From Hemiscyllium ocellatum (lineage: Eukaryota): 64,000 nt of DNA. The stretch covers positions 41,700,117-41,764,116 of the forward strand of contig NC_083410.1 in assembly GCF_020745735.1 (NCBI RefSeq). The letters are read 5' to 3'. The position numbers and the translations under genes are program-made. The notes beneath the pieces are model-generated. The model saw nothing but the letters and a program-made list of their open reading frames with translations, had not been told where the DNA came from and did not search any database. Shown piece after piece: positions 1-64,000 of the stretch (positions within the stretch are counted from its first letter, which is position 1; every line of letters starts with the position of its first letter).

Positions 1-68
1 CCAAAGTATGTATAATGGGTTGTAATTCTGTATTGAATGCAACATTTTCCCCCATGTGTCTTTATCAG

Positions 69-196
69 ATCCTGAAAGTGTGGATGAAGGATTGTTGCAA
101 TTTAGTCTCTGCCAGCTGAAACTGCTTCACCTTTATACTTGTGTGGACCAGCTCAACGCTAAAGACCTTGAACATGGTGAAGCCAAAACGAGCAAT
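69..196 (+). CDS. RAB3GAP2: RAB3GAP2 coding exon (first in window; about exon 19 counting back from the human 35-exon model)
   Basis: ttatcag|AT..AAT|gtaagt; encodes (D)[22 protein letters not shown], matching recalled human [21 protein letters not shown]. Confidence 0.93.
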
Positions 197-456
197 GTAA
201 GTAGTTGTGTGAAGGTGCATTCAGTGTGTTTGAATGGATATAGTGTTTTAAATTGTTAAATTGTGATGGTACTTATAAAAATAAAAGCTAGAATTTGATT
301 TATACTTTTTGTCTTCAATGAATGTTTTCTCAAGTATGTTTTGCTTCGAATAATTTTGTCATTAGAAAACACTAGAAAAATAAACTTTTACAGACAATAG
401 TTAACATTAACATCCCATTTATTCCTTTCACTTTTTTTGGTGATGTTTGTTGGCAG

Positions 457-670
457 GACTTGGCTACTTTGCTGCGATTGGAAGAAAGGGAAATTGTAAA
501 AATTCAAACGCTGCTGGATAATTATAAACAAGGAAACACCAGATGTGCAGTCCACTTTGAGGAGGACAAAAACTATAAACTACCAATCCAAATGTTTCTG
601 GAATATCTTGAGTTTGAAAAAGAAGTAATCAATGTGAAGAAACTAAGTGAAGATGAGTGTGTGGCTTTAG
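457..670 (+). CDS. RAB3GAP2: RAB3GAP2 coding exon
   Basis: ggcag|GAC..TTAG|gtaagt; DLATLLRLEEREIVKIQTLLDNYKQ...FLEYLEFEKEVINVKKLSEDECVAL; 214 nt, phase 0 to 1. Confidence 0.95.
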
Positions 671-1574
671 GTAAGTATACATAAATCTTTGAGACTTTTA
701 GATGCTTTGTGTTGTGCACAGAAATTGATATAAAATTATTGCAGAAAATTGCACCCACTTGATGTTTATCACTCTATTTCTGATAAATTTTTTTTTACAG
801 GATTAGCTAATCATTCTGAATATTTTGTCCATCCAAAGTCCATTTTCTAGACAGCAATACTAATATAAAATTAAACTAATTTGTTTTGGAAGATAGTTGA
901 GGCAGTGCTAATGTCACAGGGCACGTGCTCCAGAATATCAGACTAATGCTGTGGGGGCATATGTTCAAATGACAGCTGGTGGAATGTCATGACATAATGC
1001 TATAATACAAGATTTTGCTCCATTTTGCTGTTTAATAGCAATTGCAGGATGATTGAAAGACAAAAATGGGGTGCAAACATTTAAAAATAGTATGACAGGG
1101 GAAGTTTCATCCCTCCTTGAAGTCTGGTTAGCATTTGTGAATGGAGAAAGGCTGAACAGTACAAAGTTCAGAAGAATTTCGCATATTTAAAAAGATAGTA
1201 AACCTTGACATATACCTAATGAAACATTGTTTGTTTATGAATTGTTTGTCAGACTTGCATAATTAAATTGGAAACTAGCTTTGATTATGCATCATAACTT
1301 ACCCTTCTTAGGCAATGCAGCATTCCATCAAATTCAATTATTTGGAAAATCTCAACTGCAGTATTATACAAGATTTATATGTGCACATTTTCCTTCAGTG
1401 CTAAGTTGTATATATAAATTGCCCTTGTGTGCTTTCATTTGGTATATTTGATGGCTTGTTTTTATTACAGTTAATGTAAACTGCTTGGCATTAAGTGAAA
1501 AATTTAATAAGAATTCAGCAATCCAACTGAAATGAAATTTTTAATGTTATTTTTTAAAATTTTTTTTGTTGCAG

Positions 1575-1672
1575 GAGGTTTCTTTTTTTGGAAGTCTCTC
1601 TGTGGGGGAAGCTCTGCAGAGGAAATGTGCCGTTTGCTGGAGTCTGCAGGAGCGAGGCCTCAACAGTTCTTG
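1575..1672 (+). CDS. RAB3GAP2: RAB3GAP2 coding exon
   Basis: ttgcag|GA..TTG|gtaagt; GFFFWKSLCGGSSAEEMCRLLESAG. Confidence 0.95.
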
Positions 1673-2527
1673 GTAAGTTTCTGGTACATGCAGGTACATG
1701 AGGTAAATGAATTTGTCTTGACCTTGTAGACATCAGAAGATAAGTAAAACAGAAGCCCAGGTTTATATACAGTATTTTGTTGTAAACCTTTGCTCTGTAT
1801 TTGCTTCATGTTTGTGATATGGTATTAATAGGATGCAATACATGACTTGTCTGTGAAGAAATACAGCACACAGCAAAAATATGCTAGCAGGTATGTCTAG
1901 GAAATATGTCTACTCAATTTACATTGAGTTACAAAATATTATGCATAAAGTTTTATGACTGTACTGAGCAATCATTTCTATTGCTGTTCCAAAGGTACAC
2001 ACCTGTCAATTTATTTCTTGTTGAAAATGGATAACTATTTACTGAATCCTGCAAATGAAAACAATAAATTTTGCCTTTAGTGATACATTATCTTTCCACT
2101 ATTTATCAAGGAACTAGTGATTGTACTGAACATCAGTACAGACTATTATTGATTCCAATGACTCTTCTAATGGGAAGCTTCTTAGCAAAGTATTTGTCAA
2201 TATATTACATACCAAGTTTTAATTCCGCCACTAAAGTCTTGACCCTTTTGATGTGCATCACTTGACTTCATATTAGTATACTGATTTAACAACCATTTCT
2301 TTTCCTCCTATAAACTGTAGTTTAAATCATATTGAAATCAATTATTGAATATTCCCCTCACTAACAGTGTAACTGGATTAGGGTTATATTATTCATTGTC
2401 AATATTGGTGTCTGACAATAGTTATCTTATTTTTGTATGTTTTGGAGATGACAGAATGGGCAGTTATAGCAGTTTTAAGGACATGTATTTTATTTTTACT
2501 CTCTCTCTATTCCCCCCCCCTCCCCAG

Positions 2528-2633
2528 ACATTACTTCTCAGTATGTGGCTCTATAAAGAGAGAGAAATTCTCAAGAGTGAGGAATCCATTCACAACCTCC
2601 ACATGACGCTGTCTGTCTTAAACCAGATGAAAG
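2528..2633 (+). CDS. RAB3GAP2: RAB3GAP2 coding exon
   Basis: ccccag|ACA..AAAG|gtaagg; TLLLSMWLYKEREILKSEESIHNLHMTLSVLNQMK. Confidence 0.95.
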
Positions 2634-4551
2634 GTAAGGTGCTGATTTTATTCATTATCAATAAGTCATATTATAGTTCATTTTGAAAACAAAGTGCTGG
2701 AGAAACACAGCATGTCTGGTAGCATCTATGAAGAGAAAACGTTAGACACTATCAGACCTGTTGAGTTTCCACTTCCCTGGCTAAATGTAATTTCAGTAAC
2801 CTTTCTCTATGAAGAGCACCCCTATTACTGGATTCGCTATCAACCTCTCCATTTCTGTCAGACTCTGGCTGAATATACACTGTACATGGTTGCACTGAAA
2901 CAATTTGCCAAGCTTACTTCAAAAGCATTTGCCTTTCCTTCAGTCTCTTGTTAGTGAAGAGACAAAAACAGTAATATTCTTGGAGTACTTCCAAACTTCT
3001 ATCAAATCACCTGCCATCCTCTTTTGAATGTGTACCATTGTTTGTCAGTTCTGGGTCGATATTTTGAATTCATTATCAGCACCAAGCTTCAGATTCCACA
3101 AGGAATTCACAATAGTTGCAGCCTTCATAGCATTCCCAACCACAACAATATTAAAATGTAGCAAATAATAATACCTCCATGTGCTTTCTTTTTAATAGAA
3201 GTTATCTTCTCCTAGTTAATCTTTTTGCCCAAAAACAGCTTGAATGTGAAAATAACTAAGTGCTGTAATTTGGGCTGTTTTTGAATAAATCAAAGTCATT
3301 CCAAGCATTTTATTCTTTCGCTTCTGATCTGGCATCACTGTTTAGGAATGTTTACATGCCCTTTGTATTTATCTTGCAATCAAGAACATTTAGGCAATTT
3401 TAATGTGGTTTCTTAGAATTACATAAACTCCAGATCATCACACTTCTGCTGTGATGGGGAAGAGGATGTCTTCATTTCCATTTTTTTTGCCATTTGCTTT
3501 GAGTTTGTGACCTAGCTCCTGGCTCACTTGCAGATGGAACTGTTGCTCCTATCTATTGAAAACTATCATAAGTTTGATTATCTCTATTACCCTCTGTGCT
3601 CCAAGGAGAACAATCCCAGCTTCTCCAGTCATCCCATGTAACTGAAGTCCCTTATCCATGGTCTTTTAGGAACCTCTGTAAGGCCTTAGGGTCCTTACTA
3701 AAGTATGTTGCCAAGAATGGAGGACAGTATTCCAACTAAGGCCTGGATAGTGCTTTGAAAGGTAGAATCATAGAATGGTTATGGTACAGAGGAGGTCATT
3801 CTGCTACTCTCTCTGGCTTCACTGCTCTTTCTTTTCTTCCAAATCTGCACATATAACAGTTTTGAACAATTTGATCAAGTATTCACTCAAGGGACGAGAA
3901 AGGAGGTTTGACAGATGAGTTCATAACGATAAATTATTTTCACAGAATAAGTAAGGAGAAACTGTTCCTAGAATAGAAGGATTGATGACTGCGAAATAAC
4001 TAAATGCAATATGAGGGGTAAAAAAAAATTACTCAGTGAACTGCTATAATATGGAGTGGGCTGGTTTGAAAGTTGTGGGATGCTGATTCAATAATGATCA
4101 AAAAAAATTTGGATAAACAATTAAGAAAATTGGGATGGGGCTGCTTTGGGCGAGGTGTCATCAAAGATTGTGGTCTTAAGTGGTGGGTTCAACCAATTGT
4201 GGCAGCTGAGTATACCTGCTCCTGCTGAATCACAAGCTATACTATAAGAACCCTTGTATACTTAATGAAGCTGCTCCTGACTCCATTTTCATGACCAGGC
4301 CTCTTTAACCCTGAAAATCTCAGTCTCCCACAAATATATTTAATTTAATTAAAGAGCATTTACTTTGAGTTCTTCATGCTTAGTGTTGACTTTGAAGGAA
4401 AGTCAAGTTTGGCTGTGTGACAGGACTGTAGACTAATGTCCGTGTGCCTTTGCCTGTTAATGCTGGCCTGTTCATTGGCAGTTACATTAAAAGCCACAAA
4501 ATCTGAAGTTGTTGTTAATCCATTTGTAATTTGAAATTTGTTTCCCTGCAG

Positions 4552-4712
4552 GTGCAATAGATAACTCGTGGGACCTTCAGTCAGTGAGTCCGTGGTGGCA
4601 ACAAATGCGTTCTGTGTGCGCACAGTCTGAGAATATTGGAGCTGCGTTGTTAGCTGCACTTGTTGGAAGAAGTGTGGCCATCAATGCAACAAACAGCCTG
4701 GTTGAAAAAGAT
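4552..4712 (+). CDS. RAB3GAP2: RAB3GAP2 coding exon
   Basis: ctgcag|GT..GAT|gtgagt; [38 protein letters not shown] (not in the ORF track). Confidence 0.95.
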
Positions 4713-5311
4713 GTGAGTAGAACTTTTGTTAATTGTTAACTTTTTGAAACAAAGCAGTTCATTCTGTAGCACTAGTGGGTGCAAAAGTTATCACGTCATC
4801 TTCTTCACACAGTTTGTGTGTGTCACTTCTGTATTTTTAATTACTGTGGAATTTTTTTGGAATCTTGTGCCATGCTTGATAAATATTATTCACTTCTGTT
4901 GAAAATGTGGCTTGCTGTTACTTGGAAATAATAGAAAAGAAATTGCCTCTCTATATCCATGGTCCTTGTGGGAGCTGCAGCAGTTCAATTTCAGTCTTGA
5001 ATCTAAATTGGCAGAGCTCTGTGGAGGATATTAAACAATATAAAAATCTGCATAAGTAGAAGAACAGCTGAGGCTGAAGAAAACTTGGCAGGCATTGGAC
5101 AGTTGAATTAATGACCCCACTGTTAGAAATTAATCTTTGCTGGATTTGAAGAGCTGATCACTCAAACCTAATTTCTATTGCTGGGATTTGAATTCAGTGG
5201 GGTGCATTATTTAATTGTTTTTTGTTCCCTTAAAGTTAGTTGGACTTGCTTCCAGCTTTTTGCTCCTGTGCTCTCTTGCATCTGACTTTCTCTTCTTTTG
5301 TTTCCATAAAG

Positions 5312-5525
5312 CTGGAAGTTATGTCTTCAGATGGAATGACCGATTCTTGGGAAGCATTGTCTCTCGATATGGAACACTGGAATCTATTACTGAGACAGCT
5401 TGAGGATTGCCTTATACTACAAACGTTGCTACACAGCAGAGGGAAAAAAACATCCAGTACAACCTGCCAACGTTCTGAACCACTTACCAGCATTTCTGTA
5501 AAAAAGCTTTTGGAAGGTGGTCGAG
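5312..5525 (+). CDS. RAB3GAP2: RAB3GAP2 coding exon
   Basis: pyrimidine tract + taaag|CTG..CGAG|gtggga; [33 protein letters not shown]...[10 protein letters not shown]; acceptor chosen because it keeps the frame. Confidence 0.9.
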
Positions 5526-5828
5526 GTGGGAGCTTTGCTCTTTGTGTGTGCTCATAAAATTTTTCTTGTATAGTTCAAGACTTGGAGAATAATTTCTGAT
5601 GTTCCCAAAGTCGTCCTCCCTAACTTATGCACAGCAGCAGACATGGACACTAGCAATGCTTTTGTGATTGGTTCCTGGAATCTTGGCTAATAAAGTTGGT
5701 GATTTGGTCATGGGCTACAATTGCACTCTCAGTTGCCAAGCTTAAACTCTCAGCAAGCTTTCAAGTGATTCTCTCTAGGAAATGGAATAGTGATTAGTCT
5801 TTCATTTCTTGGGTTTAGTGTATTTGAG

Positions 5829-6032
5829 GAGAAAGTGAGGTCTGCAGATGCTGGAGATCAGAGCTGAAAATGTGTTGCTGGAAAAGCACAGCAGATCAGG
5901 CAGCATCCAAGCGGCAGGAGAATCTACGTTTCGGGCACGGGCCTGAAGAAGGGCTCATGCCCGAAACGTCGATTCCCCTGCTCCTTGGATGCTGCCTAAG
6001 CTGCTGCGCTTTTCCAGCAACATATTTTCAGC
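5829..6032 (-). mobile_element. fold-back Penelope-derived mini-element with hammerhead core (family A)
   Basis: roughly 80-bp inverted arms plus an asymmetric tail (GAGAAAGTGAGGTCTGCAGATGCTGGAGATC); CTGAAGA-A-GGGC-TCAT-GCCC-GAAACGTC at 5943-5970 (+); 15-bp TSD TTTAGTGTATTTGAG at 5814-5828 and 6033-6047. Confidence 0.85.
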
Positions 6033-7004
6033 TTTAGTGTATTTGAGTCGGATTGACTTTTGTGTTCCTGCAGAAAACATTGCAACCATGCAACTACATA
6101 TTAATCATCCTGGTCTCTGGTTCACTACTTTTGCTGTTTATTGATATCAATTTAGGATTTTGGTTCCTATTTGTTTTAACGTTATATTCTCAGTATGGCA
6201 TTCCTGTTTCTTTTTCTACCATTCTCAAAATATCAACTTTCTTACATTGTTTATAAGCATTGACTTTGATTTCTGGGTTTTGTCTTTTTCACTCTCGTCA
6301 GCTAAGTTTCTCCTTCGCCACCTTGCTTTTCATTCTCTCCGGTTTAATATTCTTTGTTTCAACCCTATAAATTCATTATCTCTGTCTTTAGAGACATCTG
6401 TGACAGTGAAAGGTAAGTCTTTTTAATTAAAATTCTGGTTTTCAGTTGAAGGTTCAATCATCCAATGGCGCTTCCAGTGGTTAAGAATTTTGAGAAACAC
6501 TGAGGCTATCTGCCTTTGTGAAAATCCAGGACTTGAAACTGGAGACTGTTAAAAGTTTCAAATACAACAATGAATCAAAAGTCAAACCCTGTTATTTCCT
6601 CCAATGTTTTTTGAATAACAGTGTATTTAATTGAGTGCTATTAATCAAGAAGTGATACAGCAAAACATTTTACCAAACTACTTTGAGCATTTTGGGTGCA
6701 AATAGATGCATATTGCAATGGCATTTTGTACAGTATTCTAACTCAGGGGTATAACATTTTTAAATATTTTACTGTGATTTGATTGACCGTTTAAAAAAAA
6801 TCAACTATTTCACTTGGAGTAGTGCTTCATTAAAAAGAGGCAAAATGGGAGTTTGTCAAAAGGGTGCACTGATTATCATGAGGGATTTTAACATATATAG
6901 ACTGGAAAAGTAGTCAAGATGATGAATTGATTCAGTGTTTTCACGAGAATTTCTGAAATGAGGATTTTTTCACACGAACCAGGAAGGAGGCTGTACTATT
7001 CTTT

Positions 7005-7217
7005 TGTTGTCCAATTATTTTTCTGTCTCTTTTGGGCTCTATCTCCACCTATTGTTTACATGTTAACCCCTCCCCCAACCATATCTTCTGCATAAAAAGC
7101 AACTTTTTCCTAGCTATCATCAGTTCTGAAGATGGGTCACCAGCCCCAAAACACTGACTCATTTCTCTTCACAGGTGCTGCCAGACTCAGAGTTTTTCGA
7201 GCAATTTCTGCTTTTGT
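7005..7217 (+). mobile_element. degenerate PLE 3' terminal repeat with decayed hammerhead, inserted in an old CR1
   Basis: cagttCTGAAGAtgggtcaccagccc.aaaac followed by the ...caggtgctgccagac... tail shared with the fold-back elements. Confidence 0.6.
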
Positions 7218-7389
7218 ATATTAGACCTGATTTTTGACCAAAATGAGATGAATTACTGACTTTTTATAGTGAAAGTGATCATAATATGATTGAATTTTAC
7301 ATGCACTTTAAGGGAGAGCACTGTGGATCCAACACCATTTTGAATTTAAATAAGAGGACATGAGATAGTTTTGACAAATAGGTTTAAGG

Positions 7390-8708
7390 AGAACCCAAAG
7401 GGATTTTATAAATACATTTAAAAACAAAAGGGTAGCTAGGGAGAGAATAAGGCCCCTCCAAAGAACAGCAAGGCAGCCTCTGTGTGGAGCCACAGGAGAT
7501 GGGGAGATCCTAAACAAGTATTTTTCATCAGTGTTTACTGTGGAGAAGGACATGGAAGATATAGAATGTAGCGAAATCGATGGTGACATCTTGAAAATCT
7601 CCAAATAGCAGAGGAGATAGTGCTGGATGTCTTAAAATGCATAAAGATAGATAAATCCCCAGGACCTGATCAGGTGTACCCAAGAACTCTGTGGGAAGCT
7701 AGAGAAGTGATTGCAAAGCCCCTTGCTGAGATATTTGCATCATCGATAGTCACAGATAGTGCCAGAGGACTGGAGGTTGGCTAATATGGTGCCACTATTT
7801 AGGAGGTGTAGTTTGTAAGTTTGCAGATGACACCAAAGTTGGAGGTGTAGTAGGCAGCGAAGAAAGTTAACTCCGAGTACAATGGGATCTTGATCAGATG
7901 GGCCAATGGGCTGAGAAGTGGCAGGTGGAGTTTAGTTTAGATAAATGTGAGGTGCTGCTTTTTGGAAAGGCAAATCAGAGCAGGACTTATACATCTAATG
8001 GGAAAGTCCTGGGGTGTGTTGCTGAACAAAGAGATCTTGGAGTGCAGTTTATAGTTCCTTGAAAGTGGAGTCACAGGTAGATAGGATAGTGAAGAAAGCA
8101 TTTGGTATGCTTTCCTTTATTGGTCTGAGCATTGAGTAGGGAGGTCATGTTGTGGCTGTACAGGACATTGGTTAGGCCACTTTTGGAATTTTCTGTGTAC
8201 TTCTGGTCTCACTCCTATGGGAAGGATGTTGTGAAACTTGAAAAGGTTCAGAAGAGATTTACAAGGATGTTGCCAGGATTAAAGGATTTAGGCTATAGGG
8301 AGAAGTTGAATAGGCTGGGGCTGTTCTCTCTGGAGCATCGGAGGCTGAGGGGTGACCTTTATAGAGAGGCATGGATAGGAGGAATAGATAAGGTCTTTTC
8401 CCTGGGAAGGGGGAGTCCAGAACTAGAGGGAAAAGGTTTAGGGTGAGAGAGGAAAAAATTTAAAAGGGACCGAAGGGGCAACTTTTTCACGCAATGTATG
8501 GTGCATGTATGGAATGACCTGCCAGAACAAGAGGTGGAGGCTAGTACAAATACAGCATTTAAAAGACGATGGGGATATGAAAGGAAGGGTTCAGAGGAAT
8601 ATGGACAAAGTGCTGGCAAATGCAACTAGATTAATTTAGGATATCTAGTTGGCGTTGATGAGTTGGACAGAAGGGTCTGTTTCTGTGCTCTGCATCTCTA
8701 TGACTCTA
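7390..8708 (+). mobile_element. CR1 (HER1-like) LINE, internally deleted 3' portion
   Basis: KSPGPD, KFADDTK, LYRTLVRPLLE, LEKVQKRFTRMLPG, RRLRGDL; CR1 3' tail ctctatgactcta. Confidence 0.88.
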
Positions 8709-11519
8709 AAGTCAAAGATAGTATCAAACTCCAAAGAAAAGCTATAGTTGCACAAACATAGGTGACCGGTAAAATGATTGGACAGTATAAAATGTCGCAA
8801 AGAATTACTGAGGGATTAGTAAGAAGCCAAAAATTAGAAAATCACAGGCAGTTGGCAAAATCTAGAACAGATACGAAAAGTTTCTTTAAAAATTTCAAAA
8901 AGAAAAGATACTTAACAGTGTAAGTATTGGTCATATAGAAAGTGAATCTGGGGAGTTAATAATGAAGGATAAAGAGATGGCAGGTGAATTGAACAGCAGA
9001 TTACATTAGGGAGGGTACAAGTAATATCTTGGAAATAGCATCTGCGATCGAAAAGGAGGAAGGAGTTGAAGAAAATTACAATTACCAGGCAAGTCATTCC
9101 TGATTTAATTTTATCCTAGGGTAGTGCATGAGATGTTGATGCATTGATTTTAATTTTTCCAAACTCCGATTTGTGGAAAGTTCCTTTAGATTGGAGACTA
9201 GTTAATATAACTCCTTTTATTTAAAAAAGGCAGTGAGGCAGGAAAGTATGAGTCTGTTAGCTTAGCATCTGTCATGGGGAAAGTACTGGAAGCTGCTGTT
9301 AAAAATGTAATAACACGATATTTGGCTAAGTTCAAGGTAATCAGGTAGAGCTAACATGGCTTTGTCAAAGGGAATATGTTTTACTAATTTATTGGAATTT
9401 CTTGAAGTAACTTATGAGCCAGTGGATGTAGTGCACTTAGATTTTTGGAAAGGAGTGTGATTAATATTCCACATCAAAAATCATTATGGAAAATGAAAGT
9501 TTTTGGTGTTTCGGTGGGGGTTGGGGTAACAAATTGGAATGAATAGAAGATTGACTTGTTTATAGAAAGGCAGGAGTAGGAAATAAATGGGTCTTTATCA
9601 GTCTGGTGGGCTGCCACATGTGGTGTGCCATGGGGTTGTGCTTGTGCCTAATGCTCATTAGTTGTATGAAGGACCTGGACGAAAGAGCTGAAAGTAAGAT
9701 AGATAAATTTGCTGATGACACAGAGATAGATAGGAAACTGAATTGTGAAGAAGACAAAAGGAATCTACAAAGGGACTTCGATGGATTGTGAGCAGGTAAC
9801 AAACTGGCAAATGGGGAACAATGTGGAAAATTGAATTGTCTATTTTGGCAGAAACAATGAAAATGAAGTGCGTCATCCAAAGGTGAGACGTTGCAGAACT
9901 TGGAGATGCAGAGAGATCTGGGGGTCCTAGTGCATAAGGTTACCATACAGGTAGAGCAAGCAATTGGGTAGGTAGGATTTTGCTTTAATGTCTCATCCAA
10001 AAGATGACACCTCTGGTAGTTCAGTGTTCCTCTGCATTAGACTCCATTTAATTTTTATTTTAGTTCTGCAGTTGAATAATAAGCGGATTAAAAATTTGTT
10101 TTACTGTTTAAGCATGTTGTTATGCCTTGGATCTATAGTGTTAATAACTTTTTGACAAGCAATTAAATGTGATGGTTTAGCTATAATTTACCTTGAATTG
10201 CTATTTTGATCCAACTCTTGAATTATGATGTGTTATGATTCTATGTTGCAATTCTAAGCAAGTAATTTAGGAGCTAATAAGAAAATATAGGTAAGGATGA
10301 CCATTCATGCCAACTTGTCAATTTTCAGTTATAAAAAACACAAACTTGTTCACTCCTTGGCACCTCCTCTGAACTGCAGCATCTAATTCCTACCAGAAAT
10401 CGTGGGAGTGTTTAACAACACTTGTGCTAGCTTATTGGTGCAAATTGGGTGTTGCTAGTAAATTTCCATTGGTTTCTACCTTGCTACCTCCCTTAAATAT
10501 TGCTATTGCATTAACCTCCCACCAGTTCAGTGTTAATTCCAATCCAGTTCTGATCCTCAAATGCATAATGCCAGGGCTCAGTTCACACATTCCTCAGTTT
10601 TGCTTCCAGTATTCTGGAGTGAGTGATGTTTAGATCCAGCAGTTCGATCAGCTTTGAGATCTGTTTGTTTTTCACGAATGTATACACATTCATTTGGACA
10701 TTCTCTCTTTCAGTATTGCCTGCACATTCAAACTGCCTGTATGATCTGCCTGTAAAGCATATAAAGCAACACTTTTCACTGTACCTTGGTATACATGACA
10801 ATAATGAATCAAATCAAACTGTGTTCTACTGAAGTAAGACTGCTGCAAAGCAGTCATTTAAAAATACACTGGTTTGCTTTGCAGTGTCTTTTTTACTGAC
10901 TTTGTCAGATCTTTTTATTTTTGCTGGCCAAACATAATTAAGAAGAGGATTCTGCTCTTGCTGTCACAGTTACCCAGTGTCCTATTTGATCTGGAACGTT
11001 TTGAGTTTACATGGACTTGTGATTCAATGAATGAAATTTGTATCTTAATTTATAGATTTGAAAGTATGTCTATGAAAATCCAATTTGGCCTTTTTAAAAT
11101 TGTTCTAAATTTCACCCATAGGGAAAATTGATAGTGAAGAATTTGTTATAGGCAAGTGTGTGCAAATGGATTTTTCCTATTTCATAGCATATTTTAAAAG
11201 CAGTGCTGGATATTAACATAAAAGCAAACAAAATTGAGGTGAAGAAATAACAAAATGCTATGTCACTCATTCTCATTTTTAGCAAAGTCATTAACATGCT
11301 GGCTAAATTGCTATATTACTCAACCAGGCATGAATGTGCTTTATTCCATCTTGCTTGCCTCTATAGAATTTGGTTAGATTTGTTTTAATTGATGCTGTTT
11401 TAACACTACAGTGCATTTCCTGTAGGTAAACTTTCAATGCTACAATGGAGCTAGTTACAGGATTTTGACCTAACAACACTGAAGAATTGGCAGTAAATTT
11501 GATCAAGTATGGCATTGAG

Positions 11520-12210
11520 GAACCCTAGCAAAACTAGAGTTAAAGGGAATTGGGGATCAGTATAATTTTTGCTGGTTGGAGTGATGTCTGGTACAAAGAA
11601 AGATGGTTGCTGTCAGTGGAAGTCAGTCATCTCAACTCCAGGATACCTCTGCAGGAGTTCCTCTGGGTGCTGTGCCCAGCCCAACCATCTTCAGCTGCTT
11701 CATGTCAGAAGTGGGGATGTTTACTAATGATTGCACTATTCATGACGACTTAGATACTGAAGCAGTCCATGTCTAAATGCAGCAAGACATGGACAATATA
11801 CAGGCTTGGACTGACATATAGCAAATAATATTTGTGCCAACTGGTGTCTGGCAATGTGTATCTCTACCAAGAGACAGACTAACCCTGACCCCTGGATATC
11901 TAATGGCATTATAATTGCTGAATACCCCACATCAAAATCCTGGGAGTTACTATTAATCAGACCCTGAACTGACCTAGCTATGTAAATACTACTTCCACAA
12001 GAAAAAGCCAGAAGCATGGAATCCTGCAGGAGGTAACTCATTGACTGACCGGCTCCCAGCGCATTCCCACCATCTGTGAGGCAAAAATCAGCAGTGTGAT
12101 GAATTCTCTCCATTTGACTGAATGACTGCACTATTAACAGCAGTCAAGAAGCTTGACACTGTCCAGGGCAAAGCAGCTTGCTTTACTGATACTATTACCT
12201 CAAGCATTCT
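11520..12210 (+). mobile_element. CR1-group LINE RT fragment (second family)
   Basis: decayed GVPQGSVLGP-like and ILGVTI motifs; same family at about 47990-50090 (+) and 61380-62520 (-). Confidence 0.62.
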
Positions 12211-12429
12211 TACATTCCACTGTTAATGCATGGTCGCAGCACTGTATAATTCAAGAGTTACCAGGAGAAAGCGGGAGAATGTGGTTGAGAAACTTATTAA
12301 TCATGATTCATGTCAAAACAGTCACACTTGGGTCTATTTCGTTGTTCATCTCCATTGTTCAGGATGGAGATATGTGTGGAGCTTCCTCCTCAGTAAATTG
12401 TTAAATTACCCATCGTCATTCATGACTAG

Positions 12430-13102
12430 TGTTATGAAGCTGTAGGTTTGTACTCTTTTGAAAGAGTGAAAGCTAGCAAGGACTGACTGAAAGCATAGTG
12501 TGCTGAACAGTTGAAAAATATAATATTTGGTTGTGAAACAAATAGCTGGAGCTACATTGCCATGGTACACAAAATTCTAATTTGGCCAATCAGTTTAAAT
12601 TATGTCCCAAGATCCCAAAATCCAATCTAATTTGAATTTTTATGTTTTGATGACATCAGGCCACTGAGACAGCCCGATGTTTTGGGGTATATAAAATTGG
12701 GTACTTTGAACAACTGGGACAAACAGCAAAGAGCAGTCAAGCACCAGCCGACTGCAGCAGAAGACCAAAGAAAAGATGACCCAGAAAAATCTACAGAGGA
12801 AAATCCAGAAAGGAGAACCAACACAGCTGGCTGGATTTGAAACTTGATTTTTTTTTTGTAAGCCTTAATCGGTGTTTTTGTCGGTATTGTAGAGTGGGAG
12901 GTAAAAGATAGTTTTAAGAAAGGAGTTGTAAATGGTTGTTGTCTAATGTTCTCTTTTGGACTTCAAGAATAAAATTGTTAAATTTTTTTCTTTAGTGATA
13001 TTTGGGATTGTTCTTTGCCACTCGCAATTTAACAGATTATGAGGCAAAGTGAGTCTTTCTGCGTGTCTGGTTTAAATTATCAGAGGAATTTACCTCATAA
13101 CA
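12430..13102 (+). mobile_element. solo LTR (Gypsy-like or ERV-like)
   Basis: TGTTATGA...TCATAACA termini; CTAG/CCAG 4-bp flanks; CCAAT near 12586; TATATAAAA at 12688-12696; AATAAA at 12968-12973. Confidence 0.78.
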
Positions 13103-13587
13103 CCAGATATGGTAGGACTACAAAGATTAGATCTGGTTTGTTGGTTGTGGAATAGATTTCAATGTCTGTTGCTTGTTGCATGTGGTGTTGTGGTACACGA
13201 GTAGTCCTGTGTTGTAGTTATGTCAAGTTGACTCCTAACTTTTAGGTCTGCCTGATGCTGATTGTGACATGGGAATCTGCACTTCATTAAATCAGTCTTT
13301 TCATTTGCCATTCTCAAACACAGCAAATTACATGACAAGTTAACTTCTTCCTTTTGTGTTAACCTGTTTGCAGCATTCATAATTGGTTCTGATTTATTGT
13401 AGACTCTGACTTCAATGTTTATGAAATCCTCGATTATAAGTAATCTAGCCCCCTGAAAATATTGAACAGTAGTGTTTTGAGCCTGTTAAAAGAAGTTATA
13501 TTTTCAAAAGGTTTTGAATTTCATTAACTCATTTATGTTTCTGAAATTTATTGTCATTAACCGTCTGTATTCCTTTGTCTTTCTCAG

Positions 13588-13761
13588 GAGTTGTTGCTGA
13601 TGGAGTGGCAAAATGGGTTTTCAACCTAAATCTTGTTCCGAGCATCTTGAAACAGGCCCATCAACCCAAGAGATTAGAGAATGCAGAGGAACGAGTGGAA
13701 GAAGAGAACAGAGTCCCTGTGAGTGAGAAGTACAAAGAGCTTGACCTAGAAAGGATACTTG
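13588..13761 (+). CDS. RAB3GAP2: RAB3GAP2 coding exon
   Basis: tctcag|GA..CTTG|gtaaga; VVADGVAKWVFNLNL...ELDLERIL. Confidence 0.93.
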
Positions 13762-14108
13762 GTAAGAAGAGTGTTTATTAATTTCACTGGAACACTAATG
13801 AATATATTGCTTGATTATCAGGTGTAAGGTTATTAAGAAAAAAAATTATAATCTATTAGACTATTCAAGTATTGTACATGAAACAGTCAGTGTAGGACAG
13901 TGACTTTTTAAAAAATTTCTAGTTGCAAGATAAAATAAATTGTTTCATGGCACATTGCACATCCCAGAAGCAACTCCTCGGCCAGTGTTCATGATGCGCA
14001 ATCCACCAATATTTAGCTTATTGTCCAGCAGAGTAAGTGAGTGGTCAGTCTCCTACCAATTCTCTATGATGGATACACTGTAACTAAACCTAAAGAGAAT
14101 GTAGAAGA

Positions 14109-14333
14109 CAACCAAAAAAGAGAAAATGCTGGAAAATCTCAGCAAGTCTTGCAACATCCGTAAGGAGAGAAAAGAGCTGATGTTTCAAGTCTAACAGCTT
14201 TGACAAAGGGTCAGTTAGACTCGAAATGTCAGCTCTTTTCTCTGCTTACAGATGCTGCAAGACTTGCTGAGATTTTCCAGCATTTTCTCTTTTTTGGTTT
14301 CAGATTCCAGCATCCACAGTAATTTGCTTTTAT
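14109..14333 (+). mobile_element. fold-back Penelope-type mini-element with variant hammerhead core (family B)
   Basis: roughly 86-bp inverted arms; TTGACAA-A-GGGTC-AGTTA-GACTC-GAAATGTC at 14200-14230; 15-bp TSD AGAGAATGTAGAAGA at 14094-14108 and 14334-14348. Confidence 0.85.
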
Positions 14334-14939
14334 AGAGAATGTAGAAGAGCCTGAGTTGCTATTATTGATTGCTTGAAAGATTGACCTTCCAGTTGAAGAG
14401 GGTGGCAGGGGTGGGGAAGCATGCGACTAAAGTCTGATGGATAGCTAGCCCATGGCTTTTTCAACCAGCTCTGATTCATTCTTTACTGTATGGTAGATGG
14501 TTCAGGTGCCTGCTAGCACAACCACTTTTTGTGCCTTTTGAGTTTGGGTCTTAATTTCATCCCTGCTGTCATAATATTGTCAGTGGGCATGTGTTTTTTT
14601 TCACAAGCTTTGAGAAGTGGGAAGCATATCACCTGTGTGCAGCAGGAGCAAACCCCTGCTGCCCACCTCCTAAGACACCAAGAAATGGCATGTCTTACTC
14701 CCAGCTTCCCAGTGATGATGAACAAACAACCATATTTCAAAGTCAGGGTGGTGTATGGCTTTTGAAAGTTTTAAGCAGTCATGGTGTTTCTGTTCATCAT
14801 CTGCTGTTGGCCCTTTTAGGTTGTACAGATTAACTTTGAAAAAGTTGGAAAGCTTGAATGACTTGCTGCATTGCATCTTATAAATGGTTTACACTGTAGT
14901 CACACATCTATGGTGGAAGGGAGACTAATCAAGAGTTGT

Positions 14940-15247
14940 GGGCGGCACGGTGGCACAGTGGTTAGCACTGCTGCCTCACAGCGCCTGAAGACCCGGGTTC
15001 AATTCCCGACTCAGGCGACTGACTGTGTGGAGTTTGCACATTCTCCCCGTGTCTGCGTGGGTTTCCTCCGGGTGCTCCGGTTTCCTCCCACAGTCCAAAG
15101 ATGTGCGGGTCAGGTGAATTGGCCATGCTAAATTGCCCATAGTGTTAGGTAAGGGGTAAATGTAGGGGTATGGGTGGGTTTCGCTTCGGCGGGTCGGTGT
15201 GGACTTGTTGGGCCGAAGGGCCTGTTTCCACACTGTAAAATCTAATA
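14940..15247 (+). mobile_element. HE1-type tRNA-derived SINE, copy 1 of a tandem dimer
   Basis: A box TGGCACAGTGG, B box GGTTCAATTCC, V-domain-like core GGTTTCCTCCGGGTGCTCCGGTTTCCTCCCACA, CR1-like tail. Confidence 0.88.
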
Positions 15248-15249
15248 GT

Positions 15250-15568
15250 GGGCGGCACGGTGGCACAGTGGTTAGCACTGCTGCCTCACAGCGCCTGAGA
15301 CCCGGGTTCAATTCCCGACTCAGGCGACAGACTGTGTGGAGTTTGCACGTTCTCCCCGTGTCTGCGTGGGTTTCCTCCGGGTGCTCCGGTTTCCTCCCAC
15401 AGTCCAAAGATGTGCGGGTCAGGTGAATTGGCCATGCTAAATTGCCCGTAGTGTTAGGTAAGGGGTAAATGTAGGGGTATGGGTGGGTTGCGCTTCGGTG
15501 GGTCGGTGTGGACTTGTTGGGCCGAAGGGCCTGTTTCCACACTGTAAGTCTAATCTAATCTAATCTAA
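15250..15568 (+). mobile_element. HE1-type SINE, copy 2 of the tandem dimer
   Basis: near-identical to copy 1; ends in (TCTAA)n. Confidence 0.88.
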
Positions 15569-16009
15569 TTTTGCTTGTCACGGTGGGAAATATTTATTCA
15601 AACACCTTTTATTTGTGGAAAGTATTTGAACAGCCAGGTAGTGAGATGTTAGCCACATAGATGTGATCTCTTGATATGTCCTTGTGGGCAAACTATTTGT
15701 TGGCCTAGTTAGATTTCTGATTAAAGGTGAGCCCCTTGACAACCTTCCTGCTAAGCTGTGTGGCTGTGCAGATACTGGGAAGCACCATGCATGTCAGTTC
15801 CGTTGCGAGTCCAGGTAATCTGCAAATGCTGTAACTGATGGAAAAAGCCATTGCAGCTCTGACTCTTCATCTTCAGCCACTTCACTTTGGAAAGAAAATC
15901 TTGCAGGAATAACAGGCCTGCAATGGTAACAGGTTGATCTTGTGTTTATCTTGCTTTCATCATTACTACTTTTTAATGTTTGTATCTGTACTTTAGTTAA
16001 TATAAATTA

Positions 16010-16415
16010 GAATTTAAAAGAATGAGTGGGGTGATTTTATCGAATCATATAAAATTATGAAGGAAGTAGATTAGGTAGAAGCAGGAAGGTTGTTTCCACC
16101 GGTGAGTGAAACTAGAACTAGGGAGCATACTCTCAAAATACGGGAGAACAGATTTAGGACTGAGTTGAAGAGGAACTTCACCCAAATGGTTGTGAATCTG
16201 TGGAATTCCCTGCTCAGTGAAGCAGTTGAGGCTATGTTATTGAATGCTTTTAAGGCAAAGATAGATTTTTGAACAGTAAAGGAATTGAGGGTTAAGGTGA
16301 GCGGGTGGGTAAGTAGAGCTGAGGCTATGAAAAGATGAGCCATGATCTTATTGAATGGCGGAGCAGGCCCGAAGGGTCAGATGGCCTAGAAGCAGGTGTA
16401 GTTCTTATGTTCTTC
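16010..16415 (+). mobile_element. CR1 3' end
   Basis: TREHTLKIRENRFRTELKRNFTQMVVNLWNSL plus 3' UTR ending tcttatgttctt. Confidence 0.8.
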
Positions 16416-17317
16416 ATAAGTATCACTTTGTAACTTTCAACATTAGTTGCATGATGTTGGAGTGCAACTTTGCTGATTTGTTTTTAATTTGGAATTTTTT
16501 TCAAAAAAAAGACTAAAAGGGGACTAAGCAAATTGTACAGATGCACATTTCACAGATGATCTGGCTATGACAGAATTTTATAGTAAATTTTACAAGGAAA
16601 ATTCCCCCTTCCTGTCAGGTTTTTCCTCTCGGCTGACATTTTTCCATCCTGGCATCATCCTCCTAAGTCTCTTTTGCATGATTTCTGCCTATTGACATCA
16701 TCTTCTAATATGGTGATTGGATTTACATTATCATGCTCGACCTGTGGTTTAACGATTGCTGTATATAGTTTTAGCATAATCCTTCAACTTCTATGCTCCA
16801 TCCCTCAGCTAATAAAATAATGCATGCTGTTTGCCTTCTTAGGCACCTTACTTGCCCATCTAACTCCTTTTAAGGATCTGTAGGCATGAACTCCAAGTCC
16901 CTCTGCTTTGTCTTGCTAGTGTCTTCTATTTATTGTGTGTTCCCTTGTTACAAGTTTCAGGGTGGATTTCCTCACAATTTACAAGATTGCATTTTATTTC
17001 CCATTTTACTGCAATTTACCATGCCATCGATATTTTCCTGTAACCTAAATCCTTTCTCACCACGGTCAACCACATGACTCATTTTGTATCTTCGCCTTGT
17101 GCAAACATCTTTATCATAGCCTCGACATTTGAGTCAAAATCGTTATTTTAAGATTTTTCTCAATGTATATATGCCGTCTTTCTGAATGCTAGACTAATTG
17201 GGACATCGGAATTATGTTTTTATGTAACTGATGTTATCTGCTTTAACAGAGAAAACTGATTCTTAGAATGCTAGTTTGTGGGGTTTTGTTTTGTTTAAAA
17301 TGTTTTTATTATTACAG

Positions 17318-17424
17318 AGTTGCTCCGGTTGGCTTATGAGCGATTCCCCTGCAGTCTAGAATCTGATGCTCTTCATGCTCATTGTTGTTGGGAATATGTA
17401 GTGCAATGGAACAAAAATCCAGAG
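17318..17424 (+). CDS. RAB3GAP2: RAB3GAP2 coding exon
   Basis: ttacag|AG..GAG|gtaaac; [35 protein letters not shown]. Confidence 0.96.
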
Positions 17425-18043
17425 GTAAACACAAATCTACAACTCTTCACATTGTATAGATTATAATATTGTGCATTACTAAATTCATCAGATGGCTTCT
17501 TTATGTTCTGTTAAAATAACAACTGCCTGAAAGCTAGTGCAGGACAAGTTAAAATTAAGTGTTTATATAAATTTGCAGTCTAGTTTATGTTATAAAAAGA
17601 CTGAACTAAATAATTGTACTTTAGAGGATAATCATAAATGACAAATATTATTTTCAAGAACTTCCCCATATTGTGTCAATAGTATTTGTCTATAATACCA
17701 ATTGAAAAATTGTAAAAATATATTTCAAAATACTTGCTCTTAATTGCATAAATAAAAATGCATTCTGAAATTGACTGCTGTTTGCTGCAAGCACATTTGT
17801 CTTGGGAAATACAGTAACAGGCACCTCACAGATGCGCATTAGTTTAATGAGCACTCCAAAAGCAAATGATGACTAAGACAGTATTTGAATTTCAATATAA
17901 CCGAGCCTGAGTTCTCGCTCATAAAATTTATGAGGGAGCATTCTGCAGGCTGAAAGTGCAATATTAAACTTTTCCATTAATATTCTATGCATTTTGGTTA
18001 GACATCAAAGTATGCTCAAGCAGCTCTTTTGTTCCGATCATAA

Positions 18044-18353
18044 AGATTAGATTCCCTACAATGTGGAAAACGGGCCTCTCAGTCCAACCAGTCCACACCA
18101 ACCCTCCAAAGAGTAACCCACACAGGCTCATTCCCCTCTGACTAATGCACCTAACACTAAGGCAATTTAGCGTGGCCAATTCACCTGACCTGCACATCTT
18201 TGGACTGTGGGAGGAAACCAGAGCACCTGGAGGAAGCCCACGCAGACACTGGGAGAACGTGCAAACTTCACACAGTCGCCCGAGGCTGGAATCGAACCTG
18301 GGACCGTGGTGCTGTAAGGCAGCAGTGCAAACCACTGAGCCACCATGCCACCC
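18044..18353 (-). mobile_element. HE1-type SINE
   Basis: reverse complement of the 14940 family, full length. Confidence 0.85.
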
Positions 18354-19396
18354 CAAATATGGGGACCTTGCTGAATTGTTGGATTATTTTAGGATCCTCC
18401 TCTTGTTGAGCTGACAGTCAAGCTCCACCCCTTTATAAGTTATAAAGGGTAACCCAGTTTTGTTCTTGCAGGCTATCATTTATGTCTCAGTTACATTTTG
18501 GGAAGATTGAAGTGTTTTCTTCCATAAGTGTTCCATAACCACCTATCCAATTCCATTTGCTTTTTCTGGCTGCTGTTTAACAAAACTGTTTGAAATGTTG
18601 ATATTTCTATTGAACCAGTGCAATACTTCCAAATTAATTTCATTACCATCATGAAGACTGCCTATCCATTACTCAGTTACCTCTAAAATTAACAGAATTA
18701 ATGCTGTCCTTCCATGCTGTGCTCTCCAATTTCAATTCCCCAAACCTTTGTTTGTATTTCACTATGAAGTAAATCCTGCCAATAATTACCCCAGAGCTTG
18801 GTTTGTCTTCTAGCCCACCTCCACCTCAAATTTAAAATATCATCTTTGTGTTCAATCATCTTTATAGTTTTGTTCTGACTAATTCCTCTAACCTCCTCTA
18901 GCCCAACTACTCTGAAAACTGTTTATCACTTCAATTCTTAAGACTCCAATTCTTCATTTGATCCATCGTTTGTACCTCTTCGTCCAATCCTAAAATATTG
19001 AATTCTCACTGGAAACCATTTTCACTTCTCAGCCCTCCCTAACTAGGTTTTTCATCACAACTCCTTGCCTTTCCTCCTTTTGGCTCCATATCTGATTGGT
19101 TGTTTATCTGTTAAATATCTGAGTGAACCTTGTTGCTAGTGTCCATAGAGTTTTCAATAAGAAGTTTGTAGACAGTTTGCAATTTACATGATGGCTGCGA
19201 ATGTGCAGCTATACTTAATACTGTTATTCAAAGGCTTTTCATACTTTGTCTACATTCTGTTTGAATTGCATATAGTTGGTTTGATATCTCTATACAAAAG
19301 TATTATTTTATAAATATTTGCCTCTTAAGGGCTTTTTCTATAAAAATTTCAAGCGTGATTTCCCAATATCATCTGTTATTGTCTTTTGGATTGTAG

Positions 19397-19463
19397 GAAG
19401 ATCGTTTTTTGAGCATATCTGTGGACCATCTGAAATGCATTGGCAATGCTCATGTTCAGCGTG
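19397..19463 (+). CDS. RAB3GAP2: RAB3GAP2 coding exon
   Basis: ttgtag|GAA..CGTG|gttagt; EDRFLSISVDHLKCIGNAHVQR. Confidence 0.92.
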
Positions 19464-20224
19464 GTTAGTACTTGCTATTCTGTACCAGACAGAACTCGAC
19501 TAATATTGTTAAAAGTGTATAAATGCAGGAAATATTAATGTGTCTGAGAACTAAGCACCAGCTAGGATTGGAAACCCATGCTTTAAATCATACCTAGTGA
19601 TTTCCAATTTTCTTAAACATGCAAATAACTATATTCCACTCAAGGATCTGTAATCTAAACTCTGAACCTAGTTCCATAAGTTCAGTGTTACATCCCTTCT
19701 CCTGTTTTTTTTCGACTTGTTCTTGTCTTTGCTGTTAAAAGCTTGCGATCTTTGGGCAACTCTTACTATTTTCCCACGGAATCTTCATGCATATCCTTTT
19801 ATTGATAAAATGTGATGACTGTTAAGTACTTTAATGATCCATCACAGAATAATAGAGGCCATTTAGTTTTGCAGAAACATCTTCAGAATCACAGGTGGAT
19901 TTCAGAAGTACTGTGTAATTCTGTTATTCAGCCACCTTTAAACTTGTCAAAGATGTGAAAATAAAGAACTACTGTCTTAACCAGCCAGCCACAACAACCG
20001 CCTTCGTCAGTGTTTAAGCAGTTGGCGAGGCAAGAACATGTGTTTTATTTGTACTTGACATTGTCTAGTGTTATTAGCAATGACTTGCTAGCAATAATGC
20101 AAGAGGAAAAATGCACTAAAGTGGTTTGAAACTTACTGTTCCAAAAGGTAGTGGTAATTTTATCAGGTGCTGACAGTGGTTAAAAATATCATTGCACGAA
20201 TAATGTACTGTAGTTGACCTCATC

Positions 20225-21150
20225 GGCGCCAAAAAAAAATTGCGCAGAGATCTTTGGCTACCTGAGGAGAGGGACCCACTTTGTATTGACTGGCATCAAG
20301 GCCAAGAATGGAAGTGGGTGAACAAGATGAATAAGAGGAGATGGAAAGGAGGTGATGTAGGAGCGGAGCTCTAGCTTGATGAATATGGATAAGCTGAGAA
20401 TGTGGGAGAAATATAACAGTAGTGGCTGACCAGATGATTTCCATTTCAGTGATTGAATGCCCATGTGCCTTGCGTGTTTGGACTTGTGGATGGAAATGGA
20501 AGAGGAAACAGGTTTATAAAACTGCTCAGTTTCGAAGAAAAGCTCGAAGAGATTGTTGCTGATGAGGAGGATGATGAACTGATGAATAATTTTAGTCGAG
20601 TATTGAGTGCAGTATGGCTTCATATGATCCATTCAGATGAGGCATTCTCCAGATGTTTGTCGGATTAGAGGTCAAATTTCATAGATTCACACTTCTAGTG
20701 AGTCCAGCGTGGACTTTGGTCAGGAGGAAAGAAATTGCCTGACAGTGTCCCTTTCTTAATTCAAAAGTCTTGCCTCCCATTTATCACACAACCTCTTTAT
20801 CAATTTAGTTTCAACAGATCTCTCAGCCCCAGAAATAGTTCTGAGCCTTTTTATAACTAGTGTAAAGATAAGGATGAGGTAGGATAATTTACCACACAAA
20901 ATGGCTCTTGGTAGTTGGCCAGATTTCACATTGCACTGATCGTTTTGATTGGGATCATGTTTGATATAAACACTTCTGATAACTCAAAGTTTCTGCCACT
21001 CTTTTTGTCTATCAATGAGTGATCGCTTCCTTCAGCACAACTTGGGAGAAGACTGAAGTTATCTAATCCTGCTACTGTCTCTACTCTGTGCTGTTCTTTT
21101 AACTTGAAGCTGTTTGACGTCTTGACATTCTGCTTAATTGTTTGAATTTA
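20225..21150 (-). mobile_element. degenerate L2-like LINE fragment
   Basis: decayed ORF2-like translation on -; L2-like 3' pieces near 18600-19120 and 21390-21850. Confidence 0.45.
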
Positions 21151-21217
21151 TATTTTAATTTATACCTATAACTGTTCACTTTTATGCCCAAAATATTGGA
21201 AACCTTTTATTATGCAT

Positions 21218-21385
21218 GTTAGATTCCCTGCAGTATAGAAACAGGCCATTTGGCCCAAGAAGTCCACACTGACCCTTCGAAGAGTAACTCACCCAGACCC
21301 ATTTCCCTCTGACTAATGCACCTAACACTATGGGCAATTTAGCATGGCCAATCCACCTGACCTGCACTTCTTTGGATTGTGGGAG
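21218..21385 (-). mobile_element. HE1-type SINE, 3' half
   Basis: ttagattccc..gggcaatttagcatggccaatccacctgacctgcac. Confidence 0.82.
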
Positions 21386-22074
21386 CATCATTCATCCTTC
21401 AGTACCAAAATCATTTGTCTGCTTTCATCACCTCTTGACAGCCACGTTTATGCCATCCATCCTCCATAAGCTCTGGTTTATCCAAAATACTGCTGTGTTT
21501 TTATTGTATTATAGTGAATTGCACTGATCTTTGTGCCCTGTTCTCACTGAATTATACTAGCTCCCCATGCTGCCTCAGAGCATTTTAACTTAAAGCTTCC
21601 AACCTTGCTACAAATTGCTGCCATTTTCTCTATTATCTTCCAGCCAATACTACTTCCTAGCCATTCATTTCCTTTGACTAACCTTCTGTCCAGTTCCTTC
21701 CATTTGCCTCATCACCGTTGATAACCCTAAGATCCAATTATTTGAAAGTGTTTGATTGTCATTTTTATCTTTTCCTCCCCTGACATCTACTTGTCCAATG
21801 AGTTTGTGCGCTTGTTTTCATTAACTGCCCTGTGTAAGTGCAAGTCATTAACGTTAGATAATACTATGTTGGGCAAACAGTGAATTGTTTTATCAAAGTG
21901 TGCCTACACCCTTAAAAGTGCAGATCACACTTTTTTTCGATTGTTGCTAAAAGAAAACTGCAGATTTCAAACTACAAGCTATAAATCAATTTTATAAATA
22001 TATATTATTAAAGAAAAGATCACTGCAAAGTTAGAACACAGAAACATAGACTTTTAATATGCAAAAAGAGGTTG

Positions 22075-22690
22075 TAGGAACACATGATCAAGGGATAGGA
22101 CAGGAGTAGGCCTCTGAGCCTGCTCTGCCATTCAGTAAATCATGTTTGATCAGATTTTAACCTCAACTCCATAATCCTGCATACCCCAGATCATAATTCA
22201 TCCCATTGGTAATCTCTGCCTTATAAACACCTACAGATTGTGCATTCACTGCCTTTTTGAGGAAGGGAGTTCCAAAGACTTTTTTTTTCCCTCGTCTGTC
22301 TTAAAAGGCAACCCTTTATTTTTAGACTATGACTCCTATTTCTAGATTCTCCCAAGAGGCAACACCTGGTCATGTCCCCGGAGGATCTTTTATGTTTCTA
22401 TTAAGTCCGTTCTGACTCTTCTAAACTTCATAGAATACAGGCCTAGCCTATTTAGCCGATTTAGTAAGGTAATCTGTTCATTTCATGTAGCAGCCTAGTA
22501 AACCTCCTCTGAACTACTGCCAGTGCATGGCCATCCCAGCATAGGTATAGTGACTAGTACAGTACACAATACTCCAGACATGGTCTCGCTAATGAAGTAT
22601 AACTGAAGCATAACCTCCCTACTCTTTCATTCAGTTCATCTGGCAATAAAACATGACATTCTATTAGCTTTTCTGATTACATGCACACAA
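22075..22690 (-). mobile_element. CR1 3' portion
   Basis: reverse-complement CR1 3' UTR (acaggagtaggcc..gagcctgctctgccattcagtaa) and RT C-terminal remnants. Confidence 0.7.
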
Positions 22691-22823
22691 ATTGTCAAAC
22701 CTTGAAAATGTATTTTTTTTAACATCGATCAAAAATATTGATCTTTAGGTGATGGCAAGGGGCCAAGAGCAGCAATAGAATTATTTGTATCTTTAAGAAT
22801 CACCAGCAATATGATGAGCAATA

Positions 22824-23105
22824 TTAGATTACTTACAGTGTGGAATCAGGCCCTTTGGCCCAACAAGTCCACACCAACCCACCAAAGCGCAACCCACCCA
22901 GACCCATTCGCCTACATTTACCCCTTCACCGAACACTATGGGCAATTTAGCATGGCCAATTCACCTAACCTGCACATTTTTGGATTGTGGGAGGAAACTG
23001 GAGCAAACCCACGCAGACATGGGGAGAATGTGCAAACTCCACACAGAGAGTCGTCTGAGATGGGAATTGAACCCTGGTCTCTGGCGCTGTGAGGCAGCAG
23101 TGCCG
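22824..23105 (-). mobile_element. HE1-type SINE
   Basis: reverse complement of the 14940 family. Confidence 0.85.
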
Positions 23106-23667
23106 CTCATATGGAGAAGTCATTTTGACATTGGATTTCTATTTATTTGTTCCTACAAAAGCGATGTGGCATTTGGAGCCAACAGAAAGGCTATTAACTC
23201 AACTGGGTAATCTTGTGCAGTAGGAATAGTGGGTGCCTAAACCAGCACAAGAACAATAAAGTGTTGAATAGGAACAATTTTAAGATGTGACAGATTGAGT
23301 TCAGCTGAAAACTCAAAAGATGGAGCAAACTAGCAAGGTGAACTGTCAAGTGAAAAAAAACTTCTTAAAAAAATGATTAAATATTAAATATTTCATTTTA
23401 TCTTAAGTTATAGGCCCCCAAGGTGGGGGCACTGGTGCAGTCCAGGAAATAAAGTAACACATGACAGAACATCATCCCATGTTGCCACAACCCTATTGTT
23501 ACAAGCATGATTTCAATTGTAGATATTTATAAAACAACATTTAAATATTAAACTCCAGCTTATTTCATAAAATTGAACATTTTAATATTGTTATTCTTTG
23601 TAGATGAAATATTGGGTTGAGTCATTGTAATTAGCTACACCTTAGTAAATCGTTGTTTTATTTGCAG

Positions 23668-23738
23668 GAGTTGCTGTAATGATGTGGAACACCTTTATTG
23701 TAAAGAGACTGTCAGCCACTGCTTATCTAATGGATAAG
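23668..23738 (+). CDS. RAB3GAP2: RAB3GAP2 coding exon
   Basis: ttgcag|GA..AAG|gtaaag; [23 protein letters not shown]. Confidence 0.95.
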
Positions 23739-24105
23739 GTAAAGCTTAATATTTAATTTCTATTTTGGTGTTAATCTAATTGCTTAACTACATAAATCAT
23801 TAATACAAAAATGATGATTAAAAGAAAGATGAAATAGTAAGAAGATCAAGTCGAAAACAATATTAGTGTAACAGATTATAAAATGTTCTTTAGTCTTGAA
23901 TCAAACTTCCAAAATGTGTTTGAGTAAACAGATATGACAATGTTTCTAATAATGCCAAGAAATGACAGTGTGATGTAGAGCAGAAAAGCCCGTCATGAAC
24001 AAGAGCACTGTAAACCAACCATAGGATTTGTAAAAAAAACTGTATTTTAGGATTGAACAGAAAATTTCACAAGTAATATTAAAAAAAAATACTTAATTTG
24101 AATAA

Positions 24106-25835
24106 GGATGAAAGGGTAACTAGAGCGAGATTAGGGCCCCTTAAAGATTAGCAAGGCCACTTATATGTGGAACTGTAGGAGATGGGGGAGATACTAAATG
24201 AGTATTTTGCATCAGTGTTTACTGTGGAGAAGGATATAGGAGGTAAGAAACGTGGGGAAATAAATAGCGAGAATTTGAAAAGTGTCCCTATTGCAGAGGC
24301 AAGCGGGCTGGACATCATAAAATGCGTAAAGGTGGATAAATACCTGGGACCTGATCAGATGTACCCTAGATCTTTGTGGGAAGCTAGGGACGTGCTGGGC
24401 CCTTTGCTGAAATATTTGTATCATTGATAGCCACAGGTGAGGTGCCGCAGGATGGAGGTTAGCTAATGTGGTGCTGCTTTTTAAGAAAGTTGGTAAGGAA
24501 AAGCCAGGGAACTAAAGACAGTGAGCCTGACATCAGTGATGAGCAAGTTGTTGGAGGGGATCCTGAGGGACAGGATTTACATGTATTTGAAAAAGGCACT
24601 TATTGATTAGGGGTTTTCAGTCATAGCTTTGTGGGTGGAAAATCATGTCTCACTAACTTGATTGAATTTTATTGAAGAAGTAACAAAGCGGATTGATGAG
24701 GGCAGGGTGGTGGATGTGAACTATATGGACGTCAGTAATTGTTGGACAAGGTTTGGCATGGTAGACAGATTAGCAAGGTTAGATCATGTGGAATACAGGG
24801 AGAACTAGTCGTTTGATGCAGAACTGGCTCGAAAGTAGAAGACAGAGGGTGGTGGGGGAGGATTGCTTTTCAGACTGGAGACCTGTGACCAGCGGTGTGC
24901 CACAAGGATTGGCGCTGGGCCCACAGTTTGTTTTTTCATTCATGTAAATGATTTGAATGTGAACATAAGAGATATGGTTCGTAAGTTTGGAGATGACACC
25001 AAAATCAGCCAAGAAGTTCACTCAGAGTACAATGGGATCTTGATCAGATGGGCCGGAGTGGCAAGATGGAGTTTAATTTTGATAAATGTGATGTGTTTGC
25101 ATTTTGGTAAGGCAAATCTGGGCAGAACCTGTTTACTTAATAGTCAGGTTGTGGGGAGTGTTACCAAACAAAGAAACCTTGGGGTGCAGGTTCATAGTTC
25201 CTTGAAAGTAGAATCACAGGTAGATAGTATAGTGAAGAAGGCATTTGGTATCATTGCTTTTACTTGCCACTGCATTAAGTATAGAAGTTGAGAGGTCATG
25301 TTGTGGCTGTACAGGACATTGGTTAGGCCACTTTTGAATATTCCGTTCCATCCTGGCCTCCCTGCTTGTTGTAAAAGATTTATAAGGATGTTTTCAGGAT
25401 TTGAGGGTTTGAGCTATAGGGAGAAGTTGTATAGGCTCGGGTTATTTTCTTTGGAGCATTGGAAGCTGAGAGGTGACCTTATAAAAGTTTTTTATAAAAT
25501 CATGAGGAGCATAGGGTGAATAGCCAAGGTCTTTCCCTCCAGGGTAGTGAAGTCCAGAACTAGAGGGCATAGGTTTAAGGTGAGGGGAGAAAGGTTTGAA
25601 AGAGACCCGAGAGGCAACATTTCCACGCAGAGGGTGGTGCATGTATGGAATGAGCTGCCAGAGGAAGTGGTGGATGCTGGTACAATTGCAACATTTCAAA
25701 AGGCAACTGCATGGGTATATGAATAGGAAGGGTTTAGAGGGAATAACGTCCAAATGCTGCAAATGTGACTAGGTTAATTTAGGATATCTGTTTGGCATGG
25801 ACGAGCTTGACTGAAGAGTCTGTTTCCGTGTATAC
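24106..25835 (+). mobile_element. CR1 (HER1-like) LINE ORF2 3' portion
   Basis: ILNEYFASVFT, GPDQMYPR, KFGDDTKI, LYRTLVRPLL; same family as 7390-8708. Confidence 0.88.
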
Positions 25836-25953
25836 AGCTCTGTATAACCCACAATTTGTCAAACTGCATGATCTTTGTTTTTGTTGCCATCTAGTGGACA
25901 TTTTCATTTAAATCAGTGATGTCTGAAATTTTACTGGTGTACTAATTAATAAT

Positions 25954-26182
25954 TGAAAATGCGTTGCTGGTTAAAGCACAGCAGGTCAGGCAGCATCCAA
26001 GGAATAGGAAATTCGACGTTTCGGGCATAAGCCCTTCATCAAGAAGCCCTTCCTGATGAAGGGCTTATGCCCGAAACGTCGAATTTCCTATTCCTTGGAT
26101 GCTGCCTGACCTGCTGTGCTTTAACCAGCAACGCATTTTCAACTGTGATCTCCAGCATCTGCAGACCTCATTTTTTACCTCT
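25954..26182 (+). mobile_element. fold-back Penelope-derived mini-element, perfect palindrome (family A)
   Basis: 89-bp perfect inverted repeat 25953-26041 / 26054-26142; 14-bp TSD TACTAATTAATAAT at 25940-25953 and 26183-26196. Confidence 0.9.
26050..26083 (+). ncRNA. minimal type I hammerhead ribozyme motif
   Basis: UUC-CUGAUGA-A-GGGC-UUAU-GCCC-GAA-ACGU-C-GAA; predicted cleavage after C26080; activity untested. Confidence 0.7.
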
Positions 26183-26375
26183 TACTAATTAATAATGTTG
26201 AGACTGAAATATTAGCAGTATACTTCATTGCCATGGGATAACAATACTAGTTGTATCTTTGGACTGTTGTTTAGATGTAAAGGATTTTATTTTTGTACAT
26301 CTCGGTCAAACGACAATATCCTGTTGCTCCAGTGAGTAGGTGCTTCTGAATTGCTGTAATGCCACTGACTGTCTT

Positions 26376-27000
26376 TGTTATAGACCAGGCCAGACCCCCT
26401 CAAAACTTTTCAAGAAAGTAGCCCAGACTCTAACTTTGCTAATTGTTTTAAGCAGGTGTAAGGCAGATATTCTAGGAGGGATGCAGTTAGTCAAACCACT
26501 TTGTTTCAAACAGAATTTATGTACAAGATTGCCAAATTAAACATAAACAAAAGAGAACAGAATAACTTAGTCTATCTGAAAACCCAACAGGTTAGCTCAA
26601 TTTAATGATGCTGTTCCAATACATGCTACAATCCCCATAGACACTCATTGGCACAAAAGGTAAAATCAAACACACGGTCTCACAGGAGAGAAGTCAGAGA
26701 GAGGGAGGATCAGCATGGACCTTCCTCTCTTGGGTCCAGTAGCTGCACAATGCCTGACTACTTCCAACCAGAGAAAAGCTGAGCTGGGAGAACTGGCCAC
26801 TCCCCTTTCATTGTACAAGTATTTTTTTTTCCAAACATTCGAAAGTCTTTTTCTTGAGGCAGTATCTGTTAGCTATAACCAAACCGGCCTCAAAACCCTT
26901 TAAGCTTAGACTTTTCGAAGTCTGTGTCTTTTCCGACTTCTCTTGCAGGGAAAAAAAACCAAAAACAACATAACCTTGGTAAAGGAGCATCATCATTACA
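26376..27000. mobile_element. solo LTR
   Basis: TGTTAT...ATTACA termini with a perfect 4-bp TSD TCTT (26372-26375 and 27001-27004); 625 bp. Confidence 0.75.
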
Positions 27001-27186
27001 TCTTACATCCAGATCTTGTAGGTAGTAGCATCACTAAAGTAAATTGTCAGATCTTCATTCCAGCTTTCCCTGGAGCACTTGAGTTTGTTACATGCTAAGT
27101 AATTGAACGATGATAAGGTTTCTTGTCATTCAACTTTTATTGATGAAAAGCGTTAATGCCTCTTTTCAATGTTGTTGTTTTAATAG

Positions 27187-27222
27187 GTTGGCAAGGCGCC
27201 AAAAGACAGACTGTGCAGAAGA
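27187..27222 (+). CDS. RAB3GAP2: RAB3GAP2 36-nt coding exon
   Basis: taatag|GTT..AGA|gtgagt; VGKAPKDRLCRR. Confidence 0.94.
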
Positions 27223-27319
27223 GTGAGTATTTTCAAAAGATTGGGGAATGCATTAATGAATCTTCAGTGGTCTTAGAAACCTTTCCTGCTTTTCTTTGTT
27301 TACTTTGAATTGAAGGTAT

Positions 27320-27612
27320 GGGACAGCCTAGTGGTGTTACCATATATCCAGGTATGTTCTGGAGGCCCAAGTTCAAATCCCATTGTGACAAATGGTGAAA
27401 TTTGAATTCAATACAAATCGTGAATTATGAATCTAATTATGACAATTGTTGATTGTCAGAAATATCCATATGGTTCACTAATGTCCTTTTAGAGAAGGAA
27501 ACTTACTTGGTCTGGCCTAGACATAGCAATGTAATTGATTCTTAACTGCCCTCTGACCAATTAGGAATGAGCAATAAATGCTGGTCTAGCCAGTGATGCC
27601 CTCATCCTGTAC
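27320..27612 (+). mobile_element. tRNA-derived SINE with LINE-derived tail (family not named)
   Basis: gcctagtgg A box, gttcaaatccc B box, tail gcaataaatgctggtctagccagtgatgcc shared with CR1-group 3' ends at 61380 and 52170; relics near 900-990 and 46480-46700. Confidence 0.55.
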
Positions 27613-27872
27613 ATTAGGATAATATAAATCAAGTTTTGGGACCTGAACTTGAATCCAGTCGAGAGAGGTGGAGACTAATTTTTTTTCTTACCTGGAAAGA
27701 GAAGAAAGAGAGATTAACCTGCAGTGTTTCAATCAGCTTCACTGCCCAATAAATTGCACAATTGTACTTCATATCACAGAGACAGAGAGCTGAATCAAAC
27801 AGCCTTTCGACCTCCGTATTTGCAAAATGGTAAAATTAAACTGTTGAAGACATCCAAATAGTCACTTCAGTA

Positions 27873-28656
27873 GTTCCGAACCAGACTTCATGAATAATTA
27901 ATCTCGACACCAGTTTTAAGACTTAAAAAATTTATTAAATAAAATCTAACATTATTATTGAGTAAATTAGACAGCAACGCAAATGGATGAACATCTATGC
28001 TTTAAACCCGAAACATTTTGTTTTCAGCCCCATTCACACAAAAACATGAAGATAAACAACCATTAAAGGGATAAGTAAACAAAATAACAAATCTGGCCAG
28101 AATGCATTGGACTCCTTGGCTGTTTTTGCTAAAATGTTGTTCAGGGTCACTTTCTCAGTTCACCCAAGTGAAGTCATTGATACTTCTAACTCCGCTTTCT
28201 ACCCATTGACCTTCTAGGAACTAATGTATCAGATGAGGCAGGGAGCTTTTAAATCCTCATGTTGTTGAAGCAGCATTCCAAAACTATCTCTCAGAAAACA
28301 TCGTCTGCTCTGGTTCCGCTCTGATAGACTGTCCCTGAGGCCTCAATCACATCTGCCACCTGTTTGAATACGAGGTCTCCTTCAGACTTGGTGGAACCAA
28401 TACGCAGGCCAGTCAATGGCCAACTTCTGAATCTCTTTAAATACTGTGCAGTTCCTGATAGTCAGTTTGTCTTTTAGACCCTTTTAATCAAGACCTAGCT
28501 TGCAATTAGCCTGCAGGCCTGGCCTCTCAAATAAACAAAGCTTGTCTTCATATGTACTTTTTAATCAAAGCTGTACCAAAGTCAGTCAGTCATTTTCAAC
28601 TCATTTGATTTCAAAAAAAAAGTAGAAATCATGAAAAAATGGCAAGGGTTCTAACA
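27873..28656. mobile_element. possible degenerate solo LTR
   Basis: (t)GTTCCGAACC...GGTTCTAACA imperfect termini with AGTA on both sides; the first T is missing. Confidence 0.4.
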
Positions 28657-28959
28657 AGTAGTATATAGAAAGCTTTATTTAAAAAATTGATAACTTTTAA
28701 ATCTAATTTTGATGCTGAAGTCTTTGATTCAGCTCAAATAAATGTATAACTTAACCCAATGGATTTCTGCCTTTATTTAATATTGAAGTCACATGTGCTG
28801 TTGGATAAAACTGTACTGGGTTCCTATGAGAGATGAATGTTCTGCCAAGACTTGCAGATAAATTCGGAAGTGGAGTTTGCAAGCTGTGGCCTTAGCCTTG
28901 CACCTTGTGAAGCTCTGCATTCAGCCAACTGAGTGAGTGTTAAAAAAAAAAATCAAAAC

Positions 28960-30110
28960 CAGACAGTCAACATGGCTTTAAGGGCAGATCATGTCTGACA
29001 AGCTTAGTTCGGTTTTTCGATGAGGTGATATAGGCAGTGGATGACGGTAGTGCTGTGGATGTTGTATATTTGGATCTATAGTGTCATATGACAGGCTGGT
29101 TAGTAAATTAAAAATATTTGAGATTGAGTCCTTTGCAACATGGATTAGAAGTTGGCTAATAGAAGACAGGGAGCTTTTGTAGATGGGCATTTCTCAGACT
29201 GGAGAAAAGTTGAAACTAGGGATCGTCGTTGGAGCCCTTGGCTCTTATAATTTATAAAAGAACAATTTGGGAGCAAAGTCTCTGAATATGTAGATGATAA
29301 CCAAGCTTGGGAGAATAGTGAATTGTGAGGATGACTCTGGGTGACTTCAGAGAGAAATTGATGAGTTGGCCAAATGGGCAGATACCTGGCAGATGAATTT
29401 CAATGCAAAGAAATGTAAGGTAATGCATTTTAGTAGAAGAAACTTGAAGACAATATAGGCCAAGTGGTGCAACGTTTGAGGGGAGTACAGAAGCAGAGGG
29501 ACTTTGGGGTTCATGTGCATAGTTCTCAGAAAGGTGAAAGTTATTAAGAAGGCTTATATGATCCTTGCGTTTATAAATAAGGCATAGAGTATAAAAGTGT
29601 AGAAGTGATGCTACACCTCTACAAACCTTATTTAAGGAAGATTGTTAAAAGCCCTCATGAAAGTAAATCTCCTTTGCACTAAAATGATACCAAGAGTGAG
29701 GGATTTTAGACACATGGAAAGATTAGAGCAATTGGACCTATTCTGCTTACAGCAGAAGTGTTGACCTTGTTGAAGTGTTCAAAATATAGCGATTTTGACA
29801 GGGTGAAGAAGGTTATTCAGTTTCTCCTAGTTGCTATGTTAGTAAATAGGGGTCACAATTTCAAGACGGTCAGCAAAAGAGGTCTGATTGAGATGAGGAG
29901 AAACATCTTTACTGAAAGTTATTGGGATTTGGAATGTTCTGCCAATTCTAAAAGCAGTTTTTAAAAGAGGCTGGATATATGCTTGAAAATGATGAATTTA
30001 GAGTGCAGTGCAGATAGAGCTGGATAATGGGACTATACCTGGGTAGCTCTTTGGAGAGGTGGTACAGACATGATGGGTTGAATGGCCTCCTGTACTGTAA
30101 AATCCTATTA
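28960..30110 (+). mobile_element. CR1 LINE RT fragment
   Basis: decayed WQMNFNAKKCKVMHF, QRDFGV and 3' UTR. Confidence 0.75.
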
Positions 30111-30280
30111 CCATGAGCTTGGAATCAGATCACCTGGCCACTCATTCAGCATGGACTTGCGTTTGGGACATTGGGATTGTATGAGGTGAAACATGCCATG
30201 AAAATTCTTAAAACAAATGGAAATGCTGATTTGATTTTTAAGTGTCCGATTGTAAAGTTTGATTTTTCTTTTCTGAACAG

Positions 30281-30355
30281 GATGTTGGCATGAGTGATAC
30301 CTCCATCACTTCTTTCCTTGGTTCTTGTTCATTGCTCCTTCAAACCTTAATGGAG
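30281..30355 (+). CDS. RAB3GAP2: RAB3GAP2 coding exon
   Basis: gaacag|GAT..GAG|gtaaa; DVGMSDTSITSFLGSCSLLLQTLME. Confidence 0.95.
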
Positions 30356-32074
30356 GTAAAGAAATAGCATTACATTTTAAGAGTTATCATGTTTGGATTA
30401 ATTTTTACAGATTGTAGAACTGGTCATAGTTAGAATGTTGTTTCTACCTTTTGGGATTTGTATTTCAATCTATATAGCCAATGGGATGGAAATTCCTTCA
30501 ATTTAGAAGCTGTTGAGATTTTTTTGTATTTGGTCTTGAACAGCCCACCAAATTATTGGTGTGTTTGAGACCAGATAATGGGCCATTATTAACCTGAGTA
30601 TCCCGAACTTCAACAGGCTGCTGCTGGCAACAATAGGAATTTTAACTGGAATTAAGTAATTGCATGAGTGGGATTTTTAAACTCATTGCTATCTCTTTGA
30701 AACCAGGAGTGTTTAATACAGAAGTTGAATGCTAGAGGAAAGGATTAGTTCCCAAGCATAGACGTCTGGTCTCCACAGCAATGGCCATAAACATATATAT
30801 TGTGAAACATTAGAAATGGATTTTCTAGGGTCATGAGATTGGCTTTAGCATGTGAAAAATGTGAATATTCCAGTCTTGTCTTCATATTATTAAAGACGTG
30901 CTTTGACAACCTTGGCAATAGAGTGTGGTAAGTTGTTTTGAAATTAGTCCTAAATTTATATTGTGTACTGTGTAGGTGGAGATGGAAATGAGTGTTTATT
31001 TGGGTTTGCAGTGACATTGGAATTCTGCCCTACGATGTTGGAGGTATTAGAATATTTTTAAGGTGGAGGCTGGTAGATACATAAAACCATAGAAAATAGG
31101 AGCAGAAACAGACTGTTCAGCCCTTTATGCCCACTCCACTATTCAACATCATTGTGGCTGTTCTGGAGGCCTCGGTGAGAGAAAACATACCCCTCTGTCA
31201 GAATGTTATATGTAACATTTGAGAACTTCTTTTATTCATCTAAACTCCAGTGAATACAGGCTCAGTTGACTCAATCTCTCCCCATGTAACAAACCTGCTA
31301 TCCCAGGAATCAAATTGGTGAAGTTTCACTGCACTCCTCCTATGGCAAGTATCTCGTTGATTCCCTTACCTAATCGTTACTTGGGATTGGTGGGACTGTG
31401 GAACACATAATCTTATTGTAAACTGTAATCTTATTGAATGGTGGAGTAGGCTTTAAGAACTGAATGGTTAACTTCTAACTCTCATGTTCCTATGTATCAT
31501 ATGCTCCAAATAAATTTTTATGAGCAAGGTTGACATTTTAAAACATATAAGCATTCTTATGCCATTTTGTGATAAACAATAATAAACCTTCATGATGCAT
31601 TGTTTACAAAGGGTAAAAAGTATATGTGTAAAATAGCATTTTGTCATATTGTTGTAAAAGACCATGTGAAAACAAAAATTACTGCATTTACAAGTAGAAA
31701 ATGTAACGTGGTGATTAATTTAATTAAGGCTCTTAAAATTATGAAACTAGATAAGTTGAAGAAAAGCCTTTTATCAAAGGAATTTAAAATTTTTGTTTTT
31801 GGGCATGTTTGCAAACAGTTGTAGCAAAAGCATAGATGCCTTTCAAGGAAGCTGGTTAAACACCAGAGGAGAAAGGTAAAAAGGTAGAAAGATTTTGATA
31901 CAGAGAATAGAGAGAGATTCAAAAGAGGCATTAATAGCAGCATGGATCAGTTTGTTTTTGCTGGATATTGTGTAATTAATTGGAAATATGCTGGTTTAAT
32001 TGTTTTGTTTATATATTGTTGCAAAGTTTTATGTGATACTAATTTGCCCTTTTTAATATGATCTATGTTATTAG

Positions 32075-32293
32075 GCTGAAGTTAGCAGTGATGAAATGAA
32101 GGAACCATCTCTCGACATAGAAGATACTTGGTCATCTGTGGAAGGCCCAACATCAATAGTGGATCTGGCTCTAGAACAAAGACATGTTCATTACCCATTG
32201 GTTCAGCACCACTATATTTTGGCTGTTATTATGCATGGAATAATGCTGTTTGGAATGAAGTCTGTCAAAATATTTAGTCTCTTTGACAGTAAG
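32075..32293 (+). CDS. RAB3GAP2: RAB3GAP2 coding exon
   Basis: tattag|GCT..AAG|gtattg; [31 protein letters not shown]...SLFDSK. Confidence 0.96.
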
Positions 32294-32647
32294 GTATTGT
32301 CCTATTTCTTGTCTAATGTTTTGCAGGCATTTAAAAGTTCTAAGTCCGTTGCTTTACATGTGTTTAACGATTACTTGGTATTTACTTTTCTTAAGATGTA
32401 AATCTGAAGACTTATTAATTTGTCCACACAGCACTCATTATGCTTTATTTCCTTCCATGTTCTGTATGTGTATTATTACATATTACTGTTATCTAACCAT
32501 TCAGTACTGTTTTGAAATGGAAGTGAAGTTGCTTCAAAGGATAAATTAATGAATGAATTTTAAGAATTTTTGCCATTCATAATTGGAAGTTAAAATTGTT
32601 GTCCTGAACAAGTAATGTCTCATTTTATGCTGCATCTGTACTTCCAG

Positions 32648-32737
32648 GGTAAAAATGCATTTTTCAAGGAGCTAACATCAATTCAGCTGCTGCCAAGTGG
32701 AGATATGGATCCTAATATAGTGTCTCTCAGACAGCAG
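32648..32737 (+). CDS. RAB3GAP2: RAB3GAP2 coding exon
   Basis: ttccag|GGT..CAG|gtaagc; [30 protein letters not shown]. Confidence 0.96.
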
Positions 32738-33216
32738 GTAAGCAAATCATTTACTAAATTATGGCTCTAAGACTGTCATTTTGAATTATTTGCTTCATTA
32801 AATACACTAACAAAGCAAATGTTTTGTATGAAAATTTAAATTCTGTACTTAGTAACAAAGGTGCAGTTTTGAGTTTTCAGTGATTGCAAACTATATCAAC
32901 CATAAGGTTTTAAAAACTTTGTTTCAATTTATAATTGCTTCGAAACTGATTAATTTCTAGCATCTGAGTTCAACTTCAGTCATATTATATGAAGTTGGTT
33001 GGAGTACCTACATCTACAGCACAAAAACTATCATTAATGTGGTACTAATTTGGTCATGTTATGCTGATAGGTCACTGAACATGTAAAGTGTTCCAGAACT
33101 GGAGCCATTCACAAATATACAACATCAGGAAAAACAAAGGACCAATGTGTTTGTAGCATTTTGTCTTATTTCCTGATACTTTCTAGTGCAATAACTTATC
33201 GATTGTTGTCTTCCAG

Positions 33217-33432
33217 TTCCTCATGAAATTAGTCAGTGCTTCAGTGAAAGAACTAGTCAAACCTGCAAAGACTGAATGTACTTCTAAACAGCAATCACAT
33301 AGAGAACAAAACGAAGACTGGCCGTCAGTGGCAGTGGAGCTGTCTCAGAACCTCCAAGTAAATGAGGATGTTATCCGCCGACATTATGTATGTGAGCTGT
33401 ATAATCATGGAATTGACCATATTGGTGAAGAG
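33217..33432 (+). CDS. RAB3GAP2: RAB3GAP2 coding exon
   Basis: ttccag|TTC..GAG|gtaaca; FLMKLVSASV...DWPSVAVELSQNLQVNEDVIRRHYVCELYNHGIDHIGEE. Confidence 0.96.
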
Positions 33433-34645
33433 GTAACACACACATCTATAATTAATTATATAGTTTAAATAAATGACTTAAAGTAATGGAGTAGCCAAGT
33501 CATTTCCTTGGTTGTACTTTTCCACAAACTAGGAAGACTGGATGGATCATTTATTGCAACTAATAAATAAGAAACTAATGATTTTATTTTGTGCCTTTCA
33601 TATTCTAAAGACATCCCAAATTGTTTTGCAGCTAGTGAACTGTTTTTGAACTGTAGTCTGTTATTTAGGCAAATAATATCTTTTTACACAGCAAGGTCTA
33701 CAAATACTAATGAGACAGTAGCCAAACTGATGATCAACATAATTGAGAATGAAACCTATGGAATAATAGTGGATCTGATTCAGTGGCAGTTTTAATTACC
33801 TGCTTAAGGTCACCAACACATCAGGTCCTTGTGTTTATATTTTGCCCTTCAAATCCACCTACGTGTCATTAAATATTTTGACTATTGAATTACTTTTGAA
33901 CTATAGTCACCATTATGGAAGCAAAGATGGCAGACAAATTATACATAGGAAACTTCTACAAATAGAAAAAAGGGAGAGGATCTCTCTTTGGAAATGGTGA
34001 TTGAGGGATATATGTAGATCACAATCCTTTTGATCTACAGAAAGTACGGTGAAATCGTTAAATTCTGTGCTATAAAACTTGCAACTCAACTCTGCTCTTG
34101 CTAACAGGACCATTTGTCATGTATGAATAATGTCGTATGATCTGTTGAAGGTTGGATCCTACTCTGTATTCTGTACTCTTGACTCAGAATGCTACTTTCA
34201 ACAATGCCTACGATTCAAAAGTACTTCCAGCTCTAAAACCTGACGTTGCAAATACAAATTTGGTCTGCCTTTGTCTTTTTTCACATTCTGACCCAGTCTT
34301 CCAATTATTGGCACTGTTGAAGTGGCATCTCCTACAATAGCCAGCACCCATTACATGTGATAGTGGGACTAAGGAATAAATGGCTAGTTTGTATGGGCAT
34401 TACTTTTATAGTTGATTGTATATGGAGAACTTGGAAATGTAGTTCTAAAGCCCTCTCTACAGAGAGCCTTTAAGTGTTAAACATTTCAAACTTACTTATA
34501 AAGCTGTGCAATGGAAATAATTTAAGTTTGTTTGGTGTATGCTATCTTTTCTAATGAATGCTATCCATGTAGTAGTGGAATAATTTGGGACATTTGTTGG
34601 ACTAATATTGACTGTTAAACAGGATTTCAGTCTGAATCTTTATAA

Positions 34646-34909
<264 letters not shown>

Positions 34910-36781
34910 TGATTAGGGAACAAAAATGATTTGACTTTAAGAAAAACTTTGAAATCATTAACTTTCTCTAAACTTTAATTTGGCAGAACATAGAAATTAA
35001 TTATCTGGTTCTGTGTGTTACCTGGTTCTATGCATTATACAAAGTAGCATTTAACATGTTGACTGTTGCTTTGAGGATAATTCCATAGTAAATACAGTAA
35101 TGAGAAAAGCACCAGTACATCAAGTAGCTGTAGTCTTATTGCTGAATACTTCTAAAAAAAAATCATCTTTTAAAACTTAGTGTCTGTTTGCTTTAAGAAA
35201 ATCTAATGGAAAACCATGAACTTGGGAACTTTGATGTTTTCACTTCATGTCTTCTGAAAAAGTTTATAACAGTCACTTGTCACCCGTAGATCCATTGGAC
35301 TTCTGAATAATCCTTTCAGACTAAACGTTAACTCTTAATGACTCCACAGATGCTGTTCAGTTTCTTCAGGAGTTTGTTTAATTCTGAATATCTGCATCCG
35401 CAGCTTTTATAAGAACTGAATGTTGACTTCACATTTTTCAATGATTAAGTGTATGAACTACTTGCCTGTGACAGATAAGGTACCATTAATGTGAATCAAA
35501 CATACCAGATTTAACTTGTAACAGATTTGTACATAAATTGGTGAAAAGGGAGGTTTAAAGGCTGATTACTATTCAGCTGACTATTTGAGTTAACTCAGGA
35601 GATAAAAGGCAGGAAAACAATTATGCATTACTTTCCTAAATTTTTGTTTGCTCAAATAAGAAATGTTGACTTGTGGGAAGGATTAAGCCATGAGTCACAG
35701 ACCTGACTCGTCAGCTTGTCTGGTTGCATTTACATACCCTGGTGTTATTGCAAAATTGCCTGGCTCAGGTACCTTAGCAACTGTGCATAGGGATTATAAT
35801 TGATGAAGCAGATGCTATGTACGCTTCCTTTGTGTTCAACAGTATTTTAGCTCTCAAACATGTACCATGACCTCAGAACCAGTGCAAAAATACCAATAAA
35901 ATACATACGTCCAATGTGTTTCTTGCGCTGAATTTGCTGCTTTTTTGTGCTAAATGGAATGTCAGGAAGCAAAGCACAAACGAAAGCCATTCAGCCCATC
36001 AAGTCCATGTCAGCTGTACAGAGCAATCTAGTTAGGTGCTTCCCAACTCTTTACCCCCATAACCCCAATACCAAGACTTGAAAATTGTTGTAATCAGTCA
36101 TTGTGAACTGAGAGTACAGTGACCTGTTGACCAGCATCCTAATCACCAGTCTAGTTAGATAGATTTATCTTTCTTCAGGACGAATTGTTTTTTTGAGGTT
36201 TCAGCCTACATTTGAGTGTTAATTTCTGAGGTGATGGGAGGCGACAGATGGCAGGCCAAGACAATGAGTAAGCAAGCACTAAATCATGTTCAACATTAGG
36301 GTGAGAGGGGTAAAATTTAAAAGGGACCAAAGAGGCAACTTTTTCATGCCGAGGGTAGTGCTTGTGTGGAACAAGCTGCCAGAGGAAGTGGTGGAGGCTG
36401 GTACAATTACAACATTTAAAAGACATCTAGATGGGTATATGAATAGGAAGTGTTTAGAGGCAAATTGGACTAGATTACGTGAGGAGATCTGGTCAGCATA
36501 GTCTGTTCCCATGCTGTAATCTGACTCTATTAAAGCCAACCAATTTATAATGTAGAGATGGCATAATCAATAGTTTATCTGATCAAATCACCCTTTGCTA
36601 ACACTTTACACATCTTCTCATCCACTGAATAATCAGAATACTGTTTGATTACTGTCTGCTATCCAAGGTGTCACTATGAAAGTCCATTTTGAAGAGCTTA
36701 AATTTCAAAGATTTGAGGTTCTCATTGTGTAATCTTTGCTTTGTATTGTACATTGTGATTTCTTGCTTTTACTATTTATAG

Positions 36782-36931
36782 GATCCTCATGATCTTCAGA
36801 ACACAGATGTGCCAATTATAGCAACAGCTAAACTGGTGAACAAACTGATAGAACTCTTACCTGAAAACCATGGGCAGTACAGCCTGGTGCTGCACCTGTT
36901 AGAAGCAGTTGAAGCCATATCCTCCTTGTGA
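36782..36931 (+). CDS. RAB3GAP2: RAB3GAP2 last coding exon (Rab3 GTPase-activating protein non-catalytic subunit), to the TGA stop
   Basis: ttatag|GAT; [49 protein letters not shown]. Confidence 0.96.
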
Positions 36932-37659
36932 CAAGAATTGACCAATCTTTATTTAAATAGGTCTTCAGATATGACCAGCTGTGAAAAGCTTGGATCGTTT
37001 TGATGTAAATGAGCCATTTATGTTTCAATTAATCATGTTCTTGAATACTTATTGTTATAGGTGGGTACTGAAAGTTCTGTTAGACTCTTCAATTTCTGTT
37101 CTATTATGTGAGATATCCTAATGCCCAAATAGTTTGCATGGCCATAGTTACATACAGCTGAAGCAAAGCTCACTCGTATCATTTTATTGCTAGAAGATGG
37201 CATCAGTCTCAAAATAAACCATATTATGTTGCTGTAGCTATGCACATTAAATGTTAGCTCAAGCAAGTCTGTTCTCAAGGTATTATGTAGTGAACGAGGT
37301 TGCATTGTATGGTCCATACATCTATAATTTCTAATCCCATTGTTGGAATGTCTGAAAAAATGGGAGGAATTTTGCAACTTGTTTTCCCAGCAGTAAACAA
37401 CCCAAACATTCTACTAAGAATATTGATAATGTCTATTTAAAAAAAGCCTTATATCGCAACCCTATTACACACAAAGGAAAATTTGAGTTTATTTTGTTAA
37501 TATAAAGACAAAAGTTTTTATTTCCTCAATTTTTTTTGGATTTGTATAAGTAACAAAATGAACAGTGATCAGACAGCACTAATGTGTGTACAGATACATT
37601 TCCACACTTATCAGTGGACAAAAACCAATTGTAATATTGTAAATTATTGATCATAACTA

Positions 37660-37665
37660 AATAAA
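37660..37665 (+). terminator. candidate RAB3GAP2 polyadenylation signal
   Basis: AATAAA about 730 nt after the stop, followed by a T/GT-rich tract (gacttgctttttgt); another AATAAA lies at 37213-37218. Confidence 0.5.
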
Positions 37666-39314
37666 AACTTCAATCCCTGCTGACTTGCTTTTTGTATAAA
37701 TAATTGGAGTGCATTGCTTGAATATGACAGATAAAATACTTAATGGGAACTGTATGTTGATTTATTTAAACCAAACATTACAGTGAAACTGAGAATTAAC
37801 TGAAATACAGAAAATTAAAGTGAATGAAAGAAAATTGTAGCATTGAGATGGAGCACCTACTTTGCAGTTAGTTTGTAGAAGTGCATTTAACTCATAGTAT
37901 CCAATTGACCTATTGAAAAAAAGCTTGTTAAAAGTAATTGGAATAATCTGATCAGATTGAGTATCAAGATTCAGTAGTACCTCATATGCTGTTGCAGTAG
38001 TGTTCTGCTTTATATTATCCGAAAAGGGATGTTGAAGACTGAAGGAGTGTCCAGCAGACTGTTCTAGTGTTCTACCCTGTTGCAGAAACAGCTTCGTATG
38101 GCACTTGAACAAGGGTAAGCACAATACCAGTGGACTGTAACAGCCCCTTGTAGCTGAGGCTATCGTGGAAGCTAGAATTGGCAGCTAGCCCTACACCATG
38201 CTATTTAGTTTGACAGGATGCAGCTTTTTTAAAATTTCTAGTGGGATTTGGAAATAATTACCCTCACAATGTGGTAACTTTCAGGATGCATTGTTTTATT
38301 AGCTGTAAGTTTCAAGGCTATGGTTTTGAAAGCACAGAAAAGAAGCACCCTTTCATTTTCTCCATTAATCTGCACACTGCCAAAAACTGGAATGGCCTAA
38401 TTTCCAATTAAAAAATAAATCATTTCTAGTTCTTTGAAAATAGAAGCTCCACCATGCCCGAGCACTAATATTTGGTAACACAAGGATATTTTAATTACTT
38501 GATGACTTAGCAGTCAAGTAGAAAATCGAATTTTAAATGCCCTTGGTTATTGCACTAAGGCTAAAACTGTCCGTTTCTTTGTGATGGTTAAAAGAAGTGG
38601 CAATGGTTAAGATCGAGAGGATGGATAGGATGCTTAATGCTGCGTTTAAATTGGGTAGATTTCCCCCAAGAGTTGTTTCATAAATAGACTAAATATAGAT
38701 TTAGACCAAGTGAAATTAACAGTTGAACCAGAGGGCAGTACCTACAATAAATTCAAACCTGATCCACAAAAATCAGGTGACAAATCTATGGAACAGACTC
38801 TTGGGACTGCAGATGTAGGTGATGTTGGTTAAAATGAAGCAGTTCAGGAGTCAGTAAATCAATGGGACTTCACACATAAGTAATGTATACCAGTGTGATA
38901 TCTTTGAAAGTAGTGCCCCAAAGCAATTTCACATCTGTTGCTAATAGCATTTGCCAGGATTAGTCAAAAACTTATTATTGTCTTATGCCATTACCAGGGT
39001 CAAGGAAGGCACACTAAAGTTTTTTTTGTCCGACTTGTTATTTTATAAGAGTCTGTTTGGAAACTAACATCTGTATAATTTATTTGGAATGCATTCTGAC
39101 TATTTACATACAATGGGTCCAAGGAGCACACTGCTTGCATATAGAACTGAAGTAGCCAAAAGCTGGCAGGGGTTAATCCAATCCATCAGACTCATAACAC
39201 ATTAAATATTTAGCAAACAATATTTAATTTTCCTACTCTGCTATTGCCATTTAAAGTTCACTTTGTACGTTCTTTGAAAGATAAAGGCCTTTCTATATAT
39301 AAATCCAGTAAACC

Positions 39315-39320
39315 TTTATT
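39315..39320 (-). terminator. candidate IARS2 polyadenylation signal
   Basis: AATAAA on the - strand about 500 nt past the IARS2 stop; an alternative lies at 39079-39084. Confidence 0.45.
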
Positions 39321-39824
39321 ACACAGTCCACAATTCCTTTTAAATCTGCATTACAACAAGCAACATAACCATTCATTAGATCCCCAATAGATTTGTATTA
39401 CCTGGAATTTTTGTGAACATTGTTTAAGAAACAATTTAGATTTGACATGATTGCCATAATGCAAACAAATTCTCCCAAATTGTATAAACTATTTAAAAAA
39501 GCAAATATCAAAACATACCCTTTCTAATACTAGAGTAGGGAAAACTGGAAATTAATAATTATTATTCCCTCTGTAAAACTATCGTCAAAATTTAATTCCA
39601 GAAACACCTGATATGTCATATCCATTTGTGCAGAATCATCTTACCCTCTGATCTCCAACTGGGGTTGGTAATTTTGACAAAGCCCTGCCAAAATTTAACA
39701 AGACCTCAAAGGTGGGAATGTGATGATGAAATATCTAGTTCCCCATGGTGGAATCTACTTTTATGTTGCATATTCATTCATACATCTCTATTATATTCAG
39801 TGCTTACAGGAATAACTTGACAAA

Positions 39825-39976
39825 TTAAACACTCCACTTCCCAGCAATAATGTCCAGGCAACGTGGGCAGGGTGTCAGCGCTGATGTTGATGTATATTTC
39901 TTACAGCGAGGACATCTTTCTTTGGTAGCCGAATGAACAATTACTTTGTATGATGTTTCCTCAATGATATCACCAC
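39825..39976 (-). CDS. IARS2: IARS2 last coding exon (mitochondrial isoleucyl-tRNA synthetase, C-terminal Zn finger)
   Basis: tgtttag|GT; [49 protein letters not shown]; two CxxC pairs. Confidence 0.95.
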
Positions 39977-40848
39977 CTAAACAAATAGGAATAATTACCA
40001 TTATATATATATATGAATTTGAATGCTTCATCAATCAAATCACTTAGTATTATTCAATACTGAGTTCATCTTGCAGTTCTTTTCTTGCCATTGATTATTT
40101 CCCTATCATGACAATTTTATGTTCTCCTCTGTGCCCGCTACAGGCAATGGGGGCATACAATCTCATGGTTTTGTGACTAATACAAATTTTAGTGGGACTA
40201 AATTTAATTACTGAATCAGATTGATGGAAGAATTGTGAAGCTTGTTTTGAAAATTGCTTTTTCTTCTTTTAAAATTGAACAAAAATAATTAATATCCTTT
40301 ACATGCTTAAGGATTTGACTTTGATCATGACCCTAAAATATCATGAGCATACAATCAAGACTATTACAATACAATTCTTTTCACAGCAACTTGATTCTTT
40401 GATGCAGTCACCCTTCCATCCAAAGTGTTTTCAGTGATTTTTAGTAAACTTTTTAAAAATATAATTATTTGCTTAATATTCTGTTTCGCACTAAGAATGA
40501 AACAAATATTTCAAAGTAGTCGATTAAATAAAGCAGCAGGTAATGACTGAATCAACCTTCAATATTATGGATTTGAAGTGTCTTGGTGTTGATATCAGTC
40601 TTAGTTTTGAGCCACATGGTAATTAAATCAAACCAAATTATGAAACATGGACTTGCTTACAAAGCCAACTGTGCCTGCATTTCTAGAATAAGTGGCTTCA
40701 AAACTGATCCTAATAGCAGTTGCTCATTGAGCAAGAATACATTTATTCTACTGTGAATGATCAATTCCAGTTCTTCATCTAATTTATACCTCCAACAACT
40801 TTCTTCAAGAATTCTAGGCTATTACATGAAAGTGGAAGACTGGTTTAC

Positions 40849-40993
40849 CTTCTAAATTGATTTCAAACTTCCCTTCAATCAAATCTGACTCTGCAGGCAT
40901 GTCCCGAGGAATAGCAGGAAGCAATGTAGTGTGTGATGCCATCATCAGCTCATTCAGTTGTGAAGTACTGGATATTTTCTCACGCTGTAGTTG
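40849..40993 (-). CDS. IARS2: IARS2 coding exon
   Basis: gtcaag|CAA..GAAG|gtaaac; QLQREKISSTSQLNELMMASHTTLL...EGKFEINLE. Confidence 0.92.
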
Positions 40994-41349
40994 CTTGACA
41001 AAGCAAAAAGGTAAACTTAGAATGTACAGTGTTATATTTTTAAAATAGGAGATAGCCTTCTGTATACAAAATTACATTCAAACCCTTGGCTTATATGTAC
41101 AACAATGTAGCCTTGTGGATCACTCCAAACAAATTTAAAATATTGCAGTCTAGTTGATGTATCAAAAACCATGACCGACATAAGTTGCTTCTGCTATGCA
41201 TGTGAGCAATATTTTTAAAAAGCTATCAAAGAGAACATTGTCTTGTGCCTACTGAGCTGTAGCTGGTGGTCTTCATTAAGTTGTTTGACAGAGTCCAGCT
41301 TTAATTAAGACTTAGTTCTTCAGTAGTCTTGGTAAAACAAAAGGTACTC

Positions 41350-43020
41350 TTGAATTAATGAGACAAAAAAAATCCCAATCTTAAATTTACTTTTAATAAT
41401 GGAACATCCACAACAGGTAAAAAGATTCCAAAGATTCTCAATCTTCTGAGTGAAGATATTTTTCTGTTCTTGCTATACAGAATTGATCCCTTATCCTGAA
41501 ATTCTGTCAGCTTGATCAAAATTGAATAGTAAGGGGGAGAAAAGTCAGTTTCCATTCTGTTAATCCCCTTCATAATCTCAACTGTTACAATGAGATCAAA
41601 TCTCAATCTTCCAAAGACTATAAACTATTTTTGTCAGTCTTTCATCAAAGTACGACCCTCATTCCAGGGACCAATCCAATGAACCTTCACTGTTCTGGAA
41701 CGCAGCAGGCAATTTCAAGTTTGCAGATAACAGGCTTCAATAATAGAGGTATGGAATTAAGGAGAAAGGAAACTATGATAAACTTATATATGACACTGTT
41801 TGACCTGCACTGGGGTATTGTGTACATTTCTGGGTACCACATTAGAGGAAGTATGAGACTGCATTGGAGAGAGTGCAGAAAAGGTTTATGAAAATGGTTC
41901 CAGAGATGAAACCCTTCAGTTATTAGGAAAGAGTGGAGAAGTTGAAAGAAAACAGTTCTATCATACTCCTGTTTGACTTCTCAGAAGGTTTAAAAATCAC
42001 GAGGTTTCTAGTCAGAGTAAATGAAGAGAAATTGTTCCAGTTCGGAAAGGGATCGAGAACTAGAAGTACAGTTTTAAAGTGTTTCATGAAAAAGGCAAGT
42101 GCAAGATGAAAAGAACAAAAAAAAGCAATGAGTAGAATGCACTGACTGGAAGTGGGTTGCAGACAGATTCAATTGAGAGGATTGGAGGGTTACAGGGAAT
42201 AAGCAGGAAATTGACATCATGTTAAAACGCTCAGACCTGGAGCAGACACTGGGCTGAATAGCTGCTTACACTGTAAAAAGTCTCCATTATTGCTTCAAAT
42301 GCAAGTACATCCTTCTTTAATACAGCAGAGAAAATGGAGTACAGCATTTATGGTATGGTCCCACCAAAGCTCTACACAATTGTAACAAGACTTTGTGATA
42401 TCTTTTCCACAATCCCTTTGCAGTAAAGGCCAACATGCAATTTTCTTTTCTCATGACTTGTACCTGCATGTTAACTTGTGTTCCTTGTATGTGATTTTTC
42501 TGATCGATACTTAGAAAATTTACACCAAAAATTATTCTGCTCCTCTACTCTCAAAGCAAAGCCAGTAGAGTAACTTCGCACTTTCCACATTAATCTTTTA
42601 ACATGACCTCCTCACAATTTACATAATCATCACACTAAGACAAAGATTCAGAGAGTAATGTATCCATCATCAATACAGATTGTAAATGCTGAAAGCCCAG
42701 TGGTGATCTGTTCAGTACTTCTCTAGTCACAACTTACCAACTATCTGCAACTGTGTTAACATATCACTCCCAACTCCATGAGCGATGAAATTATTTATTA
42801 AACCTTTTTGTGGACCTATTGAATGGCTTTTGAAAATCCAAGTATACTACTCATCTGACTCAACTAATAGAGTCATCTACTCTACTAGTTGGCATCATCA
42901 AAACTTAAAATTTGTCAAACAGGATTTTCCTTTTGTAAAGCCATTTTGATTTTTTTTGTGCATTTAGACTTGCGAAGTATCAGGTTCCAGCAATTCTCCA
43001 GATGCCTACATTGAGACGAA
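41350..43020. mobile_element. interleaved CR1 fragments on both strands
   Basis: - strand MRFDLIVTVEIMKGINR and + strand INLYMTLF..ECRKGL remnants. Confidence 0.6.
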
Positions 43021-43552
43021 TTGGCCTGTAGTTCTCCTTTTTATTTCTTCATCCTTAAACGGGAGTGTTATTTTGTTAACTTTGAGCCATGTCATGTCAG
43101 CAATCAGAATCTGGGGATTATTGGAATTTAGTCTCGAGTTCCTTTTGCACTTTTTTCATTGCTGATGGCAATTACTCCAATTTCCTCACCTTCCACCTAC
43201 TCATTTTTCACAAACCATGGATCCAATAATGTCCAATTTCTGTTAGAATAATACCAACTTAAAAACAACTACAATTATTATCATTTGGGAGTACAGATCT
43301 TATAACTGCTAAGAGACATGCTGTTGAATTTGTTGGTCTTGCACTCAACAGGACAGATGGAAGATTACCAACATTTAAAGAGAACATTTATGCTGCATGA
43401 GAAAAGAATGTTGTGGTCAGTAAGAGGACTCCAATTTTTGAGGCATTGCCAGGAAGAGTACACCATGGAAGTTATTCACCATTGTTTAAATTCAAACCTG
43501 ATTGCATTGACAAAGACTGTGCTTGCAAACTTAGAAAGGATATCGAGGTTCT

Positions 43553-43702
43553 GGTGCTGATGTTAGGCTGGGGTGGACAGAATTAAAATTCACAACTCCA
43601 GGTTATAGGTCCAATAAGTTTATTTGAAAGTACAAGCTTTCAGAGCGCTGTTCCTTCGTCAGGTAACTTGTTGAATTATAACCTGGTGTTGTGTGATTTT
43701 AA
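43553..43702 (-). mobile_element. degenerate fold-back PLE-type mini-element (family C) with hammerhead core
   Basis: inverted arms cacaactccaggttata / tataacctggtgttgtg; - strand reads UAC-CUGACGA-A-GGAAC-AGC-GCUCU-GAA-AGCU-U-GUA. Confidence 0.65.
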
Positions 43703-44147
43703 ACTCCGAAGTGTCCAATTTTAGGTGCAATTCTGTATTTAGACAGCACTTACTGAACAGTCTCAAGTATATCAACAATTACACTAAACTAATTTAAGGT
43801 CATCAGTTGGGCTGGCAATTACACTTGGTAGAAGCTACACAGATTCATATACATAGCTCTATTCTGTGTAAGAAGCAAAAAAATGTCCATACATTGCACC
43901 TTATTGTTTCCTGATACATTTCCCATGGCAGCACCTCAGCGAGGGTATAGTACATTCTTCCTGGTAATGCCTTGACCAAATGGAGTACACTTGCCAACCA
44001 CTCAACACGTTTTTCTCATGCATTGTAAACTGCCATTCTTTTTGAATGTTGGCATCCTTACACCTATTCTGATCATTGCAAAATGAAAAGCTTCAATAGT
44101 GGGGCTCCTCTCAGCAAAACTCAACTATTACACATTGAGAAGATTAC

Positions 44148-44338
44148 CTCCATCAATTCCAGCAACAAACTGGGCTCGATTATAATGGTTATATCGTATT
44201 CCAGTGCATTTTTGCCAGGTATAGAGCTCAAGAAGCTATCTCTTATTGCGCAAGCACCTTCAATAGCCTCCACAATGCCAGGCTTTCTCCACACAGAACT
44301 GGCCTTTATCCAGCCAGTTCGAAACACACTCTGAGGCT
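44148..44338 (-). CDS. IARS2: IARS2 coding exon
   Basis: tttcag|AG..GAG|gtaatc; [44 protein letters not shown]. Confidence 0.96.
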
Positions 44339-44431
44339 CTGAAAGAAAACAATTTAGATATGCATTCATTGTGCTTTGAGTCACAAATTTTAGAATACAA
44401 ATGCAAATAACAGCACTGAAAAAAATGCTAC

Positions 44432-44577
44432 CTTTTTGGTTTGATTGGTGTTGGAATACTTCTTCTGCAAGGTGAGGCAGGATTGGGGCTACAGAACGTG
44501 TGATTACATCTAATACTTCATCTAAAACTGTCTGACATGATAGACGCTTGGTGCTTTTCTCATCTTCACAATATAAT
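44432..44577 (-). CDS. IARS2: IARS2 coding exon (followed by a 93-nt intron)
   Basis: ttgcag|A..AAAG|gtagca; [43 protein letters not shown]. Confidence 0.95.
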
Positions 44578-45501
44578 CTGCAATTTTAATACAATAATGT
44601 TTAGGCAGACATAAACTCTAATATCTGCAGCAGAAAATAAAATGCCACATCAGCTCCATGGCTAACTCCTTAATGAAACAGCCTATGTCAACATATAATC
44701 AGCTCTAAAGAATGACAGGTAACAAAGCATGCTACATAAACATCAGACACCAAACAAAGACCAGACGTCTCTGACCTCTAACAGGATGACTGTCACACAG
44801 GTTGCCCCACTATTTTGGAGATCAGCAATGATTACAAATTAAACAAGGCCTGTCATGTCAGTACTATCACTATAACTGCAGGACCTATGCTGTTAATCTA
44901 ACAATGAGCTCATTCTTCCTAGTCCTTTAGAGCTTCTCCTTAGAAAGCTCAAGTCAAGAGTGATTAGAATATGCAGCATCATGTGGAAGATAGCAGTTTT
45001 CTTGACTGCTGCCTCAACATTGCTCTAAAATATCACTAGGGGGCACTGTGTTGCAATACACATGATCTATAAGATATACTATACTGCAGCAATTCGACAG
45101 CATGCCTCTTGTCTACAACCACTACCATCAAACAGGACAAGAGAAAATATTGTGTGAATGGCATCACCTCAAAGTCACACACCCTGACATGAATATACCT
45201 CATCACTCACCTATACTAAAGTACTGGAATTTCCCTACTTAACATTAAGTGAGCATTCCTGCACAAGGACTGTAGAGATTTAAAGGTATCACTGCCTTTT
45301 TAGAGCAACTGAAAGTCAGTAAATACCAACGTTGTGGTGTTGCCATATCTGAAAACTAATTTTGTGGCAATGTAAACTGATCCTGATCTGATCTACACAT
45401 ATAACCATTAGGCGGTTTAGAAGTCCATTTAAGTACTTAGTAAATGGCTTTTTGGTTTGCAAATGAAGTTTCAACATTGCCATTATGAATCTTATACTAA
45501 C

Positions 45502-45608
45502 CGATCTTTGATGATGCTGAAGTAAAAGTTAGAGAGTTCTCGGTTAATAAATGCCAACAGAAGGCGAATAACTTTTCCAAAATCACACTCCTTATAGGCC
45601 TCTGTAAC
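45502..45608 (-). CDS. IARS2: IARS2 coding exon
   Basis: attcag|GTT..CG|gttagt; VTEAYKECDFGKVIRLLLAFINRELSNFYFSIIKD. Confidence 0.96.
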
Positions 45609-45707
45609 CTGAATCAAATTAAAACAAATTTTGCCTATAAATACTTGTTTCAAAACATACACATTTCAGCTACTTACAAACAGTAATAGAAATAGAAAGA
45701 TTAAGTA

Positions 45708-46035
45708 CAGATAGAAGATCCTTTTTCCGAAAATACAAAACCGAAAAGCTCTGAAATCCGAAGGTTTTTATGCGAAGTTTTTTCTCATTAACAAGATTGT
45801 TTGGCAGGCAAACAGTTAACCCAAGTCGACACCTACTCAATGCGTGTCACTTAGCTGCAACTTGAAGGGGCATGGCCAAGCACCGACTGTCCTGTTCTTA
45901 CTTAGAAGTCTGCTCCTCCAGTAAGATGTTTTAAAAATTTCACCATTAAACCATCAGTCATTCTGAAAACTGAAAAATTCCAAATTCCAAAAAACAGCTG
46001 GTCCCAAGTATTTCGGATAAAGGATTGTCTACCTA
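45708..46035. mobile_element. Tc1/mariner (Tigger-like) MITE
   Basis: TA|CAGATAGAAGATCCTTTTTCCGAAA ... TTTCGGATAAAGGATTGTCTACCTA|TA; imperfect TIRs of about 25 bp, TA TSD. Confidence 0.72.
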
Positions 46036-47125
46036 TATAACTTAAATTCAATTCTGTTACCAATAAAATGTGTGGCTCATATTGTCCCTTCTCGTTCACA
46101 TGGTTTTGCTAACCCACCTTTTAAGACCAGAATTACTAACTCTCACAATGATAAAATGCTCACAAAATGAAAACTGTTAAACATTCAGAATTTGACTCAA
46201 TTGTTTTCTCTCTCTGGCGTAGGTCAGCAACTCTCTTGCAGATAAAGAATGATTTGAGAAATAGTGGTTAATTAGATGGTCAGTGAATGAGCAGACTGCC
46301 CTCCTGTTGCTATCAATTCCTGACATATTTAAAACCCCAGGTGATGGAACATATTTTGCAATCACAGCAGCGATGTTTCCCCATCTTCACTGGGGTAATT
46401 TTCAGGGTAGAGTGTTTTACAATTAAATCAACAATTCTCATCAAAATCAGAAATGGTAGTCTTCCAACTATCTTACTGGATGAGTCAGCCCTTGATCTTG
46501 AGAGACAAGTTCAAATTCAATTCATTATCCGGATCTGAAATGCTAAACCGGTATCTGTAATGATTATTTTATTACCAGATTGTCATAAAATCTCATCTAC
46601 TTTACTCCCATAAAAGATGAAAATCTGCCATCCTCAGATCAGACCTAAATGTCCATCTAGACGCACAATAAATTAACTGTTAGCTACCCTCTGAAATGAT
46701 CAAACAACTATCCCAATTATATCAAAACCAACATGAGAAACCATAACAAAATAATCAAACAGAGTTTCCAGCATTGATCTAAGCACATGATTCAACATAT
46801 GAAATTGGAGCAGGAACAGACCAATTAGCCATTAAAGTCTGTTTCTCCATTCAATGAGATCATGGTTATCTATGTTTCAAGTTCCACATTACTGCCTACT
46901 CCCAATAACTGTCCATTCCCCTGTCTAACAAGAATCTATCTCTGCCTTTAAAACATTTAAAGATCCGGACTTCTTTGGCAGTGTTACAAAAGCGCACAAT
47001 CCTCAGAAAAAAAAACTCATCGCTGTCTTGATCTAAACAGACTCACCAAATCCAGATGATATTGCAAAATCTTCCTCACAAATACCAAGAAGATGCTACC
47101 AAAATAGGGAGAGCTGCTCCATGGA

Positions 47126-47395
47126 TTCATAAAATCCTTACAGTGCAGAAGCACACCATTCAACCCATCAAGTCCAGAACTTCCCTCTGAAGAGCATCCC
47201 CCCAGACTGAGCCTCCCACCGTATCCCTGCATTTCCCATGGCTAATCTACCTAGCCAGCACATCCCTGGACACTGGGAAATTTAGCATGGCCAATCCACT
47301 TAACCTGCATATCTCTGGACGGTGGGAGGAAACTGGAATACTGAGAGGAAACCGATGCAGACACGGGTAGAATGTCCAAACTCTACACAGACAAT
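47126..47395 (-). mobile_element. older HE1-related SINE
   Basis: contains the tttagcatggccaatccacttaacctgcat core twice; diverged. Confidence 0.7.
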
Positions 47396-47432
47396 CATTC
47401 ATAATTCATCTGCTGACAGTCTGACATTGTCA

Positions 47433-47690
47433 GCCTTGGCTCAGCTGGTAGTATTCTTGCCTCTCAATCAAAAAGGTTCCAGGCTGAAGTTTCACTGAGG
47501 GACTTGATCACAAAACACAAGGCCAAAGGCCAATGCTCATACGCAATACTGAGGCAGTCCCACACTGTTTACTATCTTTCAGGTAAAATGCTAAATGAAA
47601 ACCCCATCTGCCTTTTCAGCAGACATGAAAAATCCCATGGTACTATGTCAAGGAGAAGGAGAGTTACCTCCAGTGCCCCTGACAGTATTG
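47433..47690 (+). mobile_element. DeuSINE-like tRNA-derived SINE
   Basis: tRNA-like head tggctcagctggtag, then a Deu-domain-like segment (..aaaatcccatggtactat..gaaggagagtt..ccagtgcccctgac); recalled similarity only. Confidence 0.6.
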
Positions 47691-48557
47691 GTAAGGTAAC
47701 CACTGCACAGCCCCTACAGATAAAAAGTCCCATCTTTTCACAAAGTCTCTTCTGTCCTAACTATCACCATGCAAATGGAATTGATTCAGAACAGATTTAG
47801 ATTAAAACTAAGCATCCATGAGGCACTGTGGGCTATCAGGAGCAATACAATTACATTCAACTATAACCCATAACCTCCTGGCCCAGGCACATTCATTAAT
47901 CTAGCATTACCAGTGAGCAAGGGGAACAATCCTTGTTTAATGCAAAGTAAAGGACAGCACACCAAGATCAGCACTGTGCATACATAAACATTATGTACGA
48001 TCAAGTGTCCAACTTGGTGAAGCTACAATACATAACTATATGTATGTCAAACCCCATAACCCATGGATCTGATGGCTCTGCAATCCTGCTACATCCAGTA
48101 GTGAAGATGGTGGACAAATAAACTAACTGGATGAAGGATCAAACAACATCATCAAAAAAGGAAAAGCCCAGAATATCAGTGCAAAAGACAAGGTTGAAGC
48201 ACTTGCATCCATCTGGAGTCAAAATTCTCCAATATCGCAAATCTCAGTCTGCAGCCAATATGATTCTCTCCACCTGATATGAAGAATCGGATACTACAAA
48301 CACTGCTGGCCCTGGCAACATCGTAGCTGCAGGCAATATTATGAATGCTTGCACGCCAGAACCAGCCTCACTTCAAGCTGAGCTATTCTAGCACAGATAC
48401 AACACTGGCATCAATGTGGAAAAATGCCCTTGTGTCCTGTCCAGAAAAATTACAATAGTTCCAGTCCAACCAAGTTCTGGCATAAATCTATTCTAATTTG
48501 TCAGCAAAGTGGAGGAAATTGTTATCAATAGTATAAGTTACCATTATGCCACATGAG

Positions 48558-48686
48558 GAGTTGAGAGTCTGGTGCTGGAAAAGCACAGCAGGTCAGGCAG
48601 CATCTGAGGAGCAGGAGAATCGAAATTTCGGGCAAGAGCCCTTTATCAGGCATCCTGATGAAGGGCGTCTGATGCCGTTCATGCCT
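48558..48686. mobile_element. truncated family A fold-back mini-element
   Basis: one arm plus the palindrome centre (ccctttatcagg..cctgatgaaggg); 14-bp TSD TTATGCCACATGAG at 48544-48557 and 48687-48700. Confidence 0.8.
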
Positions 48687-48959
48687 TTATGCCACATGAG
48701 CCAGGAAATGGCAATCTCCAAAAAGAGAGTATAACCATTCTTCCCTTGGCATTCCCTGACATTACTACTGTTGAATTTCATACTATTAACATCCTAGCAG
48801 TAATCACTGACCAGATACCTAACTAGATCAGTCACTTAAATACTGTGGTTCTATATGCAAGTCAGAGATTGATCCCCAAATTCCTTCTACAGGACTTAAG
48901 TTAAGTGTGATCCAATATTCTACTTTTGCCTGGTTGATCACAGTTCCAATTATACTCAA

Positions 48960-49612
48960 GATCCTTATAAAGGAAGGCTGGATAGACTAGGACTTTTTTC
49001 ACTGGAGTGTAGAAGGTGATCTGATCGAAGTTTATAACATAATGAGAGGTATAGATAGAGTTATCGATAGTTCTCTTTTCCCTAGAATGGGGAATTTCAA
49101 GACTCGGGGGCACTTTTTTAAGGTGAAGAAGAAAGATTTAAAAAAGACATGGGGGCAAATTCTTTACACAGGGGGCAGTTCATTGTGGAATGAACTTACT
49201 GAGAAAGTGGTGGGTGTGGGTATAATCTTCTAGGAGAAAGTGAGGACTGCAGATGCTGGAGATCAGAGCTGAAAATGTGTTACTGGAAAAGCACAGCAGG
49301 TCAGGCAGCATCCAAAGAGCAGGAGAATCGACGTTTCAGGCATGAGCCATTCCTGAAGCAGGGCTCATGCCTGAAACGTCGATTCCCCTGCTCTTTGGAT
49401 GCTGCCTGACCTGCTGTGCTTTTCCAGCAACACATTTTCAAGTGTGGGTATAATTACAATGTTTAAAAGACTTTTGGATAGATACATGATTTGGTAAGGT
49501 TTGGAGAAATATGGGTTAGGAGCAGGCAGGTGACACTAGTTTAGTTTGGGATTATGTTCGGCATGGCCTGGTTGGACTGAAGGGTCTGTTTCAGTGCTGT
49601 ATGACTCAATGA
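48960..49612 (+). mobile_element. CR1 3' end interrupted by the fold-back element at 49227
   Basis: IMRGIDRV..LFPRMGNFKTRGH..WNEL; resumes after the TSD and ends gctgtatgactcaatgac. Confidence 0.8.
49227..49441 (-). mobile_element. family A fold-back mini-element nested in a CR1 fragment
   Basis: inverted arms plus tail; 13-bp TSD GTGTGGGTATAAT at 49214-49226 and 49442-49454. Confidence 0.87.
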
Positions 49613-49761
49613 CCAACCAAGGCAAAACGCAGCCCACTTGATTGGCATCCTATCCTCCAGCATCATTCAATGTGGCTGCAGCATGTACCATCTACAGGAT
49701 GCACTGCAATTGTTCACTATAGCGTATTCAACAACCTGTACTAAACATGCAATCTCTACAA

Positions 49762-49845
49762 GGAGAAAGTGAGGTCTGCAGATGCTGGAGATCAGAGCTG
49801 AAAATGTGTTGCTGGAAAAGCGTGTTGCTTTGACCTGCTGCACAG
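49762..49845 (-). mobile_element. tail-only family A insertion
   Basis: GGAGAAAGTGAGGTCTGCAGATGCTGGAGATCAGAGCTGAAAATG; 15-bp TSD ATGCAATCTCTACAA at 49747-49761 and 49846-49860. Confidence 0.82.
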
Positions 49846-50298
49846 ATGCAATCTCTACAACCTAGAAGGACAAGGGCAGTGGACACATGGGCTCATCACT
49901 ACCTCAATGTTGTCCTCCAGTTCACATACTACTGTAACTTGGAAGTTTGTGTGCAGTTTTTGCATCATCACAGAGTCAAAATATCAGAATTGTCTCTCTC
50001 ACTGCACTATAGGGAATTTTTCACCACTTGGACTGCGTCAGTTAAAGGAGGCAATCCACCATCACCTTCTAAACTGTTGATGAAAAATAATTTTAACCTT
50101 TGCTCACACACATATGGTGCGTACAAGCTTGATTTAACTCAGGTATTATTAACATGAAGATACCATTGAGCTTAATAATTGTGGTTATTTTAAACAAAAT
50201 GAATATATCCATTATTTTTTCTAATGGTTCATTGCTGTTTTTTTCCTGCTGTCAGTGGAAAGTTACTTACTTAAAACATTTAATAATAGTTCAGTTCT

Positions 50299-51966
50299 AG
50301 AATGCTCCCGCTGATGCTGCCAAGGCTAGCCCTACGTAAATTATATGGCTGGTTGGGCTCCTTTATTTGGAACCATAGACGGCCCCTTATTAAGCTGAAG
50401 CAGCTACAGCTTCCACAGGCAGGGGGAGGACTGGACTTCCCAGACTTTAGGAAATATCAGTTAAGCTCCCTACTAAGTTACATAGCTGATTGGGTTTCAT
50501 CTGATCCACAATCAATTTGGCTGGATATCGAAGCCTCCCAAGTAAAATACCCACTTATTAACCTTTTATTTTCAGATAAGGGGGAAATCATTACAGACCA
50601 CTGTAAAAATCCCATAATATTAAACACAATTAAGGCCTGGAATATAACGCGGCAAAATGAGGGTAACTCACATAAAACATCCCCCCATGCACCAATAGTA
50701 GGCGCATGGGGATTCCAACCGGGGATTACAGATGCCACCTTTAAACTCTGGAGATCCAGGGGCATCTCATGCTTAGGGGACCTATTTAAAGATGGGATCC
50801 TGATGTCCTTTGAGCAGCTGCGTCTGAAATTCGGAATACCTAATGGGGATCTCTTTCGATACTTCCAAGTTCGAGATTATATACAGAGGAAGACTACATT
50901 AATAGATAGTCTTTATAAATCAGACAGAGAACGTAATGTCTTACGACCAGCGGGGGCATCCTCCGTTAGTACTATATACCATTTGCTACATGATGGAGTC
51001 TCAGGAGACATGGATGACCTGCTTAAAACATGGGAGCAGGACTTGGGGCTAGAAATCTCTGAGGATATGTGGAATGACATTTGGGAAAATGCTAGAAGAA
51101 TTGCTATCTGTAACAGAACTCAGGCTATCCAACTAAAGATACTTCATAGGGCCCATATAGCTCCGGCTCGACTGGCAAAATTTAAGGCAGGAGCATCTCC
51201 AATGTGTCCCAAATGCAAAATAGAGGTGGGTACTCTTGTACATTGTCTGTGGACTTGTCAGAAAATCCGCAGATACTGGACTAAAGTGGCAAATACCCTG
51301 ACAGAAATTTCAGGAACGGAAATTAGGGTGGACCCTGTATCTCTCCTTTTGGGCTTTTCGAACCTCTCATCTCTGGATATGCATGGGAAGAGACTATTTT
51401 CTATTCTCTCTTTCTGTGCAAGGAAAAATATTTTGGTGAACTGGGTGGCTGAGGGCCCCCCTGGACTTTCAAATTGGCACAGATTAATTATGGAATATAT
51501 CCCCCTTGACTTCCTCACAAATATGGTGCACCGAAAGACTGAATTATTTTATAAAATATGGCAGCCCTTTTTGAATTATATAAATGCAGATATTTCGGCT
51601 ATCCTAACAAGGGCTTTTATTTAGTGAAGATTTCAGACCGGGCTGCTCCGGGGCCCCTTGGGAGAGGAATCCTGCGCGAATACGGGTTTTATTATATTTG
51701 ATGTTTATACATTCCAAGCATGTAAGAGACTTAGGTATACACTCTGGTTAGTTATAGGTTAGATTAGTAGAAAGTTGAGGTTTTTTTCTTTCTTTTTTCG
51801 TTTCTTTTTTTTTCTTTTTTTGTTTTCTTTCTTTCTCTTTTCTTTGTTAAATTATGACTATTGTATATATGATTTAATTGTACATCAATGTTTGTATTTG
51901 AGAGTTTTGTTTATTTTTGTAAATTTGCAAAAATGTTAAATTTCAATAAAAATATCTACAAAAAAA
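50299..51966 (+). mobile_element. young 5'-truncated L1-clade LINE, antisense within an IARS2 intron
   Basis: open ORF2 C-terminus; T-rich 3' UTR; AATAAA at 51945-51950; poly(A); 17-bp TSD AATAATAGTTCAGTTCT at 50282-50298 and 51967-51983. Confidence 0.92.
50302..51624 (+). pseudogene. L1 ORF2 C-terminal 440 codons (post-RT region + CCHC Zn knuckle); not a host gene
   Basis: FIWNHRRPLIKLKQLQLPQAGGGLDFPDF, W...GI..LGDL, LFRYFQVRDY and CPKC..EVGTLVHCLWTC motifs typical of fish-type L1 ORF2. Confidence 0.88.
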
Positions 51967-52501
51967 AATAATAGTTCAGTTCTGAAGGGTCATTGGACAC
52001 GAAACATTAACCCTGCTTTCTCTCCATAGATGTTGCCAGACCTGCTGAATTTCTTCAACAATTTATTCCATAATATGCACTGCTGTGCTTTAGGAACTCA
52101 TAACTTTGATGGTTTTGTAAATTGTGCCTTAAGAATGATAATAGATATTTCTGGTGTTTATTCCCCCTTCATTCTTTCATGTGATGTGGGAATTGTTGGC
52201 AGAGCCAGCACTTGTTGCGTTTCCCTAAATGCCTTCAAACTGATTGATTTGCGCAGTCATCTCAAACAGCAGTTAAAAGTCAGCCAACTACATTGCCTTG
52301 GGTCTGAGTCTGGAGTCACATGTAGGCCTGATAATTAGGTTGGTAGATTTTCTTCCCAACAAGACAATCATGAATTAAATAGGTATTTACACAATTTACG
52401 ACAATTGTCACGATTATTGAGACTGTATTAGAGATTTATAAATTGCATTCAAATTCCACCAGCTACCACAGGGGCCTTGAATTGATATCCCAAAAAATTA
52501 C

Positions 52502-52633
52502 CTTGGTGCTGTAATCTTGAAGGAGATGAAGCATATATTGATCCACCATTAGCATTTGTTCACTTGGAACTCCATCAGTTTCAGGGTTAAAATTATAAAG
52601 GTTCCCCAACATAAAGCGTAATGTATTCCGTAA
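52502..52633 (-). CDS. IARS2: IARS2 coding exon
   Basis: tttcag|TTA..AAG|gtaatt; [44 protein letters not shown]. Confidence 0.96.
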
Positions 52634-53101
52634 CTGAAAACACAGAATAAATTATTAAGATAAAGAAGCAGCCTCCCTGGTTTGTCTTCACCAGACGGCA
52701 AGGTAGAGATGGTCTTTATCACAAACTTCTAAGAGAATACGTATGATTGAAGGATGACAGATTTATGGCTGTTCTAAATTAAGACATGTTGAACACTTCT
52801 GAATAAATCACTGCAAATATTAAAATAATGGCCATTATTAATAATTTTGTTTCTAGCTCATATCATAAATGAAACTCTTGACTTGTGCAATACACAAATT
52901 ATTTCAGTTTAATGCATCATTTTAATTTTATAATAGGCTAAATAGAACACCAAAGCTCTTAACTAATTTCCAGATACCTTGCTCTTCAAAATATTCGCAA
53001 AATTATGTTTTCAAAAATGTCTAACAAAACAGCTAAGATGCCTAATCATTGTTTGTGAAATGCTGTAACATATCCTAATGATGTAAAAGGAGCTATATAA
53101 A

Positions 53102-54781
53102 CGAGCGAGTTTTGAGAAGAGTTGTAGCTCAGGTTGAGGTTCTGGGTGTAGGTTTGCTTGCTGAGCTGGAAGGTTTGTTTTCAGACGTTTAGTCACCATG
53201 CTAGGTAACAAATTCAGTGAGTCTCCGAACGAAGCACTGGTGGTGTAGTCTACTTTCTATTTATATATTCGGGTTCCCTTGGGTTAGTGAGGTCATTTCC
53301 TGTGGTGACATTTCCTATGGTGGTGTCATTTCCTGTTCTTTTTCTCAGAAGGTGGTAAATGGGATCCAAGTCAATGTGTTTATTGATACAGTTTCAGTTG
53401 GAACGTCATGCTTCTAGGAATTCTCGTGCATGTCTCTGTTTGTCTTGTCCTAGGTTGGATGTGTCGTCCTAGTCGAACTGGTGTCCTTCCTCACCTGTAT
53501 GTAAGGATACAAGTGTCCTGGTGGCTAGTTTTCTGCCTGTTTGTCCAATGTAGGTCATGCAAGGTATTTTGTAGGTGACATTAGTTTTGTATGTTGTCTG
53601 TATAGGGTCCTTCAAGTTAATTAGCTGCTGTTTTAGTGTGTTGGTGAGTTTGTGGACTACCATGATGCAAAAGGGTCTGAGTAGTCTGGCAGTCATTTCC
53701 AAGATGTATTTGATGTCGGGGAGAGTGGCTAGGTTTTCTGGACGTGTTTGTCTGCTTGTTTGGGTTTGTTGCTCAGAAATCGGCAGACTGTGTTCATTGG
53801 GTACCCATTCTTTTTGAATACACTGTATAGGTGATTTTCCATTGCTCTGCGTAGTTCCTCCATGCTGCAGTGTGTGGTGGCTCGTTGAAATAATGTTCTG
53901 ATGCAACTTAGTTTGTGGATTTTGGGATGATTGCTTCTTTAGTTCAGTATTTGTTGTTTTCCTGTGGACGCTAGGTTAAACTTCTGCATTGGCTGATTGC
54001 TTTACTGTGACATCTAGCAATGGCAGTTTGTTGTTGTTTTCCTCCTCTTTAGTGAATTTTATGCAGTAAGCGTAGTATTGATGGTGTTGAAGGTTTCCTT
54101 TAATTTGTTTCATTTATTGATGACAATGGTGTCATCCACATAGCAGACCCAACGTTTGGATTGGATGATTGGCAAAGCTGTTTGTTCGAGTCTCTACATT
54201 ACTACCTCTGCAACGGCATGATAGTAGCCCGCAAACCCACCAACACACTAAAACAGCAGCTAATGAATTTGAAAGACCCTATACAGACAATAAGCAAAAC
54301 TAATGTCATCTACAAAATATCTTGCAAGAACTGTAACAAATACTACATTGGACAAACAAGCAGAAAACTAGCCACCAGGATCCATGAACATCAAGCAGCC
54401 ACAAAAAGACATGACCCAACCTCACTAGTATCCTTACATACACGTGAGGAAGTTCATTACTTCGACTGGGACAACATATCCATCCTAGGATAAGTCAAAT
54501 AGAGACATGCATGAGAATTCCTAGAATCATGACATTCCAACCAAAACTCTATCAACAAACACATTGACTTGGATCCCATTTACCTACCCACTGAGAAAAA
54601 GAACAGGAAATGACACCACCACAGGAAATGACATCAATCACCCAAGGAAACCCAAATATATAAACAGAAAGTGGCTACACCACCAGTGCTTCATTCAGAG
54701 GCTCACTGACGATGTTACCTAGTATGGTGACGAAATGTCTGAAAACAAACCTTCCAGCTTAGCGAGCAAACCTACATCCAG
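53102..54781 (-). mobile_element. Penelope-like element (Poseidon-type), 5'-truncated, with an inverted copy of its 3' part
   Basis: - strand RT motif WVCYVDDT near 54125-54151 and decayed GIY-YIG; + strand copy NVIYKISCKNCNKYYIGQTSRKLATRIHEH; flanking repeat CTATATAAA at 53093-53101 and 54784-54792. Confidence 0.88.
54703..54742 (+). ncRNA. minimal hammerhead ribozyme motif in the PLE terminal repeat (family D)
   Basis: UCA-CUGACGA-U-GUUACC-UAGUAU-GGUGAC-GAA-AUGU-C-UGA; a mutated mirror copy lies at about 53181-53221 (-). Confidence 0.7.
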
Positions 54782-55695
54782 GACTATATAAATGCTGGGG
54801 ACCATCTGAAGAAATGGATATTTTCATAACAAGCCCAGTGATTGATCCTTCCTGGTACTCTGTTTAAACATTTCTTTCATTGGAGGCTGTTGAGTAATTT
54901 CACTCTGTGACACTATAATGCCAAAGAGTGCCTCTCTTTGATAGTGCAACAGAATATGAAATGCAGAACACTAAATTTAGAATAGAACAGAATAGCAAAC
55001 ACCCATTCAACCTATGGTTTACAAAAATCAACTCAAACAGCAGACAGGTTTAGCATTTCCATGCAGTCCGTATTCCCGACAGTCTCATCCATTCAAGCAA
55101 TATTTGCTTAAATACAGCTGAAAAAGGGGCACATGTTGTTGCAACATTCTGTGTTGTACTCTTCAGAACATTTGCAAGAAAACCAATATAAGATGATGAC
55201 AACATTTTTATACCATATGAGAAAAATGTGTTGACTGTTTGTTGAATGAACTCTGATGGGCAGAAAATTGCATAGTAAGTTTTGTTTAAAATTTAAACGA
55301 GACAGGCGGACTCCAAATGTTAAAGTCATTACCTTGAGCAATAAACTGGAGAATGGCTGTTGCTTATTTTGTTACATTGTAATAGGCACAGTGTGCTTTA
55401 TCTGCAAAGAACCGCATCTCGTGTGTTAATATATGAAGCTTCCAGTATGTGCAGGTGCACCACACTATGTGCCCAACTCTCTGGTTGATGGCTTTTCACT
55501 GTCGTCCGTCACTGTTCCCTTTTACTACTAATCTAGTAGATTGTGGAAATGAAAATGTTCTCATCATCTCAAGGATCAAGGATAATGCAGGAAAGTGATG
55601 ATGAAGTGGAAGACCAACCACGATCCCTGTGAATAGCAGGGTGCTGAATGGAAAAGGGCTGTAAGGACTACTCTTGCTCCCATTTATGTTCTAAT

Positions 55696-55996
55696 ATTAG
55701 ATTAGATTAGATAACTGACAGTGTGGAAACAGGCCCTTTGGCCCAACAAGTCCACACCGACCCTCTGAAGAGTAACCCATCCAGACCCATTTCCCTCTGA
55801 CTAACGCACCTAACACTATGGGAAATTTAGCATAGCCAATTCACCTGACCTGCCCATGTTTTGGACTATGGGAGGAAACCCGAGCAGACACAGGGAGAAT
55901 GTGCAAACTCCACGAACACAGTCGCCCGAGGCTGGAACAGAACCTGGGACCCTGGTGCTGTGAGACAATAGTGCTAACCGCTGAGCCACTGTGCCG
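55696..55996 (-). mobile_element. HE1-type SINE
   Basis: (TTAGA)n tail, full body. Confidence 0.85.
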
Positions 55997-56199
55997 TTCG
56001 TATTATTATGACAAACTGTCTGATTTTTCTCTTATTTGCCATCAAATAAAAGTTTTGCCAATGAGGTATATTTTTTTTAAATTCAGATGCCTGGGGAAGC
56101 AGTTATAGCTCAATGTTAAGGTTAACGATAATTTAATGGAATCAGCTAATGCAGTACAAATGGTTGTGATAAAACCACAAATTGATCTCAGGACAGAAG

Positions 56200-58200
56200 T
56201 TCAGCATGTGGGCAATGAATGGCCTTGGATGGCCATAGTTGTAATTTGAGCTGCTCCTCCTGTTCCACTATGGGACAAGTGTTCACAAGATCCTTGGCCC
56301 ATCTTCAAATGGATGGCTGTTATCCAGATTTTCTGTGGAAATTTTAAATCTGACATTTTATCACCCAGATCGATGGTGTTTGCAGTTGACTAGGTGTGTC
56401 ATAGAGAGGTGACTCTGTCTTCAGTTTGCAGGGTGTGAAACATGTTCAGTTGAGAGCACAGGATTTGAGATGGGTGCATAGGATTTTCATCAAGGTTTTG
56501 TGCTTTGTTAGCTATCAGTCAAAGGTATTTTTTGAGGAGAATGTTTTCCTGGGAATGTCAGGTGATTCACCGAGTGTAAGTCATTGTAACTGCACTGGTC
56601 TCGATGTCCCAAAAATAATTCTTTCTGGAAGTGGAAATGTATCATATTTATCTGCCAGCTTCTGAGCCCATTGAGCAACAGTACTCTATTGTTGGGTAGA
56701 CAAGTGTAAGTGAAACAATATTAAGCATGTTGTCTTTGTCTCAGGTAGAACTTGCCAGTTTCACATGAGATTCACTCTCATCCTGACCTTGGCTCTAGTG
56801 TATTGAAGGTTTTCATGGTAGGTCAATGAATAGTCAGAGAGTGACACTAAGCAATTTTGGCATTTGGGGGACAAGTGCTCAACTATAGAACTGGCTTCCT
56901 TGGTTTTTGAGTTGGTCAGGTGGAAGATTGACATTACAGTCTTGGCCTGATTTAATTAAGTCTTGTCTTTTTCTGAAGTGGGCTTCCAGAGACTCTAGAT
57001 CTTCAGTGAGAATTTCCTCAGTATTCTGTTGAGCATAGCTTGGAAAACAAGGGTGAGTTGCTGGGACATGCAAAAAGCTGTAACTTTGTTGGACAACAGT
57101 CACTAGTTATATATAAAGAAGTCGTTTGAGGAATGATCAGAGTCTGTTGTTGGCAGCTGAACCTGTCTGCAAGGTACACATGGAATTATTTGGTTTCTGA
57201 TCATGGAGTTGTTTGGTTATCAGGTTTTCAGACTGCAAATAAATTGGAGAGTTTCAGCAGCCTGCCTTTTTCCACACAGTGTCACAGCTCAGGCTCAGGC
57301 TAAGTCGAAAAAACCATTTCCTGTCTTAAGGCCTTTCTGAAAACCAGCCTCAATTGAGAAGGGTTAGGACTAGCTCAGAGCAATTGCAGCCAGTGCGAAA
57401 ATCTGCTTCTGCCTGGAGACCTTACTGCTTCCAGGATGGGACTCAAACTGTTTCACAGGAGGAACTCCATGTCCTTTTATGTTATTGACAGCAGACCATG
57501 GGCAGCAGTGCTTGGTTACTGAGTGGCTTCCCACTTGGCAACGGTCACTACCTTGGACTGGCACCAGATAGTTGGAATGGTACTTGTGCTTTGAATGGCG
57601 GTAAGCTTTGCCAGCCAATACTGTCCCTGTGATTCAGTGTGCTTCAGGAATTCTGGGCAAATCCCATCAATTTCTGCTTTTGTGCCTGACTTACATGTTG
57701 TCAAGATACAGTATATTTCCTCATGTGTAGGGTTACCAGAAGACTGTCTGCTCTCAGGAAGACTTGCAAGACTGCATCAGCACTATTTTTACTGTCTGCT
57801 GACTGACACCTCTGGTTTATTAGAAACTGGGAAACAATAGTATGAGCAATGACTCAGGATTGCTGGTATGGTTGTTGTTCAGCTACTTCCAGGTGGCCTA
57901 GAAGTTCCCACCCCTTTTGATACTGCCAGCTGTCAGAGCTCAGTTAGTCTTCAACTGAATTGGCTGCCAGACCCAGAGATACACAACAGCAACTTTGGTG
58001 ATGATTGAATTATTCAACCTCTACTGCCACCTACAGGATGTGTCATGGCCTCCTGCCTATCATCTATCCACACAATGCAGCCTGGATTAAAAATAAAACC
58101 TGCATCCTAATGCTGCATTGCACTGTCAATGCTTTGATGTGAAGGACCACTCTGCAAATTCATCAGATTTCCTGTGCACTGCCTCATCAACATGGTACAT
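56200..58200 (-). mobile_element. degenerate non-LTR retrotransposon, Ingi/Vingi-like
   Basis: frameshifted motifs GTKAEIDGICPEFLK, IPTIWCQSKVV, DTVWK..LLKL, QGS, EEILTEDLESLEAHF. Confidence 0.5.
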
Positions 58201-58395
58201 CGCTCAACCTAAACTAAGCCTGACACACTGCATTTCAATTGAATAGAAAGGCTTCTATATAAATTCAAGTTACAAAAATAATAATAAAACACCTGTCATT
58301 GAAGGAGTTATGTACATCTTACTGCCAACAGGAAAGTGTACTTAGTATTAGCAAAACAAGAAGAACTTCAGAGTTCATCTTTTCTTAGTTCTAAC

Positions 58396-58521
58396 CTTAA
58401 AAATGTCATCTCTTGCTGCTTGCAGTATATTTTTGCCAATTAAAATCTCTGTGAAAACATTCGACTCTGCTGCCCACCAGCGAAGAACATCTGCCCCATA
58501 GGGCGGGTCTTGGTTTGGATC
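58396..58521 (-). CDS. IARS2: IARS2 coding exon
   Basis: gtatag|GAT..AAG|gttaga; [42 protein letters not shown]. Confidence 0.96.
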
Positions 58522-59537
58522 CTATACAACATAAGCAACTGTAGTTAATATCTTACAGCATAAATAAAAACATAGGAAATGTAGAATTTTGTTGATTATG
58601 TGCACATAATCTTAATGCACAATTTGTATGAACTTGATTTCCAGATGAAAAGAAATTTCTCTCTCATGTTAATGCACTAAACAAAAATTTAAGGTCACTG
58701 AGGCCAAACAAATGCACATTAATTAACTAATTTTGCATTCACTTATAAGGAGCTTCAAGAATTAAGAACCTTCTTTACTTGCAATTACAAGACAAAAAGC
58801 ATTGATGAATATCATTTTCAACCTTCAAGTGAACATGTGTTGAATATTATCCAAATAGGATAATTAAATAATTTAATTTTGAATAATTGTCAGTATTTCA
58901 AGAATATGTAGAAAGTATGCCGAATGAAGTTGAAAAGTACAGTTTTATCTTTTAATATCCTTGTCACACGATTAAGAGCCAAGATTGGTATTAACTTGTG
59001 GTGCATGCATTTAACATGTTTATACGAAGACTGATCAATATTTCATTTAAAAAAATAATTTCCTACTTCTTACCACACAGAGAAGCTATTGTCTCACTTT
59101 GCAATAAATCCCAGCATTCATCTAATCAATTAATATAGCATCATATTCATGGTGAACATTAGCAATCTGCTATGTGCTGCTACAGAATCCAAGCCGCTGG
59201 AAAGTTTAAACGAGCAACTTTGCCTATCCTCAATCTTCCTGGAATCCTCATAGTCATACTTAGTCACACGGACAATGTCAAAAAAAGAAACTGTGAACCG
59301 CTCCTCTAGTATTCAATTCACGTTCAACTATATGGTGAATGGAGTGGACCTGACAATACAAACTCAGCACCAGTAAACATGTTTGCAAAACCCACAAATG
59401 AAGTGGCAATGGTAAAGGCTATAAAAATCTGAATTTGTTCAAGAAGTGACTGCAGTAGGTACAGTAGAATGACCACAGGTTTGCAGAAACAAATATGAAG
59501 CTCTTCATAAGAGATGGTTATAAGAAAAGAATATTCA

Positions 59538-59641
59538 CCAGTTCTGCAGAAGGGTCACTGTACTCGAAATATTAATTCTGCTTTCTCTCACAAAACAATG
59601 CCAGACCTGCTGAGTTTCTCCAGCAATTCCTGTTTTTGTTC
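59538..59641 (+). mobile_element. degenerate PLE-type terminal fragment with decayed hammerhead
   Basis: AGTT-CTGCAGA-A-GGGT-CACTGT-ACTC-GAA-ATAT-T-AATT plus tail; similar relics at about 2690-2772, 35300-35408 and 51977-52065. Confidence 0.6.
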
Positions 59642-59656
59642 CACTAAGTGGGGTTT

Positions 59657-59984
59657 TTAGATTAGATTCCTTATAGTATAGAAACAGGCCCTTTTGCCCA
59701 CCAAGTGCACACCGACCCTCCAAAGAGTAACCCACCCAGACCCATTCCCCTCCCCTATATTTACCCCTGACTAATGCACCTAACACTACAGGCAATTTAG
59801 CATGGCCAATTCATCTGACCTGCACATCTTTGGATTGTGGGAGGAAACCGGAGCACCAGGAGGAAACTCACGCAGAAGGAGAATGTGCAAACTCCACACA
59901 GACAGTTGCCCGAAGTGAGAATCGAGACCAGGTCCTTGGTGCTGTGAGGCAGCAGTGCTAACCACTGAGCCACCGTGCCGCCCC
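59657..59984 (-). mobile_element. HE1-type SINE
   Basis: full length, ending ccaccgtgccgccc. Confidence 0.87.
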
Positions 59985-60036
59985 ATTCCTTGAAATTTAA
60001 CAGATTAAAAGGAGACCTGACAATGTTTTCAAGATG

Positions 60037-60248
60037 CAGATAGCCCCTGCTATCTGAAAATACAGCATTCTCAGGAAACCTTTCATAAGCTGAAAATGGC
60101 GTAAAGTGAAGGTGCATGTGGGTAAAAAGTATCATCGTTTCTTGTAAAAGCGAAAATCCTCTCCGAATATGCGCAAGGTACTAATATAGCTCTTTTAATA
60201 AAAGCAAAACTGCGTAAAGCAAACATTCGAAAAATTGGGGGGTACCTG
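60037..60248. mobile_element. probable Tigger-like MITE nested in a CR1 3' fragment
   Basis: CAGATAGCCCC ... GGGGTACCTG|TA imperfect TIRs; CR1 sequence continues on both sides. Confidence 0.5.
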
Positions 60249-60968
60249 TATTAAGGGGAACAGCTTAGATAGACACAAGCAAAGAACTTAGGCTGCTTAG
60301 GGATTCTAGGACTTGGGAATCATTTAAAAATTAGAGCTCGACTTTTCAGCAGTGAAGTTAGGAAATACGTCTTCACACAAAGGACTGCAAATGTTTAAAG
60401 GTCTCTTCCACAAAAGAAAATGGTGCTCTATCAATTGTTAATTTTGTGATGGGTAGATTTTGTTAACCAAAGATATTAACGGATCTAAGGCATACATCTG
60501 GAATACACATGGAAGTCACAGATCAACTATGATCTCATTAAATGACAGAGCAGGTTTCAAAGGACATCACAATGAGCCACTTCATTCATTTAGCTGCTGA
60601 TATCCTATCCACCTTTACAAAAGAATTACTTAAGGCAAGAAACCTTCATAGATGCAAGCACAGCATCATATAGTACAGAAGAGGCCTTTCGGTCTACTGT
60701 GTTCTATACTCCCAAACATACACGGCTAGCTACACTAGTTCTCTTTTCCCACATTACGCCCATAGCCTTGAATGTTATGAACGTTTCTTTTTTTTAAACC
60801 CTACTTTCACTGTAGCATTCTTTGAAAATGCAGTACCTTGACAAAGTGTTTTTGATCACTGTTTAAGTTCATAACTGTTGATAACTTACTTAGTTCTGAA
60901 AAACTAATTTTATATTAAACTAGTTTTTTTTGTTGTGAGAACTAAAACAAAATACTGTAAAGACTTAC

Positions 60969-61071
60969 CAGTCCTCCATTAACAATAACATCTGGATCTA
61001 CCACAGTTCCAATGGATTTGGACATTTTTTCACCACTTTCATTGAGAGTAAATCCATGGACCACCAGTTTT
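60969..61071 (-). CDS. IARS2: IARS2 coding exon carrying the class I aminoacyl-tRNA synthetase KMSKS motif
   Basis: cctcag|A..CTG|gtaagt; [34 protein letters not shown]. Confidence 0.96.
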
Positions 61072-63197
61072 CTGAGGATAAAATATTCAAAGCTTACTAA
61101 CGAAAATCTGTCCTCCACTAAAAGATGCTTTAGTATTCCACAATTTTATACAGTTTAAAGGCAGGATTTTCCATGCAAATGCTTCAAACCAGAAACTTAA
61201 GTTAAATTGTTTTGAGGGGAGTATATTTGTAAACATGTGTATTTAAACTTTTAGAAGTACTCTTAAAACAAATAATTTAGACAAGCATTTTTGTTAAATC
61301 ACAATTTTCATTCCACTTCTTAATGATTTGCTTGTGCTACTGGGTAGGGTTTCATTTATCATTTATATTTTATTCACTCATGGACTATGAGCTCCCCTGG
61401 CTGAATCAGCATTTATAGCACAACCCCAGATGCACTTGTGTTGGAGCTGGTGAGCTAACTTCTTGAAGAGTTGAAGCCCATGTGTTGAAGATAAAACCAC
61501 AATGCTACTAGGAAGGGAATTCCATGATTTTGACCCAGTGACAGTGAAGGAACGGCGATGATATATTTCCAAGCCAGGATGGTGAGGGACTTGGAGGGGA
61601 ATTTGCAGATGGTAGTATTTCCATGTATCTACTGCCCTTGTCCTTCTAGATGGAAGTCGTTGTGGGTTTGTAAGACTATTTTCAAAGGATTTTTGATGAA
61701 TTTTTGCAATGCATTTTGTCGCTAGTACACACTAAAACTACTGAGCATTGGGAATAGATGTTTGTAGATGTGGTATGAATCAAATGGGATGCTTTGTCTT
61801 GAATGGTGTTAAGTTTCATTGTTGTTGGGAGATGAACTCATCAGGCAAATAAAAAGTATGCCACAACACTACTCACGTGCCTCACAGATGGTGGGCAGGT
61901 TTTAGGGAATCTAGAGGTTGTACAGTCATAAAGCCCGGGAACAGATCCTTCGGTCCAACCAGTCCACGCTGACCATGTACCCAAACTAAACTGGTCCCAC
62001 CTGCCTGCACTTGGCCCATATCTCTCCAAACATGTCCTATTCATTAACTTATTCAAACATCTTTTAAACATGTAACTGTACCTGCATCCACTACTTTCTC
62101 CACCAGTTCATTCCCCACACAAACCAGTCTGTAAAAAGGTTGTTCCTCATGTCTTTTTCCTCTTGCTCTAAAAATATGCTTTCTAGTTTTGAACTCCCCC
62201 AACATCATGCAGTTTTCATAGCCTCTGAATGTTTCTTATAGTCACTTTACTTGTATTACAAGTCCAATTCAGTTTCTAGTCAATGGTAATCCCCAGGATG
62301 TTGATAGTGGGGGATATAGGAATGATAAAGCCAGTAAATGTCAAGGTGCAGTGGTTAGATTTATATCTTGCTGGAGATGGTCACTACCTGGCATTTGTAT
62401 GGCATGAATGTTACGTGACATTTTTCAGCCCAAGACTGGATATTGTTCAGGGCTTGATGCATTTGGACGTGGACTCCTTAGAATCTGAGGAGTCAGAATG
62501 CTGCTGAACATTGTGCAAACTTCGGACATTATAATGATTGCAAGTTTTGAGAAGATTTGTAGCTCAGGTTTAAGGTTCTGGATCGAAGTTTGCTTGCTGA
62601 GCTGGATTTAGATGATCATATAACACACTATTCATGCCACTGATATGTGAGAATATTGAATTGCCTCTAATTTTAATAAGAAACCTGATCAATCCACTGA
62701 GATCCTCCTGCAGTTTATAGTTATCCTCCTTACTATTCACCTCCCAACTAATTTTTGCGACATCTGCAAACTTCTTGATCAAACGGCCTGAACTTAAGTC
62801 CATATACTTCATTATAATCCACAACAAGAATGGTCACAATACCAAGCCCTGCGGAACCTCACTGGAAATAGATTTTCACTCACAGAAACATTCCCTCTGC
62901 GTTCACCCTCCATTGAATCCAAAATTGGCTAAGAGACAATGTGCCACTTTGCCTTGCATCCCATAAGCTCTTAACTTTCCTGACCAATCTGTCATGACAA
63001 ATGCTGTCAAAAGCCTTATTGAAATCCATATAAAACCCATCTTCTTCGACTTATAACAAGGCACTCCTCTTTGTAATGTCAATCCAAATCATCAGAAAAT
63101 AAGTTGCAGCCAAATTCAGGCCGTGCATTCCTGATGGGCAAGGATTCTGATCAGGTGAATTTATAACATTGTCCTCCTAAAGGAATTTATAACATTG

Positions 63198-64000
63198 TCC
63201 ATCTACTATAAACCGACTGACTCCCACAGCTACCTGGACTACACCTCCTCCCACCCTGCCCCCTGCAAAAACTCCATCCCATATTCCCAATTCCTTCGTC
63301 TCCGCCGCATCTGCTCCCAGGAGGACCAGTTCCAACACCGCACAGCCCAGATGGCCTCCTTCTTCAAGGATCGCAGATTCCCCCCAGACGTGATCGACGA
63401 TGCCCTCCACCGCATCTCCTCCACTTCCCGCTCCTCCGCCCTTGAGCCCCACTCCTCCAACCGCCACCAAGACAGAACCCCACTGGTTCTCACCTACCAC
63501 CCCACCAACCTCCGCATACAACGTATCATCCGCCGTCATTTCCGCCACCTCCAAACGGACCCCACCACCAAGGATATATTTCCCTCCCCTCCCCTATCAG
63601 CGTTCCGCAAGGACCACTCCCTTCGTGACTCCCTCGTCAGATCCACACCCCCCCACCAACCCAACCTCCACCCCCGGCACTTTCCCCTGCGACCGCAGGA
63701 AATGTAAAACTTGCGCCCACACCTCCACACTCACTTCCCTCCAAGGCCCCAAGGGATCCTTCCATATCCGCCACAAGTTCACCTGTACCTCCACACACAT
63801 CATCTATTGCATCCGCTGCACCCGATGTGGCCTCCTCTATATTGGGGAGACAGGCCGCTTACTTGCGGAACGCTTCAGAGAACACCTCTGGGCCGCCCGG
63901 ACCAACCAACCCAACCACCCCGTGGCTCAACACTTTAACTCTCCCTCCCCCTCCACCGAGGACATGCAGGTCCTTGGACTCCTCCACCGGCAGAACATAA
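63198..64000 (+). mobile_element. Penelope-like element (Neptune-type), RT C-terminus + Cys linker + GIY-YIG endonuclease, running off the window
   Basis: SIYYKPTDSHSYLDYTSSHP..SIPYSQFLRLRRICS; after a +1 shift in the C7 run (63648-63654) reads PCDRRKCKTCAH..IIYCIRCTRCGLLYIGETGRLLAERFREH..VAQHF, open to the window end. Confidence 0.9.

What the first reader, a model, noticed from the sequence alone, without database searches (positions are those of the whole stretch)
5814..59641. Family of tiny fold-back mobile elements centred on hammerhead-ribozyme cores, with 13-15 bp TSDs
Seen: six insertions (5829, 14109, 25954, 48558, 49227, 49762) of 85-230 bp, each bounded by an exact 13-15 bp TSD. 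The complete ones consist of an 80-90 bp inverted repeat plus a one-sided tail, and the palindrome centre carries CUGANGA-(extra nt)-stem II-GAA-ACGU-C. Further decayed relics are present. Known: Penelope-like elements carry minimal type I hammerheads with a palindromic, near-absent helix III and cleave as dimers. Inference: these are ORF-less, ribozyme-bearing minimal PLE derivatives mobilised by PLE RT and GIY-YIG, not DNA-type MITEs, because the TSDs are long and variable and the tail is asymmetric. About ten copies or relics in 64 kb imply a very large genome-wide population. I cannot tell from here whether repeat databases already describe them.
Basis: partly seen in the sequence, partly recalled or inferred. 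Interest (0 to 1): 0.82.

Follow-up and report, generated by a model that had tools for sequence, protein, structure and literature searches.

The report
Penelope retrotransposon hammerhead stub insertions
The six small palindromic insertions are real, but they are the usual scars left by Penelope-like retrotransposons in a shark genome: short end-pieces carrying a stripped-down hammerhead ribozyme, often inserted as mirror-image pairs, which is a kind of element already described.

Summary
Observation confirmed. All six insertions lie at the stated coordinates, each flanked by an exact 13-15 bp target-site duplication (random placements never exceed 11 bp). A profile search finds ten loci in the 64 kb.

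The centres carry the minimal hammerhead typical of Penelope-like elements (PLEs): CUGANGA, an unpaired base before helix II, GAA, self-complementary ACGU, then C. One copy has the known U3-A8 covariant core.

Interpretation partly supported. PLE reverse transcriptase/endonuclease made these, not a DNA transposase. But the fold-back is probably not the mobile unit.
- The unit is one ~100-nt arm with fixed ends. It also occurs as single-arm copies.
- A 1.7-kb PLE fragment in the same window, encoding GIY-YIG endonuclease, has the same layout: head-to-head arms, a 39-nt tail on one arm, a 9-bp target-site duplication.
- Inverted copy plus a one-sided 30-40 bp tail is a published PLE hallmark. 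It is explained by priming on both DNA strands from two RT start sites.

As a fold-back RNA the ribozyme is locked in a hairpin, and no arm begins at the cleavage site.

I could not identify the autonomous parent of these families. This scan has flagged the same thing repeatedly elsewhere in this genome. New member of a known kind.

The parts
5829..6032 (.). Head-to-head double stub, family A. Tail 5829-5862 (34 nt). Antisense arm to ~5942. Sense arm 5939-6032 with an intact minimal hammerhead at 5943-5970 (+). TSD 5814-5828 / 6033-6047 (15 bp).
14109..14333 (.). Head-to-head double stub, family B. Antisense arm 14109-~14195. Sense arm 14192-14297 with the U3-A8 covariant hammerhead at 14200-14230 (+) and a 4-bp helix I. 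Tail 14298-14333 (36 nt). TSD 14094-14108 / 14334-14348 (15 bp).
25954..26182 (.). Youngest head-to-head double stub, family A2. The arms have 0 differences in the 80 compared positions. Hammerhead 26053-26080 (+) is intact. The mirror copy at 26011-26046 (-) has U3 with G8. Tail 26142-26182 (41 nt). TSD 25940-25953 / 26183-26196 (14 bp).
48558..48686 (-). Single full arm, sense on the minus strand (48561-48654), with no tail and a decayed core (A8, AUUU). At its 5' junction there are ~32 nt extra: a 12-nt snap-back plus 20 nt of unknown origin. TSD 48544-48557 / 48687-48700 (14 bp).
49227..49441 (.). Head-to-head double stub, family A, inserted into another repeat. Tail 49227-49267 (41 nt). 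Sense arm 49345-49441. The hammerhead at 49349-49384 has A9 changed to C. TSD 49214-49226 / 49442-49454 (13 bp).
49762..49845 (.). Aberrant 84-bp insertion: a 34-nt tail, the last 25 nt of an arm (antisense), then 24 nt resembling an internal arm segment in sense. No hammerhead. TSD 49747-49761 / 49846-49860 (15 bp).
2684..2769 (.). Old relic: the 3' half of an antisense arm, followed by a short sense-arm fragment.
7120..7216 (+). Old single-arm stub (family C, related to B). It starts CAGUU|CUGA, 5 nt upstream of C3. The core is decayed.
51977..52067 (+). Old single-arm stub (family C) with the same 5' start, lying just after the poly(A) of a LINE.
59538..59638 (+). Old single-arm stub (family C) with the same 5' start.
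53102..54783 (.). Comparison piece: a 1.7-kb head-to-head pair of 5'-truncated PLE copies of another family. The 39-nt tail (53102-53140) is on the left arm only. Both arms encode the GIY-YIG motif. Hammerhead at 54706-54739 (+), with a decayed mirror copy at 53180-53221 (-). A TATATAAA box (54657-54664) lies 49 nt upstream of C3. TSD CTATATAAA (9 bp).
62540..62606 (-). 67-bp micro-stub of the same family as 53102-54783: the tail plus the last ~28 nt of the unit.
63190..64000 (+). 5'-truncated, GC-rich PLE ORF fragment (RT C-terminal region and GIY-YIG) with one frameshift. It is cut by the window end, so its 3' end is not visible.

Best explanation
These are dead-on-arrival 'stub' insertions made by the reverse transcriptase/GIY-YIG endonuclease of Penelope-like elements (PLEs) in a shark genome.

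The copied unit is a discrete ~100-nt RNA segment. It begins 4-5 nt upstream of a minimal hammerhead motif. It ends at the site where PLE RT initiates, or 34-41 nt further on at a second initiation site, which gives the 'tail'.

The endonuclease makes nicks staggered by 13-15 bp, which gives the TSD. When both DNA ends prime reverse transcription, two cDNAs grow toward each other and are joined head-to-head. The product is a fold-back whose centre is the 5' end of the unit, that is, the hammerhead. When only one end primes, a single-arm stub results. So the fold-back is made anew at each insertion and is not the thing that propagates.

Shown here: the TSDs, the fixed unit ends, a single tail, the coexistence of single and double copies, the same layout in a coding PLE fragment, and the hammerhead motif features.

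Inferred: priming on both strands and two RT start sites, taken from in-vitro work on an Anolis PLE. [quoted passage not shown] RT starting at the promoter-proximal copy of its site would then run off after ~100 nt.
For: (1) Exact 13-15 bp TSDs at all six copies, against a null maximum of 11 bp.

(2) The profile search finds 15 arms at 10 loci. Nine arms start within a 3-nt window (profile positions 3-5, which is 4-5 nt upstream of C3). Thirteen end at positions 101-103. Four loci are single arms.

(3) Exactly one tail of 34-41 nt is present in 5 of 5 complete head-to-head inserts. If each end took a tail independently, this would happen with probability at most 0.5^5.

(4) In the same window, 53102-54783 is a head-to-head pair of PLE fragments encoding GIY-YIG (Pfam; aligned to a 946-aa RT+GIY-YIG protein). 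It has a 39-nt tail on one arm, a TSD and its own minimal hammerhead.

(5) In 5829 and 49227 each arm holds a part the other lacks: the tail on one, the CUGANGA box on the other. Neither arm can have been copied from the other.

(6) Both arms of a copy share private variants, with 0, 2 and 10 differences in 80 nt. Only one arm-specific variant is shared between copies.

(7) Literature. An inverted 5'-truncated copy plus a 30-40 bp tail at one end is a PLE hallmark (PMC8557442; PMC3846280). A purified PLE protein cleaves and extends both strands, and the tail equals the sequence between two internal RT start sites (PMC11167929). Dispersed single minimal hammerheads, and pairs on opposite strands, are described in PMC4209133.
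Against: - The autonomous PLE that supplies the family A/B/C unit was not found. No copy in the window extends upstream of the hammerhead, so the link to a coding PLE rests on architecture and on a different family.
- 5829 and 49227 share the same asymmetric centre and one arm-specific base. That would also fit descent from a fold-back master.
- Only four complete fold-backs were available.
- Priming on both strands is known from one Anolis element in vitro, not from sharks.
- The TATA-box and transcription-start argument comes from another family and is a sequence motif only.
Confidence: 0.7

Rival explanations
1. One reading: the fold-back itself is a heritable, ORF-less non-autonomous element. 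It is transcribed as a whole and copied as a whole by PLE RT, so it forms a true family of tiny fold-back mobile elements.
For: 5829 and 49227 share the same asymmetric centre: the tail arm starts inside helix II and the other arm includes the box. They also share one arm-specific base, C against T. Any read-through transcript of a fold-back carries a sense arm with an RT site at its 3' side.
Against: - The same unit occurs as single arms at four loci.
- A coding PLE fragment shows the same layout.
- Family B shows a similar short-arm asymmetry independently, but with the tail on the other arm. That points to a recurrent mechanism rather than descent.
- The divergences fit a star phylogeny with arms identical at insertion. 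Counts over the 80 compared positions: 5829 against 49227 arms differ at 6-9 sites. Half the 10-site gap between 5829's arms plus half the 2-site gap between 49227's arms predicts about 6.
- The fold-back RNA is a hairpin of -139 to -192 kcal/mol, which is a poor RT template.
Confidence: 0.12
2. The templates come from a dedicated ORF-less master lineage: a SINE-like or monomeric retrozyme-like ~100-135-nt RNA with its own promoter that parasitises PLE RT. They are not the leader of autonomous PLE transcripts. Fold-backs still arise at insertion.
For: None of about ten loci extends upstream of the hammerhead. The 5' end is sharp. Several diverged subfamilies (A1, A2, A3, B, C) keep the same unit boundaries and a conserved 3' block. 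Non-autonomous PLE derivatives are known: non-LTR retrozymes (bioRxiv 10.64898/2026.07.22.740005) and non-autonomous Chlamys elements.
Against: No internal promoter was recognised. No tandem arrangement is present. Stubs without an upstream promoter should be inert. A transcription start just upstream of the hammerhead, plus internal RT initiation, explains the same boundaries without a separate lineage.
Confidence: 0.25
3. There is one priming event only. The first cDNA snaps back on itself at the palindromic helix II and copies itself, giving the inverted arm (the self-priming model discussed for rotifer PLEs).
For: Palindromes at inverted junctions were taken as signs of self-priming in PMC3846280. 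14109, 25954 and the 1.7-kb insertion have one arm that contains everything the other has. The arms of 25954 are identical.
Against: In 5829 and 49227 the tail is on one arm and the CUGANGA box only on the other. Neither arm can be a copy of the other. The arm without a tail always ends at the same fixed position, as expected for a second RT start site.
Confidence: 0.1
4. DNA-type MITEs moved by a transposase that recognises the terminal inverted repeats.
For: The whole element is an inverted repeat with TSDs.
Against: TSDs of 13, 14 and 15 bp vary within one family. The ends are asymmetric because of the one-sided tail. Single-arm copies have the same outer end. The content is shared with a retroelement hallmark, the hammerhead in the PLE end.
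Confidence: 0.02

Closest known systems
Penelope-like element insertions with inverted pseudo-LTR and one-sided 'tail' (Arkhipova et al. 2013, PMC3846280; Craig et al. 2021, PMC8557442; Frangieh et al. 2024, PMC11167929)
   Same: Head-to-head inverted copies, a 30-40 bp extension on one end only, TSDs, and a hammerhead in the repeated end. The window itself holds a coding example with the same layout.
   Different: The arms here are only ~85-100 nt, so nothing but the hammerhead-to-RT-start segment is present. The TSDs are 13-15 bp, against 8-10 bp in the rotifer examples. The 5' ends are fixed rather than randomly truncated.
Minimal hammerhead motifs of metazoan PLEs (Cervera & de la Pena 2014, PMC4209133; Lunse et al. 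2017, cited in PMC6765202)
   Same: CUGANGA, one unpaired base, helix II with G10.1-C11.1, GAA, self-complementary 15.2-16.2 with no helix III loop, a short helix I, and the U3-A8 covariant core. The motifs are dispersed as thousands of single copies and as pairs on opposite strands.
   Different: I found no description of shark families. Helix II is 4-5 bp here, against 7-8 bp in the schistosome examples. Activity is untested.
Animal non-LTR retrozymes (bioRxiv 10.64898/2026.07.22.740005)
   Same: ORF-less, carry a type I hammerhead, and are related to PLE pseudo-LTRs.
   Different: Retrozymes are head-to-tail tandem arrays that can release circular RNA. These are single or mirror-image copies with no tandem unit, and no arm starts at the cleavage site.
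Schistosome Sm-alpha / Sj-alpha hammerhead SINE-like elements
   Same: Short, abundant, ORF-less retroposons that carry a hammerhead.
   Different: Those have a canonical hammerhead with helix III and a pol III promoter. Neither was seen here.

Membership tests
PLE-type minimal hammerhead (min-HHR) | Conserved core: C3-U-G-A-N-G8-A, G12-A-A, A15.1...U16.1, H17 (or the U3-A8 covariant) | tested here: met
   Intact in 5829, 25954 (+) and 14109 (U3-A8). Single-base defects in 49227 (A9C), 25954 (-) (U3 with G8) and 48558. 4 hits against 0.01 expected in shuffles.
PLE-type minimal hammerhead (min-HHR) | [quoted passage not shown] | tested here: met
   Present in every copy of families A and B and in the coding PLE fragment. 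Named as a hallmark in PMC4209133.
PLE-type minimal hammerhead (min-HHR) | No helix III loop; self-complementary 15.1-16.1 tetranucleotide that allows a dimer | tested here: met
   ACGU in family A and in one arm of the coding fragment. AUGU, consistent with CpG decay of ACGU, in family B and the other arm of the coding fragment. AUUU in 48558.
PLE-type minimal hammerhead (min-HHR) | Helix II kept by compensatory change between families | tested here: met
   GGGC/GCCC, GGGUC/GACUC and GUUACC/GGUGAC are all fully paired.
PLE-type minimal hammerhead (min-HHR) | Short helix I (4-5 bp) | tested here: inconclusive
   4 bp in family B. Only 3 bp in 25954 and the coding fragment. Fewer in 5829, where the upstream strand is the other arm.
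PLE-type minimal hammerhead (min-HHR) | Self-cleavage as a dimer | not testable with these tools
   Needs a cleavage assay. In a fold-back RNA the open ribozyme fold costs +22 to +44 kcal/mol relative to the hairpin.
Rfam hammerhead families (types I, II, III, HH9, HH10) | Match to a curated covariance model | tested here: not met
   No hammerhead hit at gathering score, or at E<=10 on 261-nt stretches. Only microRNA-hairpin models matched. These models include helix III.
Penelope-like element insertion | TSD of variable length | tested here: met
   13, 14, 14, 15, 15, 15 bp, and 9 bp for the coding fragment.
Penelope-like element insertion | 30-40 bp tail on one end only | tested here: met
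   34, 41, 41, 36 and 39 nt, on one arm in 5 of 5 complete inserts.
Penelope-like element insertion | Adjacent inverted 5'-truncated copy (head-to-head) | tested here: met
Penelope-like element insertion | Sequence continuity with an RT + GIY-YIG element of the same family | not testable with these tools
   No A/B/C copy in the window reaches coding sequence. Shark genome DNA was not retrievable. Two PLE ORF fragments of other families lie in the window.
Penelope-like element insertion | AT-rich target | tested here: inconclusive
   TSDs are 72% A+T against 61.5% for the window, from seven sites only.
Non-LTR retrozyme | Head-to-tail tandem units, each with a hammerhead | tested here: not met
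   The profile hits are single or inverted pairs, never adjacent on one strand.
DNA-transposon MITE | TSD of fixed length and symmetric termini | tested here: not met
   TSD length varies from 13 to 15 bp. The tail is one-sided. Single-arm copies exist.

The most novel reading that the evidence does not exclude
The ~100-nt unit (hammerhead plus RT entry site) may be a self-sustaining ORF-less parasite of shark PLEs, not a by-product. Its hammerhead would serve mainly to pair two template RNAs through the self-complementary ACGU helix III. A dimeric RT/endonuclease would then copy one RNA from each DNA end. That would explain why both arms of a fold-back always come from the same subfamily and why exactly one arm carries the tail.
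Probability: 0.12. Interest if true: 0.6.

Novelty: new member of a known kind. Interest (0 to 1): 0.25.

Why it matters
These copies add shark families to the known class of PLE hammerhead stubs. They are also a clean natural record of how PLEs integrate:
- nicks staggered by 13-15 bp;
- two alternative RT start sites about 35-40 nt apart, with exactly one of each used per double insertion;
- templates that were not ribozyme-cleaved.

That agrees with the in-vitro picture from one lizard element and extends it to an old vertebrate lineage.

In practice, repeat annotators should file these as PLE fragments and not as MITEs or microRNA hairpins. The young perfect hairpins inside introns could be sources of double-stranded RNA.

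Tried and rejected
- **Rfam at gathering and at E<=10:** no hammerhead family matched, only hairpin-shaped microRNA models. I take those hits to reflect the palindrome alone.
- **A reading frame from the AUG in loop II**, as in the Anolis element, where the ORF starts in stem II. The frame is open through the arms, but a stop falls in the tail in most family A copies. I dropped the idea.
- **Fetching the autonomous parent.** A GIY-YIG piece found only one unrelated protein. A search of protein representatives found thousands of PLE proteins (RT + GIY-YIG confirmed by Pfam on one full-length hit). The encoding chromosomes gave no DNA ('file too large') or no record.
- **A metagenome scan with a 22-nt arm motif:** five microbial contigs matched, but only over the short block around that motif (about 24-35 nt, not a full unit). 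These are chance hits.
- **A look-up of the scan's notes by sequence:** blank.
- **Lunse et al. 2017:** not held in the library.

Full report
**What is there.** The window is vertebrate DNA. Earlier notes of this scan call it shark, and it holds an exon-like ORF with a tRNA-ligase anticodon-binding domain match. At each of the six stated positions there is an insertion bounded by an exact direct repeat of 13-15 bp:

| Element | TSD (bp) |
|---|---|
| 5829-6032 | 15 |
| 14109-14333 | 15 |
| 25954-26182 | 14 |
| 48558-48686 | 14 |
| 49227-49441 | 13 |
| 49762-49845 | 15 |

In 3000 random placements with the same tolerance, the longest flanking repeat was 11 bp. Four insertions are complete fold-backs. 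Their arm-to-arm identity is 83.7-97.8%, and each has a 34-41 nt tail on one side only. The other two are partial.

**The hammerhead motif.** No Rfam hammerhead model matches, even at E<=10 on short stretches. Only microRNA-hairpin models score, because of the palindrome. I therefore wrote a strict descriptor. It required:
- C3-G8 or U3-A8;
- 0 or 1 base after A9;
- a perfectly paired helix II of 4-8 bp closed by G10.1-C11.1;
- GAAA-NN-U-H.

It gives 4 hits in the window against 0.01 in Markov shuffles. Three lie in the fold-backs, at 5943-5970, 14200-14230 and 26053-26080. The fourth, at 54706-54739, lies just downstream of a GIY-YIG ORF.

All four have one unpaired base between A9 and helix II. 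All have a self-complementary or CpG-decayed ACGU in place of helix III, and a helix I of only 3-4 bp. Cervera and de la Pena list exactly these features for the minimal hammerheads of Penelope-like elements, including the U3-A8 covariant core seen at 14200 (PMC4209133).

Helix II is entirely different in sequence in the three families, yet always paired: GGGC/GCCC, GGGUC/GACUC, GUUACC/GGUGAC. In an alignment of families A, B and C, two things are conserved: the hammerhead core, and a 3' block of the form GAUGCUGCC.GACCUGCUG..UUU.UCCAGCA. The spacer between them is not conserved.

**The unit is one arm, not the fold-back.** A profile built from the arms finds 15 arms at ten loci.
- Four loci are complete mirror-image pairs.
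- One is a decayed partial pair (2684-2769).
- Four are single arms: 7120-7216, 48561-48654, 51977-52067 and 59538-59638.
- One is a fragment.

Nine arms begin within a 3-nt window, 4-5 nt upstream of C3. The three old single copies all start CAGUU|CUGA, with unrelated DNA upstream. Thirteen arms end at the same position, and some of them have the tail added. So there is a discrete unit of about 100 nt, or about 135 nt with the tail. No arm starts at the base after C17, so the DNA record shows no ribozyme-cleaved template.

**A coding Penelope fragment in the window has the same architecture.** The region 53102-54783 is a head-to-head pair of 5'-truncated copies.
- Both arms encode the GIY-YIG motif (Pfam).
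- Both align to residues 849-878 of a 946-aa RT+GIY-YIG protein.
- The right arm ends about 45 nt after its hammerhead.
- The left arm carries 39 extra bases at its outer end.
- The whole insertion is flanked by CTATATAAA.

A 67-bp micro-stub of the same family lies at 62540-62606. A second PLE ORF fragment runs off the window end at 63190-64000. So the layout of fold-back, one tail and TSD is how PLEs of this genome insert, at any length.

**What the literature says.**
- PLE insertions are often accompanied by an adjacent inverted 5'-truncated copy, with a 30-40 bp tail at only one end (PMC8557442; PMC3846280).
- A purified Anolis PLE protein cleaves and extends both DNA strands. It starts reverse transcription at two adjacent internal sites, and the tail is the sequence between them.
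- In that system hammerhead mutants do not affect insertion, and no RNA ends were seen at the cleavage site (PMC11167929).
- Dispersed single minimal hammerheads, and pairs on opposite strands 100-700 bp apart, were reported in 2014 and ascribed to truncated PLEs.
- ORF-less PLE derivatives are known as non-LTR retrozymes, but those are tandem arrays.

**Fold-back made at insertion, or inherited?** I compared 80 shared positions between arms.
- The arms of 25954 are identical. Those of 49227 differ at 2 sites and those of 5829 at 10.
- Both arms of a copy share that copy's private variants.
- Only one arm-specific base is shared between two copies.
- The arm-to-arm counts between 5829 and 49227 (6-9 differences) sit at or just above the roughly 6 predicted if each copy's arms were identical at insertion. 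That prediction is half of 10 plus half of 2.
- In 5829 and 49227 the tail is on one arm and the CUGANGA box only on the other. Neither arm can be a copy of the other. This argues against simple snap-back and for two separately made cDNAs.
- Exactly one tail in 5 of 5 complete inserts shows the two initiations are coordinated.

One point goes the other way. 5829 and 49227 share the same asymmetric centre, which would also fit a common fold-back ancestor. But family B shows a similar asymmetry independently, with the tail on the opposite arm. With four complete copies this is not decisive. I put formation at insertion at about 0.7 and a heritable fold-back at about 0.12.

**Can the ribozyme work here?** As a whole-element transcript, each fold-back is a hairpin of -139 to -192 kcal/mol. 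Forcing the hammerhead core open costs 22-44 kcal/mol. The motif is complete in only three of the six reported copies. A single arm could in principle pair with another through ACGU, as proposed for PLE hammerheads. That needs an assay.

**Where the fixed 5' end may come from (inference).** In the coding fragment, a TATATAAA box lies 49 nt upstream of C3 in both arms. That would place a transcription start 13-19 nt upstream of the hammerhead. PLE transcripts may begin just upstream of the hammerhead, and the RT entry site lies about 60-100 nt further on. RT starting at that promoter-proximal site would then run off after about 100 nt. This would give abundant stubs with fixed ends. It is untested.

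**What could not be done.** I could not find the autonomous parent of families A/B/C. Shark chromosomes were not retrievable, and a metagenome scan gave chance matches only.

**Relation to earlier notes of this scan.** The same phenomenon has been noted many times elsewhere in this genome. Follow-ups reached similar conclusions: stubs from PLE ends, fixed starts, head-to-head doubles with one tail. I treated these as leads and re-derived each point from this window.

**Verdict.** The link to Penelope is right. The idea of a distinct family of fold-back mobile elements is not supported, and the kind of element is already described. It is a new (shark) member of a known kind, with modest added value as a natural record of the PLE integration mechanism.

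Noticed in passing
window 53102-54783: A 1.7-kb head-to-head pair of 5'-truncated Penelope-like copies with GIY-YIG coding sequence in both arms. There is a 39-nt tail on the left arm only and a 9-bp TSD. A TATATAAA box lies 49 nt upstream of the hammerhead in both arms, which may be the pseudo-LTR promoter.
   Followed up: partly
window 62540-62606: A 67-bp micro-stub of the same PLE family as 53102-54783. It consists only of the tail plus the last ~28 nt of the unit.
   Followed up: partly
window 63190-64000: A GC-rich, young-looking PLE ORF fragment (RT C-terminal region, Cys-rich linker, GIY-YIG) with one frameshift near a poly-C run at about 63640. It is cut off by the window end. The closest protein representatives are 64-82% identical.
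   Followed up: partly
window 50290-51960: A 444-codon open frame with a weak zf-RVT match, ending in a poly(A) run. It is probably the 3' part of a LINE. A single-arm PLE stub sits directly after its poly(A).
   Followed up: no
window 49000-49600: The fold-back at 49227 interrupts another interspersed repeat, which continues on both sides of the insertion.
   Followed up: no
window 44124-44585 (-): An ORF with a clear match to the anticodon-binding domain of class I tRNA ligases.
   Followed up: no
window 26011-26084: The young palindrome scores 52-54 bits (E about 1e-9, below the gathering score) against the Rfam plant microRNA model MIR6136. That model's consensus also contains GACG-GUUUCGG ... 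CCGAAAC-GUCG. This is probably just hairpin shape, but the shared string is odd.
   Followed up: no
window 5829-5862, 26142-26182, 49227-49267: In both orientations the tail folds into a small stem-loop (GGUCU-GCAGAUGCUGG-AGAUC). This recalls the stem-loop at the RT start site reported for the Anolis element.
   Followed up: no
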